A stretch of DNA of 64,000 nucleotides, taken from positions 62,001 through 126,000 of IMG/VR virus record IMGVR_UViG_3300010885_076238. One strand, written 5' to 3'. The position numbers and the translations under genes were made by a program. The notes beneath the pieces are model-generated. The model was not told where the DNA came from. It did no database searches and worked only from the letters and a program-made list of their open reading frames with translations. Shown here in pieces: positions 1 through 64,000 of the stretch. Numbering within the stretch: position 1 is the first letter of the stretch; the number at the start of each line of letters is the position of its first letter.

Positions 1-2
1 AT

Positions 3-239
3 CACAAGTGTCATCCTGATAATCTTAGCGAAAAAGACGCTGTAGCCGCTTGTTGCAACACTTGGGGTGAATACAAGCCTTTATTTCACTACTCAGAAAG
101 CAAAGAAGGCAAAAATCCACGCGCCCACGCAGATTATGCCATTAATAAATTTGACAACTACGGATTTGATTTTGATATTGACTTTGAATTGAAAATGAAA
201 GACCAAGCCATAGCAAAATATTTGCAAGAAGTAGCATGA
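3..239 (+). CDS. uvsE: UV-damage endonuclease (UvsE/UVDE family), 3' end only
   Basis: Absent from ORF track (runs off left edge). Frame 3 reads ...NTWGEYKPLFHYSESKEGKNPRAHADY...DIDFELKMKDQAI...*, matching UvsE C-terminal TW/P-H-S/RAHAD/E-x-K-x-K motifs. Stop overlaps the next ATG (ATGA). Confidence 0.8.
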   Translation, partial: HKCHPDNLSEKDAVAACCNTWGEYKPLFHYSESKEGKNPRAHADYAINKFDNYGFDFDIDFELKMKDQAIAKYLQEVA

Positions 240-1204
240 TTGATTTATTAGAAAAATACCACGATCAAAAATTACTAATTAAACAGAGCCACCCTACTCT
301 TCCTTTAATTATTTGGAATTATTCTCCAAAAGTTCAATATGATCGGCTATGGAACGAAACAACCCTCATGTGCCGAGCTTTGGTTACTGATCAAGAAGGC
401 AATATAGTAGCTAGAAGCTTCAATAAATTTTTTAATTTAGAAGAAGAAAAGCAAATACCAAACGAGCCTTATGAAATTTATGAAAAATTAGACGGATCAT
501 TAATTGTTCTTTTCTGGTACAAAGACGAATTGATTGTATCTTCTAAAGGATCATTCATTAGTGATCATGCTTTGCAAGCTAAAAGGTTATTGAATAATTA
601 TGATTTATCCTGTTTAGATTCTACGAAAACTTATTGTTTTGAACTTGTGGCTCCTTGGAATCGAATAGTTTGCTCTTATCCTAAAGAAGAATTGTTTTTA
701 TTAGCTAAATTCGACAATTCTGGAAAAGAATACCCAATAGACACTTACACGAACTTTCCTTTTGTTAAAAAATATAATTCTTTAGATATTAATAAAATAA
801 AAGAAACTATAACCGACGATAGAGAAGGTGTGGTTGTTCGTTTTGATTCTGGGAAAAGAATTAAAATAAAAGGAAGCGAATATGTCAGATTGCACAAACT
901 GGTTACTGGGCTATCTGAAAGTTCTATTTTAGAACTATTAAAAAATAATCAATCCGTCGAATCCATATTAGACAAAGTTCCTGACGAATTCTATCAGTGG
1001 GCCAAAAGTGTCGAACAAAAATTTAAATTTGAATTTAATGAAATATTAAATGAGTGTAAAAATTCCTACAAGGAAATGGGAACCAGAAAAGAAACTGCCT
1101 TGTATTTTTTGAGTCAAAAATATCCTCAAATTTTATTTGCTTTGCTTGATAAAAAGGAAACAAATGATATAATTTGGAAAATAGTTGAGAAAAATCATGC
1201 TTGA
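236..1204 (+). CDS. rnlA: RNA ligase, T4 Rnl1-like
   Basis: Nucleotidyltransferase motifs EKLDGS (I), CFEL (IIIa), EGVVV (IV), KIKGSEY (V); N-terminal IWNYS / CRALV / RSFNKFFN typical of Rnl1. Confidence 0.9.
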   Translation: MIDLLEKYHDQKLLIKQSHPTLPLIIWNYSPKVQYDRLWNETTLMCRALVTDQEGNIVARSFNKFFNLEEEKQIPNEPYEIYEKLDGSLIVLFWYKDELIVSSKGSFISDHALQAKRLLNNYDLSCLDSTKTYCFELVAPWNRIVCSYPKEELFLLAKFDNSGKEYPIDTYTNFPFVKKYNSLDINKIKETITDDREGVVVRFDSGKRIKIKGSEYVRLHKLVTGLSESSILELLKNNQSVESILDKVPDEFYQWAKSVEQKFKFEFNEILNECKNSYKEMGTRKETALYFLSQKYPQILFALLDKKETNDIIWKIVEKNHA

Positions 1205-1472
1205 ACACAGAGAAAGTTGCGGACATACTGAAGGGGGTTGGTGTTCTTATTGTATTGAGTTGTGGAAAGAAGCATATTATAAAGGCAAAAAAGATGGAGT
1301 AGTTGGGAAAAAAGCGTTCATGTGCGTTACAGATTATGAGTATGATCTAGAATCAGCAAGTGGTGGCTGTAGGATTTATCCAAGTGAAACAGACTTGAAA
1401 AAGCATTCCAAGTGCTGGGCAGAGTGCGGAATAGTTGAAGTTGAAGTAACACTAAAGAAAGAAGAGTCATGA
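1197..1472 (+). CDS. hypothetical protein
   Basis: ORF in operon, overlaps neighbours; ATG 1197 preferred over 1185. Confidence 0.65.
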   Translation: MLEHRESCGHTEGGWCSYCIELWKEAYYKGKKDGVVGKKAFMCVTDYEYDLESASGGCRIYPSETDLKKHSKCWAECGIVEVEVTLKKEES

Positions 1473-1933
1473 AAGAAGAACTTGAGCAAAAATTATTTGA
1501 TAAATATCCTTATTTATTTGAAAATCGTCATAAGTCCATTCAAGAAAGCTGTATGGCTTGGGGAATTGAATTTTCCGATGGGTGGTTTGATATTATTAAT
1601 AATTTGTGTTTTGAAGTAGAGCAATATGAAAAAGAAGTCGCAAATGAAAAGTCTTCAAGATATAACAAGGATTACCAAAAGGTAAAATTTGATCAAACTA
1701 AAGAAAAATTTGGCGGGCTTAGAGTTTATTATTCTGGCGGGGACGAATACGTCAGAGGACTAATCAACATGGCAGAAGCAATGAGTTATTCTACTTGTGA
1801 AAATTGTGGAAATAAAGGCAAGCCCAATGAAGGTGGTTGGATATCAACTCTTTGTGAAAATTGTAGAACCAAGGCAAGACTAGATTCTTTGCAAAAATTA
1901 TCAGACTCGGATCAGGAATTGGGATTCGTATGA
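1469..1933 (+). CDS. hypothetical phage protein with two C-terminal CxxC pairs
   Basis: GWFDII, QTKEKFGGLRVY, CENC...CENC; ATGA overlaps at both ends. Confidence 0.75.
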   Translation: MKEELEQKLFDKYPYLFENRHKSIQESCMAWGIEFSDGWFDIINNLCFEVEQYEKEVANEKSSRYNKDYQKVKFDQTKEKFGGLRVYYSGGDEYVRGLINMAEAMSYSTCENCGNKGKPNEGGWISTLCENCRTKARLDSLQKLSDSDQELGFV

Positions 1934-2382
1934 AATATCACACCAGCCCAGAAAGATTCAGCTTTCTGAAAAACAATAAAGAAAATGACTTGTCTTTAAC
2001 TCCTGAACAAAAACAAGAATGGGCAAGTTATGTTGAGCAATGTCGTGCTAATGACAGCATTCCAAACACAACTCAGCCATGTTTGGAACATGATTTGAGA
2101 TATTCTGAAACTATCGCCAATAAATGCAAGAATTCAGACAGCTACAGTCAAAATTTGTACGCAGCATTGTGCAACAATGAGTTTGTTAAGAATGATGTAA
2201 ACTGGCATTGTTCTTGGCGACATTCGGGCGGTATTGTTTCTAATTTAAGAGAGGAAGGCGACTATATTGATTGGTACTGTAGTGGAATTCATGTCGAATC
2301 TCCTTTTGTTGAAGAAGGAAGCATTACCGAAGAAGTTCGTAAAGATTTAGAAAATTTAGGCTGGATAGCAAAAAATGAATAG
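1930..2382 (+). CDS. hypothetical phage protein
   Basis: SWRHSGGIVSNLR...DYIDWYCSG block; coupled ORF. Confidence 0.75.
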   Translation: MKYHTSPERFSFLKNNKENDLSLTPEQKQEWASYVEQCRANDSIPNTTQPCLEHDLRYSETIANKCKNSDSYSQNLYAALCNNEFVKNDVNWHCSWRHSGGIVSNLREEGDYIDWYCSGIHVESPFVEEGSITEEVRKDLENLGWIAKNE

Positions 2383-2713
2383 GCGCGACTTACTACAGTG
2401 GATTACAGGACTTTTGGCCGGAACTTTGGCCGGAACTGAACCAAAGACCATATCTACCCCCAAAACGCTTCCTATGCCCAAAGATGCGGGGTTTAACGGT
2501 TCGTTCATGCTCTATAGGAACAAGTGGACATCAGGATATAATGTAAAATTGGCCAGATGTTTGGCCGTTAACCCAAATAGATTTAAAATACCCCCAAATC
2601 AAATGGTCGTGTGGCAATCCGAAGACAAATCCATAGAAAAATTAGTGTATCGAAACAACGAAGGAAAATTATTTTCCTTAGAATTCGCCCCAATGGAAGA
2701 AACTATGATTTAG
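2375..2713 (+). CDS. hypothetical protein with twin-arginine-like N-terminus
   Basis: MNRRDLL followed by a hydrophobic stretch WITGLLAGTLA. Confidence 0.65.
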   Translation: MNRRDLLQWITGLLAGTLAGTEPKTISTPKTLPMPKDAGFNGSFMLYRNKWTSGYNVKLARCLAVNPNRFKIPPNQMVVWQSEDKSIEKLVYRNNEGKLFSLEFAPMEETMI

Positions 2714-2909
2714 CTTTCGATTCGGCCTCAGTTTTTAATTTCTCTAACTCGGACTTCAACTTTTTTACTTCTGCTCTTAGTCCTGCCGCTTCGCTTTCTA
2801 ATTTATTAATGGCATTAATAATTCGGTAAATTTGTGAACTTTTTTCTTGTTCGTAGGTGTTAGCTGCCAATCTCTTTAGTTCCATCATGTCATCATTTGA
2901 AAGGTACAT
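2703..2909 (-). CDS. hypothetical coiled-coil protein
   Basis: AGGAG RBS upstream on minus strand; heptad-like C-terminus. Confidence 0.65.
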   Translation of the reverse strand: MYLSNDDMMELKRLAANTYEQEKSSQIYRIINAINKLESEAAGLRAEVKKLKSELEKLKTEAESKAKS

Positions 2910-2968
2910 AAAATTCTCCTGTTTGTTTATTAGAGTAATAATTATTTAAAATAACAAGAATTTGCTTA

Positions 2969-2993
2969 AATATTTTTTTGTGTCTTTCGTTAT
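2969..2993 (+). promoter_or_regulatory. phage promoter motif AATATT-N13-CGTTAT
   Basis: One of about 30 fixed-spacing copies; followed by AAGGAG and ATG 3015. Confidence 0.7.
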
Positions 2994-3014
2994 CATATCA
3001 ACCAAGGAGATAAA

Positions 3015-3221
3015 ATGAAGACATCCAAGTTGATTAGCTACATGAAAGAAAGAGCGACTTTTGAAAATGTTGGTTGGGAAATGCCCGATGAGATTCTTGA
3101 AAATTTCTTTGTTCAAAAGGGAACTAGAATCTTTTTTGGTGTGATCCTTGACGATTTGGGCAACATTCTTAAAGATCAGCAACAGCCGGAGTTTTACACT
3201 TCTTATTGTGAGAGAAATTAA
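3015..3221 (+). CDS. hypothetical protein
   Basis: AAGGAG RBS and promoter motif upstream. Confidence 0.7.
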   Translation: MKTSKLISYMKERATFENVGWEMPDEILENFFVQKGTRIFFGVILDDLGNILKDQQQPEFYTSYCERN

Positions 3222-3316
3222 ATAATGACAAGGACAAGGATATTCCTTTTTATTGTTTTTGTAATGGGTTGTGCATTTGCTTATTTGATTGATTCAAAGT
3301 AAATAGAAAGAAAAAA

Positions 3317-4591
3317 ATGTTTGAAAAGTTATCTGATCTTGTTCAAGACTTGAAGGCCACTTCATCTTCAAATTCTAAAGTTTCAATTATTAGAGATTAT
3401 TTAAAAGAAGACAAAGACCTTCAAAATATTTTTTATTATGTCTATCATCCCTTTTATCAATTTTATGTTTCAAGTGATAACTGTAAGAAAAATAAAGAAT
3501 TAAAAAATAAGCAGCATGACTGTATTTTTAAATTGTTAGATGATCTTAGAAATAGAAAAATCACTGGTCACGATGCTGTTAGTGCCATTAATGGGTATTT
3601 AGAAAATCATGATCACGTTTCGCTTGTTCATGATATCTTGGACAAAGATTTAAAAATTAGAGCTGCCGATAAATTAATTAATAAAGCAATCCCCGGATTG
3701 ATCCCGGAATTTGAGGTTGCTTTAGCTGAGAAATACACACCGGAAATTATGAATCTCAATGAAGATTGGTATGCGAGTCATAAGCTCGACGGTTGCCGCT
3801 GTGTTTGTGTAGTCGATGATTCTGGTGTGGTGAGCATCTCAAGGCAGGGGAAAATTTTTACAACCTTGGGCTTGGTTGAAGATGCCATTAAAAACTTAAA
3901 CATTAAAAATGTTGTTTTTGACGGAGAGATTTGTCTACTTGATGAAAACGGAAAAGAAAGCTTTCAAGGAATAATGAAGCTTATTCGCAAGAAAGATCAT
4001 GTTATTCAAAACCCTGTTTATAAAATTTTTGATTTGCTAACTACAGGAGAATTTTATAATAAGAAAAGTGAAAGAAAACTATCTGATCGACTTGAATTTC
4101 TCAAGAGTGTTATCAAGGAAGATTCAAATCCTTGTTTGACTGTTTTAGAGCAAATTAAAATTAAAAATAACGAGCATTTTGAAGAGTTAACAAAGAAAGC
4201 AACAGATAGTGGGTGGGAAGGACTAATTCTCAGAAAAGACACAGGATACGCAGGAAAGAGGAGCAAGGATTTATTGAAGTATAAAAACTTCTTTGATGCT
4301 GAGTATGTTGTTGAAGACCTTGAATTCGGCCCGTTCAGATATGTTTTTGAAAACAAGGAAAAAGAAGAGATTATGCTTAGTTGTGCAACAATCAAGCATA
4401 AAGACAATGTCGTGAGAGTGGGCAGCGGCTTTACAATTGATCAAAGAAAGCATTATTACAAAAATCCTCAGGATCTTTTGGGAAAAACAATCAATGTTCA
4501 GTATTTTGAAGAAACCTTCAATCAAGAAGGAGGAATAAGTCTCAGGTTTCCTGTTGTTAAACACATTTATGAAAATGGTAGGGATACATAA
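3317..4591 (+). CDS. lig: ATP-dependent DNA ligase
   Basis: HKLDGCRC (I), FDGEI (III), KIFD (IIIa), WEGLILRK (IV), LLKYK (V), OB-fold VGSGFT and SLRFPV. Confidence 0.95.
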   Translation: MFEKLSDLVQDLKATSSSNSKVSIIRDYLKEDKDLQNIFYYVYHPFYQFYVSSDNCKKNKELKNKQHDCIFKLLDDLRNRKITGHDAVSAINGYLENHDHVSLVHDILDKDLKIRAADKLINKAIPGLIPEFEVALAEKYTPEIMNLNEDWYASHKLDGCRCVCVVDDSGVVSISRQGKIFTTLGLVEDAIKNLNIKNVVFDGEICLLDENGKESFQGIMKLIRKKDHVIQNPVYKIFDLLTTGEFYNKKSERKLSDRLEFLKSVIKEDSNPCLTVLEQIKIKNNEHFEELTKKATDSGWEGLILRKDTGYAGKRSKDLLKYKNFFDAEYVVEDLEFGPFRYVFENKEKEEIMLSCATIKHKDNVVRVGSGFTIDQRKHYYKNPQDLLGKTINVQYFEETFNQEGGISLRFPVVKHIYENGRDT

Positions 4592-4598
4592 ATATAAC

Positions 4599-4970
4599 AT
4601 GGAAGACATTGATGACTTTTGCCAAAGAATTAGAAATTTTGTGTTCGATAGAATTAGACACACCATAGCAAAGATGCTAAATATTGATGTCAATTCTTTA
4701 GACGACGCAGATAAATATATTTCTCAAAAAGAAACAATAATGATTTTTAATGATGTCGTAGAAAATTTTGATGGAAAAATTTCTCAAAAAAAAATTGTTA
4801 AAATTTGTGAAGACATAAATAAAAGAATTTTTAGTAACATTCTCAATAAGATGTCGATTGACGGAGATTTGGATTGTGCGTGGTCAGAGGCAGATCAGTC
4901 GTTTGTTTTTAAAGTTTCACAAGAGGGTCAAAAAAAGGGATTATCTATTCCCAAGATATTTGAAAAATGA
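4599..4970 (+). CDS. hypothetical protein
   Basis: ATG 4599 after ligase stop; ATAAATA at 4588-4594. Confidence 0.7.
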   Translation: MEDIDDFCQRIRNFVFDRIRHTIAKMLNIDVNSLDDADKYISQKETIMIFNDVVENFDGKISQKKIVKICEDINKRIFSNILNKMSIDGDLDCAWSEADQSFVFKVSQEGQKKGLSIPKIFEK

Positions 4971-5072
4971 AAAAGTTTTTTATATTGCTTCGTTTTGCCT
5001 TTAGTATTATAATGATATTTTATGGAATTATGTTGATTTCTTTTTTTACCTATAAAGAAATTATAGAAAAAT

Positions 5073-5309
5073 ATGCAAACCAATTATGAAGAAAAAGCTG
5101 CCTTCAAGGCTTTTTTTGTTGCTTTTTTTGCTCTTTTACTGATTTTAACAAGTGGAATTTATTTGAACTATAAATATCCACTTGTTCCGCCAATTTCAGA
5201 TGACCCAGTAAAAGCTGCGTACGATAAAAGTTCAAACAACAAAATTGAAATCAAAATAAATCAAATTGAAAAAAGATTAGATAAATTAGAGAAACTAAAG
5301 ATTAGATAA
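5073..5309 (+). CDS. small membrane protein
   Basis: One hydrophobic helix FFVAFFALLLILTSGIYL. Confidence 0.6.
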   Translation: MQTNYEEKAAFKAFFVAFFALLLILTSGIYLNYKYPLVPPISDDPVKAAYDKSSNNKIEIKINQIEKRLDKLEKLKIR

Positions 5310-6032
5310 AGAGTTCAATCTTTTAATGGATTTTTCATAATATTCTTTTGACAATTCGCATCCTAAAAAAGTGCGATTTGTATTTTTGCAAGCGATCATA
5401 GTAGACCCAGACCCACTAAATATGTCTAAAACTTTATTTTTTTTATTTGTATATGCTTTTATTATTCTTTCCAAAATTAGAAGCGGCTTTTGTGTTGGAT
5501 GCCAATTGACATACTCTTTGGATTTTGTATGATTATTTTTTTCCCATACACAAGTGGGGATTGTTCCTCTCTCGTACGGTTCGCCAGTTCTTATATTTAT
5601 TTTTTGTTTTCTTTCAACCATAACATCATCGGAATTAAATAAAAATTTATTTCCTTTGGAATAACACCAAATGTATTCGTGTTTTCTAGCAAAATTAACT
5701 TTTGATCTTCCTCCCCAATTATACGACCAAATAATTTCATTTTGTGATTTTGCTTCTTTTATATTGTTAATTATATTTAATTTGTACTTAATAAATGTGT
5801 CTGTTTTTAGTGTTCCGAAAACAGCAAACATTCTGTTTTCTTTCAGAACTCTGAAACATTCCTTTGTCCAAACTTCACACCAATCTAGGTATTCCCCTTC
5901 GCTTTTCCATTGCGAATCCCATCCTTTTCCTCCATCGAATCCTATGAAATATGGGGGATCGGTAAGAATTAAGTCAATGGAATTTGATCTTATTTTTTTT
6001 AAATAACTAATACAATCAATGTTTTCCAGCAT
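5295..6032 (-). CDS. amino (N6A/N4C) DNA methyltransferase, beta class
   Basis: DLILTDPPY (motif IV) precedes HPTQKP and VLDIFSGSGST (motif I), the beta-class order; no cognate endonuclease adjacent. Confidence 0.92.
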   Translation of the reverse strand: MLENIDCISYLKKIRSNSIDLILTDPPYFIGFDGGKGWDSQWKSEGEYLDWCEVWTKECFRVLKENRMFAVFGTLKTDTFIKYKLNIINNIKEAKSQNEIIWSYNWGGRSKVNFARKHEYIWCYSKGNKFLFNSDDVMVERKQKINIRTGEPYERGTIPTCVWEKNNHTKSKEYVNWHPTQKPLLILERIIKAYTNKKNKVLDIFSGSGSTMIACKNTNRTFLGCELSKEYYEKSIKRLNSLSNL

Positions 6033-6050
6033 TAATTAAAGGAGTTAAAT

Positions 6051-6227
6051 ATGATTAGTTTTTCACTTAGAGAACCTATAAATTATCAAAAAATTTGCCA
6101 AGAAATTGATAGGCTATTAAAAAAAGAAATTAATAGCCAGAAACAAGCAGAATCTACGCTACTTGTTATTAAATTAATCGAAACAAAAGAAGTAGAAGAA
6201 ATTAAAAAAATAGAGTTAAACGCATAG
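6051..6227 (+). CDS. hypothetical protein (58 aa, below ORF-track cutoff)
   Basis: AAAGGAG RBS, ATG 6051 to TAG 6227. Confidence 0.55.
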   Translation: MISFSLREPINYQKICQEIDRLLKKEINSQKQAESTLLVIKLIETKEVEEIKKIELNA

Positions 6228-6302
6228 CCGCACAAAATAAATCTTGATTTTAATTAAATTTTATTTATTACCAAGCGTTATGATGGTAGGGAGTATAAAT
6301 TT

Positions 6303-6938
6303 ATGGTTCGTTTGCCAAAGTACAAAAAAGATGCCGAAGCAGCATACAAATATGCGAAAAAAAATAATATAATTTTTTCTTCAGAGGAAGAAAACGTACT
6401 AACACAAAACCCAGAAGTAGCAATCAAATATGCTTTGAATCTTAAGAAAGAAAGACTATCTGATTTTGTTAACAAAAAGGTTTTTGAATATTATTCTTCA
6501 TTGATCAAGAAAACTCAAAAAAATAAACACTCTTCCGTCTTGCATAATTTTTTTGACTATTTGAAAATGATCAAGGACGTTCCTGATTTTTGTAAAAATG
6601 AAATTTTAGAAAATATTGACCCTGAGCTTTTATATATTTTTGCACAAATTTTAGACAACAAATTAACTGAAAAATACGAAAAAAGAATGTTTCAAAAATG
6701 CCAACAACATAATAATCTTTGGCCTTTGGTAGAATATCAATTTTACTTGAAAACAAAACTACCAGACTATATGCACAATTTTATGATAGCTAAAAATTTA
6801 GAATCGAATTGTAATTCTTCAAAAAATGCCATAGAGGCATATTTTCTAAACCTAAAAGATATTAAAAATATCTTGTTAAAAATTTCTTTGGTATTTGGAA
6901 AAGAAACCAAACTTAAAGAAATTATAGAAGAGCTATGA
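6303..6938 (+). CDS. LP-HN-M family protein (degenerate helical repeats)
   Basis: PKYKKDAEAAYKYA N-motif, KLPDYMHNFMIA, terminal TKLKEIIEEL; promoter motif at 6257-6281. Confidence 0.75.
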   Translation: MVRLPKYKKDAEAAYKYAKKNNIIFSSEEENVLTQNPEVAIKYALNLKKERLSDFVNKKVFEYYSSLIKKTQKNKHSSVLHNFFDYLKMIKDVPDFCKNEILENIDPELLYIFAQILDNKLTEKYEKRMFQKCQQHNNLWPLVEYQFYLKTKLPDYMHNFMIAKNLESNCNSSKNAIEAYFLNLKDIKNILLKISLVFGKETKLKEIIEEL

Positions 6939-7166
6939 GTATCAGTAAGAACACTCTTTTTGGTCTCGTTCTGTCTTTTCAATGAGTTCGTTGATAAACT
7001 CAAAATCGTAAACTCTTATTTTGTATTCTTCCATGATTTTGGCAATTTTTTCACTGAGTTCGTTGTTTTGCATCTTGCATTCTCCTAGGTCTTGCCTTCA
7101 TTGAAGATATCCTAGCTGATTTTAGATTGACTGTAAAGACCTGCTTTAAAAATATTAAAAAATTAA

Positions 7167-7191
7167 AATAATAATTGGCTGATTCCGTTAT
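7167..7191 (+). promoter_or_regulatory. phage promoter motif AATAAT-N13-CGTTAT
   Basis: Exact consensus, upstream of the 7266-10502 operon. Confidence 0.7.
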
Positions 7192-7265
7192 CTCTTTGTC
7201 CGCTTGCTTTACAAGTCTAATTTCTGGTCTATATTTATTCCAGCTTCACTAACAAAGGAGAAATC

Positions 7266-7454
7266 ATGAAAGTTTTTACTCTTGAAAATGTTGTTGATCG
7301 ACTCGTCAACGCAAAATCCCCGGCCCACAAAGCCCATGCTACTCGCGCACTCAAAACCTATGCTGTAATGAGAGCATTAGAGATTGGATCCACTCCATCC
7401 AGAGTAATCGCTGGGGTTCGTGCGGTTGTTACAAAGCGCAAGCAAATTGCCTAA
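7266..7454 (+). CDS. small basic hypothetical protein
   Basis: AAGGAG RBS; Lys/Arg/Ala-rich 62 aa. Confidence 0.7.
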   Translation: MKVFTLENVVDRLVNAKSPAHKAHATRALKTYAVMRALEIGSTPSRVIAGVRAVVTKRKQIA

Positions 7455-7477
7455 AAAATTAGAAAAGAAAAGCAGGG

Positions 7478-8230
7478 ATGCTTATGAAAACAATGTCGGT
7501 ATCTAGACAACCAAAATATTGTGAGTCTCCACATAAGTTTATGGCTAGAGATATAATCCCAAGCCTTTATAGACTTTTTAGTGGAAATGAATCAATTCCT
7601 GAAGGAAAACAATATTTGACTTTAGCCTCCATACAGGACAAAAGTCCTCGTAGCGAAGTTAATCAAATGGTTAATTCCGGCGTGTGTACCCGCAAACAAT
7701 TTGTAGGAATTGATAACAACAAAAAATACATCAAAAGAAATAAAAAAGCCCATCCAGAAGCAACTTTTATTTGTGAAGATTGGAATGTTTTGTTGGCAAC
7801 TAGACAATTCGATCCTGCGATTGTTTATTTGGACTCTACTCATTTCGGTGACAAATTACCAGCACTTAGAACCTTAAAGAATACGTTAGACATTTGCAAA
7901 AATGAAACATTAGTTGTTTGCAATGTTATGGAATCAAACCCCCGATCAGGATTAGGTGAGTTCCTAGATTCTAAAGTCTTACTGGAAAGCCTTCTTTATA
8001 GAGAGATTCCAGCAAAATATAAAGACTGGAACAGGAGCAGAGATTGCAAATCTTGGAGTCAGGAAGAAAACTCAAATATTTATATACCAAGCTACACATA
8101 TCAGACGGCCAAGACCTTAATGAAAAGTTATATTTTTTATAAAGGTTTTATGCCTACAGAAGAAGAAATCGAAAGTTTATTTTCTGAATTTAAAATTTGG
8201 TGTAATGATATTGAGAAAACATTTTGCTAA
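7478..8230 (+). CDS. SAM-dependent methyltransferase-like (Rossmann-fold) protein
   Basis: QFVGID (motif II-like), FICEDW (III-like), IVYLDST (IV-like); motif I is degenerate. Confidence 0.45.
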   Translation: MLMKTMSVSRQPKYCESPHKFMARDIIPSLYRLFSGNESIPEGKQYLTLASIQDKSPRSEVNQMVNSGVCTRKQFVGIDNNKKYIKRNKKAHPEATFICEDWNVLLATRQFDPAIVYLDSTHFGDKLPALRTLKNTLDICKNETLVVCNVMESNPRSGLGEFLDSKVLLESLLYREIPAKYKDWNRSRDCKSWSQEENSNIYIPSYTYQTAKTLMKSYIFYKGFMPTEEEIESLFSEFKIWCNDIEKTFC

Positions 8231-8249
8231 AAGAAAGAAGAAAGACATC

Positions 8250-10502
8250 ATGTTAAAAACCATTGGTAATACTAGCTATAGCTTTTCAGATCCTAAAAGG
8301 AAAGGATTATCTTTCCCGCCTAGAAAGTCTGGAAAAAAGCCTGAACTTTCCACTCCTACATTCTTGAAAAGAATGAAGAAGCCAATAACTGTAAGAGTTT
8401 TTAGGTATTGGCAAGATAAAGCTTTTAATAAATTATTCAATTCAAGGTTTTTCTTGGTGAAAGCATTTTGTGGCAGCGGAAAAACAACTCTTTCTGTTGC
8501 TCTGGCTCTTTATGATGTTATTAAAAATCGTAGGAAGCAAATTTTTATCGTGCCGCAATCGCACATTGGTGATGGCTTTTCAATTAGCGGCAAGTTTTAT
8601 GTTCCAGGTTTAGGAATAGTTAATCTTTGTTCTGCTACAAATTATTGTGAAAATTCACCTAGCAAAGTTCAAATGTTGGCGGATTTCATGACTAGACCTG
8701 CAAGTTTTTCAAATTTCGATCTGGATGAGGAACTTAGGGTTGACGGAACAGAGGGCATGGTCGTTTGTACCCACGCGGCATTCAACGCTGCAATGAAAAA
8801 AGTTATAGCAGATGGAAATTTTGATTTGGCCTGTAAGGACACGGCATTTTATATTGACGAGGCCCATCATGTTAAGGGTGGCGAAACCAAAGAAGATGAC
8901 GAAGAATTTGAAGATTACAATCAATTAGGAAAAGTTTTATATAAAATTATAGCAAGTGCTGAGTCGAACAACTCTAGAGTTGGATTGACAACCGCTACTT
9001 TCTTCAGAGGAGATCAAGGAATCATTGTATCAAGTGACTATTTAGCTAAGTTCGATAGATATGAGCTTGATTTTTTGAGTCATTTTGAAACGCTAGGAAT
9101 TGAGAAGGTATTTATTAATTTTGAAGAATATGAAGATGACCCCATAAATCAAATTGTTGAGAATATTAGAAAAGAAATTCACACCGAGCGTCATTTGCTG
9201 GTTGTTCCTACCATTGTAGGAAAGTGGAGGAAGCATAAAGATCCGAATCTGGAAATTCTTCTTGCTAAAATTAGAAAAATGTTAGTAGAAGAAGGGCTGA
9301 ATCCAGATGAGGCCATTTTGGATTTAGTTCCTGAAAACACGCAAGACAAGAATAAGGCTATTTTACTCAAAGAGCCTAAAGAAAGATATGACGAAGAAAA
9401 TAATTCTAAAATTAGAATTGTAATAACTTGTATGCTTGGCCGCGAAGGAACAGATTGGTGTCCATGTTCTCGCTTGCACAACGCATCAATTGAATTAGGC
9501 TCGCCTACTCTGGCCGTTCAAACTCTGGGCAGATTGTTTAGGGCGTTTGAAGGCAAAGATACTGTGGGAATAACCTACTATATTAAGAAATTCAATAATT
9601 TGAAAAATGCTAGTTCTAAAAGAGAATTTCTAATGGATAGAATCAATGCTATGCTTACTTTGATGATTATTGATGATTTGTTGAACCCGATTATTTTGCC
9701 AGAAATTCCAACTCCTGCCAACAAAAGTAGTCGATCAACTAATTCTTCAAAAAATAAATCAAGCGTAGCAATTAGATTGTCTGATGTTTTTGGCGATAAT
9801 TTTGAAAGTGTGAAAAGGAAAATTTTAGACTCAATATCGATGCAGTCTAATTTTGATGAAAAAACTGTAAATCGCATTATTAATTCTGTAATTGCTGAGT
9901 ATGGTCTTGATAAAGTTGTACAAGTTCAAACTGAAGATGGCATCAAAGAGACTGACATAGACAGTGTTGCTGCTGGTCTTAAACTTTTTCTACTCAGGGC
10001 CAGATCGGAAATACTTAGGTCAAAAAGCATAGACATTAGCGTTATCAGAGAACGCGGCTTTGACAAATTGGTTCAGGAAACCGGTTCAAACGGAAATTTT
10101 TGGTGTGGTGTTTTCGATATGGAAACCCTTATTGAATTTAGGGAATTGATCGGAAAAACTTTTTGGAATAGAGAAGAAAATAACCAGATCAAATCTAATC
10201 TATTGGAAATTCTATCTAAAAATATTGGCAGTGAAATTGATGCGAAAAACAAAAGCCACGAAAGAATTATAAGAAAAAATCTTTTAGACTTTGTGAAATT
10301 TCATGGAGCCTATAATGAGATTTCGGAATCTACTGGGTTGGTAGTTCCGAGTAAAAAAGATGTTGCCGAAAGACTTAGGATTTCAACAACGGAATTAGAT
10401 AAAAAAGTTGATCATTTCAATAAAATAGTTCCGAAAGGATTTGAATTCTTTGAAGAAGGTTCAAAGCTTTCAAATAAGGTAGCAATAGATCACGCAGCGT
10501 GA
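8250..10502 (+). CDS. superfamily 2 (DExH-box, Res-subunit-like) helicase
   Basis: AFCGSGKTT (Walker A), IDEAHH (II), TTAT (III), GREGTDW (V), QTLGRLFR (VI). Confidence 0.88.
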   Translation: MLKTIGNTSYSFSDPKRKGLSFPPRKSGKKPELSTPTFLKRMKKPITVRVFRYWQDKAFNKLFNSRFFLVKAFCGSGKTTLSVALALYDVIKNRRKQIFIVPQSHIGDGFSISGKFYVPGLGIVNLCSATNYCENSPSKVQMLADFMTRPASFSNFDLDEELRVDGTEGMVVCTHAAFNAAMKKVIADGNFDLACKDTAFYIDEAHHVKGGETKEDDEEFEDYNQLGKVLYKIIASAESNNSRVGLTTATFFRGDQGIIVSSDYLAKFDRYELDFLSHFETLGIEKVFINFEEYEDDPINQIVENIRKEIHTERHLLVVPTIVGKWRKHKDPNLEILLAKIRKMLVEEGLNPDEAILDLVPENTQDKNKAILLKEPKERYDEENNSKIRIVITCMLGREGTDWCPCSRLHNASIELGSPTLAVQTLGRLFRAFEGKDTVGITYYIKKFNNLKNASSKREFLMDRINAMLTLMIIDDLLNPIILPEIPTPANKSSRSTNSSKNKSSVAIRLSDVFGDNFESVKRKILDSISMQSNFDEKTVNRIINSVIAEYGLDKVVQVQTEDGIKETDIDSVAAGLKLFLLRARSEILRSKSIDISVIRERGFDKLVQETGSNGNFWCGVFDMETLIEFRELIGKTFWNREENNQIKSNLLEILSKNIGSEIDAKNKSHERIIRKNLLDFVKFHGAYNEISESTGLVVPSKKDVAERLRISTTELDKKVDHFNKIVPKGFEFFEEGSKLSNKVAIDHAA

Positions 10503-10509
10503 GGTCAAA

Positions 10510-11133
10510 ATGATATCTAGCATAAATACAAGCTATGATTCTTTATGCAGATTGTTTGATTTTAGTAACGGCAAAATTTCAAGTAATAAAAAATTATTAC
10601 TTAGTCTTGCAAGAAGAGGGAAGCCTAAGCCAAGTTACAAAACAAGCTTGTATGTTTACTTATGCAGTTGCACAAATAAGAATAATTGTCTTTACGACGA
10701 TGTTTTTAGCGAAAGCATTAGACAAATTAGACCAGACTGGTTTGTAAGAAGACAAGAAACAACAAGGAAGAAAAAAGAAAATCTAATAAAAATTGCAAAA
10801 AAGATGATGCCTAGACCTAATCATTCTGATGCCTCTTATAGAGATCTTTTTTCTTATACTAATAAAAATAGCAATGTTTATGACGAAGATTTTGATTCTA
10901 TTATCAGGAAACTCAGACCAGATTGGTTTTTTACTAGAACTCACTTATCGGAAATAAAGAAACAAAACATACTAAAATTAGCAAAAGAAAGAAAGCCTAA
11001 GCCTAGTAGAAATCATGTTCTTGGAATAGCAATCAAAAATTATACAAACAAAAGCAGCCCAGCCTATGATTCTAACTTTGAAGTTGAGTTAAAAAAACTC
11101 AGACCAGATTGGTTTAAAAATTCGGTAAAATAA
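10510..11133 (+). CDS. three-repeat protein (helicase-associated HA-like units)
   Basis: Three ~60-aa units ending TNKxxxxYDxxFxxxxxxxRPDWF; N-terminal YDSLCRLFDFS. Confidence 0.65.
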   Translation: MISSINTSYDSLCRLFDFSNGKISSNKKLLLSLARRGKPKPSYKTSLYVYLCSCTNKNNCLYDDVFSESIRQIRPDWFVRRQETTRKKKENLIKIAKKMMPRPNHSDASYRDLFSYTNKNSNVYDEDFDSIIRKLRPDWFFTRTHLSEIKKQNILKLAKERKPKPSRNHVLGIAIKNYTNKSSPAYDSNFEVELKKLRPDWFKNSVK

Positions 11134-11153
11134 TTTCTTGATCAATGCGTTAT
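11129..11153 (+). promoter_or_regulatory. phage promoter motif AATAAT-N13-CGTTAT
   Basis: Exact consensus, then AAGGAG and ATG 11173. Confidence 0.7.
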
Positions 11154-11172
11154 AGAAACAAGGAGAAATCCA

Positions 11173-12729
11173 ATGATAAACGATATTAGTTCAAATTACG
11201 AAGCTCTTTGCAAGTTATTTGACTTCACTAAAAAGAGCCGTGCAAGCGGCGTTAAAAAGACTCGCATTATTGTAAAACAAAAACTTTCCTATGAAGATTG
11301 CAAAAAAGAAGTTATTAGTTTGGGAATTGAAGGTGAAAAACAATATAGAAAAAAGAGAAATGAATTAAAAAAACATAATTGGCCTGCTTTGCCGTATGTT
11401 TTTTATAAAGAGTGGATAGATTGGGATAACTTTTGTGGAACTAAAAAAATAGAAATATTAAATTGGAATGATTTCTTATCCAGCTTCAGAGAAGAATGTC
11501 GCAATAATAAAATAAACAGTCGCAATTATCGTGAATTTAGGAAAGAAAATTGGCCTAAAGACCCACGTTCGTATTATCGTGAATGGTCAGGATGGGATTA
11601 TTTATGTGGCGGCGTTGTAGTTGAGCCATATCGTTGCAAAGACATTTCTTTTGAAGATCTAAAAGAAGAAGTAAAGAATTGTAATGTCACTTCTTTCCCA
11701 GAATATAGAAAATGCTATAAAAATCACAATTGGCCTGCTTCTCCTCGTTCTATGTACGAGAACGAATGGGTTTCTTTCAATCATTTTTTCGGAAAAGAAA
11801 AGAAATTTTTGTCTTATGAAGATTTAGTAGTAGAAGTTAGAAAAGCTGAGATCAGTAGTATGACTCAGTATCACGAATACAGAATAAAAAATAATAAAAA
11901 ATCATGGAACTCTACTCCTCATAAATTTGCAGAGTGGACTAATAATTTTGATTTCTTCGGAAAAGATAAAGATCATTGGGCTAAAAAAGGTATTTCTTCT
12001 TATAAAGATGCAAAGACTCTTGAGCAGCTTGTCAAGGAGATTAGAGACAATGGGGTAAAAACCAGAAAAGAGTATAGGAAAAATTGTAAAAAATTAGGAT
12101 GGCCTGCTAATCCCGATGATGCCTACAAGGATTGTTGGAAGGGATGGGATTTCCTATTTAGCAGGGAAGAAAAAGTTGAATTGTCTTGGAACGAATTTGT
12201 CGCACAAGTTAGAGACGCAAAAATCAAGGGATTTTGGGACTATAGAAATAGATATAAAAACTATAAAGGCTGGGTCTCTCATCCTATGAAAAAATACGCT
12301 GAAGATTGGACAACTTGGATGGACTTGCTTGGCGAGCATTTTTCTAAAAAAAACTCAGAAAACGAACATAAAAACAAAATTTCTTGGGAAGAACTCAAGA
12401 GACAAGTTAGAGCCGTAGAAATAGAAACGCAACTAGAATACAGAACGAGATATAAAGAGTATGGATGGACTTCAAGCCCAGAAAAAAGCTATCCAGATAA
12501 CTGGAATGGCTGGGATGATTTTATTGGAAAAAGACAAATTACTTTTTCTCAACTGAAAGAAGAAGTCAAATTAAATAATATAAAAGGACAGGTAGAATAT
12601 AGAAAAAGACACAAAGAATTTGATGGCTGGCCTTCTGCTCCTGAACGTGTTTTTGAAAATGAATGGAAAGATTGGTTTGACTTTTTGAGCAAGCCAAGAG
12701 ATAAGTATCACCAAGAGGCTCAAAGATGA
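11173..12729 (+). CDS. 'integrase-repeat'-type tandem repeat protein (no integrase domain)
   Basis: About 9 units of ExxxxVxxxxIxSxxEY...WPxxPxxxYxxxWxGWxxF; N-terminal YEALCKLFDFT. Confidence 0.75.
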   Translation: MINDISSNYEALCKLFDFTKKSRASGVKKTRIIVKQKLSYEDCKKEVISLGIEGEKQYRKKRNELKKHNWPALPYVFYKEWIDWDNFCGTKKIEILNWNDFLSSFREECRNNKINSRNYREFRKENWPKDPRSYYREWSGWDYLCGGVVVEPYRCKDISFEDLKEEVKNCNVTSFPEYRKCYKNHNWPASPRSMYENEWVSFNHFFGKEKKFLSYEDLVVEVRKAEISSMTQYHEYRIKNNKKSWNSTPHKFAEWTNNFDFFGKDKDHWAKKGISSYKDAKTLEQLVKEIRDNGVKTRKEYRKNCKKLGWPANPDDAYKDCWKGWDFLFSREEKVELSWNEFVAQVRDAKIKGFWDYRNRYKNYKGWVSHPMKKYAEDWTTWMDLLGEHFSKKNSENEHKNKISWEELKRQVRAVEIETQLEYRTRYKEYGWTSSPEKSYPDNWNGWDDFIGKRQITFSQLKEEVKLNNIKGQVEYRKRHKEFDGWPSAPERVFENEWKDWFDFLSKPRDKYHQEAQR

Positions 12730-13796
12730 TAAACAATATTAGTTCAAATTATAAAGCTCTTTGCGAACTGTTTAATTTCAGCAAAAAAAGCTATAGTCGC
12801 CCGAAGAGCCGAAGACTCCGCGTAGTGGAATTTTTATTATTTGAAGAATGCAAAAAAGAAGTTAGACAACAAGGGATAAAAAGTTCGACTGAATACAAAA
12901 AGCTCTATGCTAAAAGAAGCTGGCCGTCTGATCCTACGAAATACTATAAAGAACAATGGAAAGGTTGGCATGACTTTTTGGATAAAGAATGTTTGATTTC
13001 TTTTGAAGAACTTAAAAAAGAGGTTGCTTTAAAAGACATCCAGTCTTCTAGTCAATATCAAAAAACTTTCAAAAGTAACAAATGGCCTCGTCAACCATTT
13101 GTTACTTTTGAAAAAGATTGGAAAGGCTGGGATGATTTTTTTGGTAGAGCCAAAAAACTTTCATACGAAGAAATTAAAAAACAATTGAGATTAAAGGGTG
13201 TTATTTCTATGCCCCAATACAAAAAAGTATATAAAAATAATGGATGGCCCTCCAATCCAAACTCGTTTTATAAAAAAGAATGGAAAGGTTGTTATGATTT
13301 TTTCAATACGAAGAAGCCAAAATTTATTTCGTTTGCACAACTAAAAAAAATATTAAAATTTGAGCATGTTGATTCTTGGATTAAGTATAATAAAATATAT
13401 AAAAAAAGAAATTGGCCATCATCTCCGCGAGATTCTTATAAAAGAGAATGGAAAGGAGGGCATGACTTTTTTGGAAATACAGAGCCGACAAAGTTTCCTT
13501 CTTTCGAAGAAATAAAAAAAGAAATGAAAAAAGAAAAAATTAAATTTTGGAGTCAATATAAAAAACTATACAAAGAAAAGGGCTGGCCTTCTAGGCCACA
13601 AGATTATTACAAAGAGTGGAAAAATTGGCGTGGAAAAAAATTTCCTTCTTTTAACGAGTTTAAAGAAAAAATAAAAATAGAGGGCATTGAAATTTTTTCG
13701 AATCAATATAAAAAATTATACAAAAAAAGAGGATGGCCTTCTAACCCAAATAAATTTTATGAAAAAGAGTGGAAGAAAGGTTTGTTTAAAAAATGA
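12726..13796 (+). CDS. 'integrase-repeat'-type tandem repeat protein
   Basis: Six units with WPSxPxxxYKxxWKG; N-terminal YKALCELFNFS; ATGA overlap with previous gene. Confidence 0.75.
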   Translation: MINNISSNYKALCELFNFSKKSYSRPKSRRLRVVEFLLFEECKKEVRQQGIKSSTEYKKLYAKRSWPSDPTKYYKEQWKGWHDFLDKECLISFEELKKEVALKDIQSSSQYQKTFKSNKWPRQPFVTFEKDWKGWDDFFGRAKKLSYEEIKKQLRLKGVISMPQYKKVYKNNGWPSNPNSFYKKEWKGCYDFFNTKKPKFISFAQLKKILKFEHVDSWIKYNKIYKKRNWPSSPRDSYKREWKGGHDFFGNTEPTKFPSFEEIKKEMKKEKIKFWSQYKKLYKEKGWPSRPQDYYKEWKNWRGKKFPSFNEFKEKIKIEGIEIFSNQYKKLYKKRGWPSNPNKFYEKEWKKGLFKK

Positions 13797-13838
13797 ACTC
13801 GTCTTTACCAATAAATTAACTTGACCTACAATGATAGC

Positions 13839-14438
13839 ATGAACATAAAGAACGAACAGTTTTTGAAGCTAATCGATCAATACCCAGATGTTGCTTTTAG
13901 CTATTGTTCAGTAGCAAACAGATTCGCAGATAAAATTAATAAAAAAATATTTGATTCTGCTGAGTCGGTTTTGTTGCGTGATCCAAAGTATTGCTATAGG
14001 TACGCAGACGAAGTTATAAGAGGAAGATGGAAAAAAGCAGAAAACACTTTGTCTAAAGATATCGATTTTGCTTATAATTATGCTAAAAATATCTTAAAAA
14101 AAAGATTTTTATTGGCTGAAAATTTAATTTCTCAAGACCCTGAATATTCTTTATATTATGCTGAATTTGTTGTTAAAAAAAGATGGATGAAGGGCGAACA
14201 AGCAATATCAAGTAACCCAGCTTTCGCATATAAATATGCAGAATTTATAAAAAAAAGATTCTACAAAGGAGAAGAAGCAATAGGAGATAGTCCTGAATAT
14301 TCGTTTTATTATGCACAAAATATTATTCACGGAAAGTTGCCAGTAAAAATGCACTCAAAAATGATTGCGTATGCTTTGGATAATCCAAAAAATGAATTTA
14401 TTAATAAGTATTTTCAATTAATAAAATCTTCTGCTTGA
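13839..14438 (+). CDS. 26-aa helical-repeat protein, LP-HN-M family
   Basis: YAxxVIxGRWxxAE units; GKLPVKMHSKMIAYA. Confidence 0.8.
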   Translation: MNIKNEQFLKLIDQYPDVAFSYCSVANRFADKINKKIFDSAESVLLRDPKYCYRYADEVIRGRWKKAENTLSKDIDFAYNYAKNILKKRFLLAENLISQDPEYSLYYAEFVVKKRWMKGEQAISSNPAFAYKYAEFIKKRFYKGEEAIGDSPEYSFYYAQNIIHGKLPVKMHSKMIAYALDNPKNEFINKYFQLIKSSA

Positions 14439-14462
14439 CTTGTGATAACTGTAGGATACAAT
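14435..14462 (+). promoter_or_regulatory. sigma70-like promoter
   Basis: TTGACT-N16-TACAAT upstream of the HTH gene at 14481. Confidence 0.5.
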
Positions 14463-14480
14463 CAAATTTGACACAGCAAA

Positions 14481-15206
14481 ATGAGAAGAAATATGAACGA
14501 AATCAAAAAAACAATCAACACAGCAAAAATTATCGTCATCGCAGAAGAATTAAAAAGAAATAATAAGGACATTTCTATCTACGCAATCAAAGAAATTGCC
14601 AAGCAAAAAAATATAGAAATGGAAATGAATTATGCTACTATTACAAAAACTCTAAAAGAGAAAGGGTACGAATTTGTAAAAGTTTTTGATAAAAATAAGT
14701 TTTCTCAAAGAAGAATTGAAATGGCCCAGCTAACCAGATTGGGCTGGACTTTGCAAATGATTGCTGATAAATATGGAATAACGAGACAAGGCGTTTCTTT
14801 ATTGCTTAAGAAAGCAGCTTTGGATGACAATCAAGTTGTTGTAAAAAGCAGGACAGTTAAGAGTAACCTTGTTGAAAAGAATGTTGTTTTTGTTAAGAGA
14901 AGCAAAAAAGAATCTTGCATTTGTCAAACTTGTGGAAAACAGTTTTTTTCAAAAAACAAGAAAAGGAAAAACTGTAGCAAGGTGTGTTTGAAAAAGTCAA
15001 TCGAAAAAAGAACTGGCGGCGAGTGGAGTCGAATTGAAAAAGTTGATTTAGTTTGCAGTTTTTGTAGCAAACCTTTTCAAAGATCAAAGTATTTGCATAA
15101 AATTGTAACGCGATCAAAAGGCAACTCAGACAAAAATTATTGTAGCAGAGAATGTTACCACAGTAAAAATCGAACCGTCCCAGTGCAGGGAGTTTTGGTT
15201 TCTTGA
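14481..15206 (+). CDS. HTH + zinc-finger DNA-binding protein
   Basis: TLQMIADKYGITRQGVSLLL helix-turn-helix; CxxC...CSKVC and CxxC...CSREC. Confidence 0.7.
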   Translation: MRRNMNEIKKTINTAKIIVIAEELKRNNKDISIYAIKEIAKQKNIEMEMNYATITKTLKEKGYEFVKVFDKNKFSQRRIEMAQLTRLGWTLQMIADKYGITRQGVSLLLKKAALDDNQVVVKSRTVKSNLVEKNVVFVKRSKKESCICQTCGKQFFSKNKKRKNCSKVCLKKSIEKRTGGEWSRIEKVDLVCSFCSKPFQRSKYLHKIVTRSKGNSDKNYCSRECYHSKNRTVPVQGVLVS

Positions 15207-15232
15207 AACTAAAATGCACTTTTTAGTTTCAA
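15203..15232. repeat. perfect 12-bp inverted repeat (operator or hairpin)
   Basis: TTGAAACTAAAA-tgcact-TTTTAGTTTCAA. Confidence 0.8.
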
Positions 15233-15251
15233 CTCTAAGGAGAGAGATAGA

Positions 15252-15629
15252 ATGAGAATTTTACTCGTTTGTTTAGTGGTTGGATTGTTTTGTTCTGACG
15301 CTCATGCAAAGCCCAGAAAAACTTATAATTATTCGACACCAACGTATTCGAATAATTATTCTATTCCTAACGCCAAAACTTCAACTTATACTTCATTAGT
15401 TGAAAATGGCGGATCCGATCAGGCCAGATGCCAAGCAGAAGCAGATCATATGGCTGCAAATAATATTACGGGCCATGTATGGAGCTGTATCGGTAGATTT
15501 GAAGGGGTTGGCTATGGGTCATCTCCTAATTGCAAAACTTGCACCCCTAGCAGTAGCATGACTCCAACCGGAGATGCCTCTGCTCAGGGCAGAAATGGTA
15601 TGTGGTACAGAGTTCGTTCGTGGAGATAA
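15252..15629 (+). CDS. secreted minimal CAP/SCP-like protein
   Basis: Signal peptide MRILLVCLVVGLFCSDAHA; AxHMA...GH...EGVG...G(x)nWY pattern. Confidence 0.55.
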   Translation: MRILLVCLVVGLFCSDAHAKPRKTYNYSTPTYSNNYSIPNAKTSTYTSLVENGGSDQARCQAEADHMAANNITGHVWSCIGRFEGVGYGSSPNCKTCTPSSSMTPTGDASAQGRNGMWYRVRSWR

Positions 15630-15637
15630 GTTCTTAA

Positions 15638-15687
15638 AAAAGCCCCCTGTCTATGATTTTTCATAGACAGGGGGCTTTTATTTTTTT
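15638..15687 (+). terminator. intrinsic terminator, probably bidirectional
   Basis: Perfect 19-bp stem AAAAGCCCCCTGTCTATGA / TCATAGACAGGGGGCTTTT, TTTT loop, T-run downstream and A-run upstream. Confidence 0.9.
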
Positions 15688-15728
15688 AATTTGTCACTAT
15701 ATAATTCTTCACAAGGAGTTAATTTATT

Positions 15729-16388
15729 TTGGCAAATCAAATCTCTTTTTTTACATCTTTCAACCCAAAAAATTACGGAAATCAATATAAAACTTGGGCT
15801 AGTTATGCTTATAAAACTTACGCCATCCAAGATCCTAAAGATACAAAGATAGATGTTGACTGTAGCATAATACTAAACAAAGCTAATGAAATAGAAAACA
15901 AGAGATTGCACAAAATTTCTGATATAATTAAAATAGCTAGGCTTTTAGAAGAAAATGAAAAATTTGTACTGTTAAATAGTGATATTGAATTAAACTTTCA
16001 AGATGAAACTTGGAGCAATATTTGTGAAATGGCAAATGAAGGTATGGTTGTCGGCTACAGATCAGATTACAAATTAGATCGTAAAAAAAATAAAAAATAT
16101 ATTTATGGTTTAGATTTTTTTGTCATAAATAAAAAAATACAGGTCGCAGACGCTCCATTCGTTATGGGTTCTTGCGGTTGGGACTGGTGGATGGTTTACT
16201 TGTGTATGTCTCAAGACATACCTGTTTATTCCATAAAAGGGGAAGGCAATATATATCATAAGATGCACGAAAGAAACTGGACAGATGAGATGTTATTAGA
16301 ATCTCAAAAGTGGTTTCAAGAAACCGCCAACTTAGATAAAAATTCAATAAAAATAAATTTAGTTAATTATATTGAGAATATAGTATAA
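15729..16388 (+). CDS. glycosyltransferase-like (GT-A) protein
   Basis: LLNSDI (DxD-like), GLDFFV, GxxGWDWW, YHKMH; TTG start with AAGGAG. Confidence 0.45.
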   Translation: MANQISFFTSFNPKNYGNQYKTWASYAYKTYAIQDPKDTKIDVDCSIILNKANEIENKRLHKISDIIKIARLLEENEKFVLLNSDIELNFQDETWSNICEMANEGMVVGYRSDYKLDRKKNKKYIYGLDFFVINKKIQVADAPFVMGSCGWDWWMVYLCMSQDIPVYSIKGEGNIYHKMHERNWTDEMLLESQKWFQETANLDKNSIKINLVNYIENIV

Positions 16389-16548
16389 TCCTTGACTTAG
16401 TTATTTTCTTCCTTGTCTTGATTCTGATATTGTTCTCTCTTCTTTAATTCTTCTTCTGAAAAGGGTGTCCAACCCCTAATGTTTCCCTGCGGCCCATTAG
16501 TGCGCCAGTGAATAACTCCATTAATAATTGATTCTTCGTAGTTCATGA

Positions 16549-16944
16549 TCAGTAGGGACATCTTTTAGCGTCAAAATTTTCGCAAGCCTTATGGTATCCG
16601 TCTGCATAGCCTTTAGTAATAATTTCCTCGTATTTTGCTTCATCTTCTTCTGAAATTTCTTTTGATACTGTATAGCTGAAAATTTTTTCATCGTCATTTT
16701 TAATACCCATTTGTTTTTGGAAATTTCTTCTGCCTCGCTGGTAGGCAGTAATATAAATTTTTTCTTCAACGGGAATTTCTTCGACAGGAATTTCTTCAAC
16801 GGGAATTTCTTCGATTTGTACGTTTTTTGACGTTGCAACATCTTGTTGCACAATTTTTTTATTACTTTGACCTAATAAAAAGTATCCGCTCAAAATTACA
16901 AAAAAACAACCAAAAATAACGATAAATCCTTTTATTTTTTTCAT
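16549..16944 (-). CDS. membrane-anchored protein with EEIPV tandem repeats
   Basis: N-terminal TM helix; three 15-nt repeats encoding EEIPV; GYADGY motif. Confidence 0.7.
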   Translation of the reverse strand: MKKIKGFIVIFGCFFVILSGYFLLGQSNKKIVQQDVATSKNVQIEEIPVEEIPVEEIPVEEKIYITAYQRGRRNFQKQMGIKNDDEKIFSYTVSKEISEEDEAKYEEIITKGYADGYHKACENFDAKRCPY

Positions 16945-17098
16945 TTAAATTTCCCTAAAAAATAGAGCGGAGTTCAGTGTGCAGGCATGAATATACACTT
17001 ATCTTTTAGGTTTTTCAACAGCGATGTGAGCACATAAAATAATATTTTGCTCAAGACGTTGTGCATTTATCCGAAGACACCCAACAAAGGAAAAAACA

Positions 17099-17524
17099 AT
17101 GGAAATCGAACCACCAGACCCCTCTATCATGCTCAATAGTTTTCTTTGCATTCAAAAAGAAATTTTCGTAAATATTTGTGCTCATTTTAGCAAAAATGTT
17201 TGCACCAGTAATCAGGGAGTTTACAAGAGAGCTTTAGACTTCAGCACCGACTTCAATAATTGTGAGCCGTTTGATTTTCAAAGCTTGATGATCAGTGACG
17301 AAAATTTCCCTTTGTTTTGCAATTTTATGTTCGATTTCATAAACTACATTAGGAAGATTGACCAAAACCTCTATAATGAGAGTCTTGGATTCGCCAGAGA
17401 ACAAATGAAATTTCCCTCCATGCCTACTCTGGACATGGCTATTGTAGGTTGTGGAAATTCCATTACTATGTTCTTGGACATGAGAGAAAATGGGCTTTTG
17501 CCAAAAAAAGAGGATTTTGAATGA
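17099..17524 (+). CDS. hypothetical protein
   Basis: AAAGGA RBS; variant promoter AATAAT-N13-CGTTGT at 17038-17062. Confidence 0.7.
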   Translation: MEIEPPDPSIMLNSFLCIQKEIFVNICAHFSKNVCTSNQGVYKRALDFSTDFNNCEPFDFQSLMISDENFPLFCNFMFDFINYIRKIDQNLYNESLGFAREQMKFPSMPTLDMAIVGCGNSITMFLDMRENGLLPKKEDFE

Positions 17525-18084
17525 TGGAAAATAGAGTTGAGAAATACAAATTAAACGCAAAAAAAGCCTTTGAGTTTGCCGGGGGTTTTAGAGAAGTAAT
17601 TCCCGGTAGAGACAGAACCAGAAGAATTTATGGGAAAAAAGCTGGAAGGCCAGAATATACCAAGAAGATAGAGCTTAATTCAGAGGAGCAACTTGTTTTA
17701 TTGTTGGACTTAGAATACGCCTATCGTTATTCTGTAAAATTAATGGGCAAGAGACTTGCCGAAGAGGTTGAGGAAAAGTTTTTATCTCAAGCTGAAACTG
17801 TATTGGATGTTAAATACGCCATAGAATATTGCAATCGTTTTGAAATTGCTCTTCCTTCTTGTTTGCACAACAGAATATTAATGCACTCAGCTGTGCCAGT
17901 TGATAAAAAAGGAATGGCTTGGAGAGAAAGATATCAAATTGAAAGATCAGAAAGAAGGCAAAAAAAATATTTAGTTAAATTTCAAGAACAAAGAAAATCT
18001 TTCAAGATTATTTTAGAGGGAATAATTAAAGAAAATAATCTACATGAAAGCAATACTATAAAAGATTTACTTGATTCGATTTAG
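17521..18084 (+). CDS. LP-HN-M family protein
   Basis: KYKLNAKKAFEFA, ALPSCLHNRIL, terminal TIKDLLDSI. Confidence 0.75.
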   Translation: MMENRVEKYKLNAKKAFEFAGGFREVIPGRDRTRRIYGKKAGRPEYTKKIELNSEEQLVLLLDLEYAYRYSVKLMGKRLAEEVEEKFLSQAETVLDVKYAIEYCNRFEIALPSCLHNRILMHSAVPVDKKGMAWRERYQIERSERRQKKYLVKFQEQRKSFKIILEGIIKENNLHESNTIKDLLDSI

Positions 18085-18105
18085 CATTAATTTAGAAAGA
18101 AATTT

Positions 18106-18381
18106 ATGGACATTTCAGAATTAGATACTTCAAAGTTCACTCAGGTTTGTTCCGGGTATGTTTTGCGATGCATAAAAAATAATAGTTACGCATCACTTGG
18201 AGAAATTAAGAAAGTTGACAAGAACACAGAGGCGTTCTATAGTATGATGGTTGGCAATGAATACTTTGAAATCGTCTCAAAAGGCGAAAAACATACGCAA
18301 AGAGCCTTGAAAGATGCTTTCGTGATAGGAAATGACAAAATGAATGATGATTTCAAGAACGCTTTGATTAGAGGTTGCTAA
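18106..18381 (+). CDS. hypothetical protein
   Basis: Operon ORF. Confidence 0.65.
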   Translation: MDISELDTSKFTQVCSGYVLRCIKNNSYASLGEIKKVDKNTEAFYSMMVGNEYFEIVSKGEKHTQRALKDAFVIGNDKMNDDFKNALIRGC

Positions 18382-18382
18382 A

Positions 18383-18661
18383 ATGGACAGGCACTCAACA
18401 TTATTTAATGTTTTGAAAATTTTGCCAACTGATTATGAAGCATATGGTGGGCAAATTATAAGATGGGAAGATTCTGAAAAAAACTACCCAGACTGTTCTG
18501 GTGGGTGTAAACATTTTGTTCCTCTTGATGGCGACTTAAAATTTGATTGGGGCGTTTGTGCTAATAAAAAATCTCCAAGGGCTGGACTATTAACTTGGGA
18601 ACACCAAGCTGGCGTGGATTGTTTCGAGAAAGAGGAAGAAAATGAAGAAAATTACAATTAA
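18383..18661 (+). CDS. DUF3027-like Cys-rich protein
   Basis: CSGGCKHFVPL...DWGVCANKKSPRAGLLTWEH. Confidence 0.65.
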   Translation: MDRHSTLFNVLKILPTDYEAYGGQIIRWEDSEKNYPDCSGGCKHFVPLDGDLKFDWGVCANKKSPRAGLLTWEHQAGVDCFEKEEENEENYN

Positions 18662-19001
18662 AGACTGTTTTGAAGCAATTAAATATAAAATAAATGATGG
18701 TGCAGAGTATCTCTGGACTTGTTACGGCAAAAATGCCTATATCTTAGACAGTCTAAATTCAAAGGGTTCTGTCGCATTTATTTTCGATAAAAAAGACCAG
18801 ACTATTTATGAACTTTCCGTTTGTGATTATGTAAAAAATACCGCTTATAAATGGGTAAATCCTAGTTTTATAGAAAAAAATAGGAAAGAAATGAAAAAAA
18901 GAGGGTTTTCTGAAGATCAAGCATGGGATTCTATTAATTACCAACCAACAGATATTGAAAAAATAATTAAACTTACCAAGGCTATTGCTAATAGAAAATG
19001 A
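18642..19001 (+). CDS. hypothetical phage protein
   Basis: YLWTCYGKNAY...FDKKDQTIYE...AYKWVNP. Confidence 0.7.
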   Translation: MKKITIKDCFEAIKYKINDGAEYLWTCYGKNAYILDSLNSKGSVAFIFDKKDQTIYELSVCDYVKNTAYKWVNPSFIEKNRKEMKKRGFSEDQAWDSINYQPTDIEKIIKLTKAIANRK

Positions 19002-19255
19002 ATTACTATAATAACTGCATGAAATCCACAGCAAATTGTAAAAAACTTGAAAATCTTCCGTTTTCCGAGAATGAAATTCTTAATATTTTAAGAATTGCAG
19101 ATGTTGCTTTGGCAGACGAAAACTTAGAAAAAGAAGTTTGTAATTGGCTTAATGTTCTACATGAGCCAATTGCTCTTGAAAATTTAGAGGATTTGCATAA
19201 AAAAGTTAATATTTATTTGCAAACAATAAATAGTAAGTATGAATATAAAAGATGA
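18998..19255 (+). CDS. hypothetical protein
   Basis: ATGA-coupled ORF. Confidence 0.55.
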   Translation: MNYYNNCMKSTANCKKLENLPFSENEILNILRIADVALADENLEKEVCNWLNVLHEPIALENLEDLHKKVNIYLQTINSKYEYKR

Positions 19256-19394
19256 TGGCAGTGGCGGCTCACTGATAAATGAATTAAAAGGAAAAATTAC
19301 AAATTGGGTAAGCACAGAAGTGCCCAATGCAATCAATAATTCAATTGAAAATTCAGAAATAACAAAAAGTATGAAAATTTCTGCCGAGTTTGAA

Positions 19395-19419
19395 AATAAT
19401 AAAAAATAAAGCTCGTTAT
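19395..19419 (+). promoter_or_regulatory. phage promoter motif, leaderless class
   Basis: AATAAT-N13-CGTTAT, 6 nt, then ATG 19426; no SD. Confidence 0.75.
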
Positions 19420-19425
19420 AGCCTT

Positions 19426-20466
19426 ATGAAGCTATTTATTGAAACTCTTGAAGCACGAACCGTTTTGTCTGTAGTGTTTTTTGATAAAGAAACCAAAGCA
19501 GCGGTGGCAAATGCTTATAAAGACAAAATTATTTCAAGAGATGAGCTTGTTTCTATTTTTAGGCAGACCACCGATCAGAACACAATCACCGCCAATGAAC
19601 TATCAGATTTGAGAAAAGTTACGACGTTGAGAATGCCAGAGCATGTTCGATACTTGGCTAAAGATGTCGTTTTTGCGAATATTGCAAATGCAAAGTTTCA
19701 AGGCAATACTTTGGGCAACTTGACGGCAAATTCTCCCGCTCAAAAGATTAATAATCTTATAGATAAATGGTTTTATGGAAAAGACCGTCCAGCCTTGCCT
19801 AACAATCTATCATATAAAGAAAGCAAATTGCCTTTATTCGACAATGGAGCGACAAGCACGGATGTTATTCAAGGTCAACTTGGAGATTGTTATTTATTGG
19901 CATCATTAGCCTCTGTTGCAGATAAATTAGGCATAAGAACTTCGTTTATCGACAATGGCGACAGAACATGGACGATTAGGCTTTATGATTTGAATGGCAT
20001 ACGCAAGGTGGATTATATCACCGTTGACAGTTACCTTCCGGTTGATGCGAATGGGTCATCCATTTATGCAAATTTTGATAAAGAATTATGGGTTGCACTA
20101 ATCGAAAAAGCATATGCACAATATAATGAAACGGGTGGCACATGGCATTTAGAAAAGTCAAATAGTTATCAAGCAATAGTGGGTGGCTATCCTGTTCTTG
20201 CACTAGAAAGCATAACGGGAGTGCCTACTAAATGTAATTTTTTCTCTGATGCTATGGCTCAAACAACATTGAACAAATCACTTTATCGCGGCGATGCTGT
20301 TGTTTTATCTGCCCCAGTTAAAGATAAAGATGTTTCTCATTCTTATTATGTAAAATCCTATTTAAATGGCTTGTATTATTTGTATAATCCTTGGGGCTTT
20401 AGTCATTTAGAAGTTACTTGGGATCAATTGAAAACAAACATAAACTTTGTTATAGAGGCAAAATGA
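19426..20466 (+). CDS. calpain-like (peptidase C2) cysteine protease with planctomycete-type LExRxVLS N-terminal motif
   Basis: QGQLGDCYLLA (Cys), LWVALIEKAYA, SHSY (His), YNPWG (Asn); N-terminus MKLFIETLEARTVLS. Confidence 0.88.
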   Translation: MKLFIETLEARTVLSVVFFDKETKAAVANAYKDKIISRDELVSIFRQTTDQNTITANELSDLRKVTTLRMPEHVRYLAKDVVFANIANAKFQGNTLGNLTANSPAQKINNLIDKWFYGKDRPALPNNLSYKESKLPLFDNGATSTDVIQGQLGDCYLLASLASVADKLGIRTSFIDNGDRTWTIRLYDLNGIRKVDYITVDSYLPVDANGSSIYANFDKELWVALIEKAYAQYNETGGTWHLEKSNSYQAIVGGYPVLALESITGVPTKCNFFSDAMAQTTLNKSLYRGDAVVLSAPVKDKDVSHSYYVKSYLNGLYYLYNPWGFSHLEVTWDQLKTNINFVIEAK

Positions 20467-20822
20467 CTCCTTTTTTAGCTTATCAAAAAATCGTTCTTGC
20501 AATGAACAACCTTCATGACAAAAGCGATAAATTCGCCAAAAGAATAAATAAAAAATCGAAAAAGTATAAATATTTTCGCATTCCAGAGTACGAAAAGTTT
20601 TTAATAAATGACGTTAAATTTTCTTATTATTATGCTAGGGATGTGGTGCATGGAAAATTGCCAGAGGACATGCACAATTTAATGCTTTGTGAAGCATTAG
20701 CTAATTCAAATAACGCTTATGTTAAAAACTATTTTGAAATTTGTAAAGGAAATTTTCCAATCACGAATCAAAATCTTGGCTTGAACTCATTGAAAATGGA
20801 AAGACAACTTTATGGAACATAA
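20463..20822 (+). CDS. short LP-HN-M family protein
   Basis: YYARDVVHGKLPEDMHNLML. Confidence 0.75.
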   Translation: MTPFLAYQKIVLAMNNLHDKSDKFAKRINKKSKKYKYFRIPEYEKFLINDVKFSYYYARDVVHGKLPEDMHNLMLCEALANSNNAYVKNYFEICKGNFPITNQNLGLNSLKMERQLYGT

Positions 20823-21630
20823 AATAATTACGCATGATGGCAAGGCTCATCAAGACGATTTTCTAGGAACTTGCGTTTGTATTTTTAAATTGAACGCACC
20901 TGCATTTAGAAAAAAATTTACATCTGAAGAGTTGTCTGATCCTAGTTGTTGGATTTTAGACCAAGGAAGAAGTTTTGAATCAGAGCTTCATAATTTTGAC
21001 CATCATCAATTAGAAGAAGAGATTTGTGCTTTTACAATGGTTTTAGACCATTTTTATGGCAAAGAATATAGAAAATTTTTACCACAACTTAAATACGTTG
21101 AAATATTTGATAGTTACGGCCCCTCTGCTGCCGCCAAGTTCGCAGAAATGCCAGTAGATAGTATTGAAATTATTTCTTCTCCTGTTCACACTTCAATGAT
21201 GAGAGTTTTTTCTAAAATAGATGGAGAAATATTAAATCCAATTTATTCGGTAATGAAAGAAATTGGAAGGGATATTTGCGAACAAATAGAAAATGTTGAT
21301 TTGTTTTTCAAAATTCTTGGAGACTCAAGATTTTTTGATTATAACGGAATTAAAATTTTTGATGTGACACAGTGCGAGATGCCACAAGGATTTAAGCACG
21401 ATCAACTTCCAACTAAAATGTTTTGTAAAACAAGAGGGCTAGAGCCTCAACTAATTCTTACAAAAGATTCAAGGCAAAATGGATTTAGACTTGTTAGCAT
21501 TAATACAAATTCTATCAAGTTCTTACAGAATGAGTTGTCTTATTTTACTCACAACAGTGGTTTTTTGACTAACTTTTTTAAATACGAAGACTATAGAAAA
21601 ATAATAGATAATTATGTCGAAAAATTCTGA
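20812..21630 (+). CDS. MYG1-like (DHH-type) nuclease/hydrolase
   Basis: IITHDGKAHQDD, ILDQG, NFDHHQ. Confidence 0.75.
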   Translation: MEHKIITHDGKAHQDDFLGTCVCIFKLNAPAFRKKFTSEELSDPSCWILDQGRSFESELHNFDHHQLEEEICAFTMVLDHFYGKEYRKFLPQLKYVEIFDSYGPSAAAKFAEMPVDSIEIISSPVHTSMMRVFSKIDGEILNPIYSVMKEIGRDICEQIENVDLFFKILGDSRFFDYNGIKIFDVTQCEMPQGFKHDQLPTKMFCKTRGLEPQLILTKDSRQNGFRLVSINTNSIKFLQNELSYFTHNSGFLTNFFKYEDYRKIIDNYVEKF

Positions 21631-22042
21631 GGAAAACAGAGAAAAAATTAACTTCGCTATAGGTTCTATTGAAAAGCTTCTTGAGGAAGCTATAGACAAA
21701 TGTTTTTATAGAGATCTTAATTCTTTTTGCTCTCTGAGTAGGCTAACCGTATCAGATACTTTTTTGAGCCAAGAGCCAACAAAAATTAAAACTTACCTAT
21801 TTGATTTTGTCGATAAAATAAAAAATAAATATGAAAAAGTAGTTCGCACAAATGGAGAAAGAGATATTTTCGCTGATTTTTGCGAAATTATAAATACATT
21901 ATTTCCTTTTGTTTTTCCAATAAATTTGGAAGAATTTCAATTTAGGAAATTAATGGAAAAGACTTTTTTAGATAAAAAAATTAATAAAATGCCGTACTTA
22001 AATAAAGACGAATTTAAAAATAAAGATATCAAAAAATATTAG
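21614..22042 (+). CDS. hypothetical protein
   Basis: Overlapping operon ORF. Confidence 0.65.
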   Translation: MSKNSEENREKINFAIGSIEKLLEEAIDKCFYRDLNSFCSLSRLTVSDTFLSQEPTKIKTYLFDFVDKIKNKYEKVVRTNGERDIFADFCEIINTLFPFVFPINLEEFQFRKLMEKTFLDKKINKMPYLNKDEFKNKDIKKY

Positions 22043-22052
22043 GAGAACTAAC

Positions 22053-22412
22053 TTGTACAAGGTAAGATTTCATTTGGGACGAGGTCAAAATTACAAAAAG
22101 TGGCAAGTCTCCTCCTTAGATGGAGCGGCAGTATACTTCGATCCAGAAACAACAAAACTAAAACTGATTAATTGCAAGCTTAAGAATAATAAAAATATTT
22201 CTAGAAAAATATTTGAAGGCCAAAATAAAATGGTTTGTGCTTGGGTTGAGTGCGAAGAAATTCAAATAAACCCAAATTCAAATACTATTAAAAACAAAAT
22301 ATCTTACAATCCTAAAAAAGCTCCTTATTGGTGCGACGAAAGCGGGGCAGATATTGACAATCAAAAATTTGATATGATTTTTAGTGAAGGCAACGCTTTG
22401 TATATGGGCTAA
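22053..22412 (+). CDS. hypothetical phage protein
   Basis: YKVRFHLGRG...VCAWVECE; AGGAG before TTG. Confidence 0.75.
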   Translation: MYKVRFHLGRGQNYKKWQVSSLDGAAVYFDPETTKLKLINCKLKNNKNISRKIFEGQNKMVCAWVECEEIQINPNSNTIKNKISYNPKKAPYWCDESGADIDNQKFDMIFSEGNALYMG

Positions 22413-22437
22413 AATAATAATTTCTCTTAGACGTTAT
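22413..22437 (+). promoter_or_regulatory. phage promoter motif AATAAT-N13-CGTTAT
   Basis: Exact consensus, AGGAG 6 nt downstream. Confidence 0.75.
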
Positions 22438-22457
22438 GATTCTAGGAGAAAAATGAA

Positions 22458-22913
22458 GTGAATACAGAAAAGCTACTCATTAGAGGGGAAGAACATGAGA
22501 TTGAAGTCAAGCCTATAAATCTGATCTTCAATTCCTCAGTTGATGAGTCCGTTTATTTAGATCGGATTATGATAACTCCTGATATGACCTTGGAGCATTT
22601 CAAATCTCTCAAGGAAGTAGACCCATACTCAGCGAGATTTTTTAAGATAGTCGTTCCAGATTTTCCATATGAAATTACTAAAGAAAAATTAGAAGGATGT
22701 TCTTTAGCCTTTCAGCATATCATTGGACTTTTTTCTTTGAGTTTTGTTTTATTGTCTCAAAACATAAAGTTTGGATGGAAATATCCAGAGTCATTTCTTC
22801 ATCCAAAATATCAAGGAAATATTGCTGACGCACTAATAGCTTTCTCAGATAAAGAAAAGTTTATTAGAATTATTACAGAAGTCAAAGAAGAACTCTTAAA
22901 AAAGGGCAAATAA
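22458..22913 (+). CDS. hypothetical protein resembling an ABC/OLD ATPase C-terminal fragment
   Basis: YPESFLHPKYQ resembles the EPExxLHPxxQ D-loop; no Walker A. Confidence 0.45.
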   Translation: MNTEKLLIRGEEHEIEVKPINLIFNSSVDESVYLDRIMITPDMTLEHFKSLKEVDPYSARFFKIVVPDFPYEITKEKLEGCSLAFQHIIGLFSLSFVLLSQNIKFGWKYPESFLHPKYQGNIADALIAFSDKEKFIRIITEVKEELLKKGK

Positions 22914-22916
22914 TTT

Positions 22917-23276
22917 ATGAAAGAAAAGCCTTTAATTTTTATCGATAAGATAGAAAAAATAGAGTTTTTTGATGTTTTAGTTGAAGATATTCATTCTGCT
23001 GGAGAAAAATCAAATCATCATTGTTTAGAGGGTAGTTCTAAATTAACCTACCATGAAGTTTGGGAGTGGATAAGTCGAGGTGGAGATTGGAGCTTCATCG
23101 TGACAGAGCATAACAACCCAGAGAAAGTTTTCATGCGTGGCTCTGCATATGAAGATATGGACGCTGCAAGAAAAGGGGAACACCAACTATCGTTGGGACA
23201 GGTAACAGATGCGGAACTTTCTGATCTGCAAAAATTATTACATAGAAAAAGAAAAGAACAATACGGAATCAAATAA
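22917..23276 (+). CDS. hypothetical protein
   Basis: Operon ORF. Confidence 0.65.
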   Translation: MKEKPLIFIDKIEKIEFFDVLVEDIHSAGEKSNHHCLEGSSKLTYHEVWEWISRGGDWSFIVTEHNNPEKVFMRGSAYEDMDAARKGEHQLSLGQVTDAELSDLQKLLHRKRKEQYGIK

Positions 23277-23316
23277 TAAAAAATCAACATCGTTATGTAA
23301 TTGAGGGAAATTTAAA

Positions 23317-24438
23317 ATGTCTAAACCAAAAGAAATAGTAAAAAGTGCGATGGATGGTAAGCTTCTTACAAAAGAAGAAAAGTCCATAGTTGCATCTAAT
23401 GCTCAATGCTCAAAAATCTATGCAGAAAAGGTTTTGCAAGAAAGATTTATTGAGGGCGAAGAAGTAATTAAAACTAGTGCTTCTCAAACCTACCTTTATG
23501 CAAAAGACGTTATAAAAGGAAGGTGGAAAGAAGGGGAAGACACTCTATCTAAAGATGCCCATTACGCAGTAAAATATGCTGCAAATGTTTTATTTGGAAG
23601 ATTTCCAAAAGGCGAAAATGAAATTGCAAAAAATCCTAAGGCGGCATATCAATACGCAGTGGCAAGGAGTGCGAGATTTGAAAAAGCAGAACAAAAAATG
23701 ATAGAAGAACTTCCGGCCATGGATTTGGTTGAATATAGCTTAAGTATTATCGGAGATAGATGGCCGGAAGCAGAAGAAAAGATATTAAAATCTTCGCGTC
23801 GTTCTGAGTCTTCCGTCGCCTTCGCTGAGACAATCGTCTATAGTCCATCTACTTCTTCCTATAGCTCTCCGGCGTGTCATTATGCTTGTGGGCATGAATT
23901 CAAATGGAAAGAAGCTGAGTCCGAAATCTTAAAGAATCCTGTGGAGTCTTCTCAATATGCAATTAACGCCTTAAAAGGAAGGTGGGAAGAAGGAGAAGAA
24001 ATTATTTCTACTTGTGGGTCTTCCTCTCTTACTTATGCTTTGTATTTAGAACAAGAGTTTGAAAAAGGAGAGGACGCAATAATCAATTTGATTGCAGAAG
24101 AAAACTCTTGGAGTTCTAATCACCTTATAAATAATTATGTTGGTCGAGTTTTACATGGGAAAAGATGGCTGAAGTTTGAAAGCTTTATCGATAAAGCAAA
24201 TATTGATGATGAAAAATTAACTACGCTAATACAATACTATAGCGATAATGTTAACGCAAAGCTGCCCGACTTCATTCACAATAGAATGATTGCCGCCGCT
24301 ATAAGCAACCCAGAAGATTGGGGCATTCGCAAATATTTCGATTCATTGGAAGAAAGAGAAGATAACGAAAAATTGCTTTTGGTCAAAAGATTTAGTTTAG
24401 ATCAACTTAGGGAAATATTGAGTTCAGTAAATGATTGA
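23317..24438 (+). CDS. 26-aa helical-repeat protein, LP-HN-M family
   Basis: Multiple YAxxVIKGRWxEGE units; AKLPDFIHNRMIAAA; promoter at 23272-23296. Confidence 0.85.
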   Translation: MSKPKEIVKSAMDGKLLTKEEKSIVASNAQCSKIYAEKVLQERFIEGEEVIKTSASQTYLYAKDVIKGRWKEGEDTLSKDAHYAVKYAANVLFGRFPKGENEIAKNPKAAYQYAVARSARFEKAEQKMIEELPAMDLVEYSLSIIGDRWPEAEEKILKSSRRSESSVAFAETIVYSPSTSSYSSPACHYACGHEFKWKEAESEILKNPVESSQYAINALKGRWEEGEEIISTCGSSSLTYALYLEQEFEKGEDAIINLIAEENSWSSNHLINNYVGRVLHGKRWLKFESFIDKANIDDEKLTTLIQYYSDNVNAKLPDFIHNRMIAAAISNPEDWGIRKYFDSLEEREDNEKLLLVKRFSLDQLREILSSVND

Positions 24439-24907
24439 AAACATTACAAAAGAGTGGAAAACCGAGACTGGCTTGGTTGCAAGGGTCATTCAACACCCTC
24501 TTTTATATCATTTTTGTGGTTATGTAGGACTTGATAAGGGTTCTGGTTTTTATGAACTGGACTATGCCAAAATAGAAAACCGCATATATGTTCATGGAGG
24601 CGTAACATTCACAGGAACCTTTAAAGACTCTGCTTTATGGTGGATTGGTTATGACTGTGCGCACTCTTGCGACTTTAGTAAGTATAATCCAAGTGGCGTA
24701 AAAAGAGACTTGAATTTTTGTGTGGATGAGTGCGAATATTTAGCGAAACAAATTTTTCAAACTCCTATTGACTACTATTTTTTAGCTAAGAGAATAGGAA
24801 GACTACCGGAAGACCTTCACAATAAAATGATTGCTTGGGCAATTGAGAATCCTAATGATGAAATAATTAAGGAGTATTTTGAAAATTATGGAATGCCACT
24901 TCTTTGA
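24431..24907 (+). CDS. phage protein (CGYV/VHGG/WWIGYDCAH domain) with appended LP-HN-M motif
   Basis: N-domain unrelated to the repeats; C-terminal GRLPEDLHNKMIAWA. Confidence 0.75.
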   Translation: MIENITKEWKTETGLVARVIQHPLLYHFCGYVGLDKGSGFYELDYAKIENRIYVHGGVTFTGTFKDSALWWIGYDCAHSCDFSKYNPSGVKRDLNFCVDECEYLAKQIFQTPIDYYFLAKRIGRLPEDLHNKMIAWAIENPNDEIIKEYFENYGMPLL

Positions 24908-25139
24908 ATGCCATTGTCACAGCCCAGAACACACTTTGGTTTTTCATCTTTTTGATGATGATCCAAAAATGCTTTACGCCCATGTGTTTTTGAATCCAGA
25001 TACTTTTTTTAAGAGAATTTGGAATTCAATTAAATATATTTTTGGATATAAATGTGTGTATGGTCATTTCGATGAATTTATTTTCAATCCAAAAGATGCT
25101 CAAAAATTAATAAATTTATTAGAACAAATAAAGGAATGA
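24888..25139 (+). CDS. hypothetical protein
   Basis: CHCHSPEH metal-binding-like N-terminus. Confidence 0.65.
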   Translation: MECHFFECHCHSPEHTLVFHLFDDDPKMLYAHVFLNPDTFFKRIWNSIKYIFGYKCVYGHFDEFIFNPKDAQKLINLLEQIKE

Positions 25140-25145
25140 CTTAAA

Positions 25146-25493
25146 ATGATCACCGAATTTAGACTGCCCTATCACGGAACCTATGTCCGTGAGATCAAAT
25201 ACTCTGTTCAGGTCATGTGCTTGCCAGAAAACAGCAACGACCTTATCGTCGCTCTCCTACGCCGCTGCTACCCTGAGATCACCGAAGAAGCGATCAACGA
25301 ACTCGCCTACAAGAACAAGGCGTTCACAATCTTCGGAACGATCAAGATTTTCAACGGCGGGCCAATGTACGCAGTTCTCTACCGTCACGATGAGAAGTGG
25401 TTCATCTACTACGTTCCACAATCCATTCGCAACTCAAAAAGCTTCACGGATCACGACATTCCGAAGAATATTCCTTGCTTCATGGGTTTCTGA
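25146..25493 (+). CDS. hypothetical protein, GC-rich relative to flanks
   Basis: C/G-ending codons dominate, unlike neighbours. Confidence 0.7.
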   Translation: MITEFRLPYHGTYVREIKYSVQVMCLPENSNDLIVALLRRCYPEITEEAINELAYKNKAFTIFGTIKIFNGGPMYAVLYRHDEKWFIYYVPQSIRNSKSFTDHDIPKNIPCFMGF

Positions 25494-25545
25494 GGAAGTC
25501 AACAAATTACTTAAAATAATAATAAATTAGAGTCGTTATCTGATT

Positions 25546-26511
25546 ATGAACATGAACTCAAAAATAATTTCGATAATCAATCACGCTCAGTATTCTGATC
25601 GGGATGCTTGGGAAAAAGCTATAAGCGGAAACAAAGATTTTTTTGAACGAGAATTTATAGCAAAAAGTGCTCACATTTCTTTTGATTATGCCAAATCACT
25701 TGGAGAAAGATTTTCTCTTGGTGAAAAAGTGATTAGCGAAAGTGCAGAAAAAAGCTATAGATATGCCAAAGAAGTTTTGCTATCTAGGTTTGAATTAGGC
25801 GAGGAAAAAGTTCAAAAAGATATTGAATATTGTTACAGATATGCAAAAGATGTTATAAAAAATAGGTGGGAGCCAGCAGAAAAAAATCTCTTGAACTTAA
25901 AGTCATCGGAAGCAAATGAATTTTTAGTTTCCTATGCAATTAATATAATCAAAAGCCAATGGCCCGAGGCAGAGGAAAGAATCAAAAGTATTGAGCCTTA
26001 CCGAATTCACGATTATTGTGTAAATGCTCGAAAAAGCAGATGGGAAGAAGTAGAGCCTCAAATTTTGAACATGAGTGCAACTTCAATTATTGATTATTGT
26101 AAAAACTGCGTAAAAGGACGATGGGAAAAGGCCGAGGAAAAAATTCTAAAGTCTAAACCAACACATAATTTTATTGTTGATTATGCAAAGGAAGTTGTGT
26201 GCGGTCGATGGGTTGAGGGAGAAAAAGAAATGTTGACCGATAAAAAGGTCGCCATTAAAATTAAATATTGCGATGAAGTTCTTGAAGGAAGATGGAAAGA
26301 ATTAGAAGATATTTTATTTGAAAAAGAAAGTACCCAAAGATTATATCAATACGCAAAAGATGTAATAAAAGGGAAGCTGCCTGAGATTCTTCATAATAAA
26401 ATGCTTATGATAGCAATGCTCAAAAAAGACGATTGGACGAACAAGTATTTGAAAGCCAAAAAATACAAGATTGAAAAGAAACTAAAACTTTACGAGACCA
26501 ACAATGCCTAA
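25546..26511 (+). CDS. 26-aa helical-repeat protein, LP-HN-M family
   Basis: About 10 units; KGKLPEILHNKML; leaderless promoter at 25515-25539. Confidence 0.85.
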   Translation: MNMNSKIISIINHAQYSDRDAWEKAISGNKDFFEREFIAKSAHISFDYAKSLGERFSLGEKVISESAEKSYRYAKEVLLSRFELGEEKVQKDIEYCYRYAKDVIKNRWEPAEKNLLNLKSSEANEFLVSYAINIIKSQWPEAEERIKSIEPYRIHDYCVNARKSRWEEVEPQILNMSATSIIDYCKNCVKGRWEKAEEKILKSKPTHNFIVDYAKEVVCGRWVEGEKEMLTDKKVAIKIKYCDEVLEGRWKELEDILFEKESTQRLYQYAKDVIKGKLPEILHNKMLMIAMLKKDDWTNKYLKAKKYKIEKKLKLYETNNA

Positions 26512-27037
26512 AGACAAAAGCAAACTGCCCCTTCCGATTCTTTATGAATTTCTTGTGACTGCAACAAATAACAATGGCTTTCTTTATTATAATCTAAGGA
26601 CTGCTCTGAAGTCTAGATTTAATTTAGACACAGAAGCCAAAGCGGAAGAAAAGTACGAAGAATTGAAGAGTGATTTCGACAAAGACCCAGACAAGTATTT
26701 CTTGCAGCTTTTAAAAAGTAAAAATGTAACTTCAAATTGGCTTGAAAAAAAAAGAATTAGATTTACTGAAAACGTAGAAAAGCAATTTTTTGAAAAATAT
26801 AAAGATACCCCTTTGTATTTTAGATATTGTGAAATTTTCAATATTATTGTCGGCAATTACGAACAAGTTGTGACCGAGGTTGCATTGGGCTGCGAAGTTT
26901 CTTATAATAAAAAGCGTTACTTAGAAACCTTGTTGAAGAGAAGAAAAATGATGAAAGAATGGATTAATGAATTTTTGTCGCACAAGACAGAGATCACACA
27001 GGACGATTCTATCAAAACGTTATTGGAAAATTTATGA
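26504..27037 (+). CDS. divergent member of the LP-HN-M family
   Basis: C-terminal half aligns by eye with the 52734 C-terminus (YC..F...V.EVAL...K.L...[S/T][I/V]..L...[L/I]). Confidence 0.6.
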   Translation: MPKDKSKLPLPILYEFLVTATNNNGFLYYNLRTALKSRFNLDTEAKAEEKYEELKSDFDKDPDKYFLQLLKSKNVTSNWLEKKRIRFTENVEKQFFEKYKDTPLYFRYCEIFNIIVGNYEQVVTEVALGCEVSYNKKRYLETLLKRRKMMKEWINEFLSHKTEITQDDSIKTLLENL

Positions 27038-27222
27038 GTCAAGAAGAAGTCGAAAGCCTTAAGATGCAGCTTGAAGAACTAAAAAATAGTTTCAAGGTTG
27101 TTGCGTATGCAAAAACAAATGAGCATGGGGATTTGTTTGATCTTAGATTACAGAACAACCCGTACAACGATCAGAAAACTATTGTACCGCTTTTCAGACT
27201 AATTGATTCCGTTAATAATTAA
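27034..27222 (+). CDS. hypothetical protein
   Basis: ATGA-coupled. Confidence 0.6.
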   Translation: MSQEEVESLKMQLEELKNSFKVVAYAKTNEHGDLFDLRLQNNPYNDQKTIVPLFRLIDSVNN

Positions 27223-27230
27223 GGTAAGAA

Positions 27231-27416
27231 ATGACTTATATTTGGATGGTTTTAGTTAATAATAGTAGAATTATTGGCTATGTAAGATCAGAAAGCGAAA
27301 CCAGTGCTTTTAACATTGCAAAAGAAAAGGTTGCGAAGGATGTTCCCTTTTTTTTAGAGAGGGTTTATTTAGGAAGCCCCATACCAGTTGGCGAAGAATT
27401 CTTTATTTCCAATTAA
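27231..27416 (+). CDS. hypothetical protein
   Basis: AAGGT RBS. Confidence 0.6.
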   Translation: MTYIWMVLVNNSRIIGYVRSESETSAFNIAKEKVAKDVPFFLERVYLGSPIPVGEEFFISN

Positions 27417-27434
27417 ATAGCTGGACGGTGATGT

Positions 27435-28043
27435 TTGACAAATAACATATCTTTGATTGGAGATGTTCATGGTAAATATAAAAGATACCATGAAATAATT
27501 AGGGAGAAAGATCGCCATGAATACACTGTGCAAATTGGAGATTTTGGATTCAATTATGAAACTTTAAAAAATGTTGATCCAAATAATCATAAAATTATAG
27601 GTGGCAACCATGATAATTATGATAAAATAATAAATACTCCACATTATCTTGGAGACTATGGAAATACAACTCTAAATGGAGTAGAGTTTTTCTTTTATAG
27701 AGGGGCTTATAGCATAGACCGCCAATATCGCACAATTGGAGTGGATTGGTGGGAATCTGAGCAATTAAAAATTGAACAGTTCATGGAGGCAAGAGAACTC
27801 TATAGAAGCATCAAGCCAAAAATTGTTATAACTCATGATTGTCCTGAGTGCATTGTTCCATATTACATAGGTTTTCAAGGAAAAATATATCAGAACATAA
27901 CCAGTTGGGGATTGAATGAATTACTTAATATTCATCAACCAGAACTTTGGATTCATGGTCATTTTCATCAATCCAAAACCACAAAATATGGAAATACAAA
28001 CTTTATTTGTTTGAATGAATTAGAAGTTTTTAAAATTAAATAA
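27435..28043 (+). CDS. calcineurin-like metallophosphoesterase
   Basis: GDVHG, QIGDFG, GGNHD, ITHDCP, HGHFH. Confidence 0.92.
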   Translation: MTNNISLIGDVHGKYKRYHEIIREKDRHEYTVQIGDFGFNYETLKNVDPNNHKIIGGNHDNYDKIINTPHYLGDYGNTTLNGVEFFFYRGAYSIDRQYRTIGVDWWESEQLKIEQFMEARELYRSIKPKIVITHDCPECIVPYYIGFQGKIYQNITSWGLNELLNIHQPELWIHGHFHQSKTTKYGNTNFICLNELEVFKIK

Positions 28044-28103
28044 TAAATTGTGCAGATCGTTATCTCTGCAAGTTGAAAAATAATCTGCAAAAGGAATTAA
28101 AAT

Positions 28104-28328
28104 ATGATAATAATGCCAGCTTGGATAATTAGTGAAGATGAAAATGGATATGTCGCTCTTTTGGGTAGCGAACCTAAGATGGATGCAGAAAAAGAGTTTT
28201 TGCCCAAAGAATGTGTTGACAAAATTGTTTACGCTCCTATGATTCACGAATCTGGTTACAAATTTTCTTTGCTTACTCTCAACCCAGACAAAGTTCCAGA
28301 AAAAATTAAAAACATGATCAATCACTGA
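28104..28328 (+). CDS. hypothetical protein
   Basis: AAGGA RBS; promoter at 28039-28063. Confidence 0.65.
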   Translation: MIIMPAWIISEDENGYVALLGSEPKMDAEKEFLPKECVDKIVYAPMIHESGYKFSLLTLNPDKVPEKIKNMINH

Positions 28329-28372
28329 AAATAAAAATTTATTCAAGCCGTTATGTGTATAAGGAGACAAAA

Positions 28373-29497
28373 ATGAACGAACAATTTGCCAATGTCATTC
28401 GCCAAAGAATTTACCAGCGTGTTCCTCTTGAGCAACTCGCAGAAGCAGGAATTAAGGAATTTTATGTTGCTGGCAATTCTTTGAATAAACAGCCCCCTAA
28501 CGATATTGATATTTTCCCAGTGGGAAATCTCTTTACTCAAGAGCAAGCTGAAAAGCTTGGAAATATCGTTAGTTCAACTAAAAACGCAATCACTGTTAAG
28601 GTTGGTCTTGATAAAAAAATCAACCATCAAACCGTAGATGGTCAGAATGAAATTGAAGTTAGTGGCAAAAACATTGTGGTTCAACTTTGTAATTACCAAC
28701 ACGGTGAACTTGAGTCTTTAGTTAATTCTTTTGATTTTTCTCATATCCAAATTGGAGCCAAGGTAGACAATCTTGGCATCACAGTCTATTACACTAAGGA
28801 ATATGAGAATGCAAAAATGTGTCAATCTACCGAATATGTCGGTAGCGAATACCCTTTGTCTTCTATGATTAGAATGTTCAAATACGCAAAGCGTGGCGAC
28901 TTTGCTGGAAATTCTCATATTTTTTCTGCTTTCAAAATCGTCACAGATGTTGTAGACAGAGGGTTTGATGACTTCGATGACTTCAAGAATCAATTGGATG
29001 CTATTGATCTTGGATTGGTTCCAGAAAATCAAAAGGAACTTGTTGATGCAGGCTTGGCATCAGAAGAATCCGGCTTGGATTTTTCTGAAGAAGGCAAAAA
29101 AGTTCTTAATAAACTGATGAGCTTTTTGATTTTGAGCAAGAAGGCGATTTGCAAAGACGCACAGGCTGCGTATGATTACGCACAAAGCTCTGGCGAACGA
29201 TTTGAAAAGGGCGAAGATGCGATTAGCAAAGATGAAAAATTGGCTCTTGCATATGCAAAAAATATATTGAAAGGTAGGTTTGAAAAAGGCGAAGAAGCCA
29301 TTTCTAACAATCCTTATTTGGTTCATGATTATTGGTGCAATGTGATTAACAAATCAATTCATGTATATGATGTATATAATAATAGCGATATGCAAAAACT
29401 GCCTGAATTTTTGCATAATAAAATGATCGCTTATGGGATGGATAATAATCATTATGCAAAAGACTATCTTTTTAGAATTTCAAAAATCGCAGCGTAA
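28373..29497 (+). CDS. Pol-beta-superfamily nucleotidyltransferase fused to helical repeats and LP-HN-M motif
   Basis: VAGNS...NDIDIF, SFDF, SMIRMFKYAKRG; C-terminal AYDYA...RFEKGE units and KLPEFLHNKMIA; promoter at 28330-28354. Confidence 0.7.
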   Translation: MNEQFANVIRQRIYQRVPLEQLAEAGIKEFYVAGNSLNKQPPNDIDIFPVGNLFTQEQAEKLGNIVSSTKNAITVKVGLDKKINHQTVDGQNEIEVSGKNIVVQLCNYQHGELESLVNSFDFSHIQIGAKVDNLGITVYYTKEYENAKMCQSTEYVGSEYPLSSMIRMFKYAKRGDFAGNSHIFSAFKIVTDVVDRGFDDFDDFKNQLDAIDLGLVPENQKELVDAGLASEESGLDFSEEGKKVLNKLMSFLILSKKAICKDAQAAYDYAQSSGERFEKGEDAISKDEKLALAYAKNILKGRFEKGEEAISNNPYLVHDYWCNVINKSIHVYDVYNNSDMQKLPEFLHNKMIAYGMDNNHYAKDYLFRISKIAA

Positions 29498-29503
29498 ATT
29501 CTT

Positions 29504-29803
29504 TCATTTGTGCTTCTTCTTCTTTTTGATTCTCTCTAATTCATCTAAATATTGATTTTGATACATCGCTTGATTTTTTTCTTTGAGTTTTCTTGCTTTT
29601 TTATGCTGCTTATCTTCTATTAATTTAATTTTAATAGTTTTTATTCCAGAGAATATTAGAAAAAATGGCACAATGGCAATTAAAAAAAGTATTACATAAG
29701 AAAAATAAAATAGCATCTTAAGAACGAAAGATGTAAACAGAATACAATAGTAGCAAAATGGAGCGTCTCTCTGAAAATATTCCATCCATTCTGGTTCATA
29801 CAT
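29504..29803 (-). CDS. membrane protein
   Basis: Long hydrophobic segment, basic tail. Confidence 0.65.
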   Translation of the reverse strand: MYEPEWMEYFQRDAPFCYYCILFTSFVLKMLFYFSYVILFLIAIVPFFLIFSGIKTIKIKLIEDKQHKKARKLKEKNQAMYQNQYLDELERIKKKKKHK

Positions 29804-30049
29804 AATTTATTATAGTTAGCTTCTTAAAACTAAATAACATATAGCCAATGTCAAAAACGCTTCTCTTACATGAAACCAAAATTCAATATCATAAAACATA
29901 TAAAACATTTTAATTCTCCAAATTAGGAGTACCAGAAAAGAAAAGTTATCCAAACAGCTAATATAAAATAAATCCAAAAATTTGGCGGGCTTTTCATAAT
30001 AGTATATATGAAAAATCCTAACAATTTCCTAACAATTCAATTAAAAAGC

Positions 30050-32536
30050 TTATTTTTTACTAACTTGATAGCACCAAAATTTAATTGTTTTATCATTATT
30101 ATAGCCAACCTTCACACAACTCTTAATTTGTTTAATTTTTGATAAAATCTTTGCGAATTGTGGTTGGTATTTAAAAGAACCTTCTAAATTCATAACAAAT
30201 TCTAATATAACAAAAACTAAAGACTTAATTTCTGAAAATTCTTTTGTCTGTCTCCAGTGTGGGTTTAGATCAAATCTATTACTTAGCTTCACATCTACTG
30301 ATTCTAAATTAATCATAGTTTGAATAAAGCTATCAATTACATCATTTATTTCTCTAGATTTGTATGTAGCATCCATATTATTATCATAAGAAATAACTCT
30401 AAATTTTCTTTGCATTTCTCCAAGAATTCTTACAAATCTTTTGCCGATATTGGCAACACCTGTTTGGGACTTTGAAATTCCTTCTTTTGTAGAACCGATT
30501 TTGCTAAAATCTATTTTAGAATAATCGCCATCAAAAAGTCCAGAACTTATCAATTGATCACTTAATAAGATTGCTTTATTAATTTGAATCTTTAGTTCTT
30601 CTGTAATAATGCCTGGGCCGGTCATGCTTAGTATATAATTAAGATTGGTTCCGATGTAACGAACTTTATCTTTATTGAATATTCCCTTTGTAATAAGAGC
30701 TTGATATTCATCTTCGCTTATTTTTTTGGCTTCTCTCACAAGAGAAGAACATAAAACAAAAAAGTTATTGAGCACTCTTTCAATTTTACCCATTCCATAA
30801 TATTTCACATTGCCTAATTCAGTCTGAACTTTGCTAAGATTACGCTCCAATCCCATAAACCATTTTTCTTTAGGAGTGGCATCTAGTCCAAAACGGATTT
30901 CGTCTTTTTTTTGTTTATCATAATAGTCATTGTCACACTCGCCAATTTGATTAATAATAATTGTAGAAATTAATTCGATATTTTTTGTGCTAAAAAATAC
31001 TCCCTGAGTTGGCTCTGAGGGATATATTGATCCTGTATCGTGCGAGTCTAAAAGACCATCAATCCCTAGTTTTCTTAGTAGTCCCGTCCACATTGCCCAA
31101 GGGCGATATTTTTTTTGATTACGTTCGGGCTTTTCTTTTTCCCCTCTGTTTGAACCTATGTAGCCTTTTTTTGCTATTATCATATCTGATATTTTTTTTG
31201 TGATCACATAAAGAAATTTACCGGAAACGTCCTGCTTCCCAGATGATCTCAGACTGATTAGAGACTTCATTAAAGCTTGATTCCAATCTATATCATTTTT
31301 TTCACAAAAATCTTGTAGTTCTTTGCCAAATGGAACTTTTATGGATTCTGATATTTCTTTTTTTCTTTTTGCTATTTCAACTTCAAAATTACCAATTTTT
31401 TTTACCCAATAATCTAATAATTTTTTTACTTTTTTATTTGATAATAAGAAATAACTTTCAATGTAAGTATTGAAATTAGGGCTTGCATCAATATCTCTAA
31501 AATAAGATCCTAAATTAACATAAGATCTCAGACTTTTTGAAATTTTAGTTAATTCTTCTAAAGAAATTTTATCATTTCCAAGCATTTCGAGCATTTTGCG
31601 ATCATTTTCTCTTGAAATGCCCCCAGTACCGCTAGAAAAAGGCTCGGTTTTTATCATTTTATTTGCAAAATTTCTAACCTCGTCAGACAATGCAAAAGAA
31701 TTATTGTCTAAATTAGTGAATAAAGGTAGTTTTTGCGAAGAACCGGGCCATGGCGATAAACTAGAAATCAAATTATCAAGACCAAAATTAATCATCATTC
31801 TTGTTGCGTTGAAAGTCAATTCAGAAATTATTCTTTCAAAATTTTCTTTCGATGAAAGTTTTTCAATTCTATCAACAGAATATTTTTTAATTGATTTTTC
31901 TTCTTCTGAGTAGTCGTCCATCTCGCTCTTAGCAGTTGATACTGTGTTATGATAGAAATTATAAACAATATCATCGCTATACAATTCTGCTCCGCTTTTT
32001 AATAATTCCTCTTTTATTGTTTTTTTTAATAATTTAATTTTTAAATTTTCATGCTTGTAAATATAGTTGCTTATTTGTTGTTTTATGGTTTTGTTTATTT
32101 CATCAACATCGGAAATTTCTTTTATTTCTCCTTCTCCTGGCTTCATAGAAATATAACTTTCTTTATTTTTAATTTTAAAAATGTGAAGATACTTTCTGCT
32201 TCCGGCCATAGGAACGCCTGAGACATTCTTTTTAATAATATACTCAAGAGGAAAAGCATATAATCCTAAAGGAGTTCCACCATCGTCAGCAGAATATTTT
32301 GGCCCAAGTCTTTGAACACAAGAAAAATTACCCCATATGTCTTCGGGCTTAGTGTTATTGTTCACAGCTTTTTCAAAGACAGTCTTTATTTGTTTGATTT
32401 TTTCAAACTTTCTGTAAGGTTTTCCTGTTTGAGGATCGGCTATAGATGGATCAACTCTGCCCACGGCTCTTGAAAGGAGTTGTGGTTCTTCTATCAAATA
32501 TGTGTCTATTGGTTGAAAATATTCTTTAAAATTCAT
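30050..32536 (-). CDS. large putative internal head protein with split ART-like domain (paralogue of 34149-36446)
   Basis: MNFKEY...LIEE N-peptide; TPLGLYAFP and LGIDG..D...IYPSEPTQGVFF blocks shared with the paralogue. Confidence 0.6.
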   Translation of the reverse strand: MNFKEYFQPIDTYLIEEPQLLSRAVGRVDPSIADPQTGKPYRKFEKIKQIKTVFEKAVNNNTKPEDIWGNFSCVQRLGPKYSADDGGTPLGLYAFPLEYIIKKNVSGVPMAGSRKYLHIFKIKNKESYISMKPGEGEIKEISDVDEINKTIKQQISNYIYKHENLKIKLLKKTIKEELLKSGAELYSDDIVYNFYHNTVSTAKSEMDDYSEEEKSIKKYSVDRIEKLSSKENFERIISELTFNATRMMINFGLDNLISSLSPWPGSSQKLPLFTNLDNNSFALSDEVRNFANKMIKTEPFSSGTGGISRENDRKMLEMLGNDKISLEELTKISKSLRSYVNLGSYFRDIDASPNFNTYIESYFLLSNKKVKKLLDYWVKKIGNFEVEIAKRKKEISESIKVPFGKELQDFCEKNDIDWNQALMKSLISLRSSGKQDVSGKFLYVITKKISDMIIAKKGYIGSNRGEKEKPERNQKKYRPWAMWTGLLRKLGIDGLLDSHDTGSIYPSEPTQGVFFSTKNIELISTIIINQIGECDNDYYDKQKKDEIRFGLDATPKEKWFMGLERNLSKVQTELGNVKYYGMGKIERVLNNFFVLCSSLVREAKKISEDEYQALITKGIFNKDKVRYIGTNLNYILSMTGPGIITEELKIQINKAILLSDQLISSGLFDGDYSKIDFSKIGSTKEGISKSQTGVANIGKRFVRILGEMQRKFRVISYDNNMDATYKSREINDVIDSFIQTMINLESVDVKLSNRFDLNPHWRQTKEFSEIKSLVFVILEFVMNLEGSFKYQPQFAKILSKIKQIKSCVKVGYNNDKTIKFWCYQVSKK

Positions 32537-32607
32537 GTATCTATATCTATGTTTTTACTGAAATAAATTAGTCGATCTATTTCGTATATAAATTTATAGG
32601 AGATTCT

Positions 32608-32994
32608 ATGTATAAAATTGTATTGCGATCTATATTTTACCATTGGTTTGCCTTATTTATTGGAATTTCCATAGGTTTTATAGCTAATTCGGAGTGGGTT
32701 GGGGACAAATATGCGATTGTAGAAAGATCGGTCAGAAACATATTTTTCCCAATTCAATATGACGAGAATATTGAGGCTTTTGTAAAACAGGCTGGAAAAG
32801 TGAGGTTGTGGTCTAGTTTAGAATGCCCCGAGGATTTTGTTGTATTAGACGATTTGGTAAAGGGCGAAGAATTTTATTGGGCATTGTATAAATATAAGGA
32901 TAAGAACGGAAAAGAAGTCAAGGATGTTGGAAGCATTAGAGTCAAATGGAAAACTTGGGAATATTATTATAAGCTAGATGAAATAATTAAATAA
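32608..32994 (+). CDS. membrane-anchored hypothetical protein
   Basis: AGGAG RBS; N-terminal TM helix. Confidence 0.7.
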   Translation: MYKIVLRSIFYHWFALFIGISIGFIANSEWVGDKYAIVERSVRNIFFPIQYDENIEAFVKQAGKVRLWSSLECPEDFVVLDDLVKGEEFYWALYKYKDKNGKEVKDVGSIRVKWKTWEYYYKLDEIIK

Positions 32995-33003
32995 AGGTAA
33001 AAT

Positions 33004-33273
33004 ATGAAAACTTTCAATGAATGGCTAAAAAACAGAGTATTGAGCGAAGGCAATCAAAAAAACGCAAGAGAACTCAGAGCGTTATTAGAAAAAGAGGGCT
33101 TTATTTTTGTGCGAGACGGTGACGAGCTTATAATGAAAAAAGACGACATTCCAATCACAGTAAGCAAACAATCGGATCGCGTTTTGCCAAGAAAACTTGT
33201 AAAAACCGTCCTGCGAGATTGGCAAAGAAACAAGGATAAAATAGACGCACTAAGAGCCAGACGAGCCGTATAA
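33004..33273 (+). CDS. putative internal head protein with HicA-like fold
   Basis: MKTFNEWL...LSE then ARELRALLEKEGF..R......ITV.....LPRKLVKTVLRD; TAAATA at 32988-32993. Confidence 0.55.
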   Translation: MKTFNEWLKNRVLSEGNQKNARELRALLEKEGFIFVRDGDELIMKKDDIPITVSKQSDRVLPRKLVKTVLRDWQRNKDKIDALRARRAV

Positions 33274-33294
33274 TATTATTTACAAATTCCTTAA

Positions 33295-33319
33295 AATAAT
33301 AATTTATTATATGCGTTAT
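33295..33319 (+). promoter_or_regulatory. phage promoter motif AATAAT-N13-CGTTAT
   Basis: Exact consensus, AGGAGG 5 nt downstream. Confidence 0.75.
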
Positions 33320-33338
33320 ACCATAGGAGGAAACTTTT

Positions 33339-33701
33339 ATGTGGCTTTTTACTAAATATGGGTTTTTCAGTGTTGTTTGTGCAAGAAAGAACAATGGTTT
33401 GAGTTCTGACGTAGATACAGAAACTCTTATGATCAGAGCTAGATCAAAAAATCATCTTGAAAATTTGATCAATAGTTTTCAAGATTTGAATGATTGTCAA
33501 ATAGCAACAACACACGACACAGATTACCGATACAGAATCTTTGTTCCAAAGAAGATATGGAGCAATGTGATGCTAGAATTATCAAGTGAAATTGATTATG
33601 GAAACTTCAAGAGCAAAGTTCACAAATCTTTGCAAGACCAAGAATTTTCTCATTGCTTGGGTGATATTTGGAGTGTAATGTATAGGTATCAAGATGAGTA
33701 A
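33339..33701 (+). CDS. hypothetical phage protein
   Basis: MWLFTKYGFFSVV...IRAR...DYRYR...IDYGNFK. Confidence 0.75.
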   Translation: MWLFTKYGFFSVVCARKNNGLSSDVDTETLMIRARSKNHLENLINSFQDLNDCQIATTHDTDYRYRIFVPKKIWSNVMLELSSEIDYGNFKSKVHKSLQDQEFSHCLGDIWSVMYRYQDE

Positions 33702-34152
33702 GGTTCTATTTTTGCACGGGATGTTTGGTCAAAATAGTTCCAAGCCTTATTTTATAAGATCTTTAGGATTAGAGGTTTTTCATCCATTTTTGAATGATTG
33801 GAGCTTTGAAGATTCTATCAAAGAAGCCCAAAAACATCTAAATGAAACAGAGCCAGACCTAATCGTAGGTTCTTCAAGAGGCGGTGCGGTTGCGATGAAC
33901 ATTGATTCAAAAAATATACCAATTATTTTATTGGCTCCTGCTTGGAGGTTTTTTGGCAAGAAAGATCGAACCAAAGATAATGCAACTATAATTCATAGCG
34001 AAAATGACAACTTGATTCCGATTAGTGATAGCATAAAATTATCAGCAAATTCAAATTGCAAATTGGTAATTGCAGGAAAAGACCATAGACTAAATTGCGA
34101 AGATGGCAAAAATGCAATCAAAAAAATAATTAATACATATTTGAACTGCTAA
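33694..34152 (+). CDS. small alpha/beta hydrolase
   Basis: FLHG, GSSRGG nucleophile elbow, IHSEND, DHRL. Confidence 0.85.
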   Translation: MSKVLFLHGMFGQNSSKPYFIRSLGLEVFHPFLNDWSFEDSIKEAQKHLNETEPDLIVGSSRGGAVAMNIDSKNIPIILLAPAWRFFGKKDRTKDNATIIHSENDNLIPISDSIKLSANSNCKLVIAGKDHRLNCEDGKNAIKKIINTYLNC

Positions 34153-36446
34153 AGTATATCGGGGTCAAACATTTTAGAGCCATCTGGGTTAAGCGGCTCA
34201 GAGTCCTCGCTTGGCTTTCTAGGTGGTTTTGGCTTCTTATGCTGCGGATGCGTAGTCATTCTAAGTTGAGATGGCTTCAAAAACTCTGCGTTTTGGGGAA
34301 TATCGGGAGTGTATGGAAACATTCCAATCTTTATCAAATATCCAATAACATAAGAATGGTGTTCTATAATCTTTCTTAATTGCTCAAGACTCAACCCAGA
34401 AGAATTGGTTTGCAATTCATCAGCTTGAACGGTTCCAGATATTGGCTCGACTAGGTTCCCTTTATTATCATAAGAATAGCCATCCCCATAACGATCACAA
34501 AACATTATCAAATATCTATCAGAATCGACTTTTTCTAAAACTTTCCCGTAGTCATAATTTTGAAATGGCTTTATGAGCCTTACGACCGCTCCAATTTTTG
34601 GAATTAATAATTTTTCTATATTTGTCTTATTGGCAAGTAAAGTTGAAGACACTCTCTTAATTTCTTGTTCTATTGCATTTTTTAAATCTTGATCACTATC
34701 GGGATTATCTCTTTGTTTCATGAATGAATCAAATAAAATTTGAAATTTTGTTAAAAGTTTCATTGAGCTTAATGGCGATTCTCCTTCATATCTAATACTA
34801 TCTCGATAATTTCCAACAAGCTCTGAAAATCCTTTTTTGATTCCTTTAAGAAATCTATTTGCAGGCGTATCTTCAATATCCCAATCTAAAGGTTCTCCTG
34901 ATTTTCTTTTTTGATTTCTTGTTTGTTTTGGATGCTGCCAACTTTGTGAAAGATCTCTTGGGTTAAATTTATTATTTTGTAAGACTTTCAAAAGTTTAAA
35001 TTGCCTTGGATTAAAAAATGCTCCCTGAGTCGGCTCTCCACTGTGAATAGTGGATGTTCCTTCTGTATCTATTACTCCATCGATTCCCAATTCCCTTAAT
35101 ATTTTTGTCCACAATGCCCATTGTCTAATTGAACTATCGTCTTTATCAGTAACTTCTTGAGACATTATTTTTGTTATTTGATAAACGAAAGCCCCAGAAA
35201 TTGTGCTTAGTCCCCGTCGAGACATTTCTTCAACAGTTGTTGCTAAAACTTCCAGCCAATCAATTTTGTACTTATCACAGAGTTGTTTGATCTTATGATC
35301 AAGGGGGAAGTGAATATCTTTTAAATATTTGCCTTTTTGTGAATTAAATTCATCAAGACTTTTTTCTAGTGACTTTTTGATTTTTTTAGAAATCATTAAA
35401 GCCTTATCAAAAATTTCTGGATTTTTGAGAAATTCTGTTTGGGTTGCCATTTTACTGCGATCTTCGATGTAAGGCGTTCCTATTCTAATATTACCATCCG
35501 CCCCAGAAAAATTCGCTAGACTCATTATTTTATCGATATTAAAATTAAAAAATGATTCTTCTTCGTTTTCTTCATTCCAATTCAAACCATATAATTTTAT
35601 TAAGCTTTGCTTGTCTTCATCACCTGCACTTTTTATTATTTGTATTGCTCCACTAGACAAATAAATTCTAAGCTTTTCTTCATCTAACTTGCCAATGTTC
35701 ACAAATTGAGTTGGGCCATTGCTGGATCCATATCTTTTAATTATCATGTTATCCACAAATTTTTTAATTTCTTTTAATATTTCTGATTTTTCTGGAATGT
35801 CTAAAAGTTTTAATTTTTCTTTTATGCCAAAATAGCCACCTTGCAAACTATCATAATAAACATTTGAATGTAAATCGCCCAATGAATCTTCTATTAGCTC
35901 AAGAATTACTGGGGCATTTCTAAGATTAGATCGCACGAACTTTTTAAGAAAATCAATTTTTTTTGAAAAAACTTTTTTGAAATTTTTGCTAAGAAAATCT
36001 TTCTCTTCTCTTATATTTTTACGAATAGACTCTAAATTAGAAACTTCCATTTGCCCTCTTTTCATAGAAACTACATTATCACTAACCATCTCAAATATAA
36101 GAATGTATTTTCTACTGTATCCATAAGGGACTCTTAATCCGTTTTCTAAAACGTAATTTATAGGATAAGCATAAAGGCCCAAAGGGGTTTGTCCGTTTTT
36201 TGCGTTATAATAAATACCCAATCTTTGATAATCACTAAAACTAGCCCAAATTTTATCTTTAGGAACCTTTAGTTTGCTTACTATATTTTCTAGTTCTTTC
36301 TTTTTATTATTAGCTCTCCAAGGCTTGCCGGTTTCTGGCTCTACGAGCGAACTGTCTACGTCACCAATTCTTTTTTTAACTATGGCTTCAACGATTGTTT
36401 CAAAATAACTTGCGTCATATGTTGTGTAATATTCTTTGAAATTCAT
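34149..36446 (-). CDS. large putative internal head protein with split ART-like domain (paralogue of 30050-32536)
   Basis: MNFKEY...IVEA; TPLGLYAYP; LGIDGVIDT...IHSGEPTQGAFF. Confidence 0.6.
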   Translation of the reverse strand: MNFKEYYTTYDASYFETIVEAIVKKRIGDVDSSLVEPETGKPWRANNKKKELENIVSKLKVPKDKIWASFSDYQRLGIYYNAKNGQTPLGLYAYPINYVLENGLRVPYGYSRKYILIFEMVSDNVVSMKRGQMEVSNLESIRKNIREEKDFLSKNFKKVFSKKIDFLKKFVRSNLRNAPVILELIEDSLGDLHSNVYYDSLQGGYFGIKEKLKLLDIPEKSEILKEIKKFVDNMIIKRYGSSNGPTQFVNIGKLDEEKLRIYLSSGAIQIIKSAGDEDKQSLIKLYGLNWNEENEEESFFNFNIDKIMSLANFSGADGNIRIGTPYIEDRSKMATQTEFLKNPEIFDKALMISKKIKKSLEKSLDEFNSQKGKYLKDIHFPLDHKIKQLCDKYKIDWLEVLATTVEEMSRRGLSTISGAFVYQITKIMSQEVTDKDDSSIRQWALWTKILRELGIDGVIDTEGTSTIHSGEPTQGAFFNPRQFKLLKVLQNNKFNPRDLSQSWQHPKQTRNQKRKSGEPLDWDIEDTPANRFLKGIKKGFSELVGNYRDSIRYEGESPLSSMKLLTKFQILFDSFMKQRDNPDSDQDLKNAIEQEIKRVSSTLLANKTNIEKLLIPKIGAVVRLIKPFQNYDYGKVLEKVDSDRYLIMFCDRYGDGYSYDNKGNLVEPISGTVQADELQTNSSGLSLEQLRKIIEHHSYVIGYLIKIGMFPYTPDIPQNAEFLKPSQLRMTTHPQHKKPKPPRKPSEDSEPLNPDGSKMFDPDIL

Positions 36447-36452
36447 AAATTT

Positions 36453-37067
36453 TTAGGAGGTAGTAGGAATATTTTTTGGAATGGTTATGCCCAAACTAAT
36501 CAGGTGTTTATCTATTGCTAATTTAACAATTGGCAAAGGAATTCCGTGGCCGATATTACTATAGGTTGTTAGTCTAAATCCATAATTATATGCCAACTCA
36601 ATACTATCTTCTACTGGAACCGTAATGTCTTTTTTTCCATGAATAACTATGGTATCACTTGGTAATTTGTCTGGTTTTGAATTGAATATTTTCCAAGCAG
36701 GGCATCCTAAAACAAATTTAGCGTTTGGGTATCTGTAGCCTAATTTCATTGCAACAGCCCCGCCTTGACTTGTTCCAACAACCACATCTGGCACAAAATT
36801 TTTAATTTCTTCATCATGCTTTTTAACATTATCCTGCATATGCTGACTTCCCCAAGTATCTACCTTTTTTCTAATCATAAAAAATGGCTGATACCTCTTA
36901 ATTCTACCCAAATAAGCAGCAAAATAGTGATTTGTAGTGCCTATGGATTTAACATCATAGCCCAGAGTAGCTAGTTTTTTGGGTTTAGAGCCGCTACTAT
37001 TCATTCCGGTAAACCATAAGACCCTTGGTGGTCTTTCTTTTTCTTGAAGCCAGGTTTTAAATTCCAT
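36453..37067 (-). CDS. alpha/beta hydrolase with capsid-targeting-like N-terminus
   Basis: Preferred start MEFKTWLQE at 37067; GTSQGG, IHGKKD, GHG triad. Confidence 0.8.
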   Translation of the reverse strand: MEFKTWLQEKERPPRVLWFTGMNSSGSKPKKLATLGYDVKSIGTTNHYFAAYLGRIKRYQPFFMIRKKVDTWGSQHMQDNVKKHDEEIKNFVPDVVVGTSQGGAVAMKLGYRYPNAKFVLGCPAWKIFNSKPDKLPSDTIVIHGKKDITVPVEDSIELAYNYGFRLTTYSNIGHGIPLPIVKLAIDKHLISLGITIPKNIPTTS

Positions 37068-37138
37068 ATTTAATATATATATTGTAGTAGATAAAAAGTG
37101 CAAAAAACAATGATTTAATAAATAACTAGGCACTCATA

Positions 37139-37146
37139 TATAAATA
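37139..37146 (+). promoter_or_regulatory. T4-type late promoter TATAAATA
   Basis: Exact T4 gp55 consensus, 16 nt upstream of ATG 37163, with GAGG RBS between. Confidence 0.65.
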
Positions 37147-37162
37147 TAAAAAAGAGGGTTGA

Positions 37163-38764
37163 ATGATTAATTTTTATGAATTCTTAAATATTATAAACGT
37201 CAAAAACGAAGCTTTTGAAAAAGATTTATTCGACCCTCATCCAGATAACTCCGATCCAGAAGGCGGCTCATCTCACGATGTTTACAGACTAAAAAATAAA
37301 AAGGGAGAAGACTTTTGGAGCAAATCTGCTGCGTCTAACCTACAGACGGTTAATGAGTATTTGGCTTGGAAAATTTATAAATTATTTGACATTAGCGTTG
37401 CCTCAAACGCTCATTTAGTTGTTAATAATAATAAAATGAGATTGGTTTCTAGCCAAGTTTCTGGAAAGCAAATTCCTTTGGACTATAGTTCAAGTTTCTC
37501 AAGTGCTTTATCTGGTTCTGATATTCATAAAGGATTTTTTGTTGATGCCTTTTTAGGACATTGGGATGTTGTTGGAAACGCTCCTAGATCGAATTTATTT
37601 ATAGATGATCAAAAACGGGTTGTAAGAATTGATTTGGGCGGTTTAGATTTTAGAGCTACTGGCCCAAGAAAAAGCAAAACAATTCCTGGCTCTTGGGGTG
37701 GAGAAGTTGGAGAATTAAAAACAATGGGCGGATTAGGTGGCCCAATAATGAAAAGTAATGCTTCTGCCGTGTTGGGAAATCTACAAAAAGATCAACTTTT
37801 AGAATCTGCTAAGATTTTTTCAAGAGTAGGTTGGTCACAAATAGAAAACGTACTGAAGCAAGTAGAAGCAGAGGTAGTAGATATTTCCAAAGAACATAAC
37901 TTGCCTGAAGTCGCAGAAGAAACTTCTAAATACATAAAAGAAATAGAAGAAGTTCTATACAGTCGTTTTCAAGACATGCACAAAAAAATAAAAGAACTAG
38001 GATTGGATCAATTTTCAGAATGGCAAAAACTAGCAGGAGTGCAAATCTTTTCAGAAGAAATAGCGACTTACAATCAAATCGAAGATAAGGAGATGCTCTA
38101 CAAGACATATTACGACACATATGCAGATGCAAATGCAAAAGATGGCAAAGGTCTAAAGCCTTGGAGCAAAAGCGATTTTGAATGGCGAGCAGAAAAATGG
38201 ACATATGCAGGAATACTTCCAAAAGAAGGAGTTCCTTTTGAGCAATTAGGATTCATTACAGCAAGAGAAAAAGGCGGGGTCTTTAAATTAACTGGTATGC
38301 AAGGCCCAAACACAAAAGCAAAAATAAAAGGATTGATGGAGCTTGCTGCTTTAGCAAGACCAATTTGGGGAGCGATGGATAAAGACTTTACAGAAAGACT
38401 TAAGAAATTAGGATTTTTAACTCCTCCGAAAAAAATCATGACTTTCCTTCTTCCTGTTATACAAAGTGATCCTCAATTTTCTTCAGGTGGCGAATGGGGA
38501 AATCTGAACGATGATGGTGGAATAAATTTTGAATTAAGCGGCATAGGAAGCACTATCAAATATTTTACAGCTAACAAACAATTTTATAAATTGATCATAG
38601 ACAAAATGGTTTCTAAAGGTAAGATTGATGCAAAAATGATTAAATTATTAGAAAAATGGCCGACCATGCCAGAAGCAATGAAGCAAATGTCTTTATCGTT
38701 TTTGCCAAAAAACTTAGACTTGGACGTTGAATCTTTAGATTGGCTATCGTTTGTTTTAGCTTAA
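37163..38764 (+). CDS. putative internal head protein: HipA/PI3-4K-like kinase domain + possible GNAT-like domain
   Basis: MINFYEFL N-peptide; WSKS, NEYLAWKIY, GHWDVVGN...N, RIDLG; C-domain GFITARE...LKKLGF. Confidence 0.6.
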   Translation: MINFYEFLNIINVKNEAFEKDLFDPHPDNSDPEGGSSHDVYRLKNKKGEDFWSKSAASNLQTVNEYLAWKIYKLFDISVASNAHLVVNNNKMRLVSSQVSGKQIPLDYSSSFSSALSGSDIHKGFFVDAFLGHWDVVGNAPRSNLFIDDQKRVVRIDLGGLDFRATGPRKSKTIPGSWGGEVGELKTMGGLGGPIMKSNASAVLGNLQKDQLLESAKIFSRVGWSQIENVLKQVEAEVVDISKEHNLPEVAEETSKYIKEIEEVLYSRFQDMHKKIKELGLDQFSEWQKLAGVQIFSEEIATYNQIEDKEMLYKTYYDTYADANAKDGKGLKPWSKSDFEWRAEKWTYAGILPKEGVPFEQLGFITAREKGGVFKLTGMQGPNTKAKIKGLMELAALARPIWGAMDKDFTERLKKLGFLTPPKKIMTFLLPVIQSDPQFSSGGEWGNLNDDGGINFELSGIGSTIKYFTANKQFYKLIIDKMVSKGKIDAKMIKLLEKWPTMPEAMKQMSLSFLPKNLDLDVESLDWLSFVLA

Positions 38765-38845
38765 ATATTAATTATTTTTACCAGCTTGATTTGAATCTGC
38801 GTATAGAGTAAGATACCGTCTTCATTAAATTTTCAAGGAGGAAAA

Positions 38846-39505
38846 ATGAGTAAAAGACGTTGGACTCAGAGTGAGATAAATCTCTTAAAAGAAGGAAAAA
38901 TTCCTTCAAATCGCTCTGAAAATTCCATTAGCAATATGCGAAAAAGACTTGGATTGACAAGGAAATCTTATTCAAGATGGCTTAAAGAACACAAAGATCA
39001 ACTTGCAGCTTTGCTGGAAAAAGGAATGCAGCAAAAAGAAATTTATAAAATTTTGCCTTATTCTCCAAGAGCAATTCAAAAGCAAGTAATGAGAATGAAA
39101 CTGCAAAAAACTCATCAATACAAGTTCACCAGAAAAGAACTTGAAAAATTTATAGATTTCTTAAAAAATAATTGGCAACAAAAAACTCCAAAAGAACTAA
39201 CTGAAATTTGGAACAAAGATAACAAAAAGATCCACAAAAAAAAGGTAGAATACCATCTTGCCAAATTAGGAATTAAAATTCCAAAGCGTGAAAGTTTACG
39301 AATGGGATTTTTAAGAAAGAAAGAAGAAGAAATTTACAAAAATTATAAAACTACAAAAAAATCTGAAGAAAAAATTAAGTCTTTGAGAATAGAATTAATG
39401 AAAAAAAGAATTGAAGAAAACAAAGATTTGTGGACAGGATTGCCGGGACATAATACATTTAGTTGGGAAGACGAATCGGAAATGGAGGAAATTATCAATG
39501 GCTAA
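38846..39505 (+). CDS. basic DNA-binding protein with Myb/HTH-like repeats
   Basis: RWTQSEINLL, RWLKEHKDQL, KFTRKELEKF repeats; TTGATT-N17-TAAGAT at 38786-38814. Confidence 0.5.
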   Translation: MSKRRWTQSEINLLKEGKIPSNRSENSISNMRKRLGLTRKSYSRWLKEHKDQLAALLEKGMQQKEIYKILPYSPRAIQKQVMRMKLQKTHQYKFTRKELEKFIDFLKNNWQQKTPKELTEIWNKDNKKIHKKKVEYHLAKLGIKIPKRESLRMGFLRKKEEEIYKNYKTTKKSEEKIKSLRIELMKKRIEENKDLWTGLPGHNTFSWEDESEMEEIING

Positions 39506-39848
39506 GAAAAAGAAATCCGCTAAACCAAAGAAGAAAGTAACTAGCCCGCAAGAATTATTTAACGATTGGTGGGCAAAAGTTGCATCAAAAAAAGCGGAAA
39601 AAATAGAGTCTGCTTATTTAAAAGAAAATCCAGACTATGACCCCGAAGATGATGATATGAGTGATAGCGGGTGCGTCCACAGAATGATGCACGAAGGCGA
39701 AGCTGAAAATATATCATACGACGAATCTCAAACAGCTTTTATTCAAGGATTCAATAACGAAAAGTTTGATGCTGGATACCTTTATTGCGAATTAGACGAT
39801 ATTGTTGCCGAAGCGTACGAAGCTGGAAAAGCACATGCACAAAATTAG
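39498..39848 (+). CDS. hypothetical protein
   Basis: GGAGG RBS; MAKKKK start. Confidence 0.7.
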   Translation: MAKKKKSAKPKKKVTSPQELFNDWWAKVASKKAEKIESAYLKENPDYDPEDDDMSDSGCVHRMMHEGEAENISYDESQTAFIQGFNNEKFDAGYLYCELDDIVAEAYEAGKAHAQN

Positions 39849-40149
39849 TTTGAAATTAAAAGAGAGCAAAACAGAGCCTCTAATTTACAATTTAAAAAAT
39901 TTGAATTTTATTTTTGGTCTTGTTGTGCAAGAACAAACTAATATTAATATTACTTTTTATTCTCAATACCAAATTGAAAGATTGTTAAACATAACAGACC
40001 TAAAAAAATACAGTCTGCAAACTTTTGTAGAAAATTTTCCATCAGAAAATGAAAGCCATTATAAAATAGGATTTATTTTTTCTTTTGGCTTAGATGAAGT
40101 TGAATTAATTAATAATAAGCTTGAGTGCTGGTTTAAGCCGAAACAATAG
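39802..40149 (+). CDS. hypothetical protein
   Basis: Operon ORF; true start probably about 39835. Confidence 0.55.
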   Translation: MLPKRTKLEKHMHKISLKLKESKTEPLIYNLKNLNFIFGLVVQEQTNINITFYSQYQIERLLNITDLKKYSLQTFVENFPSENESHYKIGFIFSFGLDEVELINNKLECWFKPKQ

Positions 40150-40194
40150 CTAATATTATTTTGCCGCAATCGTTATCTGTGTAAGGAGAACAAC

Positions 40195-40470
40195 ATGGAT
40201 AACATTGCTAATCTTTTGCGACAGGTTGAAAGCGAGTACGAGGCTCAGTCTAGGCAAAATTCAAAGATGATCGAGAGAAATCTTGAATATCTCAAGATCA
40301 TGGCTACAGTCAAGAACGATTTGGAAAAGACCCTAAAGAAGCCGGAAACTCTCAAAGAGACTGTATACAATTGCATAAATCTTTTACGAGCCAACACTCC
40401 GTATTATTCGGCAACAGAGGCGGTCAATAAGATAGACCCTCCTTTGAGTGATGAGCAGAAAACTTTGTGA
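40195..40470 (+). CDS. coiled-coil hypothetical protein
   Basis: AAGGAG; promoter AATATT-N13-CGTTAT at 40152-40176. Confidence 0.7.
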   Translation: MDNIANLLRQVESEYEAQSRQNSKMIERNLEYLKIMATVKNDLEKTLKKPETLKETVYNCINLLRANTPYYSATEAVNKIDPPLSDEQKTL

Positions 40471-40690
40471 ACCCGCAATTTTATCAAAAACCAATAAGGA
40501 GCTAAACATGAGTGCTAACGATTTGCTTGATATTTTGAAAAGTCTTGAACATAATGATGTTGTTGAGTCTGGCGAAGATTACGAAGGAAACTCAGTCTTT
40601 TCTGTTAGGATCGGCAACAGAGTTTCAACTCTAATCATTGGCAACCAAGATGCAGCAGACTATCCAGAATTTTATGAGGAAGCATACTGA
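40448..40690 (+). CDS. hypothetical protein
   Basis: Likely start at MSANDLL with AAGGAG. Confidence 0.65.
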   Translation: MMSRKLCEPAILSKTNKELNMSANDLLDILKSLEHNDVVESGEDYEGNSVFSVRIGNRVSTLIIGNQDAADYPEFYEEAY

Positions 40691-40953
40691 ACACCATTCA
40701 AGAATTCGTTGATTTTATTGATCAACTTGAAAATTCTAATGTTCGACTTGAGTCTGCTGACTTTCAAAGTGAATTGTTTCACACAATAAATTTAAAAGTT
40801 TTGACCAAAGATATTAAAGATTTTGAATCTTTTCAAACATGGTGGAAAAGTAAAAACTTAACAGATCATCTTCACAAAAAATTAGTTAACACATTATTAA
40901 AAATAAACCCACCAGATAATGTAAAGAACGAACTTTTAGCTATGATGATCTAA
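40687..40953 (+). CDS. 88-aa ORF with apparent CTG start (not in track)
   Basis: Open frame LNTIQEF...PPDNVKNELLAMMI*; GAGGA upstream; CTGA overlap with upstream stop. Confidence 0.55.
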   Translation: MNTIQEFVDFIDQLENSNVRLESADFQSELFHTINLKVLTKDIKDFESFQTWWKSKNLTDHLHKKLVNTLLKINPPDNVKNELLAMMI

Positions 40954-41009
40954 AATAATAATTAACTCAGTTCGCACATCTGTGCGGACATAAACAAGGG
41001 GAGAGCGAT

Positions 41010-41390
41010 ATGGGTGCTTGGGGATATGAACCATTTGAAAATGATGGGGCCGTGGATTGGCTTTGTAACTTAGAGAAGTTTCTCATACAATCCATAAATG
41101 GAGAGAATGCTCCAATAAAAGAATCGGGCATAGACGAAAAGATTGCAGCCATAGAAGTTGTTACTATGCTTGAATTAAAACCAAATTTCAATGAATTTGG
41201 AACTTGTCCTCTAGGATATAAATTTCCTAACAATAGGGTACTAGATGCTTGCTTAAAATCAATTGCTAAAATGAGAAAGCAAATCAAGAAAAAAGAATAT
41301 TGGTCTGACGAGGCTCCAACAAAATTGTTGGATAAACTTCAAGATAAAGTAGAAACTATTAAAAATAAATTGTTGATGGAACACATATGA
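41010..41390 (+). CDS. DUF4259-like protein
   Basis: MGAWGYEPFENDGAVDWL N-terminus. Confidence 0.7.
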   Translation: MGAWGYEPFENDGAVDWLCNLEKFLIQSINGENAPIKESGIDEKIAAIEVVTMLELKPNFNEFGTCPLGYKFPNNRVLDACLKSIAKMRKQIKKKEYWSDEAPTKLLDKLQDKVETIKNKLLMEHI

Positions 41391-41421
41391 AATAAAAATT
41401 AATGAGCGTCGTTATCAAACT

Positions 41422-42345
41422 ATGGAACCAAAAGAAGCACATAAGGCCGCAAGGTCTGGCGAAATGCGTTGGACAGACGCAATAGAAATTTTCAAGAAAG
41501 ATCCCCAAACTGCTTTCGATTATGCGTCAGAAAATCGATCTAGATTTCTAGAAGCAGAAGAATACATCAAAACCAATGCTGAATTAGCTTGTGCATATGC
41601 ACAACGATTTATCAATGGAAGGTTTCCAGAAGCAGAAGAATACATTAAAAAAGATGCTCAACAGGCTTATAATTATGCCAGATATGTGATTAAAGGTAGA
41701 TTCCCAGAAGCAGAAGAACATATCAAAATCAACCCTGCGGTCGCTTGCAATTATGCAGATAGTGTGCTTGACGAAAGATTCTTAGAAGCAGAAGAATTTA
41801 TCAAACAAGACCCAAGAATTGCATTTGAGTACGCAAGAAGAGTAATTAGGGGAAGATGGATTGAAGCAGAAGATCATATTAAAATAGATGCTCAATCTGC
41901 TTACTTATATGCAAGAGATATTCTAGATCGAAGATGGGAAGAAGCAGAAGAATATATTAAAAAGCAGCCTGACTATGCCTGTGCATATGCAAGAAATGTA
42001 ATCAGAGGCAGATGGGAAGAAGCAGAGCCTTTTATCAAGAACGAAGTATTTGAAGCATTTGGTTATGCAAAAGATATTATCAGAGGTAGATTCTTAGAAG
42101 CAGAGAGCTTGATTAAAAAGAATTTGAGCATTGCTTTTGATTATGTTGAAGAAGTAGTAAAAGGAAGATGGATTGAAGCAGAAGATACCATTCTTAATGG
42201 CAAAAAGAAATCTCTAGAATATTGTTTGCGATATAACGCAAAATTGCCAGAAGCAATTCATAACAAAGTGTTAACAGAAGTTGCTTTTGATAGTAAAGTG
42301 CCAAACCTTGATCTTAAAAAGAAATATGTGAACAGGATCAAGTGA
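41422..42345 (+). CDS. 26-aa helical-repeat protein, LP-HN-M family
   Basis: About 9 regular units AxxYAxxVIxGR[W/F]xEAExxIK; AKLPEAIHNKV; leaderless promoter at 41391-41415. Confidence 0.88.
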   Translation: MEPKEAHKAARSGEMRWTDAIEIFKKDPQTAFDYASENRSRFLEAEEYIKTNAELACAYAQRFINGRFPEAEEYIKKDAQQAYNYARYVIKGRFPEAEEHIKINPAVACNYADSVLDERFLEAEEFIKQDPRIAFEYARRVIRGRWIEAEDHIKIDAQSAYLYARDILDRRWEEAEEYIKKQPDYACAYARNVIRGRWEEAEPFIKNEVFEAFGYAKDIIRGRFLEAESLIKKNLSIAFDYVEEVVKGRWIEAEDTILNGKKKSLEYCLRYNAKLPEAIHNKVLTEVAFDSKVPNLDLKKKYVNRIK

Positions 42346-42830
42346 TGCACAAAAACTCTTCTAAATTAAATAAAAATTTAATCAAAGACGCTCAACAATT
42401 TGATGTTGTTAGGAAAGAATTCGAAAAAAAAGAAAAAAAATTCAAAAAAGATTTTAGTAGGATAAAAGACAGGGTTGACTTTATTTTAAATAAACTAGCA
42501 AATGTTTACAAAATGTGCATCGGCAGTTGGGGCTTTAGTAATTGTTGCTACGATGACCTCAATTCAAAATACGACTCTAGCGGTTATTTTGTGAGTGCCA
42601 TGTTGCTAGAAAAGGACTTTATAGTTTGTGTTAATTTTAATATAGATCGCAAAAGTCATATTGGTGAGTTTGATTCTAAAATAATTATAAATGATGGCGA
42701 ATACGAGCCATTCAAACTTTATCAAGACGAGGTGAGTTCGCATGTGCAATTTCCTACAAGATGGATTTTTGAAGACTTTGAAAAAGAACTTGAGAAAAGC
42801 AAAATTTTATACGAAATAGGCAAAAAATAA
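42342..42830 (+). CDS. hypothetical protein
   Basis: GTGA-coupled ORF. Confidence 0.6.
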   Translation: MMHKNSSKLNKNLIKDAQQFDVVRKEFEKKEKKFKKDFSRIKDRVDFILNKLANVYKMCIGSWGFSNCCYDDLNSKYDSSGYFVSAMLLEKDFIVCVNFNIDRKSHIGEFDSKIIINDGEYEPFKLYQDEVSSHVQFPTRWIFEDFEKELEKSKILYEIGKK

Positions 42831-42869
42831 TAATTTTGTTTGCGAGTTATACCAATAAGGAGACATGAA

Positions 42870-43415
42870 ATGAGCGAAAACGGAAGCCAAAAATACTTTG
42901 ATTTTCTTCACAAGTTAGAAAACGACGCTTCTTTTTGTTATAGTTATCTCGGAAATTGCCAAAGGGGTAGCGAAACATGGAACCAATGCTTGCAGACTAT
43001 TGCTAAAGACGCAAGCATTTCCTATACTTGGGCTGCCGCACTAAAATCAAGATTTGAACTTGGTGAACTTGCTATTTCAAAAGTGCCTCAATACTCTATT
43101 CCATATGCAAAAGATATTATAAAGGGCAGGTTCGTATTGGCAGAGCCAAAAATTTTAGAATCTTCTGCCGACTCTTTTAGGTACGCATCGACCGTAATAC
43201 ATGGAAGATGGTTAGAAGCAGAGCCAATAATTGCAAAAGATCCAAATCATTCTTTTCTTTATGCAAGAGATATAATCAAAGGAAGATTTGAACTTGGAGA
43301 AGAAACCATTGCTCACGATGAAGATGCTGCTTTTAGATACGCAACCGATATAATCAAGGGCAAGTTGCCAGAAAAAATGCACAATATTATGATTGCAAAA
43401 GGAGTGGCGGCATGA
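42870..43415 (+). CDS. 26-aa helical-repeat protein, LP-HN-M family
   Basis: Units plus KGKLPEKMHNIMIA; ATG 42870 with AAGGAG; variant promoter at 42826-42850. Confidence 0.85.
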   Translation: MSENGSQKYFDFLHKLENDASFCYSYLGNCQRGSETWNQCLQTIAKDASISYTWAAALKSRFELGELAISKVPQYSIPYAKDIIKGRFVLAEPKILESSADSFRYASTVIHGRWLEAEPIIAKDPNHSFLYARDIIKGRFELGEETIAHDEDAAFRYATDIIKGKLPEKMHNIMIAKGVAA

Positions 43416-43825
43416 GCGAAGATTATGAAGAAGATTACCTAATCGAAGACATAGAAGTATTTGCAGAATTCTTAAGAAGTCAATACGTAAAAGTTTATAC
43501 AGCTTATCCACCAGAAACCTCAAAAAATCCCACTGAACAAGAAAAATTCAATTATGATGTGCGAGAGCAAATCAAAGACGTAATGCAGCAATACGAATTA
43601 GACCAACTAATCACCATTTCTCAAATCGCAGAAATAATTACTAATGATCCTAATGTAGAAAAAATAGATCAAGGATTTTTGGTCAATATGGATTCTGTAG
43701 TTGAAATCACACAAAAAATTGAAGGAGCCATATTTCAATCTGCTTTTTCTAAATTATCAGCACAAGACAAAATAAATTGTGGTTGGAATCCAGAAACAAA
43801 TAAGATGGAATTTTGGCCCAAATGA
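43412..43825 (+). CDS. hypothetical protein
   Basis: ATGA-coupled. Confidence 0.7.
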   Translation: MSEDYEEDYLIEDIEVFAEFLRSQYVKVYTAYPPETSKNPTEQEKFNYDVREQIKDVMQQYELDQLITISQIAEIITNDPNVEKIDQGFLVNMDSVVEITQKIEGAIFQSAFSKLSAQDKINCGWNPETNKMEFWPK

Positions 43826-43896
43826 AGCACAAAATAATAACTGAGCAGGTTCGTTATACCATATATGACTGCCACGGCTCATAACAAGGAATAAAA

Positions 43897-44325
43897 ATGT
43901 ATTTCAAGTGTGTTTTTGAAGACGGAACAGAAACTTATAAAGATCTTAACAATGATGATCTTAGAAAAGTAATAGATGAAGATGTTATGGTTGATCTTAT
44001 CTGTGAAGAAACCGGAGAGAATGTAGAAGAATGGGACTTCACTGAAAGACCAATTACGTATTCGGACATTGTTGAAATTGACGTTAGTTCTGCCGTTATT
44101 AAAGAAAACCCAGGATTGATTATTAACGACAAAAAAGTATTAAAAATTGATCTTTTAGAAGGTTCAACATACGAACACGCTTTGGCTACACTTAGTTTGA
44201 CAAATCCTAAAGCCTTAGTGTATTCAACAAACGTCCTTTATGTTTCTCAAGTCGATGATGATGATTATGAAAACTATGAAGAAGATGATGGTGGCTATAA
44301 TGACGAACCACCAGACTACGATTAA
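43897..44325 (+). CDS. acidic hypothetical protein
   Basis: D/E-rich; promoter at 43833-43857. Confidence 0.7.
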   Translation: MYFKCVFEDGTETYKDLNNDDLRKVIDEDVMVDLICEETGENVEEWDFTERPITYSDIVEIDVSSAVIKENPGLIINDKKVLKIDLLEGSTYEHALATLSLTNPKALVYSTNVLYVSQVDDDDYENYEEDDGGYNDEPPDYD

Positions 44326-44336
44326 TAGGAAATAAA

Positions 44337-44699
44337 ATGCCTACAAAAAAGAAAAATGCAAAAGAACAGAGACTTGCCAACATTGAATACGATATTGGTT
44401 GGTATCGAATTCGCAAGCCTATCGCAAACGCAATTCGTAAATGCGGAGAATTAGGCTTTTCAATGGCAGGACACGGATGCGGATTTGGTGGCGAAGATTT
44501 TAGCCTAATCAATAAAAGCAAGGATATGTATGTGAACTTTTGTGACACAGGAAATAGTTGTGAGGTTACTATAAGCACCGTCAAAACCACCGACAAAGAA
44601 GGCTACCCTATCCTGTTGTTTACAGGAACTACTAAGAAGGCAATGGATTTTATTGAGAATACCTTGACAGCATCCTTAGACTATGGTAATTTTGGCTAA
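44337..44699 (+). CDS. hypothetical protein
   Basis: AGGA RBS. Confidence 0.7.
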   Translation: MPTKKKNAKEQRLANIEYDIGWYRIRKPIANAIRKCGELGFSMAGHGCGFGGEDFSLINKSKDMYVNFCDTGNSCEVTISTVKTTDKEGYPILLFTGTTKKAMDFIENTLTASLDYGNFG

Positions 44700-44725
44700 T
44701 CCCAATTCTTTTCAGAGAATAACCA

Positions 44726-44917
44726 ATGAGCATCGTAATTAAAGATTCTTATAAGGCCGATGTTTTTAATTTTACTGCCGAGCAAAATGGCGGCATAATT
44801 GACCTTACCATCAATAATGTTATCTCTTGGGAGTGGGTTAATATGAAACTAACAAGAGAAGAAATTAAGGGTCTGGCTCAATTTCTCAACAACTTTTCAG
44901 ATATTAAGGCTAATTAA
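44726..44917 (+). CDS. hypothetical protein
   Basis: Short operon ORF. Confidence 0.55.
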   Translation: MSIVIKDSYKADVFNFTAEQNGGIIDLTINNVISWEWVNMKLTREEIKGLAQFLNNFSDIKAN

Positions 44918-45096
44918 TGAACGATTGGAAATTTGTTCTAATTGTTGTTGATTCAAATGAAAAAACAAAATATTTTGGCCCATTTGATGATGGTGAAAAG
45001 GCATTAGAGTGGGGTCAAAAACACTTTAGTGGTATTGATTATTTTCTAACGTCAACTACATTGTATAATCCGGCAAGGTTGGATTTCAATGAATAA
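44917..45096 (+). CDS. hypothetical protein (59 aa, not in track)
   Basis: TAATG overlap; MNDWKFVLIVV...GPFDDGEKALEWG. Confidence 0.6.
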   Translation: MNDWKFVLIVVDSNEKTKYFGPFDDGEKALEWGQKHFSGIDYFLTSTTLYNPARLDFNE

Positions 45097-45304
45097 AGAC
45101 CACAATACAGTGATCTCTTTGGTGGGAGGGCCGCTATGTGGGACAAGTCTCACAATGAAAGAAGGCCGATTACCCAACAGCGTTCCCGTATTTAATAATG
45201 GGAAATTTTATGTCTACAATCTTTTTCTAGAACAAGGCAAAGATTGGACTACGCTGCACTATGAATATTCCAATGAAATTATAGAAACCTTCTTGAAAAA
45301 CTAA
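45089..45304 (+). CDS. hypothetical protein
   Basis: LVGGPLCG motif. Confidence 0.6.
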   Translation: MNKDHNTVISLVGGPLCGTSLTMKEGRLPNSVPVFNNGKFYVYNLFLEQGKDWTTLHYEYSNEIIETFLKN

Positions 45305-45312
45305 GGTTTTGA

Positions 45313-45390
45313 ATGAGATTATATAGAGTTGTTTGTAAAATTTGTGGGGGCAACTGGAAAAGATGCCCTAAGTGTCAATTTGGAACTTAA
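45313..45390 (+). CDS. 25-aa four-cysteine micro-protein
   Basis: MRLYRVVCKICGGNWKRCPKCQFGT*; AAGG upstream. Confidence 0.5.
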   Translation: MRLYRVVCKICGGNWKRCPKCQFGT

Positions 45391-45415
45391 AATAATAATT
45401 TTGTAATGCCGTTAT
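45391..45415 (+). promoter_or_regulatory. phage promoter motif AATAAT-N13-CGTTAT (GCCGTTAT)
   Basis: Exact consensus, AGGAG 6 nt downstream. Confidence 0.75.
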
Positions 45416-45432
45416 TGGTTTAGGAGACAACA

Positions 45433-46521
45433 ATGCCTAATACAATTACGCCAATCGAAGCAGCAAGCCTTTACTTCAAAGAAGGCTCAAGTGATAAAGT
45501 TTACAATGCTACCTTGGAAAAAGAGGATGACAACAAATATGTTGTTAATTTCTCTTACGGCAGACGAGGAAGTGCATTGAAGTCTGGATCCAAAACCTCA
45601 AGCCCCGTTTCTCTTAAGGAAGCCAAGACCATCTTTGACAAAATTGTCAGAGAGAAAACTTCTAAGGGCTATAAATACGTCACCGACGCTGTTGCTAAAG
45701 AAATTCATGTTGCCGACAACCCACCGGACACGCCTACTGAGTCCAAGTGCGTTTTGCTCAATCCAATCAGCGAAGAAGAACTTGAAAAGTATTTGAACGA
45801 TCCAGATTGGATTGCCCAACAGAAAATTGATGGAGTTAGATTTATGCTCCATAAGGTAAAAGATAAAATTACTGCGTATAACCGTCGCGGACTTTACGCA
45901 AACATTCCAACCGATCTTTATAATTTCGCAAAAAACACTCAAGAAGATTTTCTAGTTGATGGAGAATTGATTGGAGATGTTTTTCACACCTTCGATATTC
46001 TTGAATATAACGGCAAAGACCTTACTCAAAACTCAGTTGTCGAAAGGCTTGAGGTTTTGTTGAATTGGGTTAATAATAATCCGTGCGAACTTGTAAAGTA
46101 TACAGAAACTCAAAGTTCAAGCAAAATTGAATTTTATGATCGTCTTGTTCGTGAAAACCAAGAAGGAATTGTTTTCAAACATAAAGACGCAAAGTATTAT
46201 GCTGGTAGGCCCGCCAGCGGTGGAAAGTATGTAAAATATAAGTTTTACAGCACTTGTAGTTGTGTCGTGACTGATGTGAATAATAAAAGAAGCGTAAGTA
46301 TAGGCTTGCTCAATGGCAAAAAATTAGTTGATGCTGGGAATGTTACTATTCCTATCAATTTTGAAATTCCTAATAAGGATGACATTGTGGAAGTCAGATA
46401 CCTTTATGCAAGAAAGCAGTCTGGCTCTCTTTATCAGCCTGTGTATCTTGGCAAAAGAACCGATATTGTTAGAGAAGATTGCAAGCAAAGTCAACTGAAG
46501 TATAAATTTGATGATGAATAA
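45433..46521 (+). CDS. WGR-domain + ATP-dependent DNA ligase
   Basis: WGR: SSDKVY...YGRRG...EKTSKGY; ligase: QKIDG, DGEL, FDIL, EGIVFK, KYKF; OB fold VEVRY, LYQPVY. Confidence 0.85.
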   Translation: MPNTITPIEAASLYFKEGSSDKVYNATLEKEDDNKYVVNFSYGRRGSALKSGSKTSSPVSLKEAKTIFDKIVREKTSKGYKYVTDAVAKEIHVADNPPDTPTESKCVLLNPISEEELEKYLNDPDWIAQQKIDGVRFMLHKVKDKITAYNRRGLYANIPTDLYNFAKNTQEDFLVDGELIGDVFHTFDILEYNGKDLTQNSVVERLEVLLNWVNNNPCELVKYTETQSSSKIEFYDRLVRENQEGIVFKHKDAKYYAGRPASGGKYVKYKFYSTCSCVVTDVNNKRSVSIGLLNGKKLVDAGNVTIPINFEIPNKDDIVEVRYLYARKQSGSLYQPVYLGKRTDIVREDCKQSQLKYKFDDE

Positions 46522-46524
46522 ACT

Positions 46525-46758
46525 ATGAGATCAAGTCGAATGAGGGGCTACGGTAGCTGGTGCATAGGCTGGAACGAAGCGAACAGAAAGCCATCCCCGC
46601 CCAATGATAATGGGGGTTGTGTGATTGTCGCATTAGGCTTGTTTTTTATATTATTAGTTCTATGCCTTTTTAAGGCATCTCTCGACACCGGAAGTCCCCT
46701 AGGATTTTTATTTGGAATCTGTGTTATAGCAGGTTTTATAAAGGGATTGAACAAATGA
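46525..46758 (+). CDS. small membrane protein
   Basis: Two TM segments. Confidence 0.6.
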   Translation: MRSSRMRGYGSWCIGWNEANRKPSPPNDNGGCVIVALGLFFILLVLCLFKASLDTGSPLGFLFGICVIAGFIKGLNK

Positions 46759-47318
46759 AAAAATATTATTATCACGTTACTGAAAAGTTTTGGGGAAAGC
46801 AAATTACCCTCAATCCCCGAATTACTGGCAAAAAACGAGATTTAGATTATGAACCCAAAGTAAAAAGAATCTGCGTTAGTTCAACCATCGAAGGATGCTT
46901 GACTGCTGTATATCTTTACGAAATGACCGAATGGAATATTTATAGAACCAAAAGAAAAGTCATAGCACACAAAACAAAAGATATTCCAGATAGTAAAATA
47001 ACAAATGAATTTTGGCTCAAAAGACCAACGCAATTTGTTTACCACGGCTCAGTCAGAGGAAGACATTTTGCAAAAATTATTAAAAAGTCGTTCGACTTTT
47101 TTAACAAAAATGACTTGCTGATTGGCGACGGAGAAAAGAAAACTTTCAATCACCAAATAATTATTAAGAACCAACTAAAGAAATTAATAAAAGAAAACAA
47201 GATAACATTTGAAAAATTACCTAAGAACGAAATGCACGACATGACAGATTTCATCTTAGAGTTATCAGACAGTAAAAAATTTGAAGGCATCGAAGAACTT
47301 GAAGAAGATTATACTTAA
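46755..47318 (+). CDS. possible ADP-ribosyltransferase-fold protein
   Basis: YYHVT (beta1 His), RICVSS (beta2 Ser), TNEFW (beta5 Glu). Confidence 0.4.
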   Translation: MKKYYYHVTEKFWGKQITLNPRITGKKRDLDYEPKVKRICVSSTIEGCLTAVYLYEMTEWNIYRTKRKVIAHKTKDIPDSKITNEFWLKRPTQFVYHGSVRGRHFAKIIKKSFDFFNKNDLLIGDGEKKTFNHQIIIKNQLKKLIKENKITFEKLPKNEMHDMTDFILELSDSKKFEGIEELEEDYT

Positions 47319-47337
47319 TTCGGAGCGTTGTGCATCT

Positions 47338-47535
47338 ATGAACACGATTGACCAGCATCTTTCCGCTCTGATTCTAAAGCAAAGAGGCGATAATAGAAAA
47401 TTGGTTGACGAAGTTCTAAGTCTGTCGGCAGATAGTAAAAATAAAATTTTTCATATTCTTCTTGACTTAGACAACGAAAATAAAAGATTAAAAAATGATG
47501 CTCGTAGAGCAAAGTTTTATCCAAGTTTCAGATGA
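47338..47535 (+). CDS. hypothetical protein
   Basis: Short coupled ORF. Confidence 0.55.
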   Translation: MNTIDQHLSALILKQRGDNRKLVDEVLSLSADSKNKIFHILLDLDNENKRLKNDARRAKFYPSFR

Positions 47536-48074
47536 TAAAAAATCATGGCTACCAATCCATCATGGCTACCAATCCTATAGATTTCAAAAAAGCAACGCTT
47601 AATTATGGCAAGGAAGCCATAGAAGGTGTTCTAGTAATTGCGAATGATCCAGCAATAACTAAACTAGATAAAAAGTCAAGCGTTAAGATTCCTAAAAAAA
47701 TATTCGTGCCTGTAAAGGAGTCTGTTTTTTACACGAATAGTCCTGCTCATATGAATGAAGTTCTTGAAAGATGCAAACAAAGCGATATGTTAGAATTGCT
47801 TAGTTATTTAGACTTATCCGTACCTTTTATAGATGATTATTTCTTTGACGGCGACTCAGGATTTATAGTTAATTTTTATCAGCCAGATCAAGGAGATTGT
47901 CTGGCAGATCAGCGTTATCATAAATGTCCAGTTTGTATTCAATTGCTTGACCCAATCGAATGGCTAAACAATTGGGATATGAGCGACGATGATAAAAATA
48001 AATGGATCGTCGCCATGATAAACCAAAACCTACCAGAAAATATTAAAAATAAACTGCTTTTGATAGGCCTTTAA
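47532..48074 (+). CDS. hypothetical protein with terminal LP-xN motif
   Basis: C-terminus NLPENIKNKLLL. Confidence 0.65.
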   Translation: MIKNHGYQSIMATNPIDFKKATLNYGKEAIEGVLVIANDPAITKLDKKSSVKIPKKIFVPVKESVFYTNSPAHMNEVLERCKQSDMLELLSYLDLSVPFIDDYFFDGDSGFIVNFYQPDQGDCLADQRYHKCPVCIQLLDPIEWLNNWDMSDDDKNKWIVAMINQNLPENIKNKLLLIGL

Positions 48075-48120
48075 TATTAATTATTAAAACGCGTTATCAA
48101 GTATCAAGCAAGGACAACAA

Positions 48121-49137
48121 ATGAATAGCTACCACAAGCAATATAGAGAATTTGTCAAAGAACTCAACCCAACCGATGCAGAAGTTAATAATTTTTTGTG
48201 GGGACATAAAGCAGATTTCTCTCAACATAAGAAATTAGGAATAATTAAAAAAATTCTCACCAGTCCAAAATGGTGTTACGAATACGCAAAACTTATAAAT
48301 AAAGATAGATGGGAAAAGGGCGAAAAAACCATACTGACTGATGCCCAACATTCACACCTTTACGCAAGAGATATAATCAAAGGTAGATGGATCGAAGCAG
48401 AAGAAATTATCAAAACAGAATCCTCAATTGCGTATGATTATGCAGCAAACATAATCAAAGGCAGATGGATCGAAGCAGAAGAAATTATCAAAGAGGATTC
48501 ATATAGAACATATTTTTACGCAGCAAACATAATCAAAGGCAGATGGATCGAAGGCGAAGAAATTATCAAAACAGCCGGTGACGCTGACGCTGCTTATCAT
48601 TATGCAAAAGATATAATTAAAGGTAGATGGATAGAAGCAGAAGATTTTATTAAAACAAATCCAGGTTGTGCTTTTGGTTACGCAAATGATGTTATCAAAG
48701 GTAGATGGATCGAAGCAGAAGATTTTATTAAAACAAATCCATGCTATGCTTATGAGTATGCAAAAGATGTGATCAAAGGCAGATGGATCGAAGCAGAAGA
48801 TTTTATTAAAACAGATCCATACTATGCTTATTATTACGCAAGAGATGTCATCAAAGGTAGATGGATCGAAGGCGAAGAAATTATTAAAACAGATCCACGC
48901 CATGCTTATGATTATGCAAAAGATGTGATCGAAGGCAGATGGATCGAAGGTGAAGATATTATTAAAACAGATCTGCGTTATTCATGGGATTATGTTCGAA
49001 ATTTAGTAAAAGAAAGATGGGAAAATGGAGAAGGAATCTTCGCATCTGATCCACAATATTTGTATAGATATGCCACGGAAATTCTAATAGACGAACTACC
49101 CCCCGAATTAGAAGCAGCATACGCTTTACATGAATAA
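48121..49137 (+). CDS. 26-aa helical-repeat protein with near-identical units
   Basis: [I/V]I[K/E]GRWIE[A/G]E x8 plus degenerate flanks; promoter at 48073-48097. Confidence 0.9.
   Translation: MNSYHKQYREFVKELNPTDAEVNNFLWGHKADFSQHKKLGIIKKILTSPKWCYEYAKLINKDRWEKGEKTILTDAQHSHLYARDIIKGRWIEAEEIIKTESSIAYDYAANIIKGRWIEAEEIIKEDSYRTYFYAANIIKGRWIEGEEIIKTAGDADAAYHYAKDIIKGRWIEAEDFIKTNPGCAFGYANDVIKGRWIEAEDFIKTNPCYAYEYAKDVIKGRWIEAEDFIKTDPYYAYYYARDVIKGRWIEGEEIIKTDPRHAYDYAKDVIEGRWIEGEDIIKTDLRYSWDYVRNLVKERWENGEGIFASDPQYLYRYATEILIDELPPELEAAYALHE
48373..49002 (+). repeat. 78-bp coding tandem repeat, 8 copies (one of 84 bp)
   Basis: Near-constant core ATCAAAGGYAGATGGATCGAAG...ATYAAAAC with variable codons between copies. 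Confidence 0.9.
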
Positions 49138-49146
49138 GGAAATAAA

Positions 49147-49671
49147 ATGAAAATTATTAAGAAGATAGAAAAAAAATCAGAATACAGTGACAGGTTAGTA
49201 GCCACTACAATTTTATTTAAAAATGAACACGGAATTTTTCAACTAGACGATAGTAAAAATATTTTGCACAAGTGGAATGATAACGAAGGTTGGGTTTACG
49301 TTACCAACGAAACGACAGGCATTAATGACGCAAAAAATTTAATAGAAGAAATGTTTACGCCAGAAACGATCCTGCCTAAAGAAATTGAAGAGCCTCAAAA
49401 ATTTCTTATAAGTAACGATTCGATTTTATCCGACGAAGAAGTGATGATAGTAGTAAACATTGTGAAAAAAGCAGTGAATGAATGGAGACTGTTTCCCGGC
49501 ATGAACGAAGAAAAAAAAGAATGTTTACAAGAATTGGAGTATCTTAGATATTGTAATGATAACGAACTCACAGCCTTCTTTAAACACTCTGGCAAAATCT
49601 TTCTTAGTAGTCTGCCAGAAATGATTAAAAATAAACTAATCTGCAAAATGGCTTTCAAAGAAGCTGCCTAG
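49147..49671 (+). CDS. hypothetical protein with terminal LP-xN motif
   Basis: SLPEMIKNKLIC near the C-terminus. Confidence 0.7.
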   Translation: MKIIKKIEKKSEYSDRLVATTILFKNEHGIFQLDDSKNILHKWNDNEGWVYVTNETTGINDAKNLIEEMFTPETILPKEIEEPQKFLISNDSILSDEEVMIVVNIVKKAVNEWRLFPGMNEEKKECLQELEYLRYCNDNELTAFFKHSGKIFLSSLPEMIKNKLICKMAFKEAA

Positions 49672-49692
49672 TATTAAATTAAAGGAGAAACA

Positions 49693-50049
49693 ATGGAAAA
49701 TAAAGTTTTTGCGTTAATTTCTAAAGAGGAAGGCTACGAACTACTTCTTGAATTTTATAGTATCTGGTTTGCTGCAAGAAACATCAAAGATATTCTGAGT
49801 GAAGATAGACATCTTGACCTTCCTTCTTTTAGAAACTGCTCAGAGGACATTTGCTTGTTGTCACGAACATTGGGGCAAAAAGAAGTGTTTGATTTTATTA
49901 AAGAAAAACTAGATTGTGAAGAAATAGTTCTAGAAGATGAAAGAAATAAAATTCTAGTTAATTCACAAGAAGATGACGACGAAGAAGATGACGAAGATGA
50001 TGATGACGACGAATATGACGATGATGACGACGAAGAAGAAGATGAATAA
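49693..50049 (+). CDS. protein with long poly-D/E tail
   Basis: Ends EDDDEEDDEDDDDDEYDDDDDEEEDE. Confidence 0.75.
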   Translation: MENKVFALISKEEGYELLLEFYSIWFAARNIKDILSEDRHLDLPSFRNCSEDICLLSRTLGQKEVFDFIKEKLDCEEIVLEDERNKILVNSQEDDDEEDDEDDDDDEYDDDDDEEEDE

Positions 50050-50067
50050 TTATTAAGGAATTAAAAG

Positions 50068-50292
50068 ATGTGGATAAGCCCCAATAAGCACCGTGTAAAG
50101 GTTGGAGACAGACTTAGGCTCACTAACCACCTAAGTCAAGAAAGCCTGCCTATCGGCCTATTAGGAACCGTTACCCATGTAAATGAAGGAACCTATAACC
50201 TTCATATTCATATGAAATGGGACAACGGCTCAACCCTAGCATTACTGGAAACTGACAGCGATTGCTACGAAATTGTCAAAGAAGAAAAATAA
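50068..50292 (+). CDS. DUF4314-like SH3-fold protein
   Basis: VGDRLRL...GTV...WDNGSTLAL. Confidence 0.6.
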   Translation: MWISPNKHRVKVGDRLRLTNHLSQESLPIGLLGTVTHVNEGTYNLHIHMKWDNGSTLALLETDSDCYEIVKEEK

Positions 50293-50315
50293 AAATTAGA
50301 AATGGATAATAACTA

Positions 50316-50630
50316 ATGACTAGTATTAGATTGATTACTTTTTATGAAGCCCCCGACTGCTGGGACATTGCAGAGGCCGATCTAGACAAAGAGATTGATG
50401 AACAATTAGATGAATATGTAGCCTCTAACATACAAAACATTACCAGTCCAGGCTTTGTTGTAAAAGATTTTGAAGTGCCAGAAAATTTAGAAAAACAACT
50501 AATTCTAGATATTTGTAACGGAAAGTCTATGGCAGTTTGGATCGAGAAATCCGTGGATTTTCATAGCGAATATTACCAAAATTGGATCTTTTTCAAGAAT
50601 AAAGAAAACTCTTGGGAAGACCTAAAATAA
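50316..50630 (+). CDS. hypothetical protein
   Basis: Operon ORF. Confidence 0.65.
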   Translation: MTSIRLITFYEAPDCWDIAEADLDKEIDEQLDEYVASNIQNITSPGFVVKDFEVPENLEKQLILDICNGKSMAVWIEKSVDFHSEYYQNWIFFKNKENSWEDLK

Positions 50631-50656
50631 TAATTAACCCAACGCGTTATGCCACT

Positions 50657-50899
50657 ATGAGATGGAACTACAGACTGCTTGATAGGTCGCACAAAAACGG
50701 TGGAGAACCTTGGCTTGAAATCGTAGAGGTTTATTATGATGAACATAACAAACTAATAGGATTTTCTGAACCTTGTCTCAACGCAGAAAATAAAGAAGAA
50801 GTTATAAGCACCCTACAGATGATTATTAAAGATATTAGCAAAGAAAATGTGCTAAATGTTTCTGATTTCGGAATGACAATACAACAGGATACGCAATAA
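50657..50899 (+). CDS. hypothetical phage protein (MRWNYR...EVYY)
   Basis: Leaderless ATG 6 nt after the promoter at 50626-50650. Confidence 0.7.
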   Translation: MRWNYRLLDRSHKNGGEPWLEIVEVYYDEHNKLIGFSEPCLNAENKEEVISTLQMIIKDISKENVLNVSDFGMTIQQDTQ

Positions 50900-50901
50900 A
50901 T

Positions 50902-51138
50902 ATGAATATTCTTTCAAAACAACAACATTTGTTTGTTAAAAATGCTGTTGATAAACATTTGGGATTTAAAGAAAATCACAACTACTCAGAAAACGAAGAA
51001 ATCAAAATTAAAAAAGTTGTTGCAAACTTTGTGAACTCAATCAATGAAGAAGCAAGTGTGCCTAAAGTATTGGATGGATATTTAGATGATTATCTCGATT
51101 TTCTCGTAATTTGTGCTTGTGCCGATTCTGTGGAATAA
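50902..51138 (+). CDS. hypothetical protein
   Basis: Operon ORF. Confidence 0.6.
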   Translation: MNILSKQQHLFVKNAVDKHLGFKENHNYSENEEIKIKKVVANFVNSINEEASVPKVLDGYLDDYLDFLVICACADSVE

Positions 51139-51290
51139 AAATAAACATGAGTGAAACCGAAAATTATTCTCTGAGTGAGTTGGCTAATTCTTTGGCAACT
51201 GCATCAAATATTGCCAAAATATTAGGAATATAGCCTAGTTACTACTGGCGATTCGTTTAATCTTTTAAGGGAAGTTTTGGAGAATAAATA

Positions 51291-51638
51291 ATCAAAATAA
51301 TCCCTCTACAAGACTGTAAAGACAGACACCTTTACATAATTAATTCTAGAAATTTTAATCTTGGTGTTTTTGACGCTAAGAACAGAGATTTTATTGGAAT
51401 AAGAATAAAAATTGGAGATACATTTTTAGACAGAGAAAACCACAGTATTGGCTGTGTCAAAGTGTTTGAAGAAATAGAAAATATTCCAGACCATATTGAA
51501 CTAAAAATAGGACACCGCTCTGAAACTGAACTTAATGTTTGGGGAGATCGTTTATGGGTGGAAAATAAAGATCTTTTTAACTATCTGGAAGATAAGTGCC
51601 GTAATCTATTAGCAAAGGATAATGACAAAATACAGTAG
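51291..51638 (+). CDS. 115-aa ORF with apparent ATC start (not in track)
   Basis: IKIIPLQDCKDRHLYIINSRNFNLGVFD...FIGIR...*; GGAG 8 nt upstream; TAATC junction. Confidence 0.55.
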   Translation: MKIIPLQDCKDRHLYIINSRNFNLGVFDAKNRDFIGIRIKIGDTFLDRENHSIGCVKVFEEIENIPDHIELKIGHRSETELNVWGDRLWVENKDLFNYLEDKCRNLLAKDNDKIQ

Positions 51639-51737
51639 AATAAAAAAGCTCAATCTCTTGTCTCAAGTTCATTTTTGGCACTACAACCCCTGAAATAATA
51701 TTTGATCTGATCCGCTATCCTCAATGAAGGTAACACC

Positions 51738-52691
51738 ATGAACGCTAAAGAATCATACTTTCACGCAAAAAATGTTCTCAAAGGAAGAAGCAAAGACTTT
51801 GAAGATCATATATTAAAAACCAAATGGAATTGTTGGTCAGAAGATCATAAGTATTACAACCTTTATTTTAAAAATATACTCAAAGGCAGATGGGAAGAAT
51901 TAGAAAATCGCCTTGTAAAAGACATTGTGGCTCCAAAAAAAGGAGATATGCTTTCGCACAACGAGTGGAACATAGCAATAAATTATTGTGAAAATATTAA
52001 TGAAAGATGCAATGAATTAGAAGAAAAAATATTATCTCTTGTTAAAAATTGGCGCTTTGATGATATGGCAATAAACTATTGTGAAAAAGTCATCAAAGGA
52101 AGATGGGAAGAATTAGAAGAAATTATTAAAAAAGAGCCAAATTCCCTTTCTCGCGCACACACTTGCTACTTGTACGCAGAAAGAATCATAAAAGGCAGAT
52201 GGAAGGAAGCAGAAGAACTTATTAAAGAAGAACCAAGAGTCGCTGTTGATTATGCTAGAGAAATAATCAAAGGCAGATGGAATGAAGCAGAGCCATACAT
52301 TCTAAAAAATGAATTATGGGCATTCAATTATGCAAGAGACATAATCAAAGATAGATGGATCGAAGCAGAAAATATTATTACAGGCTCCGCACAAAAATAT
52401 TACAAACAACTTGTTAAAAATAAAATTCTCGACCTGTTACAAAAAAAAGATTATGACAATGTTTTGAAATACGTTGATTATAAGCACTTCACTAATATCA
52501 TTAAAAATGCAGAGAAAAAGCACCACATTCCAGATGCTATCCGAAATGCGATGATGGCATCCTGCATCACAGGAAACGACCAAAACAGCACCAGCTTTTT
52601 CAAACAAGAAAAAATCTTCAAGGAAAAAATGAAAAATTTCTTGAAAGATTATAAAGGATTACTTGTTGATGATGTAATCGACAAGCTATAA
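51738..52691 (+). CDS. helical-repeat protein, LP-HN-M family
   Basis: IKGRWxE[L/A]E units; IPDAIRNAMMA; terminal VDDVIDKL. Confidence 0.85.
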   Translation: MNAKESYFHAKNVLKGRSKDFEDHILKTKWNCWSEDHKYYNLYFKNILKGRWEELENRLVKDIVAPKKGDMLSHNEWNIAINYCENINERCNELEEKILSLVKNWRFDDMAINYCEKVIKGRWEELEEIIKKEPNSLSRAHTCYLYAERIIKGRWKEAEELIKEEPRVAVDYAREIIKGRWNEAEPYILKNELWAFNYARDIIKDRWIEAENIITGSAQKYYKQLVKNKILDLLQKKDYDNVLKYVDYKHFTNIIKNAEKKHHIPDAIRNAMMASCITGNDQNSTSFFKQEKIFKEKMKNFLKDYKGLLVDDVIDKL

Positions 52692-52733
52692 AATAATAAT
52701 TAATATCATTGGTTATCAAGCAGAGGAACAAAT

Positions 52734-53552
52734 ATGACCCCACAAGAAGCATATTCTGAATTAATTAATCTTTTCAATAGCTCCCGACGAGGAATCGTCT
52801 TTTACTTTAAAGATTTTATTAATGCACCCGAACACAAAAAAGAAGTAGATGAACTAAAAAAAATAATTATTCAAGACCCCTTCACCGCTTCAGATTTTGC
52901 AATAAGTTCCGGCGAAAGATGGATCGAAGCAGAAGAAATTATTAAAACAAATCCAAAAATATTAAGCCATTATTTTTGTATGTTGTTTACAAGGGAATTC
53001 AAAAGAAGATGGAATGAAGCAGAAGCAGATATTCTAAAAGGAACTCCTAATAGTGTTTGGGATTATTATAAACCTGTGCAGTATCATGTGTCAAACTCTT
53101 TCCCAGACAATGTTTGGATAGAAGCAGAACCAGTTTTTGAAAAGAAAATGAGCATCTTTCATCAATATGTTCTAACCACAAAAAAGCCCAACAAAACCTA
53201 TGAACAAAAAATATTAAATGATCCAAGTTCTAAATATAATCCCAAATACATCTATGACTACTCTTCCAAAGTTCTACAAAGCAGATGGAAAGAAGCAGAA
53301 CATATAATATTAAAAAATCCAGACTACGCAGCAAAATATTGCTCGAAATTTAAGATGGTAGTTCCAGAAGAAATTCATAACCAAATAGTTGCAGAAGTCG
53401 CCTTAACCGACAAATCTTCCTCTTTCAGAAAGAAATTTCTCCAAGATCAAACCAAAAGAAAAGAAAAATTTTTAGAATATCTCAAAGAACTTGTTAGTAG
53501 TAATGTTATTAACAAAGATAGCACAGTTGAAGAATTAATAAATAATATTTAA
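52734..53552 (+). CDS. helical-repeat protein, LP-HN-M family
   Basis: RWIEAE units; VPEEIHNQIVA; terminal TVEELINNI. Confidence 0.85.
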   Translation: MTPQEAYSELINLFNSSRRGIVFYFKDFINAPEHKKEVDELKKIIIQDPFTASDFAISSGERWIEAEEIIKTNPKILSHYFCMLFTREFKRRWNEAEADILKGTPNSVWDYYKPVQYHVSNSFPDNVWIEAEPVFEKKMSIFHQYVLTTKKPNKTYEQKILNDPSSKYNPKYIYDYSSKVLQSRWKEAEHIILKNPDYAAKYCSKFKMVVPEEIHNQIVAEVALTDKSSSFRKKFLQDQTKRKEKFLEYLKELVSSNVINKDSTVEELINNI

Positions 53553-53571
53553 TCCCAACCGTTATAACACT

Positions 53572-54441
53572 ATGACAACTCTAAAAATCCCCAAGTTCAG
53601 AAATGCCAAAAGAGCAGCAGAGTTTGCTGTTAAACACAAAGTTACACTAAACGAAGAAACAGAAAAATTAATAGCACAAGACGCTGTAGCGTCCTACAAC
53701 TACGCATATCACGTTAAAGGCAAATTTGAACTTGCTGAACCCTTAATCGCTAAAGATTTGCATTTAGCAGTAATCTACGCCATCTATATTCTAAAAGGTA
53801 GATTCTATCTGGCCGAAAAAATGATTGCAGAATCTATCACAGAATATGGCTTGAAAAAAGAAAATTTCTATAACGCACCAGCATTTAATTACGCAAGAAG
53901 TGTTTGCCAAGGAAGATTTGAACTATTAGAACCATTAATTATTAATGATCCTGATCTTTGCTATCATTACGCCGCAGATGTTATTGGAGGAAGATGGGAG
54001 GAAGGAGAACCAACAATAGCAAAAGATTTACAACTTTCTCTGAATTATGCAAGATATGTATTAGACGGAAGATTTGAACTAGCAGAACCCTTGCTTGCAC
54101 AAGACTCAGACTACGCTTTTGAATACGCATCAGATGTTATTAACAGATATATAACTAACTGCGACTACAGAGACAGAACAAATAAACTTGCAAAAAGATT
54201 TGAACTTGGTGAAGAAGCTATTTCTAAAAATATTAAGAAATTAGCAAAATATATCGATCTAACCAAACAAGAACTAACAGGCACTATTCACAACATGATG
54301 ATCGCAAGAAGCCTAACCGATGACCTTCTTTCAAAAACATACTTCGATTACATCAGCGATAATAAAAAAACACTACTAGAGTATTTGAGCAAATATCCCG
54401 AAAATATGACCGTAAAAGAAATAACCCAATCTCTTAGTTAA
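53572..54441 (+). CDS. helical-repeat protein, LP-HN-M family
   Basis: PKFRNAKRA N-motif; GRFELAE units; LTGTIHNMMIA; leaderless promoter at 53541-53565. Confidence 0.85.
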   Translation: MTTLKIPKFRNAKRAAEFAVKHKVTLNEETEKLIAQDAVASYNYAYHVKGKFELAEPLIAKDLHLAVIYAIYILKGRFYLAEKMIAESITEYGLKKENFYNAPAFNYARSVCQGRFELLEPLIINDPDLCYHYAADVIGGRWEEGEPTIAKDLQLSLNYARYVLDGRFELAEPLLAQDSDYAFEYASDVINRYITNCDYRDRTNKLAKRFELGEEAISKNIKKLAKYIDLTKQELTGTIHNMMIARSLTDDLLSKTYFDYISDNKKTLLEYLSKYPENMTVKEITQSLS

Positions 54442-54469
54442 TAATAATTATTCCAAACCGTTATGAGGT

Positions 54470-55174
54470 ATGGAAGAACTAAACGAAATTATCATCTGCT
54501 CAATCCTCAACAAACTGAAAATTGATGCTATCGCCACTGTTTCAGAACAACTCAGTTGGGCAGATGCAGATGAAGATGGAAAAGTAGACGGCGGTGTGCA
54601 TTATTTTTTGGAACTTGACGCACTAAAAGAAACAAGAGAAAGATTAGTAAAAGAAATTCTTGAAGGATTCAATCGTCCAGAAATTCGAAATTATAGATTC
54701 AACAATAGCATCAAATACTCAAAAGTGCATCAGTTACAAGAAAACGAAAAACACATAAAGGAAATAAAATTTTTCGGAATCAACAGCAAAAATAAAACAA
54801 TAGAACCAATAAGTGAAAAATTAGATAAAAATATTAAAGATCTACTGCCAGAAAAAGTATACAATTTTATTATTGCAAAATGTTTGGTAGATGAAAATCA
54901 TAAACATATACTCAGTCTAAATGGATTAGATTTAATTCTCAATTATTGGAAAAATAATCTCCCCGATACAGATAATGATTGTTGGTCGGGTGACGGAAAT
55001 TCACAATATTTTTGGGAAGTGTTGTTCAAAGAAAACAACCAAATAAACGTAGATTATGGAGGCGAATTTGGAGCAGGCGAACTAAATTTCTATAGCCACA
55101 GTCAAGATTTATTAAAATATGATTTTTGGAAGGTTTTTACCGAAAATTATCCAAAAATTACTAATAATTCATAA
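54470..55174 (+). CDS. hypothetical protein (paralogue of 57301-57921)
   Basis: MEELNEIII vs MQEFNEIII; LPEKVYNFIIA; promoter at 54440-54464. Confidence 0.75.
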   Translation: MEELNEIIICSILNKLKIDAIATVSEQLSWADADEDGKVDGGVHYFLELDALKETRERLVKEILEGFNRPEIRNYRFNNSIKYSKVHQLQENEKHIKEIKFFGINSKNKTIEPISEKLDKNIKDLLPEKVYNFIIAKCLVDENHKHILSLNGLDLILNYWKNNLPDTDNDCWSGDGNSQYFWEVLFKENNQINVDYGGEFGAGELNFYSHSQDLLKYDFWKVFTENYPKITNNS

Positions 55175-55182
55175 ATAAAATT

Positions 55183-55761
55183 ATGACAACATTCAAAGAA
55201 TGGCTATGGAATAAAACCAAAGAACCCGAATACAAAGACTATAGTGCCTATGCCGCTGCTGTTGCTGCCAAAGAGAAAGAGCAGAAGGATAAGGATTCTA
55301 AGTACAATACAGTAAAAATAGACGATATTGAGATTCAAGGCGATGAAGACTTTATAAATAAAACAAAAAGTGCCTTATCACTATTATCACGCTCAAAAAC
55401 CTTCCAAGAAATTAAAAAATATTTAGGAAAGATAAAACAACACCGAGCGTCAGGAATGGTTCCTTATGCAAAACCACCCACTTTTGAAGTCGCAAAACCA
55501 ACATACTCAAGCGGTTCAAAATGGTACGCATCTGGTATCGCACACGATACCTACCACTCTTATCTTTATCACAACAATCAAGAATGGCATGGCAAAAAAG
55601 CAGAACAAGAATGTATTGCAATACAAATAAAGGTACATGACGAAATAGTTGGGAAAAGAATAATTCCAAACCCAATAGATCACCTTAATAAAAGATATCT
55701 GCAATCAATAAAAGATAATCCTACCCATCAAGACATTCCTTACGAAAAACGAGATTGGTAA
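55183..55761 (+). CDS. putative internal head protein, zincin-like (HDxxH)
   Basis: MTTFKEWL; WYASGIAHDTYHS...AEQEC; ATAAATA at 55171-55177. Confidence 0.6.
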   Translation: MTTFKEWLWNKTKEPEYKDYSAYAAAVAAKEKEQKDKDSKYNTVKIDDIEIQGDEDFINKTKSALSLLSRSKTFQEIKKYLGKIKQHRASGMVPYAKPPTFEVAKPTYSSGSKWYASGIAHDTYHSYLYHNNQEWHGKKAEQECIAIQIKVHDEIVGKRIIPNPIDHLNKRYLQSIKDNPTHQDIPYEKRDW

Positions 55762-55852
55762 ATTCATAAAAATAATTCTATATATGAATTAATAATAATT
55801 AATCAAATTCGTTATAACACTATGGCCCAAAACATGAACCCAAAGATAATCA

Positions 55853-56068
55853 ATGGATAACGAAATGGTTAGTATGATTCAAACCTTAATCGATAAGTTC
55901 TCTAGTGAGCAAAAACGATTAGAACAAAAGATTATAAAAGGCTCTATTAAAGAATCTGTCTCAAACGATGAACTTTTAGCCCTAGCAAAAGACTTGGTTT
56001 CTGAAATCAAAAAGATCAAAAGAATCATACTTACGCTAGAAGATATTAAAAGTATGATGAATAATTAA
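55853..56068 (+). CDS. coiled-coil hypothetical protein
   Basis: Promoter at 55791-55815. Confidence 0.6.
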   Translation: MDNEMVSMIQTLIDKFSSEQKRLEQKIIKGSIKESVSNDELLALAKDLVSEIKKIKRIILTLEDIKSMMNN

Positions 56069-56329
56069 TTGGATAACACGATGAGAAAACGAATTTTGTC
56101 TGATGATGAAATTATAGAATCTATTAATATTTTCTATAATTCAAATCAATTACAAGAAAATTACGCAAGAATATCCGTTATGCGAAGAATTTTAAATAAA
56201 CCCCTACACGAAAATATAGCAAACGTGGCAGAAGAATCAATTACTGTCGCCTGCAAAGAAACACCCAAAATTATCGACCTTATACAAAACAAAGATACCA
56301 AAGAAAAAATATTACTACTCGTATTATAA
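56069..56329 (+). CDS. hypothetical protein
   Basis: Abuts upstream stop. Confidence 0.55.
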   Translation: MDNTMRKRILSDDEIIESINIFYNSNQLQENYARISVMRRILNKPLHENIANVAEESITVACKETPKIIDLIQNKDTKEKILLLVL

Positions 56330-56521
56330 TCATTTCTTATCGCTGCTGATTAGATTTAAATAACCGCCGCAATTCCTACATTTGGCTTTACCAGCATTTA
56401 TATCATACATTTTGGCCTTTTCTTTGTTTCCGCATCTACTGCACTCAGCATTACGATGGCCTTGAGGAGCATTTTTAGTTTTCGCTTCTAATATTTGTTG
56501 AAACTCATAAAAATTAATCAT
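56330..56521 (-). CDS. small zinc-ribbon protein with capsid-targeting-like N-terminus
   Basis: MINFYEFQQILEA; CSRC...CRNC; TAAATA (minus, 56540-56545) and AAGGAG. Confidence 0.7.
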   Translation of the reverse strand: MINFYEFQQILEAKTKNAPQGHRNAECSRCGNKEKAKMYDINAGKAKCRNCGGYLNLISSDKK

Positions 56522-56573
56522 AATATCTCCTTTTATTTTTATTTAGATTTGTGCAAATAAAAATCAACTTGAA

Positions 56574-56606
56574 AATATTAATAATTCCAAACCGTTATAC
56601 AGTATG
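56574..56606 (+). repeat. 33-bp promoter/start repeat identical to 57271-57303
   Basis: AATATTAATAATTCCAAACCGTTATACAGTATG at both sites; the last 23 nt also at 57927-57949. Confidence 0.9.
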
Positions 56607-57272
56607 AGATACGAAAAAGTAGAACCAAGAGAAATTAAATACTACTACAGCAACTATATTGAGAACGAAAATGTAACAAACTTCTTCGCACAAAAATACG
56701 CGGGAGATAAAACCACCACAGAAGAACTAAACCTACTACAAATTCTTATCTCAAATGTTACAAAAAATATACTTGAAAAAACAAAATCAACCCAAGATTG
56801 TATAGTATTTGACCCTACCACAGAAGATTTTTTTGTAACCGATCTAGATTCTTTCCAAAATCAACGCAGTTTTTTCTACCGAAGCGACTTTACTGATTTT
56901 TCAACTAAATGGAACGAAAATTGTTTACCAAGTTTACATAATGCAAAATTAATAAAAAATCGAAAAGTAGATACGCTGCTTTTTGATAATGTTCGACAAC
57001 ACCTAGATGAAAAAGTATTTAATGCTCTATTGGCTACCGCCGCTTTTTGCCAAGATGAACTCAAAAATTACACAAATGTTTCTTGCGGCTTCTTATTCAA
57101 ATTCTTATCCACTCAGCACTACAACGCACATAAAGAAAAATATTATGAGCAAATAAGTCAAGAATATTACATTTGCAAACAGTACGAAGGACAAGTTGTT
57201 ATAGCAAACAAAAAAACAGTAAATTTAATGCCTATCGAATGGAATGATGTAAATATTGATTATAACCCTTAA
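56604..57272 (+). CDS. hypothetical protein
   Basis: Leaderless; degenerate LDEKVFNALLA motif. Confidence 0.7.
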   Translation: MRYEKVEPREIKYYYSNYIENENVTNFFAQKYAGDKTTTEELNLLQILISNVTKNILEKTKSTQDCIVFDPTTEDFFVTDLDSFQNQRSFFYRSDFTDFSTKWNENCLPSLHNAKLIKNRKVDTLLFDNVRQHLDEKVFNALLATAAFCQDELKNYTNVSCGFLFKFLSTQHYNAHKEKYYEQISQEYYICKQYEGQVVIANKKTVNLMPIEWNDVNIDYNP

Positions 57273-57300
57273 TATTAATAATTCCAAACCGTTATACAGT

Positions 57301-57921
57301 ATGCAAGAATTCAACGAAATTATTATTAAGTCAATATTTAAGAAATTAAATATTGATTGCCTCATTCTAAGCCAAAAAGATTTCGTCGCTCACGATAAAG
57401 AAGATTGCTGGGTAAATCACAAACTAAGAAAGAAAATCTTCGCCCTAAAAAATGACAAAGTGTCCCTCGTAGAACTCAGCCTAAAAGACTCATTGCCCGA
57501 AAAAGTCTACAACTATATCTTGGCAGAATCCTTGGCTAAAGATTCTAAAGAATTATTAAAAAGCCCAAGAGAAATCCTTATGGATATGTGGAAAAACTTT
57601 CGTCCAGACCTAGATGATGAATTATTTGATGATGATTGCGGCAACGACGAAAGAAACGAAAGAAACGGAGCAATGGAATTTATAAGTTATTGGATCTTCT
57701 TGTATCTAGAAAATAATGAAGTAAAAATTAAATACTCTGTGCGTGACGTTAAACGCTCAGGATGGAACAACGAAGAAGTAAAAATTCCAGATATAATATC
57801 AATAAGAACATCAGAAGATGACCTCAAATACCAAGAAAAAACCAACCTTATAATCTCAGAAGATGACCTCAAAAACCCTATGTGGGAAAAAATCTGCTGC
57901 AAAGATAATTGGATAAAATAA
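57301..57921 (+). CDS. hypothetical protein (paralogue of 54470-55174)
   Basis: Leaderless ATG 57301; LPEKVYNYILA. Confidence 0.75.
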   Translation: MQEFNEIIIKSIFKKLNIDCLILSQKDFVAHDKEDCWVNHKLRKKIFALKNDKVSLVELSLKDSLPEKVYNYILAESLAKDSKELLKSPREILMDMWKNFRPDLDDELFDDDCGNDERNERNGAMEFISYWIFLYLENNEVKIKYSVRDVKRSGWNNEEVKIPDIISIRTSEDDLKYQEKTNLIISEDDLKNPMWEKICCKDNWIK

Positions 57922-57966
57922 TAATTATTCCAAACCGTTATACAGTATGAACCAAAAGGAAGCCAA

Positions 57967-58593
57967 ATGACTAAATACCCACCTATCGATCCAAAAGAAG
58001 TCTACGACAGCCTCTATACCCGTTCTAAGAATATTGTAGACTGGTATGAGTTTCTCGGAGATCACAATATCGAAACAATCTCATACTTAGACCCTTGCAC
58101 TATGGAATCTAAGGGAAATAAATTCGTTGTTTGTGACGATCCTGCCGGTGGACGTTCTCTTAAAATCCCTGAGCAACTTGCCCACGAAATTAGAGGAAAT
58201 CCTTATTTTGATGTTGAAGCAACCGATGCTGACCTTCCAAGAATCGAAGCCGCACTAGACAATCTCTCAGAACAAGATAAAGAAATTGTCGAAAAAGCAA
58301 AAGAATACGGCGACGGTTCTGGAAATAGAAACACAGAAGTTTCTCTCACCGTTAATCTATATTGCAATTGGGACGGCGATCTATTATTTCCAACAGTAAT
58401 CGTAGACGAAATAGCCAATCACGATACCCTCAAATATGGGGTAAATTGGGATAAAGCAAAAGAACTTGAACATAAGGCGAAAAAAGAAGTTCTTAATAAA
58501 GTCGCCCAATATAAGAACATCGTTATTAAAATCGCCACAGAACTTAAAATTAACTCACACGATGTTCATGAGTATATTATGGGATGGGGATGA
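57967..58593 (+). CDS. hypothetical protein
   Basis: AAGGA RBS; promoter at 57917-57941. Confidence 0.75.
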   Translation: MTKYPPIDPKEVYDSLYTRSKNIVDWYEFLGDHNIETISYLDPCTMESKGNKFVVCDDPAGGRSLKIPEQLAHEIRGNPYFDVEATDADLPRIEAALDNLSEQDKEIVEKAKEYGDGSGNRNTEVSLTVNLYCNWDGDLLFPTVIVDEIANHDTLKYGVNWDKAKELEHKAKKEVLNKVAQYKNIVIKIATELKINSHDVHEYIMGWG

Positions 58594-58717
58594 TGAAAAT
58601 TAGATTTCAAGATGAAATTATGCAAAAGCATTACGAGTCTTTAATAAAAGATGGGTATCATTGGAAAATAGCAGAAATCAAAACAATAAAAAGATTTGAA
58701 GAATATGACCAATAAGA

Positions 58718-59098
58718 TTACCCCAATGCTTTTTTAATTTGTCCACTATCCAACGCAGGACTTCTTAATTTCGCAACAACATAATCCCTAAGTTGCTTAC
58801 TACTCACTTTTCTCAGTTCTCCCACAATGCCATTGTTTTTTATCACAGGCAGTTCCATCAAATTATCCACGCCCAAAGGCTCTGTAGCATCGTAATACCT
58901 TCCATCGTAATAAATGAAAGCATGAGCATCATCTGCAAATAATTGACCCGATTTTAAATAATATTTAGCAGCCAATGCCCAATTATAACAATGACCACGA
59001 TTAATAATCTCTGGACTCATTCCAGAAAATATTTTTTCACTTATAATCGATAAATCAACCGATTCTAATATGTTGTAAAATTTATAAAAATTAATCAT
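58718..59098 (-). CDS. Cys-His-Asp (transglutaminase/papain-like) protein with capsid-targeting-like N-terminus
   Basis: MINFYKFYNILES; NRGHCYNWA, HAF, YYDA; ATAAATA on minus strand at 59105-59111. Confidence 0.6.
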   Translation of the reverse strand: MINFYKFYNILESVDLSIISEKIFSGMSPEIINRGHCYNWALAAKYYLKSGQLFADDAHAFIYYDGRYYDATEPLGVDNLMELPVIKNNGIVGELRKVSSKQLRDYVVAKLRSPALDSGQIKKALG

Positions 59099-59139
59099 CT
59101 TAATTATTTATCCAAGAATTTAATAATTGTAAATAATGA

Positions 59140-59676
59140 GTGGAAAAAAATATATCACTCATAGGAAATTGCCAAACAACAGCATTATGTAAGTTTCTCA
59201 GACAACTAAAATATAACGCTAAATGGCTATGCTTTGAAACAGAATGGATAAATTCCAATTGGCCCAAAAACCAATCATTGTTTCAAAATCAAATTCAACA
59301 TAATATCTTCGACCAAAACGATTGTGTAAACTTCCTAAAAATATCAGATATTATCATATTCCAACCAAATTACTTACATTGCAATGTAGTTGATAATTAT
59401 AAAAATGATACCGCCCAAACTATTACACTATCTCCCGTTTTTGTTAATAATTTAGATTACATCTTAGAAAAAGAATCAAAATATCAAACCAATGTTAAAA
59501 TATCCAGTATCATCAGCCAATACCCTAAAGAAAAATTGTACGTTATAAACGATAACCACCTATCAACACTACTAACACTAGAAATACTAAAACAAATAGC
59601 CAACTTGGCTAACCTGCAATTCTTCGACAATATCACCTACCAAGAATTAATAAAAATACAATACCCTAATTATTAA
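59140..59676 (+). CDS. WcbI-like polysaccharide-biosynthesis protein
   Basis: LIGNCQTTAL...DIIIFQP. Confidence 0.5.
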   Translation: MEKNISLIGNCQTTALCKFLRQLKYNAKWLCFETEWINSNWPKNQSLFQNQIQHNIFDQNDCVNFLKISDIIIFQPNYLHCNVVDNYKNDTAQTITLSPVFVNNLDYILEKESKYQTNVKISSIISQYPKEKLYVINDNHLSTLLTLEILKQIANLANLQFFDNITYQELIKIQYPNY

Positions 59677-59723
59677 TTTTCCCAAATCGTTATCTCATAT
59701 CAACCCGACATAAGGATAAAACC

Positions 59724-60035
59724 ATGCCATTTGCTCTTTACCCCTCAAGAACGTACTCTCAAGATTTAGAACTGCTCAAAGAATTGGGCATAAAGCCATT
59801 CCAAGCACCAGACCAAGAAGAAATTCTAGTCGGTCAATATAAGCCGCCACACCACAAAAGAGCAAAAGTGAAAATATGGGTGAGTTGTATGCCTGCTCAA
59901 TTTTGGCGATTTGAGATCATCACAGAAGAAAACAAGAAGTTTGAAGTTCAAACCGGCTCAGGATGTTTATCAGAATATTGGCCGGGAGTATTGAAAATCG
60001 CAGAAGGTATGATGGAAGTGAAATCACTAAAATGA
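59724..60035 (+). CDS. hypothetical protein
   Basis: AAGGA RBS; variant promoter at 59669-59693. Confidence 0.7.
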   Translation: MPFALYPSRTYSQDLELLKELGIKPFQAPDQEEILVGQYKPPHHKRAKVKIWVSCMPAQFWRFEIITEENKKFEVQTGSGCLSEYWPGVLKIAEGMMEVKSLK

Positions 60036-60594
60036 ATTTATTAATTATTGTGGGTTATCTACCCAAATCTAACCTTTTATAATATTTAGCTGTGGGAAAC
60101 TAACCCATCTGCACAAATTTTGGTTCACCTAATAAATTAAATAATGGCTAATATTTAATTATAAAAATAGGGTCTAGTTAAATTAAGTAATAAATTTATT
60201 AAAAAAGGTAGTGCTTAGACCCCCTTTATAATTATAACTAACTAACGGGGAAATATAGTTTTCTAATAAAATCTAAGGGTTTCTAGTAAAATCTAGGTAA
60301 AAACAATGTATATTACTAATTATGAGTATCTGAGTGCGTTATTGAGTGTATTATTGATGGGAGTTGGGTTGGGGCTTTCATTGAGTAAGCTATTTTTTGT
60401 TGAATAATTAAAAAATAAGTAGAAAATAATCTCTTCTGCACAAATTTTGGTAGAGATTATATAGAAAATTAATAAAAAATAGTTTTTACGATATTGGGTG
60501 GTACTTTTTTTAAAGTAAAAAGACACCTGATGTTTATTTTGTATCTGGTATAATAATATTTTGTCTTATTCGATATGGTATACCGGAGGATAGA
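60036..60594. other. putative replication origin / strand-asymmetry switch
   Basis: Longest largely non-coding AT-rich tract; C>G to the left, G>C to the right; contains direct repeats, palindromes and hairpins. Confidence 0.55.
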
Positions 60595-61341
60595 ATGGCT
60601 AAGATAAACTTATTGGACTTTTCTAAGACGTTCTCGTTGAATAGTCATGGATACAGGGGAGATTACTGGTCTAATTCTACTATAGGCGCTCCTGCTGGCG
60701 GGGGTGCTTGGACATTATCTTCTGATTTTGAAGTTGCTGTTATCAATAAGATAGTTAGTTGGAGTGATTGGAAGGGTTGTCCTGAGAATATTTTGTTATT
60801 GGCCTTTTTTAAGAAGGCTGGGAAGTTATCGGACAACAGTATTTTCTACAGCAATATTAATTCAATAAAGAGACATAGTCATTGGCGTGGATGTGACGTA
60901 GTTTATACATTTTGTAGGAATGTATTGAAGGGTAGGTTGCCGAGTGGAGCGGAGGGGAATTTTCTTTCGGACATATGGGATAATCATTATGGTAGTAGGT
61001 TTGCATATAAGTATGCTAAGTATGTGATTCGTGGTCGGTTGCCTGTGGAGTATGAGAAGGGTTGTCAGAGTCTTGATTACTTGGGATTTTTGGAGACTAA
61101 GGGGATAGAGATTAGTGATATATTAATTAATAGTACGGCTTTATCCTTTAGTTACTACAAGTATTTTTATCATTTGCCTGAGGTTGTTCATAATTTTATG
61201 TTGGCGATGCAGTTGAGTGGAGATGGTTATGCTTCTGCTTATTTCCGTCAGCGTAATAAGGATGATGTTTTGATAAAGAACAGGTTGAAGATGGTTGATC
61301 CTAATAAGACTGTGAAGGAAGTATTGATGGGGTTGAAATGA
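60595..61341 (+). CDS. LP-HN-M family protein
   Basis: KGRLP/RGRLP units; HLPEVVHNFMLA; terminal KTVKEVL; GGAGG; promoter AATAAT-N13-CGATAT at 60552-60576. Confidence 0.75.
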   Translation: MAKINLLDFSKTFSLNSHGYRGDYWSNSTIGAPAGGGAWTLSSDFEVAVINKIVSWSDWKGCPENILLLAFFKKAGKLSDNSIFYSNINSIKRHSHWRGCDVVYTFCRNVLKGRLPSGAEGNFLSDIWDNHYGSRFAYKYAKYVIRGRLPVEYEKGCQSLDYLGFLETKGIEISDILINSTALSFSYYKYFYHLPEVVHNFMLAMQLSGDGYASAYFRQRNKDDVLIKNRLKMVDPNKTVKEVLMGLK

Positions 61342-61829
61342 ATATATTGGGTAGAATTTTATTGATAATTCCTTTTTGTAAATTGTTATATGATTACGTT
61401 CCTTCCTTGGACTTTTATAGTCTTAATTATCCTCTTGGAGCGTGGCTATTAATTTTATTGGGTTTGATTTCAATTTTATTTAATATTAGTAGAATATTGG
61501 GTATAATTTACATATTGGTTGGGTATGGGTTATACAGTTATTTTATACAGAGTGATATTTATAGTTTGTGGCCGGTTGGTGGTTTAATTTTATTAATTAG
61601 ATCAGATGTTAGTAAGAAGGTTGTGGAGAAGGTTGTTCCTGTAAAGGAGAAGGCAGTTGAGAAGGTAGTTCCTGCAAAGAAGAAAGTTGTAGTTGAGAAG
61701 GTAGTTCCTGTAAAAATTAATAAAACGAAGTCTGATGAATATTGGGAGAGGTATGACGCTCGCAATAAAAAGAATTTGTTTTTTAACTTAAAAGACAAAT
61801 TTAATAAATTATTGGTAGTGGGTAGGTAG
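61338..61829 (+). CDS. membrane protein with EKVVP repeats
   Basis: 3-4 TM segments, then three EKVVP units. Confidence 0.7.
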   Translation: MNILGRILLIIPFCKLLYDYVPSLDFYSLNYPLGAWLLILLGLISILFNISRILGIIYILVGYGLYSYFIQSDIYSLWPVGGLILLIRSDVSKKVVEKVVPVKEKAVEKVVPAKKKVVVEKVVPVKINKTKSDEYWERYDARNKKNLFFNLKDKFNKLLVVGR

Positions 61830-61949
61830 TAAATTAAAAAAAATTAAGTGTGGTTTTTTGCGGGGAAAAGTGAGCTTTACAAGAAAAAAAATTGGGCTAA
61901 AATGTTTGTTGTGTTTACGGTAAAATTTTTTTCACATGGAGGCTAAATT

Positions 61950-62423
61950 ATGCCCGCTGGAAGACCAAAGGGATCGAGTGGAACTAACAAGAGTTCGATT
62001 ATTCGGGAATACATTAAAGCTAATCCCACAGCGACTACGAATGAAGTGATGGAGGCGTTGGGTCAGAAGGGCATTGAGGTTAGTCAAGCTCTTGTGGCTG
62101 GAGTACGTTCTAGGGAGATGCGTGGCCCTGGGAATAAGAGTCGCAAGCGTGGTGAGATCACGGTTAGCGAATTGAATAGTATTAATGCGATGGTGGAGAA
62201 GTTTGATGATCGTTCTGTAATTATGAATATTATAGACGACATGACGACCTTGATTAAGGAAATTGGTGGTATTGATCGTTTTGAAGAAGCGATGAAGGAG
62301 TTCCAGAATTGGAAGCCTGAGTCTGAATCTTTGAAGGCGGAAGCTGCTTCTGACATATCTGGTGATGACGATGATGAGGATTCGGATGATGATGAGGACG
62401 AGGATGAAGACGAGGACGAATGA
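61950..62423 (+). CDS. AT-hook + winged-helix nucleoid-type protein with acidic tail
   Basis: GRPKGS; NKSSIIREYIKANPTATTNEVMEAL...GIEVS; poly-D/E tail; TTTACA-N16-TAAAAT at 61876-61903; GGAGG. Confidence 0.7.
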   Translation: MPAGRPKGSSGTNKSSIIREYIKANPTATTNEVMEALGQKGIEVSQALVAGVRSREMRGPGNKSRKRGEITVSELNSINAMVEKFDDRSVIMNIIDDMTTLIKEIGGIDRFEEAMKEFQNWKPESESLKAEAASDISGDDDDEDSDDDEDEDEDEDE

Positions 62424-62425
62424 AT

Positions 62426-62623
62426 TGGGAAGTTTTCGCTGACTTCCCATAGTTAAGCCTTCGGGTTAGGATCGCGGGTAATCCTTTAATTAACTGCCGT
62501 AGAGTTTTTAGAAGTTTCTGTAAGACTGAAATCTTCTATTGTTGGTTGCACAAATTTTAATAAAGAATATACTAGGGCCATTTCTGTGATATACTTTACA
62601 GAAGTGGCCTTAGTATTTCTTTA
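62426..62623 (+). ncRNA. candidate structured RNA (several hairpins)
   Basis: 8-bp stem 62426-62449; cUUCGg-containing junction 62451-62495; 28-bp stem 62561-62623 with 3 G-U pairs. Confidence 0.4.
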
Positions 62624-62671
62624 AACCAAGTAGGCATCTCCTGATGTTTATTTACTCAAGGAAGGGTAGGT

Positions 62672-62857
62672 ATGTTTAGGAATGAGAAGATAGTTGTTTT
62701 GGATATAGTTGATAGGTGTCTTAAGTTGGAGGATGATCGTGGTCAGATAATAAGTTTGATTTTTATTAAGGGTGGAAAATTAATAATTAAGGGTGAGTTG
62801 AAAGTTTCAGATAGTTCGATAGAGGCTCCAGAGATTAATTACTTGGATAAAAAATAA
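62672..62857 (+). CDS. hypothetical protein
   Basis: Short ORF with purine-rich leader. Confidence 0.55.
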   Translation: MFRNEKIVVLDIVDRCLKLEDDRGQIISLIFIKGGKLIIKGELKVSDSSIEAPEINYLDKK

Positions 62858-62894
62858 AAATAATTATGTATCGTTATGGGGTAGGAGACAAAAA

Positions 62895-63608
62895 ATGGAA
62901 AATACCCCTAAGAAGCCTACTGAAATTCTTCCTTATAGGGAAGAGGATTGGGCAGGCGTTAGCGTTCCTAAGTTTAGGGATGCGAGTCGTGCGTGGAAGT
63001 TTTTGAAGAAGCATGGTTTTTATCGGCTTCCTGAGAAAACTGAATTAGTATTTTTGAAGGATTTATCATTAGCGATAGATTATGCTGTTCGGGTAGGCAC
63101 TAGGTTGCCGGTTGTTTTTGAAACTGAGTTGAAGAAGCATCCTCAGTTGAGTTATGATTATATTTCTAGGGTGATTCAGGCGCCTTTGGAGGAATTTGAA
63201 GAAACTATTAGCAAGGTTCCTTCGTTGCTTGTGAAGTATAGTCATGAAATTTTAGAGGCGCCTTTGCCGGAGCATTTGGAAAATTGTTTGGCGGGTGATC
63301 CGTATAATTGTTTTGAATATGCGTGGCAGGTTCTTGACGGACGTTTGCCGGAAACTTTGCACAACTATATGTTTTGTGCTAACATGGACAATAACTTTGG
63401 ACGTAGGTATCGTGGTGGGTATCATACTAAGTTGAAGGGAGCAGAGGAATACAGTCCTGACTATGTTAGTCCAGAGACTTATTTTGAATTTATCAAGTGG
63501 CAAAGGAAAAATTTGCACAGGCAGATTCAGCATTATCAAAAAATTTATGGTGTTGAATCGAAGCAGACTGTTGGCGAATTTTTACATGAATTAGAGCATG
63601 GTCGTTAA
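62895..63608 (+). CDS. LP-HN-M family protein
   Basis: VPKFRDASRAW N-motif; GRLPETLHNYM; terminal QTVGEFL; promoter at 62853-62877. Confidence 0.8.
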   Translation: MENTPKKPTEILPYREEDWAGVSVPKFRDASRAWKFLKKHGFYRLPEKTELVFLKDLSLAIDYAVRVGTRLPVVFETELKKHPQLSYDYISRVIQAPLEEFEETISKVPSLLVKYSHEILEAPLPEHLENCLAGDPYNCFEYAWQVLDGRLPETLHNYMFCANMDNNFGRRYRGGYHTKLKGAEEYSPDYVSPETYFEFIKWQRKNLHRQIQHYQKIYGVESKQTVGEFLHELEHGR

Positions 63609-64000
63609 ATTATTTTTTACTGATGGGTCTAGTTCTATTCGATCTTTTTCGGATGAAGAATTAAGAGATTTAAAATTAAATAATAGTTTGAAAGATTATT
63701 TCTCAGAGCATTTGAGTCCAGATTTCCCTATTGACACCTTTGAAATATTTGATATAAAGAAGTGTCCGGTGGACAATGATTATAATTTACGGACATTCAA
63801 TTATCGGGATTATTTTAATTATTCTAAATCGTTTATAGGTTTAGAGATAGATGGTTGTGTAGTGGAGCGGGTGGAATTTTTTGACTATGATAGTTACGAG
63901 TATGGTTTGGATAGTTTGGATGGTGAGCCATACGAGCGTGGTGTAATTTTTAATTACACTATGGATCATTATTATTATTCAAAGGGAACAGTTGATCCAG
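63598..64000 (+). CDS. hypothetical protein, truncated by window edge
   Basis: ATG 63598 open to end of window (MVVKLFFTDG...). Confidence 0.6.
   Translation, partial: MVVKLFFTDGSSSIRSFSDEELRDLKLNNSLKDYFSEHLSPDFPIDTFEIFDIKKCPVDNDYNLRTFNYRDYFNYSKSFIGLEIDGCVVERVEFFDYDSYEYGLDSLDGEPYERGVIFNYTMDHYYYSKGTVDP

What the first reader, a model, noticed from the sequence alone, without database searches (positions are those of the whole stretch)
7478..13796. Methyltransferase-like + SF2 helicase + three repeat proteins with a shared N-terminal peptide
Seen: a Rossmann/MTase-like ORF (7478) overlaps a 750-aa DExH helicase (8250). Three genes follow whose first 19 aa are homologous (MISSINTSYDSLCRLFDFS / MINDISSNYEALCKLFDFT / MINNISSNYKALCELFNFS), but their bodies are two different repeat types: HA-like YDxxF...RPDWF x3, and integrase-repeat-like WPxxP...WxGWxxF x~9 and x6. 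A separate promoter at 11129 drives the last two. Known: HA and integrase-type repeats are small putative nucleic-acid-binding units often fused to the C-termini of helicases. Inference: here they are split off as interchangeable specificity subunits that dock on the helicase through the conserved peptide. This would be a modular DNA-targeting machine, restriction-like against host or competitor DNA, that I do not recognise as a named system.
Basis: partly seen in the sequence, partly recalled or inferred. Interest (0 to 1): 0.8.

Follow-up and report, generated by a model that had tools for sequence, protein, structure and literature searches.

The report
Phage helicase with detachable DNA-binding adaptors
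A large freshwater phage encodes a methyltransferase-fold protein and an SF2 helicase, followed by three repeat proteins that share a 19-residue N-terminal tag; related phages carry the same repeats fused to the helicase, so the tag most likely re-attaches interchangeable DNA-binding arms to one motor.

Summary

Comparative data support the docking idea:
- Homologous helicases exist with RPDWF or HNH_repeat arrays fused to their C-terminus.
- Six related phage loci keep the same order (methyltransferase-fold gene, where the contig reaches it, helicase, three tagged repeat genes).
- The tag changes together with the helicase tail.
- In other lineages the helicase ends inside a small helical domain, and each partner starts with the missing piece.

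Not supported: a promoter at 11129, a sequence-level 'HA' label for the first repeat type, and a restriction-like role. There is no nuclease and no defence-family match, and the module is a conserved viral core pair.

Best reading: a phage DNA-translocase holoenzyme with exchangeable targeting arms. Binding itself is untested and the biological role is unknown. This is a new variant of a known kind, helicases carrying small DNA-binding repeats.

The parts
7266..7454 (+). Small 62-aa basic helical ORF that always precedes the methyltransferase-fold gene in the close clade. Membership in the module is uncertain.
   Evidence: Homologues sit at the same position in L003, L004, L007 and L009. No Pfam or PHROG family matched.
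7478..8230 (+). orf250: a class I (Rossmann) methyltransferase-fold protein without the GxGxG loop. It is the conserved partner of the helicase.
8250..10502 (+). SF2 DEAH/ResIII helicase or translocase. The first in-frame ATG is at 8205, but 8250 is the likelier start.
   Evidence: Pfam ResIII 2.1e-7. 144 homologues, many on contigs of 150-640 kb. AF2 pLDDT 83 with the core at residues 62-493. Foldseek neighbours are generic SF2: Pol theta helicase, Snf2 remodelers, Lhr, XPB. No PDB sequence hit.
10050..10499 (+). Lineage-specific C-terminal tail of the helicase (residues 616-765). It is a confident helical domain followed by a conserved but unstructured last 25 residues (nt 10425-10499) ending in -AA. 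This is the proposed socket for the partner peptide.
   Evidence: Confident tail helices at 656-739; the last 25 residues have no regular structure. The tail HMM is found only in the clade whose partners carry the peptide. The last 25 residues are the most conserved part of the tail, 0.67 against 0.49-0.57. The fused homologues go straight into their repeat arrays after the helicase region, with no such tail; two of them were checked with the tail HMM and matched only its first ~50 positions.
10510..11133 (+). g3: partner 1. Peptide tag at nt 10510-10566, then 3 RPDWF units at residues 23-78, 84-140 and 147-202.
   Evidence: It has its own GAGG ribosome-binding site 7-10 nt upstream.
11173..12729 (+). 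g4: partner 2. Peptide tag at nt 11173-11229, then 8 INT_rpt-type units.
   Evidence: AAGGAG ribosome-binding site upstream.
12726..13796 (+). g5: partner 3. Peptide tag at nt 12726-12782, then 6 INT_rpt units. Its start overlaps the g4 stop (ATGA).

Best explanation
This is a conserved phage module built around one SF2 ATP-driven DNA translocase or helicase.

The motor works with a class I methyltransferase-fold protein. The two are adjacent here and fused in some relatives.

In many relatives the motor carries a C-terminal array of small helical nucleic-acid-binding repeats. In this phage lineage the array has been cut off and multiplied into three stand-alone adaptor proteins, one with 3 RPDWF units and two with 8 and 6 INT_rpt units.

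Each adaptor begins with the same 19-residue amphipathic peptide, M-I-[SN]-x-I-x-[ST]-[NS]-Y-x-x-[IL]-C-x-L-F-[ND]-F. I infer that this peptide plugs into the helicase's lineage-specific C-terminal tail, most likely into its conserved but unstructured last 25 residues. One motor can then be loaded with alternative DNA-binding arms.

What is shown: the folds, the fused and split forms, the conserved gene order, and the joint change of tag and tail.

What is inferred: physical docking, DNA binding by the arrays, and the role. I take the role to be phage DNA metabolism (recombination, replication or transcription-coupled remodelling) rather than restriction.
For: 1. Fusions. Homologous helicases P0043, P0049, P0052 and P0115 continue directly into 4-11 RPDWF units. 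P0098 continues into 8 HNH_repeat units (1.8e-63). P0054 continues into an HA-like domain plus a further repeat type. An Atlas cluster of viral helicases carries INT_rpt.

2. orf250 is fused N-terminally to the helicase in P0234, P0236 and P0242. It is adjacent to the helicase in 12 distinct loci.

3. Six related phage loci (L003, L004, L043, L044, L045, L047; helicase identity 67% down to 31%) each keep the helicase followed by three tagged partners. orf250 sits upstream wherever the contig reaches that far.

4. The tag is 61% identical over residues 1-19, against 14% over residues 20-59, across 15 partners. It sits on two repeat families with no detectable homology. It is unique in the genome and is conserved as protein, not as DNA.

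5. Tag and tail change together. At 37% helicase identity the tail is still homologous, and all three partners carry the same diverged tag, MLSE[TV]KNNY..VF.HF. At 31% identity the tail end differs, and all three partners carry a different 33-residue tag.

6. In lineages without the tail, the helicase stops inside a small domain and each partner starts with the missing part. The L012 partner's residues 3-36 match HA profile positions 31-64 (E 1.2e-6, above the cut-off). Partner N-termini align to helices 2-3 of the HA-like domain of fused proteins (z 6-9). The L021 helicase ends after helix 1 of a repeat unit that its three partners continue. The cultured phage Tunturi_5 shows the same in gp100, gp99 and gp98.

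7. The last 25 residues of the helicase are the best-conserved part of the tail yet are unstructured in the model.

8. The HA domain is reported to bind DNA (Mills et al. 2013, PMC3637686, as cited in PMC12191111).
Against: - No direct test of binding was possible.
- For this lineage (type A), neither the tail nor the peptide could be shown to be pieces of one known domain. The RPDWF HMM finds nothing in the tail.
- Word-based searches for the tail and for the peptide returned only close relatives, so sampling of this lineage is limited to seven loci.
- DNA binding by RPDWF and INT_rpt units is assumed from their context, not shown.
- The methyltransferase-fold protein lacks the canonical SAM loop, so its activity is uncertain.
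- The biological role is a guess from gene neighbours: ligases, RNA ligase, N6 methyltransferase.
Confidence: 0.6

Rival explanations
1. The shared peptide binds a different common partner, not the helicase. Candidates are the methyltransferase-fold protein, a sliding clamp, RNA polymerase or a ClpX-type unfoldase. The gene linkage to the helicase would then reflect a shared pathway only.
For: The motif ..LC.LFDF loosely resembles hydrophobic clamp- or partner-binding peptides (my own knowledge). The phage encodes a ClpX-like ORF, and many of its proteins end in -AA. orf250 is as tightly linked to the locus as the helicase is.
Against: The Gln of the beta-clamp motif QL[SD]LF is absent. The fused forms join the arrays to the helicase itself. 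In sister lineages the partner N-terminus completes a domain left truncated at the helicase C-terminus. The tag changes when the helicase tail changes.
Confidence: 0.15
2. The peptide is only an intramolecular N-terminal cap or folding element of the repeat solenoids, inherited through tandem duplication, with no docking role.
For: Repeat arrays often need capping helices (general knowledge). The three genes are neighbours, and g4 and g5 share 82% DNA identity over their first 66 nt.
Against: The same peptide precedes two repeat families with no detectable homology. It also precedes a hybrid protein with both repeat types, L003 12226. The fused helicase-array proteins run from the helicase region straight into the first repeat unit, with no such peptide. 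The RPDWF units start at residue 23 as complete units.
Confidence: 0.12
3. The peptide is a virion-packaging signal, like the capsid-targeting sequence of the T4 internal proteins. The repeat proteins would then be injected with the DNA.
For: There are several neighbouring genes with a common short N-terminus and highly variable bodies, as at the T4 internal-protein locus (my own knowledge). DNA-binding bodies would suit packaged proteins.
Against: No conserved Glu or other cleavage site follows the tag; positions 10, 14, 17 and 19-22 vary. The genes lie among DNA-metabolism genes. The fused and split relationship to the helicase, and the complementary fragments in sister lineages, point to the helicase as the partner.
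Confidence: 0.05
4. One reading: a restriction-like machine that attacks host or competitor DNA.
For: The helicase matches the ResIII profile and is paired with a methyltransferase fold, an arrangement reminiscent of Type III Mod/Res.
Against: No nuclease domain was found in any of the five proteins or in the fused homologues. There is no PADLOC defence family beyond a trivial Walker-A match to Cas3. The methyltransferase fold lacks the SAM loop and has no target-recognition domain. The pair is a widely conserved single-copy module of large viral contigs.
Confidence: 0.08

Closest known systems
Helicases with C-terminal HA (PF03457), HNH_repeat (PF18780) or INT_rpt (PF14882) arrays
   Same: An SF2 ResIII/DEAH core followed by arrays of roughly 50-60-residue helical units. 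Direct homologues of the window helicase carry such arrays in one chain.
   Different: Here the arrays are separate genes, three per phage. Each starts with a conserved docking tag, and the helicase has a dedicated tail in place of the array.
Snf2-type remodelers with a C-terminal SANT/SLIDE DNA-binding domain (Chd1, ISWI)
   Same: An SF2 translocase core plus helical DNA-binding modules that anchor the motor. Chd1, SNF2h, ISW1 and INO80 are among the top structural neighbours of the core.
   Different: TM by query is only about 0.33, and no Snf2-specific insertions were demonstrated. There is no sequence relation of the repeats to SANT/SLIDE. Membership is not claimed.
Type I and Type III restriction-modification enzymes (motor plus methyltransferase plus exchangeable specificity subunit)
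   Same: A ResIII-type motor, a methyltransferase-fold partner, and separate interchangeable DNA-recognition subunits, as a design logic.
   Different: No nuclease, no target-recognition domain, a non-canonical SAM site and no defence-family match. The context is a conserved viral core, not a defence island.
Phage P1 DarB-like methyltransferase-helicase proteins
   Same: A methyltransferase fold N-terminal to an SF2 helicase in a phage protein, as in the fused P0234 and P0236. The comparison rests on my own knowledge of DarB.
   Different: No sequence relation was tested or found. DarB is a virion-packaged anti-restriction protein with a canonical N6-adenine methyltransferase.
Jumbo-phage-specific Snf2/Swi2 SF2 helicases proposed to replace UvsW or act like RapA (Iyer et al. 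2021, PMC7824862)
   Same: Lineage-specific SF2 helicases of large phages, placed in recombination or transcription by context.
   Different: My term search of that survey (SWI2, helicase-associated, DarB and similar terms) turned up no mention of split repeat adaptors or a methyltransferase-fold partner. No membership test was run.

Membership tests
Class I SAM-dependent methyltransferase (orf250) | Seven-stranded Rossmann-like sheet with a terminal beta-hairpin | tested here: met
Class I SAM-dependent methyltransferase (orf250) | Glycine-rich motif I (GxGxG) after strand 1 | tested here: not met
   The loop after strand 1 (45-49) reads A-S-I-Q-D-K-S-P-R-S-E. The family consensus is TLCxxQxxxxxSEIxQ, with no glycines.
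Class I SAM-dependent methyltransferase (orf250) | Acidic residue at the end of strand 2, and a motif IV residue on strand 4 | tested here: met
   D79 is nearly invariant at the end of strand 75-79. D119 is invariant on strand 113-123. There is no (D/N)PP(Y/F) motif.
Class I SAM-dependent methyltransferase (orf250) | SAM binding and methyl transfer | not testable with these tools
   Needs ITC or DSF with SAM/SAH and an activity assay.
SF2 helicase (ResIII/DEAH type) | Walker A, DExH, motif III and motif VI, in two RecA-like lobes | tested here: met
   GSGKT, DEAHH, TAT and QxxGRxxR are conserved; G90, G92, K93, D218, E219, H221, Q439, R443 and R446 are invariant. Pfam ResIII. The two lobes are modelled and match SF2 structures.
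Snf2 family | Snf2-specific helical insertions and a profile match | tested here: inconclusive
   Snf2 remodelers are among the top Foldseek hits, but TMq is about 0.33 and Pol theta, Lhr and XPB score alike. There is no Pfam SNF2 hit.
INT_rpt (PF14882) | Profile score above the gathering cut-off | tested here: met
   g5 scores 29.4 bits against 26.5. g4 scores 26.0 bits, just under. My own unit HMM finds 6 and 8 units.
HA domain (PF03457), for g3 | Profile match to HA | tested here: not met
   No Pfam hit for g3 at E up to 0.1, nor for longer RPDWF arrays at E up to 1. hhalign against HA-like pieces gave probability below 1%. Only a structure-level lead exists: TM 0.60 to HA-array helicases.
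Type III / Type I restriction-modification | Endonuclease domain on the motor, and a methyltransferase with a target-recognition domain | tested here: not met
   No nuclease or TRD family was found in any component. PADLOC gave only a Walker-A match to Cas3.
T4-type capsid-targeting sequence | Short shared N-terminus ending at a conserved prohead-protease site (Glu) | tested here: not met
   No conserved Glu lies in or after the tag in 15 sequences. The definition rests on my own knowledge of T4.
Beta-clamp-binding motif QL[SD]LF | Conserved Gln followed by L-x-L-F | tested here: not met
   The tag has [IL]-C-x-L-F with no Gln at any position.

The most novel reading that the evidence does not exclude
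Large-phage SF2 translocases form a 'plug-and-socket' family. Their C-terminal DNA-binding arrays have been severed at least five separate times, each time inside or next to a small helical domain. This produced sets of two to five interchangeable adaptor proteins. The adaptors re-attach by fragment complementation (HA-type splits) or through a dedicated peptide and tail pair, as in this phage. A single motor can thus be re-targeted during infection. Its conserved -AA end may also tie it to ClpX-type turnover.
Probability: 0.45. Interest if true: 0.75.

Novelty: new variant of a known kind. Interest (0 to 1): 0.62.

Why it matters
The module would explain a conserved, unannotated gene set found in many large environmental phage genomes: several hundred protein clusters, on contigs of up to 640 kb.

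It would also be a natural example of a motor enzyme that swaps targeting subunits through a short tag or a split domain. That is useful as a model of gene fission and as a possible engineering scaffold.

A cultured relative, Tunturiibacter phage Tunturi_5 (gp100, gp99, gp98), makes the idea directly testable.

Tried and rejected
- I first guessed that the type A helicase tail is made of degenerate RPDWF units and that the peptide is half of such a unit. My RPDWF HMM finds nothing in the tail or the peptide, so I rejected this.
- RPDWF and INT units as distant homologues: rejected by hhalign.
- RPDWF as a sequence-level HA relative: no support.
- A nucleotide search and a single-protein scan of phage collections found almost nothing, only Tunturi_5.
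- An alignment scan of viral contigs gave one locus.
- A degenerate DNA pattern for the peptide gave one chance-like hit in viral contigs.
- Region-restricted protein searches for the tail and for the peptide returned only near relatives and were poor value.
- A Pfam scan did not detect the first half of HA at the helicase C-termini.
- A PDB sequence search with the helicase profile found nothing.
- Only DNA runs hold the locus, so no transcript evidence was obtained.
- A literature search found no description of the split arrangement.
Full report
**Source**

The window is bases 62001-126000 of a single 204,311-bp contig. The contig has 34.7% G+C, 14 tRNA genes and a tmRNA. IMG/VR holds it as a linear virus record estimated 88% complete. 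Around the finding lie a T4 Rnl1-like RNA ligase, an ATP-dependent DNA ligase and an N6/N4 methyltransferase. Most other large ORFs match no PHROG family. This is a little-known lineage of large phages.

**Check of the observation**

The three N-termini read MISSINTSYDSLCRLFDFS, MINDISSNYEALCKLFDFT and MINNISSNYKALCELFNFS. A six-frame motif scan of the whole genome finds the motif only on these three genes.

Aligned as DNA, similarity begins exactly at the ATG and the upstream regions are unrelated. In g3 versus g4, 6 of the 10 identical residues use different codons. Selection therefore acts on the peptide, not on a DNA or RNA element. Each gene has its own Shine-Dalgarno-like sequence.

- g3 contains three complete 58-residue units ending in RPDWF, at residues 23-78, 84-140 and 147-202.
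- g4 has eight INT-type units and g5 has six.
- g5 passes the Pfam INT_rpt cut-off. g4 misses it by half a bit.

The RPDWF unit belongs to no Pfam family and does not match HA-like profiles. The only link to HA is an ESM Atlas structure match of g3 to the HA arrays of giant-virus helicases (TM 0.60), plus feature scores of about 0.8. That is a lead only.

The consensus scan finds no promoter-like site at 11129. A strain about 98% identical, from another study, has lost 11 of the 39 spacer bases between g3 and g4 while keeping the gene order.

The helicase probably starts at 8250, as its homologues do. That removes the overlap with the upstream ORF.

**The two enzymes**

The helicase has all SF2 motifs and a ResIII match. 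It has no relative of solved structure by sequence. Its model (pLDDT 83) has a disordered basic N-terminus, a two-lobe core and a helical C-terminal region. Structural neighbours are generic SF2 enzymes, with many Snf2 remodelers among them.

**The enzymes are a unit**

The orf250 homologue lies immediately upstream of the helicase in 12 distinct loci, spanning helicase identities from 67% down to about 27%. The two are one polypeptide in P0234, P0236 and P0242. Tunturi_5 lacks an obvious orf250 homologue at that position, so the pairing is frequent but not universal.

**The repeats belong to the helicase**

Among 144 helicase homologues, several continue in one chain into repeat arrays:
- P0043, P0049, P0052 and P0115 continue into 4-11 RPDWF units.
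- P0098 continues into eight HNH_repeat units (E 1.8e-63).
- P0054 continues into an HA-like domain followed by a further repeat type.

An Atlas cluster of viral helicases carries INT_rpt.

**The split form and its tag**

Six related loci keep the order helicase, then three partner genes:
- L003 (67% helicase identity)
- L004, L043 and L044 (about 50%)
- L047 (37%)
- L045 (31%)

orf250 sits upstream in all of them except L047, whose contig begins at the helicase.

In the four closest loci plus the window, all 15 partners begin with M-I-[SN]-x-I-x-[ST]-[NS]-Y-x-x-[IL]-C-x-L-F-[ND]-F. I2, Y9, F16 and F18 are invariant. Identity is 61% over residues 1-19 against 14% over the next 40. The hydrophobic positions 2, 5, 9, 12, 13 and 16 fall on one face of a helix, which is my inference from their spacing.

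The bodies vary freely. They are RPDWF arrays, INT arrays, or both in one protein (L003 12226). The two unit types show no homology. The fused proteins run from the helicase region straight into the first repeat unit, with no such tag. The tag is therefore an independent module specific to the split state.

**Tag and tail change together**

A profile of the last 150 residues of the close helicases finds the tail only in that clade and in a 33-38% identical group. The fused forms do not carry it: they pass straight from the helicase region into their arrays, and the two that were checked, P0052 and P0115, match only the first ~50 profile positions.

In L047 the tail is homologous and still ends ..PKGYEFF...SRLSNK....AA. 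All three of its partners carry the same diverged tag, MLSE[TV]KNNY[KR][NS]VF[EK]HF.

In L045 the tail end is different. All three of its partners share an unrelated 33-residue N-terminus, MIEIKVPEWFLKTKEI....

Within the close clade, the last 25 residues are the most conserved stretch of the tail, yet the model leaves them without regular structure. That is the signature of a binding motif.

**Sister lineages show the same principle more plainly**

- In L024, L015 and L006 the helicase ends ...LY.F.LRQRR.... Two or three partners begin M.KS.(E/K)K.LY.IPGWE.F. Together these align across the junction to the HA-like domain of fused P0054.
- In L012, L025 and Tunturi_5 the helicase ends after the first helix. 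The partners begin with the other two. Residues 3-36 of an L012 partner match HA profile positions 31-64 above the Pfam cut-off. Alignments to the fused proteins give z of 6-9.
- In L021 the helicase ends after the first helix of another repeat unit, and three partners continue it.
- L018 has a further variant.

So the array was separated from the motor several times at different points. Each time, the partners kept the piece that complements the motor's end. HA is a small helical domain reported to bind DNA (Mills et al. 2013, cited in PMC12191111).

**What it does**

I found no nuclease and no defence-system relative. A scan of one genome per prokaryotic species recovered only a viral-looking MAG contig identical to L012.

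The neighbours are nucleic-acid ligases and a DNA methyltransferase. A published survey proposes that lineage-specific SF2 helicases of jumbo phages stand in for UvsW in recombination, or act like RapA with RNA polymerase (PMC7824862).

I therefore favour a DNA-metabolism translocase with exchangeable DNA-binding arms over a restriction-like weapon. This step is inference.

**Limits**

- No multimer prediction was available, and no RNA data hold the locus.
- The type A lineage is sampled by seven loci.
- Two region-restricted protein searches added little.

Noticed in passing
window 13067-13113: A perfect 19-bp inverted repeat with a 9-nt loop lies inside the second INT unit of g5. It encodes ..FKSNKWPRQPFVTFEK... 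It is far longer than chance would give and its purpose is unknown.
   Followed up: partly
G000 whole genome; window 8205-10502, 28373-29497, 42870-43415, 49147-49671: Nine of 230 ORFs of at least 100 aa end in Ala-Ala. This ties it for the commonest C-terminal dipeptide in a 35% G+C genome. The nine include the helicase and a ClpX-like ORF at G000 47868-49130. The phage tmRNA tag also ends in AA, and helicase homologues down to 31% identity end in -AA. This may be a ClpX-type degron class.
   Followed up: partly
window 6303-6938, 13821-14438, 17521-18084, 28355-29497, 48121-49137: A family of paralogous proteins is built from 'DPxY.YRYA....G.W..(A/G)E' repeats (phrog_28193). It is scattered through the window and is also present next to the module in L045, L004 and L011.
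   Followed up: no
window 14481-15206: A 241-aa protein has an N-terminal HTH (weak HTH_23 and sigma-70 region 4 matches) and a Cys-rich C-terminal half that matches an HNH-endonuclease PHROG (1.8e-5). It is conserved at the same position in L045.
   Followed up: no
L020 7057-7485, L025 9039-9269, L026 13832-14011: Small basic proteins made of 'A(A)KKAWETRR' repeats lie next to the helicase module in distant loci. The window has a different small basic ORF (7266-7454) in the equivalent place.
   Followed up: no
window 11116, 11145, 12995: A strain about 98% identical, from a 2022 study, differs by a 1-nt deletion near the g3 stop, an 11-nt deletion in the g3-g4 spacer and a 9-nt in-frame insertion in g5. 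The one listed change inside a tag (10545 A>G) is synonymous.
   Followed up: partly
L043 5695-6957 and 13772-14062; L044 12915-13616: Relatives carry ClpX, ClpP and an RNA polymerase alpha-CTD-like gene within a few kb of the helicase module.
   Followed up: no
window 3317-4591 and 45433-46521: There are two ATP-dependent DNA-ligase-like genes in one window, plus a T4 Rnl1-like RNA ligase at 236-1204.
   Followed up: no

Follow-up and report, generated by a model that had tools for sequence, protein, structure and literature searches.

The window, a 64,000-nucleotide stretch of an uncultured freshwater phage (204 kb, 35 % GC), encodes at positions 19426–20466 on the plus strand a 346-aa tagged calpain-like cysteine protease, designated P0001, whose open reading frame extends from the ATG at 19426 to the TGA at 20464–20466. 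The N-terminus of the protease begins MKLFIETLEARTVLS, and the same start was chosen by independent gene callers on three other assemblies. The ORF is followed by a 119-aa gene (20463–20822, +), the ATG of which overlaps the protease stop codon (ATGA) and the product of which has no Pfam match. A conserved partner or inhibitor encoded downstream of the protease was considered and rejected, as the 119-aa gene bears no relation to the genes found at this place in other lineages (62 aa and 68 aa). The protease gene shares its promoter class and its genome block with replication genes (ligase, helicase) and tRNAs, and the tail/baseplate block lies far from it. The closest named relatives of P0001 are cellular, as would be expected if the gene were a cellular contamination or a mis-assembly in a viral contig. 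Such an origin is, however, exceedingly improbable, given that the identical gene and its neighbours were assembled independently in one JGI metagenome and two Logan runs, that six DNA runs from three studies contain the region, that the local GC content of the gene (32 %) equals that of the phage, that the gene bears the phage’s own promoter motif, and that a 55 %-identical copy in a related phage adjoins the same ligase, MYG1-like and L5-gp82-like genes.

As judged from alignment and modelling, the gene product is a minimal calpain-family (C2) cysteine protease with a complete core and an intact Cys155–His305–Asn321 triad. The Pfam Peptidase_C2 profile (PF00648) matches residues 136–288 with 64.2 bits (E 1.4e-17; cut-off 23.8 bits), and the family profile searched against PDB sequences matched calpains at E 1e-22. 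In the latter alignment, the QG-x-x-G-D-C, H-A/S-Y and N-P-W-G blocks coincide with the Cys105, His262 and Asn286 blocks of m-calpain, with which C155 (TGT, 19888–19890, +), H305 (CAT, 20338–20340, +) and N321 (AAT, 20386–20388, +, within the N-P-W-G block) are paired, respectively. These three residues, together with Q149 and W323, are invariant across the phage clade. The AlphaFold model of P0001 (pLDDT 91, pTM 0.90) is superimposed by VIA-align on the calpain-1 core (1zcm, 1kxr) with a Z-score of 22.5 and an rmsd of 2.4 Å over 215 residues, while the next fold class, phytochelatin synthase, reaches a Z-score of only 11; Foldseek returned an E-value of 2.7e-15 for the calpain core. On the basis of VIA-align, Foldseek and the PDB profile, the PC1 + PC2 protease core spans residues 72–346 (19639–20463, +).

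The core is preceded by a three-helix N-terminal extension (residues 21–71; 19486–19638, +), delimited from the model and from clade conservation, whose helices at residues 21–30, 38–47 and 56–65 are modelled with pLDDT > 90. Structural alignments to calpain cores mostly start at residues 72–77, with a few full-length calpain chains reaching 55–58; the extension thus lies outside the classical calpain core and is kept in the bacterial and phage subfamily, with D33, R38, D50, E58 and L62 invariant in the phage clade. The intact Cys/His/Asn C2 catalytic set and the helical domain ahead of it, both proposed in an earlier note on this DNA, are therefore borne out. Residues 1–20 are disordered in the model (block pLDDT means of 52 and 67, with values below 50 at residues 11–14). 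P0001 shares with eukaryotic calpain-1, -2, -3 and -9 (1zcm, 1kxr, 6bjd, 1kfu) the two-subdomain papain-like core at 21–27 % identity, as well as the Cys-His-Asn triad, the oxyanion Gln and the N-P-W-G block with its Trp. On the other hand, it contains no C2-like or penta-EF-hand domains, possesses the additional three-helix extension and is predicted to be extracytoplasmic, whereas the eukaryotic enzymes are cytosolic. The only other viral protein of this fold found in BFVD is a putative calpain-family thiol protease of the Aureococcus anophagefferens virus (A0A076FI00; Foldseek E 1.5e-10, TM 0.50), which belongs to a giant virus of a eukaryotic alga, is 17 % identical and has no LEPR-type tag. 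P0001 has no match in PHROGs, nor in INPHARED phage records at either DNA or protein level, and no calpain homologue was found in these two collections; NCBIfam yielded nothing useful for P0001.

The first 16 residues of P0001 (19426–19473, +) form a LEPR-XLL/Planc_extracel-type motif, I5-E6-x-L8-E9-x-R11-x-V13-L14-S15. The consensus L-x-x-E-x-L-E-x-R-x-L-L-A, taken as quoted in PMC8567305 and expected within approximately the first 35 residues, is matched at residues 3–15 by L3, E6, L8, E9, R11, L14 and S15. The curated models, a match to which the earlier note had named as a check, formally failed: PF07595 (Planc_extracel) aligns with residues 2–16 at 12.2 bits (E 0.16), below its cut-off of 25.5 bits, and LEPR-XLL (NF012209) in NCBIfam does not match P0001. 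The PF07595 cut-off nevertheless appears too strict for this subfamily, since the planctomycete homologues P0037, P0040 and P0044 also fall below it (12.3–20.5 bits). A custom HMM built from cellular N-termini, with a training set of 21 homologues, all of them cellular, recognized P0001 as its sole match in the phage, among 1193 ORFs (E 0.0035, 13.5 bits; the runner-up scored 4.7 bits). A regular expression for the motif gave one match in the 803 six-frame ORFs of the 204-kb phage, while shuffled sequences gave 0.34 matches anywhere and about 0.02 at an N-terminus. By these counts, the motif exceeds chance, and neither the regular expression nor the custom HMM revealed further tagged proteins in the phage. 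The Arg/Lys-rich stretch that would precede the motif (the RR of R-R-L-x-x-E) is absent from P0001, in which K2 alone is found at this place; one to three Lys/Arg residues precede the motif in other members of the phage clade and several do so in cellular homologues. In P0001, a short hydrophobic stretch, T12–F19, comes after the motif.

The tag is present in all 13 relatives with a readable N-terminus (the nine closest full-length homologues, P0028, P0126 and the proteins of the IMG/VR viral contigs L097 and L098), whose protein identity is 36–55 %, and 11 of the 13 lie in phage-like or viral contigs. The shared start follows the pattern [FI]-E-x-[LIF]-E-x-[RK]-x-x-[LMC]-[AS], with A-E-x-L-E in P0028. 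In the phage clade, E6 and E9 never vary and L8 and V16 hardly do, while R/K at position 11 and positions 14–15 are conserved across lineages that are 36–55 % identical elsewhere, with R-to-K drift in the motif of some phage lineages. Judged by this conservation, the tag is under selection, being kept despite the divergence of the remaining protein. The earlier proposal of a planctomycete-type motif at the N-terminus is upheld by the family-specific HMM and by the conservation among relatives. In Tuwongella, tagged proteins are enriched in the SDS-soluble envelope fraction: of 52 such proteins, 20 were detected, eight of them solely in this fraction (PMC8567305), which lends experimental, if indirect, support to export by the tag. 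LEPR-XLL tags also head giant RTX proteins of Proteobacteria (PMC10868602, PMC9611531), including those of Vibrio and Limnohabitans, and C-terminal RTX repeats occur on some of the tagged calpain homologues. Because the tag is carried by these RTX proteins and RTX-bearing homologues, it may be a retention or processing signal instead of an export signal. The host-specific secretion route postulated earlier is retained in part: a borrowed host sorting tag is the best reading of the N-terminus, but its specificity for the host is called into question by the tagged proteobacterial RTX proteins.

Upstream of the gene lies a copy of a phage-wide promoter-like motif, composed of an A/T box, AAAATAAT (19393–19400, +; consensus A-A-A-A-T-A-A-T), and a -10-like CGTTAT hexamer (19414–19419, +) located 6 nt upstream of the ATG at 19426. 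In 49 strictly defined sites, the consensus occupies positions -21 to -14 from CGTTAT and is conserved at 84–98 % at six of its eight positions and at 80 and 65 % at the two ends. TCGTTAT and CGTTATA are enriched 13–15 times within 40 nt before ORF starts. Among the listed motif copies that possess the A/T box, roughly 100, counted by eye, are on the plus strand between approximately 55 and 166 kb of the phage. An ATG follows the hexamer at a distance of 4–6 nt in 21 of the 49 strict sites, as opposed to roughly 3 expected from a rough composition estimate. The distance of 6 at the protease gene is the commonest value of the phage-wide motif, and the 16-nt gap contains no purine-rich stretch. 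The gene thus shows the full set of features of the AAAATAAT...CGTTAT class, namely the box, the hexamer, an ATG at 6 and no Shine-Dalgarno sequence. A scan for sigma-70 promoters and terminators around the gene gave nothing above shuffled expectation. In the sequencing runs searched, the region was found in DNA runs and in no RNA run. Transcription probably starts at or beside the ATG, which would yield a leaderless mRNA from the phage’s own motif. With respect to the earlier suggestion of leaderless expression from a phage promoter, the motif at its commonest spacing is confirmed, whereas the leaderless transcript is indicated by the sequence pattern only.

A scan of GTDB species-representative genomes identified more than 530 relatives of the protease, the best 80 loci of which comprise 44 from Planctomycetota and 33 from Cyanobacteriota. 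The planctomycete N-termini examined were all tagged, whereas the cyanobacterial clade is untagged, and the tagged calpain homologues bearing organism names all belong to Planctomycetota in the sets examined. The cellular homologues are either large tagged multi-domain proteins of Planctomycetota or untagged cyanobacterial proteins. The former (Pirellula, Planctomycetaceae and Gemmataceae loci L013–L092, including P0040 and P0044) resemble P0001 in the helical extension and core, at 36–42 % identity over approximately 320 residues, and have the same L-E-x-L-E-x-R-x-L-L-A type motif within the first 35 residues. They differ in their length of 440–1455 aa, compared with 346 aa of tag and enzyme only in the phage, in the Arg/Lys-rich stretch before the motif, which P0001 lacks, and in the 100–1100 residues of beta-rich, Ig-like, LRR or FN3 domains that separate the tag from the protease, the two being directly fused in phages. 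The phage arrangement is close to a natural deletion experiment sparing only the tag and the enzyme. The cyanobacterial PPC-calpains (Calothrix, Fischerella, Scytonema and Nostoc; P0024, L017) contain the same helical and calpain module at 34–40 % identity and group with the phage clade with weak support (80), but carry an N-terminal PPC (PF04151) pre-peptidase domain in place of a LEPR-type tag. The partner domains of the module in cells (PPC, dockerin, RTX, LRR_5/FN3 and WXG100), being extracellular, and the envelope fractionation in Tuwongella suggest that the calpain module acts outside the cytoplasm in cells.

Ten proteins including P0001 form one clade (SH-aLRT 97), to which P0028 is sister (94) and which is carried by several low-GC phage lineages. 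Two clade members are located in planctomycete-like chromosomal contexts. P0014, which shares 87 % identity with the phage protein P0009, is flanked by N_methyl + SBP_bac_10 genes; a search for a P0014-like gene in 401 sampled Planctomycetota genomes turned up only the already-known 41 %-identical gene, a result that does not demonstrate its absence from the phylum. P0123, a 1496-aa LEPR-tagged LRR/FN3 protein with an ECF sigma factor (PF07638) and a Ser/Thr kinase as neighbours, includes a calpain module 91 % identical to the clade member P0007; P0126, which clusters with P0007 and is nearly identical to it, is found in phage-like contigs. P0123 may be a product of chimeric assembly. From these relationships we infer that the cassette of tag and calpain was derived from tagged multi-domain extracellular calpain proteins of Planctomycetota. 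A further proposal, that the cassette is exchanged between Planctomycetota chromosomes and low-GC jumbo phages and that the phages bring a protease to the cell surface early by way of the LEPR-type route of the host, is put forward tentatively and is, in our estimation, more doubtful than probable.

The cassette ties several uncultured freshwater phage lineages to Planctomycetota, which we infer to be their host. The phage contains 14 tRNAs, 12 of which read A- or U-ending codons; such tRNA sets are common in phages with a higher AT content than their hosts. The planctomycete hallmark families PF07596 and PF07963 had no match in the phage, although the control search with PF07596 was likewise without a match, which deprives this negative of its weight. 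The literature search on planctomycete phages found nothing relevant, and a 2025 review of Planctomycetota mentions phages in passing only. The GC content amounts to 35 % in this phage, 32 % in the protease gene and 29–37 % in the phage and related phage contigs measured, as opposed to 52–59 % at the planctomycete homologue loci, and this low phage GC counts against a host in Planctomycetota.

The phage probably exports the tagged protease into the host envelope. In the proposed course of events, a tagged extracellular calpain of Planctomycetota would have been captured and reduced to the phage cassette; in the infected cell, the tag would make the protease leave the cytoplasm along the route taken by the tagged surface proteins of the host, and the exported enzyme would then cut envelope or surface proteins. 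An early or middle role is favoured because the gene belongs to the promoter class and the block of the replication genes and tRNAs, not of the tail genes; such a surface role is considered more likely than a role in lysis. At this stage, the removal or shedding of surface proteins or receptors could result in superinfection exclusion, or could prevent progeny from sticking to infected cells. Receptor clipping by the protease, as imagined in the earlier note, is speculation, and the accompanying premise of a ‘proteinaceous envelope’ is dated, as Planctomycetes have been shown to have peptidoglycan. Early phage proteins that a host sorting signal directs to the envelope, where they change the cell surface, are exemplified by T5 Llp and T4 Imm/Sp. 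These are, however, lipoproteins or membrane proteins that act by binding, via Sec or Lol signals, and are not proteases; the likeness to P0001 is a functional analogy, with no sequence or fold relationship. Taken as a whole, the main reading (a cassette from Planctomycetota, tag-led export, cleavage of envelope or surface proteins, an early or middle role and a leaderless mRNA) is considered to have an even chance of being correct.

The tag may instead be the relic of a captured cellular gene, in which case the protease would remain cytoplasmic and cut host or phage proteins for host takeover or processing. The unmet cut-offs of the curated HMMs, the position of the gene among early/middle, replication-type genes and the lack of a classical Sec signal (the motif is followed by approximately eight uncharged residues, 12–19, with no A-x-A site) are all consistent with this explanation. 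It is nonetheless unlikely, as a relic should decay, yet the two glutamates are invariant and L8, R/K 11 and positions 14–15 are conserved among such divergent proteins, and as all partner domains of the module in cells are extracellular. The N-terminus, with its hydrophobic stretch T12–F19, could alternatively be a Sec-type signal peptide of the ordinary kind, unusual only in its charged leading part, which would confer generic export in any didermic bacterium, for example one of a low-GC freshwater lineage. The Ala/Leu/Ser-rich stretches in cellular homologues, the LEPR-XLL tags known outside Planctomycetes and the 35 % GC of the phage, closer to many freshwater bacteria than to known planctomycetes, are in agreement with such a signal. 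The confinement of named tagged calpain homologues to Planctomycetota in the sets examined, beside an untagged cyanobacterial clade, and the planctomycete-type chromosomal contexts of two clade members nevertheless make it quite improbable, and Sec signals do not typically contain two glutamates within their leading and hydrophobic parts.

Proteases are frequent in large phages, and an ORF of this phage (G000, 1231–3810) matches structural families as well as a PHROG with a protease annotation; P0001 might serve in the virion or in morphogenesis, either as a prohead protease or as an internal protein that is ejected, with a motif unrelated to export. However, P0001 lacks any PHROG match, its gene lies far from the tail/baseplate block in a promoter class common to ligase, helicase and tRNA genes, and it is related to extracellular proteins of cells and not to proteases of capsid maturation, which renders a virion function very unlikely.

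Calpain-type proteases are absent from PHROGs and INPHARED and are represented in BFVD by the giant-virus example only, and an exported calpain, if true, would extend the activities that phages exert on the surface of their hosts by a new type. Should the exchange of the cassette between phages and Planctomycetota hold, P0001 would be the first known case of a phage effector taking a LEPR-type route. As a host lead, the cassette points from several uncultured freshwater phage lineages to Planctomycetota, and the motif, if this is true, would become a host-assignment marker for a set of uncultured phages in a phylum from which hardly any phages are known. Each planctomycete genome encodes dozens of giant surface proteins that begin with the LEPR-XLL/Planc_extracel motif, and no natural cargo of the LEPR-XLL signal smaller than P0001, with its 346 aa of tag and assayable enzyme, was found here. 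It may be used for testing the signal and for searching for the machinery that reads the tag; if the proposed export is true, P0001 would constitute a natural minimal reporter for finding this machinery.

P0001, a 346-aa protein encoded at window 19426–20466 (+) with the N-terminus MKLFIETLEARTVLS, belongs to peptidase family C2 by profile, fold and catalytic residues; its ATG is identical in gene calls on three independent assemblies. The protein matches Pfam Peptidase_C2 with an E value of 1.4e-17, and in the family profile its G-D-C, H-A-Y and N-P-W-G blocks align with Cys105, His262 and Asn286 of m-calpain. Across the phage relatives, C155, H305 and N321 are invariant, as are Q149 and W323. 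In an AlphaFold2 model built from 40 homologues (pLDDT 91, pTM 0.90), disordered residues 1–20 are followed by helices at 21–30, 38–47 and 56–65 and then by a two-subdomain core (residues 72–346), which superposes on the protease cores of calpain-1 and calpain-3 (Z 22.5, rmsd 2.4 Å, 215 residues); a Foldseek search with the model gave an E value of 2.7e-15. Profile alignment, model and conservation thus bear out the intact catalytic set and preceding helical part described in the earlier note.

The same note ascribed a planctomycete export motif to the N-terminus and proposed an HMM match as one check. Neither curated model recognizes it: PF07595, the 20-position Planc_extracel model, scores residues 2–16 at 12.2 bits (cut-off 25.5), and the NCBIfam LEPR-XLL model does not report P0001, so that the claim fails as to curated recognition, while the motif itself is upheld by other tests. 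PF07595 also stays below its cut-off on planctomycete homologues, at the same N-terminal position (12.3, 14.9 and 20.5 bits). A regular expression for the motif has one match among 803 six-frame ORFs of the phage, the shuffled expectation being 0.34 matches anywhere and approximately 0.02 at an N-terminus, and an HMM built from cellular N-termini (n=21) finds P0001 as the single match among 1193 ORFs (E 0.0035, 13.5 bits; runner-up 4.7 bits). The similar sub-cut-off scores of the homologues, the singularity of both matches and conservation in the relatives show that the motif is real. By position, consensus and homology, the P0001 tag is, as judged from sequence, of the Planc_extracel/LEPR-XLL kind, lying below the curated score cut-offs and lacking an Arg-rich stretch.

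A word search returned 130 homologues of P0001, the nine closest full-length ones (344–399 aa, 39–86 % identity) all carrying the motif [FI]-E-x-[LI]-E-x-[RK]-x-x-[LMC]-[AS] within the first 9–30 residues; IMG/VR holds three further copies, with the motif in both of those whose N-termini are readable. Homologue contigs with readable context look like phage, with dense same-strand small ORFs and few Pfam matches. The phage-like contigs have a GC content of 29–34 % and encode HNH endonuclease, SpoU methylase, RNase H and DNA ligase; one homologue contig, of 112 kb, carries T4 rIIB. The phage encoding P0003 (55 % identity to P0001) has WGR ligase, MYG1-like and L5-gp82-like genes in common with the window. 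A maximum-likelihood tree of 142 sequences unites nine short homologues treated as phage-type, P0001 included, in one clade (SH-aLRT 97), in which P0008 (1.6-kb contig) and P0007 are counted as phage-type without contig context and P0014 has a planctomycete-like context; P0028, from a jumbo phage bearing rII, is sister to this clade (94). In the P0006/P0007/P0009 lineage, a conserved 68–69-aa gene starting M-L-W-G-E always overlaps the calpain gene at its 3′ end (L008 6918–7127; L011 5656–5862; L094 11154–11360; L097 just downstream of 3221) and could encode a lineage-specific partner or inhibitor; no homologue of it was found in the window's phage or in the related phage L002.

A GTDB scan recovered over 530 cellular relatives, the best 80 including 44 from Planctomycetota and 33 from Cyanobacteriota (heterocystous or other). 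The planctomycete proteins examined, of 440–1455 aa, carry at their very start a basic stretch that leads into the motif, and their calpain module is close to the C-terminus; the cyanobacterial ones have no such motif and begin with a PPC domain. Dockerin, RTX repeats, LRR_5/FN3 and WXG100 also occur as partner domains in the calpain family, and each of them is typical of secreted or surface proteins. Sequence comparison presents the phage protein as a cellular protein cut down to tag plus enzyme. That the tag was retained through this reduction in every lineage is the strongest argument for its being needed. The alternative that the tag is a leftover on a protease that stays in the cytoplasm, for which the sub-cut-off scores speak, is considered unlikely.

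The protease gene is preceded by a phage-wide promoter-like motif, AAAATAAT (A-A-A-A-T-A-A-T), followed after approximately 13 nt by (T)CGTTAT. Roughly 100 copies were identified by eye, almost all on the plus strand, at approximately 55–166 kb of the whole phage; those in the window include 2988, 6276, 11148, 19414, 22432, 23291, 25534, 28349, 33314, 40171, 41410, 45410, 53560, 54459, 55810, 56593, 57290, 57936 and 62872. Its k-mers are enriched 13–15-fold upstream of ORF starts, and at 21 of the 49 strict sites an ATG lies 4–6 nt past the hexamer (approximately 3 expected by a rough composition estimate), 15 of these ATGs opening ORFs of at least 40 aa. The motif occurs as two types, one leaderless (ATG 4–6 nt downstream) and one with a Shine–Dalgarno sequence, and hints at a sigma factor or RNA polymerase specific to the phage. 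The protease gene is one such case: the box (19393–19400, +) is followed by the hexamer (19414–19419) and, 6 nt after it, by the ATG (19426). Between the end of the upstream gene and this ATG lie 16 nt without any Shine–Dalgarno-like sequence. From this arrangement we reasonably infer a leaderless transcript, as the earlier note had claimed. The related phage contigs L002, L008, L010, L011, L093 and L094 do not share the motif, and calpain homologues in other phages have Shine–Dalgarno-like leaders instead. Because this motif class also lies ahead of the ligase region and several tRNAs, and no full box-plus-hexamer copy was seen in the left-end block with tail-fibre and baseplate-like genes, early or middle expression appears probable. 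Outside the window, a palindromic element of approximately 20 nt (consensus about GGCCGCGATTGAGACGGCC) has 11 plus-strand copies (phage positions 148580, 148898, 156681, 157377, 157816, 158878, 159198, 160769, 163712, 164839 and 165288); in copies read with their flanks it directly follows the promoter hexamer, often beginning with ATG, and may form the 5′-end hairpin of a transcript set or small RNAs.

The source record, of which the window covers bases 62001–126000, is a linear IMG/VR virus record 204,311 bp long, an estimated 88 % complete, with a GC content of 34.7 %. It has PHROG matches of tail-fibre and baseplate type and encodes helicases and two ATP-dependent DNA ligases, the latter at window 3317–4591 (+) and 45433–46521 (+). 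The second ligase combines a WGR domain at its N-terminus with a weak resemblance to mRNA-capping enzyme, and L002 has its WGR ligase immediately upstream of the calpain gene. Adjacent ORFs at 11173–12729 (+, 518 aa) and 12726–13796 (+, 356 aa) each have a borderline match to Pfam INT_rpt (integrase repeat unit) and no PHROG match. Two large minus-strand ORFs, 30050–32536 (828 aa) and 34149–36446 (765 aa), lie within a block that is otherwise on the plus strand and have no match in Pfam or PHROG; for the same stretch in L005, the JGI gene call lists an adh_short hit, which our own search did not reproduce. INPHARED contains no DNA resembling the phage and no protein resembling P0001. The region occurs in six DNA sequencing runs, spread over three studies, and in no RNA run; the two best of these runs are labelled freshwater metagenomes.

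Two proteins from JGI sample 3300059473, both members of the phage-type clade in planctomycete-like chromosomal surroundings, would link such phages to Planctomycetota. P0014 (399 aa), with a longer basic N-terminal stretch and 87 % identity to the phage protein P0009, is encoded on a 6648-bp contig and flanked there by N_methyl+SBP_bac_10 and GYF_2 genes, two of each, surroundings that look like a planctomycete chromosome; the N_methyl+SBP_bac_10 family is hugely expanded in Planctomycetales (PMC8567305). P0123 (1496 aa) is LEPR-tagged, with the N-terminus Y-T-L-E-P-R-H-M-L-T-A, and combines LRR_5 and FN3 repeats with an autotransporter-associated part at the C-terminus; its gene neighbours on the 8568-bp contig encode a PF07638 ECF sigma factor and a Ser/Thr kinase. 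Its in-frame calpain module (residues 751–1127) is 91 % identical to P0007 and forms a compositional island (F+Y+M+I+N+K fraction 0.31 vs 0.18–0.23 in the flanks), and P0126, a cluster mate of P0007 with 88 % identity to P0123, is located in phage-like contigs; P0123 may record a genuine insertion from phage to host, or else be a chimera of the assembly. Together, the two proteins point to putative exchange of recent date between phages of this type and Planctomycetota. Against a planctomycete host stands the GC content, 29–37 % on phage-type contigs vs 52–59 % at planctomycete homologue loci. The phage has 14 tRNA genes (phage positions 37568–187063), five of them clustered on the minus strand at 186672–187063; 12 of the 14 read A- or U-ending codons, among them Lys-TTT, Arg-TCT, Glu-TTC, Ile-TAT, Gln-TTG, Gly-TCC, Thr-TGT, Pro-TGG and Ala-TGC. 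Such tRNA sets are typical of AT-rich phages with GC-richer hosts, which softens the GC objection, although it still stands. Two further points count against a planctomycete host: LEPR-XLL tags are also found on giant RTX proteins, in Vibrio and Limnohabitans (PMC10868602, PMC9611531), and no close twin of P0014 was found among 401 sampled Planctomycetota genomes. On balance, the odds of a planctomycete host are slightly better than even.

Export of P0001 by its tag is about an even prospect. The occurrence of such tags outside Planctomycetota would accord with a generic Sec-like signal without host specificity, but in the sets examined all tagged calpain homologues with a named organism come from Planctomycetota, and this explanation is judged improbable. 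A role as virion or morphogenesis protease is given very little weight, as the gene is distant from the tail and baseplate block and has the promoter motif found at ligase and tRNA genes; contamination, set beside the three agreeing assemblies and the six runs, is scarcely credible. No calpain was found among PHROG families, INPHARED records or BFVD phage models, the sole viral calpain fold in BFVD being that of a giant algal virus, and a literature search yielded no paper connecting the LEPR-type motif with phages. The novelty lies in the carrier, a phage, and in the architecture of the tagged calpain.

Sequence and structural modelling show that several phage lineages carry a calpain-type protease whose catalytic set is intact and whose N-terminus bears a conserved LEPR-type tag. 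The tag would take the protease out of the cytoplasm via the host route for tagged surface proteins, and the exported enzyme would then cut envelope or surface proteins. The predicted early or middle timing suggests surface remodelling rather than lysis, and P0001 may, tentatively, serve in the removal of receptors or adhesins or in superinfection exclusion.

What the first reader, a model, noticed from the sequence alone, without database searches (positions are those of the whole stretch)
24431..57921. The LP-HN-M motif is grafted onto unrelated domains, like a portable docking tag
Seen: the same ~15-aa motif occurs in proteins lacking the solenoid or with a foreign N-domain. Examples are 24431 (GRLPEDLHNKMIAWA after a CGYV/VHGG domain), 28373 (KLPEFLHNKMIAYG after a nucleotidyltransferase), 47532 (NLPENIKNKLL), 49147 (SLPEMIKNKLI), 40687 (PPDNVKNELLA), 54470 and 57301 (LPEKVYN[F/Y]I[I/L]A, internal) and 56604 (degenerate). 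Inference: a short helical tag that recruits different cargo to one common partner or compartment, giving a plug-in effector system.
Basis: partly seen in the sequence, partly recalled or inferred. Interest (0 to 1): 0.75.

Follow-up and report, generated by a model that had tools for sequence, protein, structure and literature searches.

The report
Conserved end-cap of a phage repeat family
The LP-HN-M motif is real, but it is mainly the conserved last unit of a large, unnamed family of helical-repeat proteins in an uncultured jumbo phage, and it sits on a truly unrelated domain in only one or two proteins.

Summary
The motif [KR]-L-P-E-x-h-H-N-x-M-h-A is real. A regex finds 14 copies against 0.02 expected, all in coding frames on the + strand. 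It is the core of a roughly 45-residue, three-helix module: the first helix of a repeat, a lengthened second helix (LPE..HN..M..A), and a third helix (K-Y-F).

The module derives from the family's own 26-residue repeat (G-R-W-P-E-A-E becomes G-K-L-P-E-x-x-H-N). In public metagenomes, 282 cluster representatives carry it. In 141 of the 149 best, it ends within 30 residues of the C-terminus, usually after repeats.

True grafts exist but are rare:
- 24431 joins a phrog_2164 domain, which stands alone in other phages, to the module.
- 28373 joins a nucleotidyltransferase-like domain and 2-3 repeats to the module.
- Both fusions are kept in related phages.

The other cited cases are weaker:
- 54470 and 57301 are marginal.
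- 49147 has a conserved helix resembling only the second helix.
- 47532, 40687 and 56604 are not supported as the same motif.

No known family matches by Pfam, NCBIfam, PDB or Foldseek, including F-box/PRANC. A docking role is possible but untested. The capping-repeat origin is well supported.

The parts
24770..24892 (+). Tag module on a foreign domain. The gene is 24431-24907; residues 1-110 are a phrog_2164 domain and residues 114-154 are the tag (IDYYFLAKRIGRLPEDLHNKMIAWAIENPNDEIIKEYFEN).
   Evidence: The tag scores 69.5 bits with profile A2. The N-domain matches phrog_2164 at E 3e-22. The AF2 model has helices at 112-122, 127-139 and 144-152 with pLDDT 78-90. Orthologs keep the tag (A1). 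Tag-less 135-aa homologs occur in L006 and L009.
29366..29488 (+). Tag module of the gene listed as 28355-29497, whose true start is probably the ATG at 28373. The gene encodes a nucleotidyltransferase-like N-domain, 2-3 repeats, and the tag KLPEFLHNKMIAYGMDNNHYAKDYL.
   Evidence: The tag scores 49.3 bits and 2 repeats are detected at residues 282-320. The N-domain matches phrog_4400 at E 5e-11. Orthologs L001_7051 (68% identity) and L004_7803 (57%) keep the whole architecture.
24226..24357 (+). Tag of solenoid protein 23317-24438, which has 7 repeats. The tag KLPDFIHNRMIAAAISNPEDWGIRKYF is followed by a further C-terminal extension.
   Evidence: 63.6 bits.
26341..26469 (+). Tag of solenoid protein 25546-26511, which has 8 repeats.
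   Evidence: 58.2 bits.
42211..42342 (+). Tag of solenoid protein 41422-42345, which has 10 repeats. This is the protein that was modelled.
   Evidence: 43.3 bits. In the AF2 model, residues 1-230 have pLDDT 97-99. The tag helices at 263-272, 277-289 and 296-306 have pLDDT 53-70.
43332..43400 (+). Short tag of solenoid protein 42840-43415. The sequence GKLPEKMHNIMIAKGVAA runs to the stop codon, so the third helix is absent.
   Evidence: 34.6 bits; sequence.
52506..52619 (+). Tag of solenoid protein 51738-52691 (HIPDAIRNAMMASCIT...FF), followed by a C-terminal extension.
   Evidence: 39.0 bits.
53331..53462 (+). Tag of solenoid protein 52734-53552 (VVPEEIHNQIVAEVAL...KF), followed by a C-terminal extension.
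   Evidence: 43.1 bits.
54283..54363 (+). Diverged tag of solenoid protein 53572-54441 (ELTGTIHNMMIARSLTDDLLSKTYF). The LPE is lost but HN, M and YF are kept.
   Evidence: 20.5 bits. It was not in the seed set and was still found at E 2e-5.
6726..6863 (+). Tag of protein 6303-6938, which has degenerate repeats.
   Evidence: 47.3 bits.
14301..14432 (+). Tag of solenoid protein 13821-14438 (GKLPVKMHSKMIAYALDNPKNEFINKYF).
   Evidence: 65.7 bits.
17818..17955 (+). Tag of protein 17521-18084 (ALPSCLHNRILMHSAV), followed by a C-terminal extension.
   Evidence: 42.0 bits. Orthologs are L013_6384 and L004_6742.
20622..20750 (+). Tag of the short protein 20418-20822, which has one repeat plus the tag. 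It lies just downstream of a calpain-like protease gene.
   Evidence: 69.5 bits. The ortholog is L013_9109.
61141..61263 (+). Tag of protein 60595-61341, which has about 100 aa of unassigned N-terminal sequence, 2 repeats and the tag.
   Evidence: 47.1 bits.
63309..63443 (+). Tag of protein 62895-63608. Its repeats read xRLPxxxE, and the tag is GRLPETLHNYMF.
   Evidence: 54.5 bits. The ortholog is L017_14507.
54833..54898 (+). Internal LPEKVYNFIIAKCLV block in the non-solenoid protein 54470-55174. The match to the tag is marginal.
   Evidence: 9.4 bits. E about 1e-3 to 2e-4 over the window's ORFs. hhalign probability 30%.
57484..57561 (+). Internal LPEKVYNYILAESL block in the paralog 57301-57921. 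The match to the tag is marginal.
   Evidence: 9.3 bits. It is 36% identical to the 54470 protein (A4).
57000..57047 (+). HLDEKVFNALLATAAF in 56604-57272, the third and most diverged paralog of the 54470 group. The tag profile does not detect it.
   Evidence: Alignment A4. No profile hit. Coordinates.
49612..49668 (+). C-terminal SLPEMIKNKLICKMAFKEAA of the non-solenoid protein 49147-49671. It resembles the second helix of the tag only.
   Evidence: The profile match is weak (E 0.01-0.06). The ending is nearly invariant in four orthologs of 58-81% identity (A5).
48018..48071 (+). C-terminal NLPENIKNKLLLIGL of protein 47532-48074. It is not significant as a tag.
   Evidence: E 0.15-3.7. No ortholog was recovered.
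40912..40950 (+). C-terminal PPDNVKNELLAMMI of the small ORF 40687-40953. The tag profile does not detect it.
   Evidence: Translation. The ortholog L004_16299 ends NPPDSVKNVLISMTL.
48121..49137 (+). Solenoid protein with 10 near-perfect 26-aa repeats and no proper tag. It ends ...DELPPELEAAYALHE, a degenerate remnant.
   Evidence: 10 repeats and no tag hit. The 78-nt DNA period is seen.

Best explanation
The LP-HN-M motif is the signature of the C-terminal capping unit of a phage-specific alpha-solenoid family built from 26-residue two-helix repeats (consensus xxAYxYAKDVIKGRWxEAExxIxKDP).

The cap is a diverged last repeat. Its first helix is kept. The G-R-W-P-E-A-E turn becomes G-K-L-P-E-x-h-H-N. 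The short second helix is lengthened to about 13 residues (PExhHNxMhAxAh). A third helix carrying K-x-Y-F closes the stack. The conserved L, P, E, H, N, M, A, Y and F most likely form the small core that seals the open end of the solenoid. That last step is inferred.

Because this three-helix unit of about 45 residues can probably fold with only zero to three repeats in front of it, gene fusion has occasionally joined it to unrelated N-terminal domains. The examples here are the phrog_2164 domain at 24431 and a nucleotidyltransferase-like domain at 28373. Those chimeras have been inherited stably.

The family is hugely expanded: at least 16 genes in this 64-kb piece of a 204-kb uncultured jumbo phage, many behind one shared promoter-like motif. 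It probably acts as a set of protein-binding scaffolds during infection. The variable repeats would give specificity and the constant cap a common structural role, and possibly a common contact. This functional reading is inferred.
For: **The motif is real and paralogous.**
- 14 regex hits against 0.02 expected.
- 15 profile hits of 20-70 bits.

**It is continuous with the repeat.**
- The residues before LPE follow the first-helix consensus of the repeat (Y 72%, A 50%, G 53%, K 69%).
- In the subfamily of 62895, P0224, P0246 and P0263, every repeat reads G-R-L-P-E-x-L-E and only the last reads L-P-E-x-L-H-N/T.

**The structure fits.**
- The solenoid model has pLDDT 97-99, with alternating helices of 12 and 7 residues. 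At the end it has helices of 10, 13 and 11 residues.
- The same three helices appear in the 24431 model.
- By shape, residues 109-154 of 24431 superpose on pieces of TPR/PPR repeat proteins at TM 0.55-0.60.

**The distribution fits.**
- 282 cluster representatives out of 1.84 billion match at E<=1e-3.
- In 141 of the 149 best hits the module ends within 30 aa of the C-terminus, with a median tail of 6 aa.
- 125 of 149 have at least one repeat upstream. Only 3 have more than 100 aa of repeat-free N-terminus.
- Only 20 of 120 solenoid homologs carry this cap. Many of the rest end in a different one, YWxxYxxF.

**The grafts are real and old.**
- Tag-less 135-aa homologs of the 24431 domain occur in L006 and L009, and three further loci match only residues 4-111.
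- Orthologs keep the tag at 60-72% identity, against 58-66% for the N-domain.
- The nearest tag within the window is only 39% identical.
- The 28373 architecture is kept in L001 and L004.
Against: - In 24431 there is no solenoid to cap, yet the module is conserved as strongly as the enzyme-like domain. This points to a role beyond capping.
- H and N are 96% conserved polar residues. That would also fit a binding site.
- The tag region of the 41422 model has only pLDDT 53-70, so its packing on the last repeat is not shown. I had no access to coordinates to check which residues are buried.
- 49147 has an invariant C-terminal helix resembling the second helix, with no repeat in front. This hints that the helix alone may carry a function.
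Confidence: 0.7

Rival explanations
1. Portable docking module. The roughly 45-residue three-helix unit is an independent interaction domain. It ties every family member and the chimeric enzymes to one common partner, which could be a phage machine, a host protein or other family members. The origin of the unit as a capping repeat would be incidental.
For: - The module is kept on a non-solenoid domain in the 24431 orthologs under equal constraint.
- It is also kept on the nucleotidyltransferase-like fusion.
- The polar residues H and N are near-invariant at 96%.
- Some proteins carry two modules (P0186, P0241).
- Minimal proteins with one repeat plus the tag are common.
- Short helix-B-like endings are conserved in orthologs of 49147 and 40687.
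Against: - No partner was identified, and no co-folding could be run.
- Clear foreign-domain grafts are about 2 in 149 of the best global hits.
- Sister subfamilies of the same solenoid do without this module.
- The conserved positions fall on two faces of helix B, as expected for a helix buried between two others. This comes from my helical-wheel reasoning, not from a tool result.
Confidence: 0.25
2. F-box/PRANC-like adaptor. The L-P-x-E-type start and three-helix shape would mark a C-terminal F-box-like domain that recruits a host degradation machine, as in poxvirus ankyrin-PRANC proteins.
For: The architecture is analogous, with variable helical repeats followed by a conserved C-terminal three-helix module of about 45 aa starting with L-P-E. 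This resemblance is recalled from knowledge of poxvirus ANK/PRANC proteins and is only a lead.
Against: - No F-box, F-box-like or PRANC hit appears even at E<=10 when all 26 tag sequences are scanned against Pfam or in the full proteins.
- No named family lies near the tag in the Atlas feature search, where the best score is 0.53.
- The element is a phage. The contig is in IMG/VR, its relatives are Uroviricota-type contigs, and the helicase matches a jumbo phage of an acidobacterium. Bacteria have no SCF ligase.
Confidence: 0.02
3. The weak non-solenoid cases (47532, 49147, 40687, 54470, 57301, 56604) carry an unrelated or convergent short helix that only resembles the tag. The apparent 'grafting onto many domains' would then be mostly an artefact of reading a degenerate pattern.
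For: - Profile E-values are marginal to non-significant.
- hhalign gives a probability of 30% over 21 columns.
- These proteins lack both the first-helix and the K-Y-F parts of the module.
Against: - LPE-x-[IVM]-K-N-[KE]-L occurs twice at C-termini against 0.001 expected.
- The blocks are the best-conserved parts of their families.
Confidence: 0.55

Closest known systems
Capping units of helical-repeat proteins (the C-terminal 'solvating' helix of TPR domains, and the N- and C-caps of ankyrin and designed repeat proteins)
   Same: - It is a diverged terminal repeat with its own sequence signature.
- It always sits at the end of the array and is followed by one extra helix.
- Its shape superposes on TPR/PPR pieces at TM 0.55-0.60.
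   Different: - The repeat is 26 residues long (78-nt period), not 33-35.
- There is no sequence or profile match to TPR, Sel1, HEAT, ANK or PPR above threshold.
- No PDB fold match is better than E 0.09.
- This cap also occurs on a non-repeat domain and is conserved there.
Poxvirus and giant-virus ankyrin-repeat proteins with a C-terminal PRANC/F-box-like domain
   Same: - It is a large viral multigene family.
- A variable repeat array is followed by a constant C-terminal helical module of about 45 aa.
- The module begins with L-P-E.
   Different: - No F-box or PRANC profile match.
- The host is bacterial.
- The module is derived from the repeat itself rather than being a separate domain.
Gad2 (Gabija anti-defence 2) nucleotidyltransferase-fold phage proteins. 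This comparison applies only to the N-domain of 28373.
   Same: - Residues 1-245 have the G-[GS]...D-x-D nucleotidyltransferase signature (AGNSLN...NDIDIF).
- They score 0.97 with 196 shared features against viral Atlas clusters in which 19-67% of members carry PF26128.
- Gad2 is a protein of about 400 aa with a predicted nucleotidyltransferase domain (bioRxiv 10.1101/2023.05.01.538930).
   Different: - No Pfam HMM hit to PF26128.
- No tblastn hit in GenBank phages.
- The C-terminal half here is solenoid repeats plus the tag.

Membership tests
Unnamed phage 26-residue alpha-solenoid family with the LPE-HN cap | Tandem 26-aa two-helix repeats with the consensus YAxxVIxGRWxEAE | tested here: met
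   - The 78-nt DNA period is seen.
- A repeat HMM finds 2-10 units in 11 tag-bearing proteins.
- The AF2 model has pLDDT 97-99.
- 247 homologs were found at E<=1e-3.
- The feature is not met by 24431, 54470, 57301, 49147 or 47532, which have 0 repeats.
Unnamed phage 26-residue alpha-solenoid family with the LPE-HN cap | A C-terminal module of about 45 aa with the form (Y)xxxxxxGKLPExhHNxMhAxAh...KxYF | tested here: met
   - 15 window proteins score 20-70 bits.
- 282 representatives match in public data.
- 141 of 149 are C-terminal.
F-box / PRANC | Match to the Pfam F-box, F-box-like or PRANC profiles | tested here: not met
   No such hit for the 20 full proteins at E<=0.1, nor for the 26 isolated tags at E<=10.
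F-box / PRANC | A host with a Skp1/cullin ubiquitin ligase for the box to bind | not testable with these tools
   The host is unknown. The contig and its relatives look like tailed phages, which argues against a eukaryotic host.
TPR / Sel1 / HEAT / ankyrin repeats | Profile match and a repeat length of 33-45 residues | tested here: not met
   - Only sub-threshold TPR_7 hits appear (20 bits against a cut-off of 27.9).
- NCBIfam gives nothing.
- PDB sequence search gives nothing.
- The period is 26 aa.
Gad2 (PF26128), for the 28373 N-domain | Pfam PF26128 match | tested here: inconclusive
   - No HMM hit at E<=10.
- The Atlas language-model features give 0.97 to clusters that carry PF26128.
- I could not confirm that this Pfam copy contains PF26128.
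phrog_2164, for the 24431 N-domain | PHROG profile match over the domain | tested here: met
   E 3e-22, with residues 10-110 matching profile positions 26-127 of 135. Free-standing 135-aa homologs occur in L006 and L009, with three more loci matching the same residues.

The most novel reading that the evidence does not exclude
The three-helix LPE-HN-YF unit is a true docking domain. It would plug a whole repertoire of variable solenoid binders, plus at least two enzyme-like cargos (one perhaps an anti-defence nucleotidyltransferase of the Gad2 type), into one shared partner during infection. Shortened helix-only versions (LPExIKNKL-COOH, LPEKVYNxIIA) would do the same on further unrelated proteins. 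That would make it a bacterial-virus counterpart of the ankyrin/F-box host-range families of poxviruses.
Probability: 0.2. Interest if true: 0.8.

Novelty: new variant of a known kind. Interest (0 to 1): 0.45.

Why it matters
About a quarter of the genes in this stretch of a 204-kb uncultured phage belong to one helical-repeat family. No name, Pfam model or solved structure was found for it, and no relative among GenBank phage records. Showing that the striking motif is the family's end-cap gives a clean signature for finding the family: 282 clusters in public data. It also separates members that are plain solenoids from the rare chimeras in which the cap carries an enzyme-like domain. Those chimeras are the best handles for working out what the family does. 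One of them may be related to a known anti-defence enzyme. If the cap proves to be a shared contact point, the family would be a modular host-manipulation kit of a kind so far described for viruses of eukaryotes rather than for phages.

Tried and rejected
**Searches that found no known relative.**
- Pfam, PHROGs and NCBIfam scans of all tag proteins gave no named family for the tag or the repeat.
- PDB sequence searches with one protein and with a 48-sequence profile gave nothing.
- Foldseek against PDB gave nothing below E 0.03 for either model.
- tblastn of a solenoid and of the 28373 N-domain against 50,697 GenBank phage records gave no match. Megablast of 20 kb gave none.
- A scan of 185,579 species genomes with the 48121 solenoid found no relative, though sensitivity was limited to six exact peptide patterns.
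- Three full-text literature searches for such a family found nothing relevant. The jumbo-phage comparative paper PMC7824862 does not mention it.

**Searches that failed technically.**
- The search for related loci with alignments A3 and A2 failed because they are too degenerate.
- Searches for orthologs of 54470 and 47532 returned only the source contig itself.

**Ideas rejected.**
- DNA mimicry by the acidic EAE ladder: the solenoids have pI values from 5.2 to 9.2, so they are not uniformly acidic.
- The tag as a DNA-level recombination site: the DNA repeat families are the 78-nt repeat units, not the tags. Tags of paralogs are at most 39% identical at the protein level.
- Chance or low complexity.
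- F-box/PRANC.

Full report
**What the window is.**
The window is low in G+C (about 33%), and nearly all genes lie on the + strand. It is positions 62001-126000 of IMG/VR contig IMGVR_UViG_3300010885_076238, which is 204,311 bp long. The window carries an RNA ligase, two ATP-dependent DNA ligases, a DNA methylase, a helicase and a metallophosphatase. The helicase is 36% identical to that of the 309-kb Tunturiibacter phage Tunturi_5. No GenBank phage matches the DNA. Related metagenomic contigs of 15 to 246 kb share gene order and content. The element is therefore an uncultured jumbo phage whose host is unknown.

**Is the motif there?**
Yes. LP[ED]x[ILMV][HKYR]N occurs 14 times in the six-frame translation. 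Every hit is on the + strand inside a long ORF. Shuffling the residues of the same ORFs gives 0.02 hits on average.

An HMM built from 14 clear copies, and later a profile of 26 copies (A2), finds 15 strong copies in the window.

The conserved stretch is longer than 15 residues. The alignment gives xxxYxxxxxxGKLPExxHNxMxAxAxxxxxDxxxKxYF. P, H and N are each conserved at 96%, the Y of K-Y-F at 92%, and L at 84%.

**What the motif is.**
Most of the proteins that carry it are made of 26-residue repeats with a 78-nt DNA period. The repeat consensus is xxAYxYAKDVIKGRWxEAExxIxKDP.

AlphaFold models 41422 as a regular stack of alternating 12- and 7-residue helices with pLDDT 97-99. At the end the pattern changes to helices of 10, 13 and 11 residues. 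The middle one starts at P-E of the motif, and the last one carries K-Y-V/F. The same three helices close the 24431 protein, at residues 112-122, 127-139 and 144-152, with pLDDT 78-90.

The residues before L-P-E follow the first-helix consensus of the repeat. G-K-L-P-E lines up with G-R-W-P-E.

In one subfamily every repeat already reads G-R-L-P-E-x-L-E, and only the last reads L-P-E-x-L-H-N/T. That subfamily includes window gene 62895 and P0224, P0246 and P0263.

The motif is therefore the diverged last repeat of the array. Its second helix is lengthened, and a third helix is added. By shape, the isolated segment superposes on pieces of TPR and PPR proteins at TM 0.55-0.60.

**How widespread it is.**
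The 45-column profile finds 282 cluster representatives at E<=1e-3 and 30 at E<=1e-10 among 1.84 billion. Among the 149 best:
- The module ends within 30 residues of the C-terminus in 141, with a median tail of 6 residues.
- 88 have two or more repeats upstream, 37 have one, and 24 have none. The last group is mostly short proteins.
- Only three have more than 100 repeat-free N-terminal residues: P0248, P0255 and P0125. By eye, P0255 is a degenerate solenoid.

Among 120 homologs of the 41422 solenoid, only 20 end in this cap. Many of the others carry an N-terminal domain of about 230 residues, and several of these have HTH_35 or Phage_FRD3 Pfam hits. They end in a different short cap, YWxxYxxF. 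The LPE-HN unit thus marks one branch of a larger phage-only repeat family.

The solenoid fold matches only unnamed viral clusters in the ESM Atlas. The family has no relative in Pfam, NCBIfam, PDB sequences or PDB folds.

**The claimed grafts.**

*24431.* Residues 10-110 match phrog_2164 at E 3e-22. Related domains are common in phages as free proteins of about 122-151 residues. In the two loci I read, L006 and L009, the homologous gene encodes 135 residues and stops where the module begins here. Three further viral loci match only residues 4-111.

Seven close relatives were found, and all seven carry the module. Across the five most diverged full-length ones, identity is 60-72% in the module and 58-66% in the domain. 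A more distant ortholog in L001 (53% identity) also keeps it, with L-S-E in place of L-P-E. The nearest tag of a window paralog is only 39% identical, so the fusion is old. This is a real graft.

*28355.* The true start is probably the ATG at 28373, where the orthologs begin. The protein has a nucleotidyltransferase-like N-domain that matches phrog_4400 and carries the G-N-S...D-I-D signature. It then has two to three repeats and the module. Orthologs of 68% and 57% identity keep the whole arrangement. This protein is a foreign domain joined to a short solenoid, not to a bare tag.

*54470, 57301 and 56604.* They are paralogs of 24-36% identity, and the L-[PD]-E-K-V-[YF]-N block is their best-conserved part. 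The link to the tag rests on E about 1e-3 and an hhalign probability of 30% over 21 columns.

*49147.* It ends in S-[LM]-P-E-x-I-K-N-K-L-I-C-K-M-A-F-K-E-A-A. This ending is nearly invariant in orthologs of 58-81% identity but scores only E 0.01-0.06 with the tag profile.

*47532 and 40687.* Neither is significant with the tag profile. The 40687 ending is conserved in one ortholog.

These six cases may be remote or convergent relatives of the second helix.

**How it most likely works.**

*Shown.* The module is repeat-derived, C-terminal and three-helical. It is specific to one branch of the family and is conserved even where no repeat precedes it.

*Inferred.* The conserved L, M, A, Y and F form the small hydrophobic core that seals the open end of the stack. 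P-E starts the long helix. H-N replaces the acidic E-x-E of internal repeats because there is no following repeat to pair with.

On a helical wheel, the conserved positions fall on two faces of helix B. That is what a helix sandwiched between two others would show. This is my own reasoning, and I could not inspect coordinates.

I give this structural-cap reading 0.7. It does not exclude a second role. The equal conservation on the 24431 domain and the invariant polar pair are what keep the docking idea alive, at 0.25.

An F-box-like reading is rejected on profile evidence and on the phage nature of the element.

**What the family is for.**
This remains unknown. At least 16 members lie in 64 kb: 15 tagged proteins plus the untagged 48121. 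Relatives carry 5-7 members in 20-30 kb.

Many members sit directly behind one promoter-like motif, TAATWATT-N6-CGTTAT. It gives 30 hits against 3.9 expected, which suggests a common expression class.

Variable repeat surfaces with a constant end are typical of protein-binding scaffolds. I therefore favour a role as binders of host or phage proteins during infection.

One lead concerns the 28373 N-domain. It scores 0.97 in the Atlas feature search against viral clusters that carry the Gad2 anti-Gabija family. Gad2 is described in bioRxiv 10.1101/2023.05.01.538930. No HMM or BLAST result confirms this link.

**Verdict.**
The finding is best described as the end-cap signature of a new phage-specific solenoid family, with two genuine, stably inherited chimeras.

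It is a new variant of a known kind, namely repeat proteins with capping units that are occasionally fused to other domains. Interest is moderate. It would rise sharply if a shared partner were found.

Noticed in passing
window, about 20 sites on the + strand, e.g. 54445-54464, 56579-56598, 57276-57295, 57922-57941, 48078-48097, 53546-53565, 41396-41415, 25520-25539, 23277-23296, 6262-6281, 62858-62877: A promoter-like motif, TAATWATT-N6-CGTTAT, gives 30 hits with up to 2 mismatches against 3.9 expected. Nearly all hits are on the + strand and lie 5-45 nt upstream of start codons, including those of many solenoid/tag genes. In several cases CGTTAT lies only 6-12 nt before the ATG, so the leaders would be very short or absent.
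   Followed up: partly
window 28373-29107 (N-domain of the 28355-29497 gene): The nucleotidyltransferase-like domain scores 0.97 by language-model features against viral clusters that carry PF26128 (Gad2, Gabija anti-defence 2). There is no Pfam HMM hit and no tblastn hit in GenBank phages. The gene probably starts at the ATG at 28373, as its orthologs do.
   Followed up: partly
window, C-termini of 23317, 6303, 17521, 51738, 52734, 53572, 60595 and 62895 proteins: Eight tag proteins carry a further 30-50-residue extension after the K-Y-F helix. It ends at the very C-terminus in (S/T)(V/I)xE(L/I)(L/I)xx(L/I), for example TVEELINNI, TVKEVLMGLK and NTIKDLLDSI. The extension is conserved in orthologs L001_31-843 and L013_6384-6950. 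It is a second shared C-terminal element of unknown role.
   Followed up: partly
window 10510-13796: There are three adjacent repeat proteins of another kind. Two have INT_rpt (PF14882) units of about 55 aa, with repeats of the form WPSxPxxxYKxEWKGWxDFxG. One has three RPDWF-ending units.
   Followed up: partly
window 30050-32536 (-) and 34149-36446 (-): Two paralogous proteins of 765-828 aa lie on the minus strand and share an N-terminus (MNFKEY...). They have no family hit in Pfam or NCBIfam. Each lies next to a small gene that looks like an alpha/beta hydrolase (33694-34152 on + and 36453-37133 on -).
   Followed up: partly
window 19390-20466: A calpain-family cysteine protease (PF00648, E 1e-17) has an N-terminal segment resembling a secretion or anchor signal (MKLFIETLEARTVLS). 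A PF00648 gene also lies in relative L013, directly after a WGR-type ligase gene.
   Followed up: no
window 48121-49137: This is the most regular solenoid, with 10 near-identical 26-aa repeats. It lacks the LPE-HN cap and ends in ...DELPPELEAAYALHE, which looks like a decayed or truncated cap.
   Followed up: partly
P0186, P0241 (metagenomic homologs): Two homologs carry two tag modules in one protein, arranged as solenoid-tag-solenoid-tag. They look like fusions of two adjacent family genes.
   Followed up: no
window 49693-50049, 43897-44325, 61950-62423: Three small proteins end in long runs of Asp/Glu, which are visible as the DNA repeat family D10.
   Followed up: no
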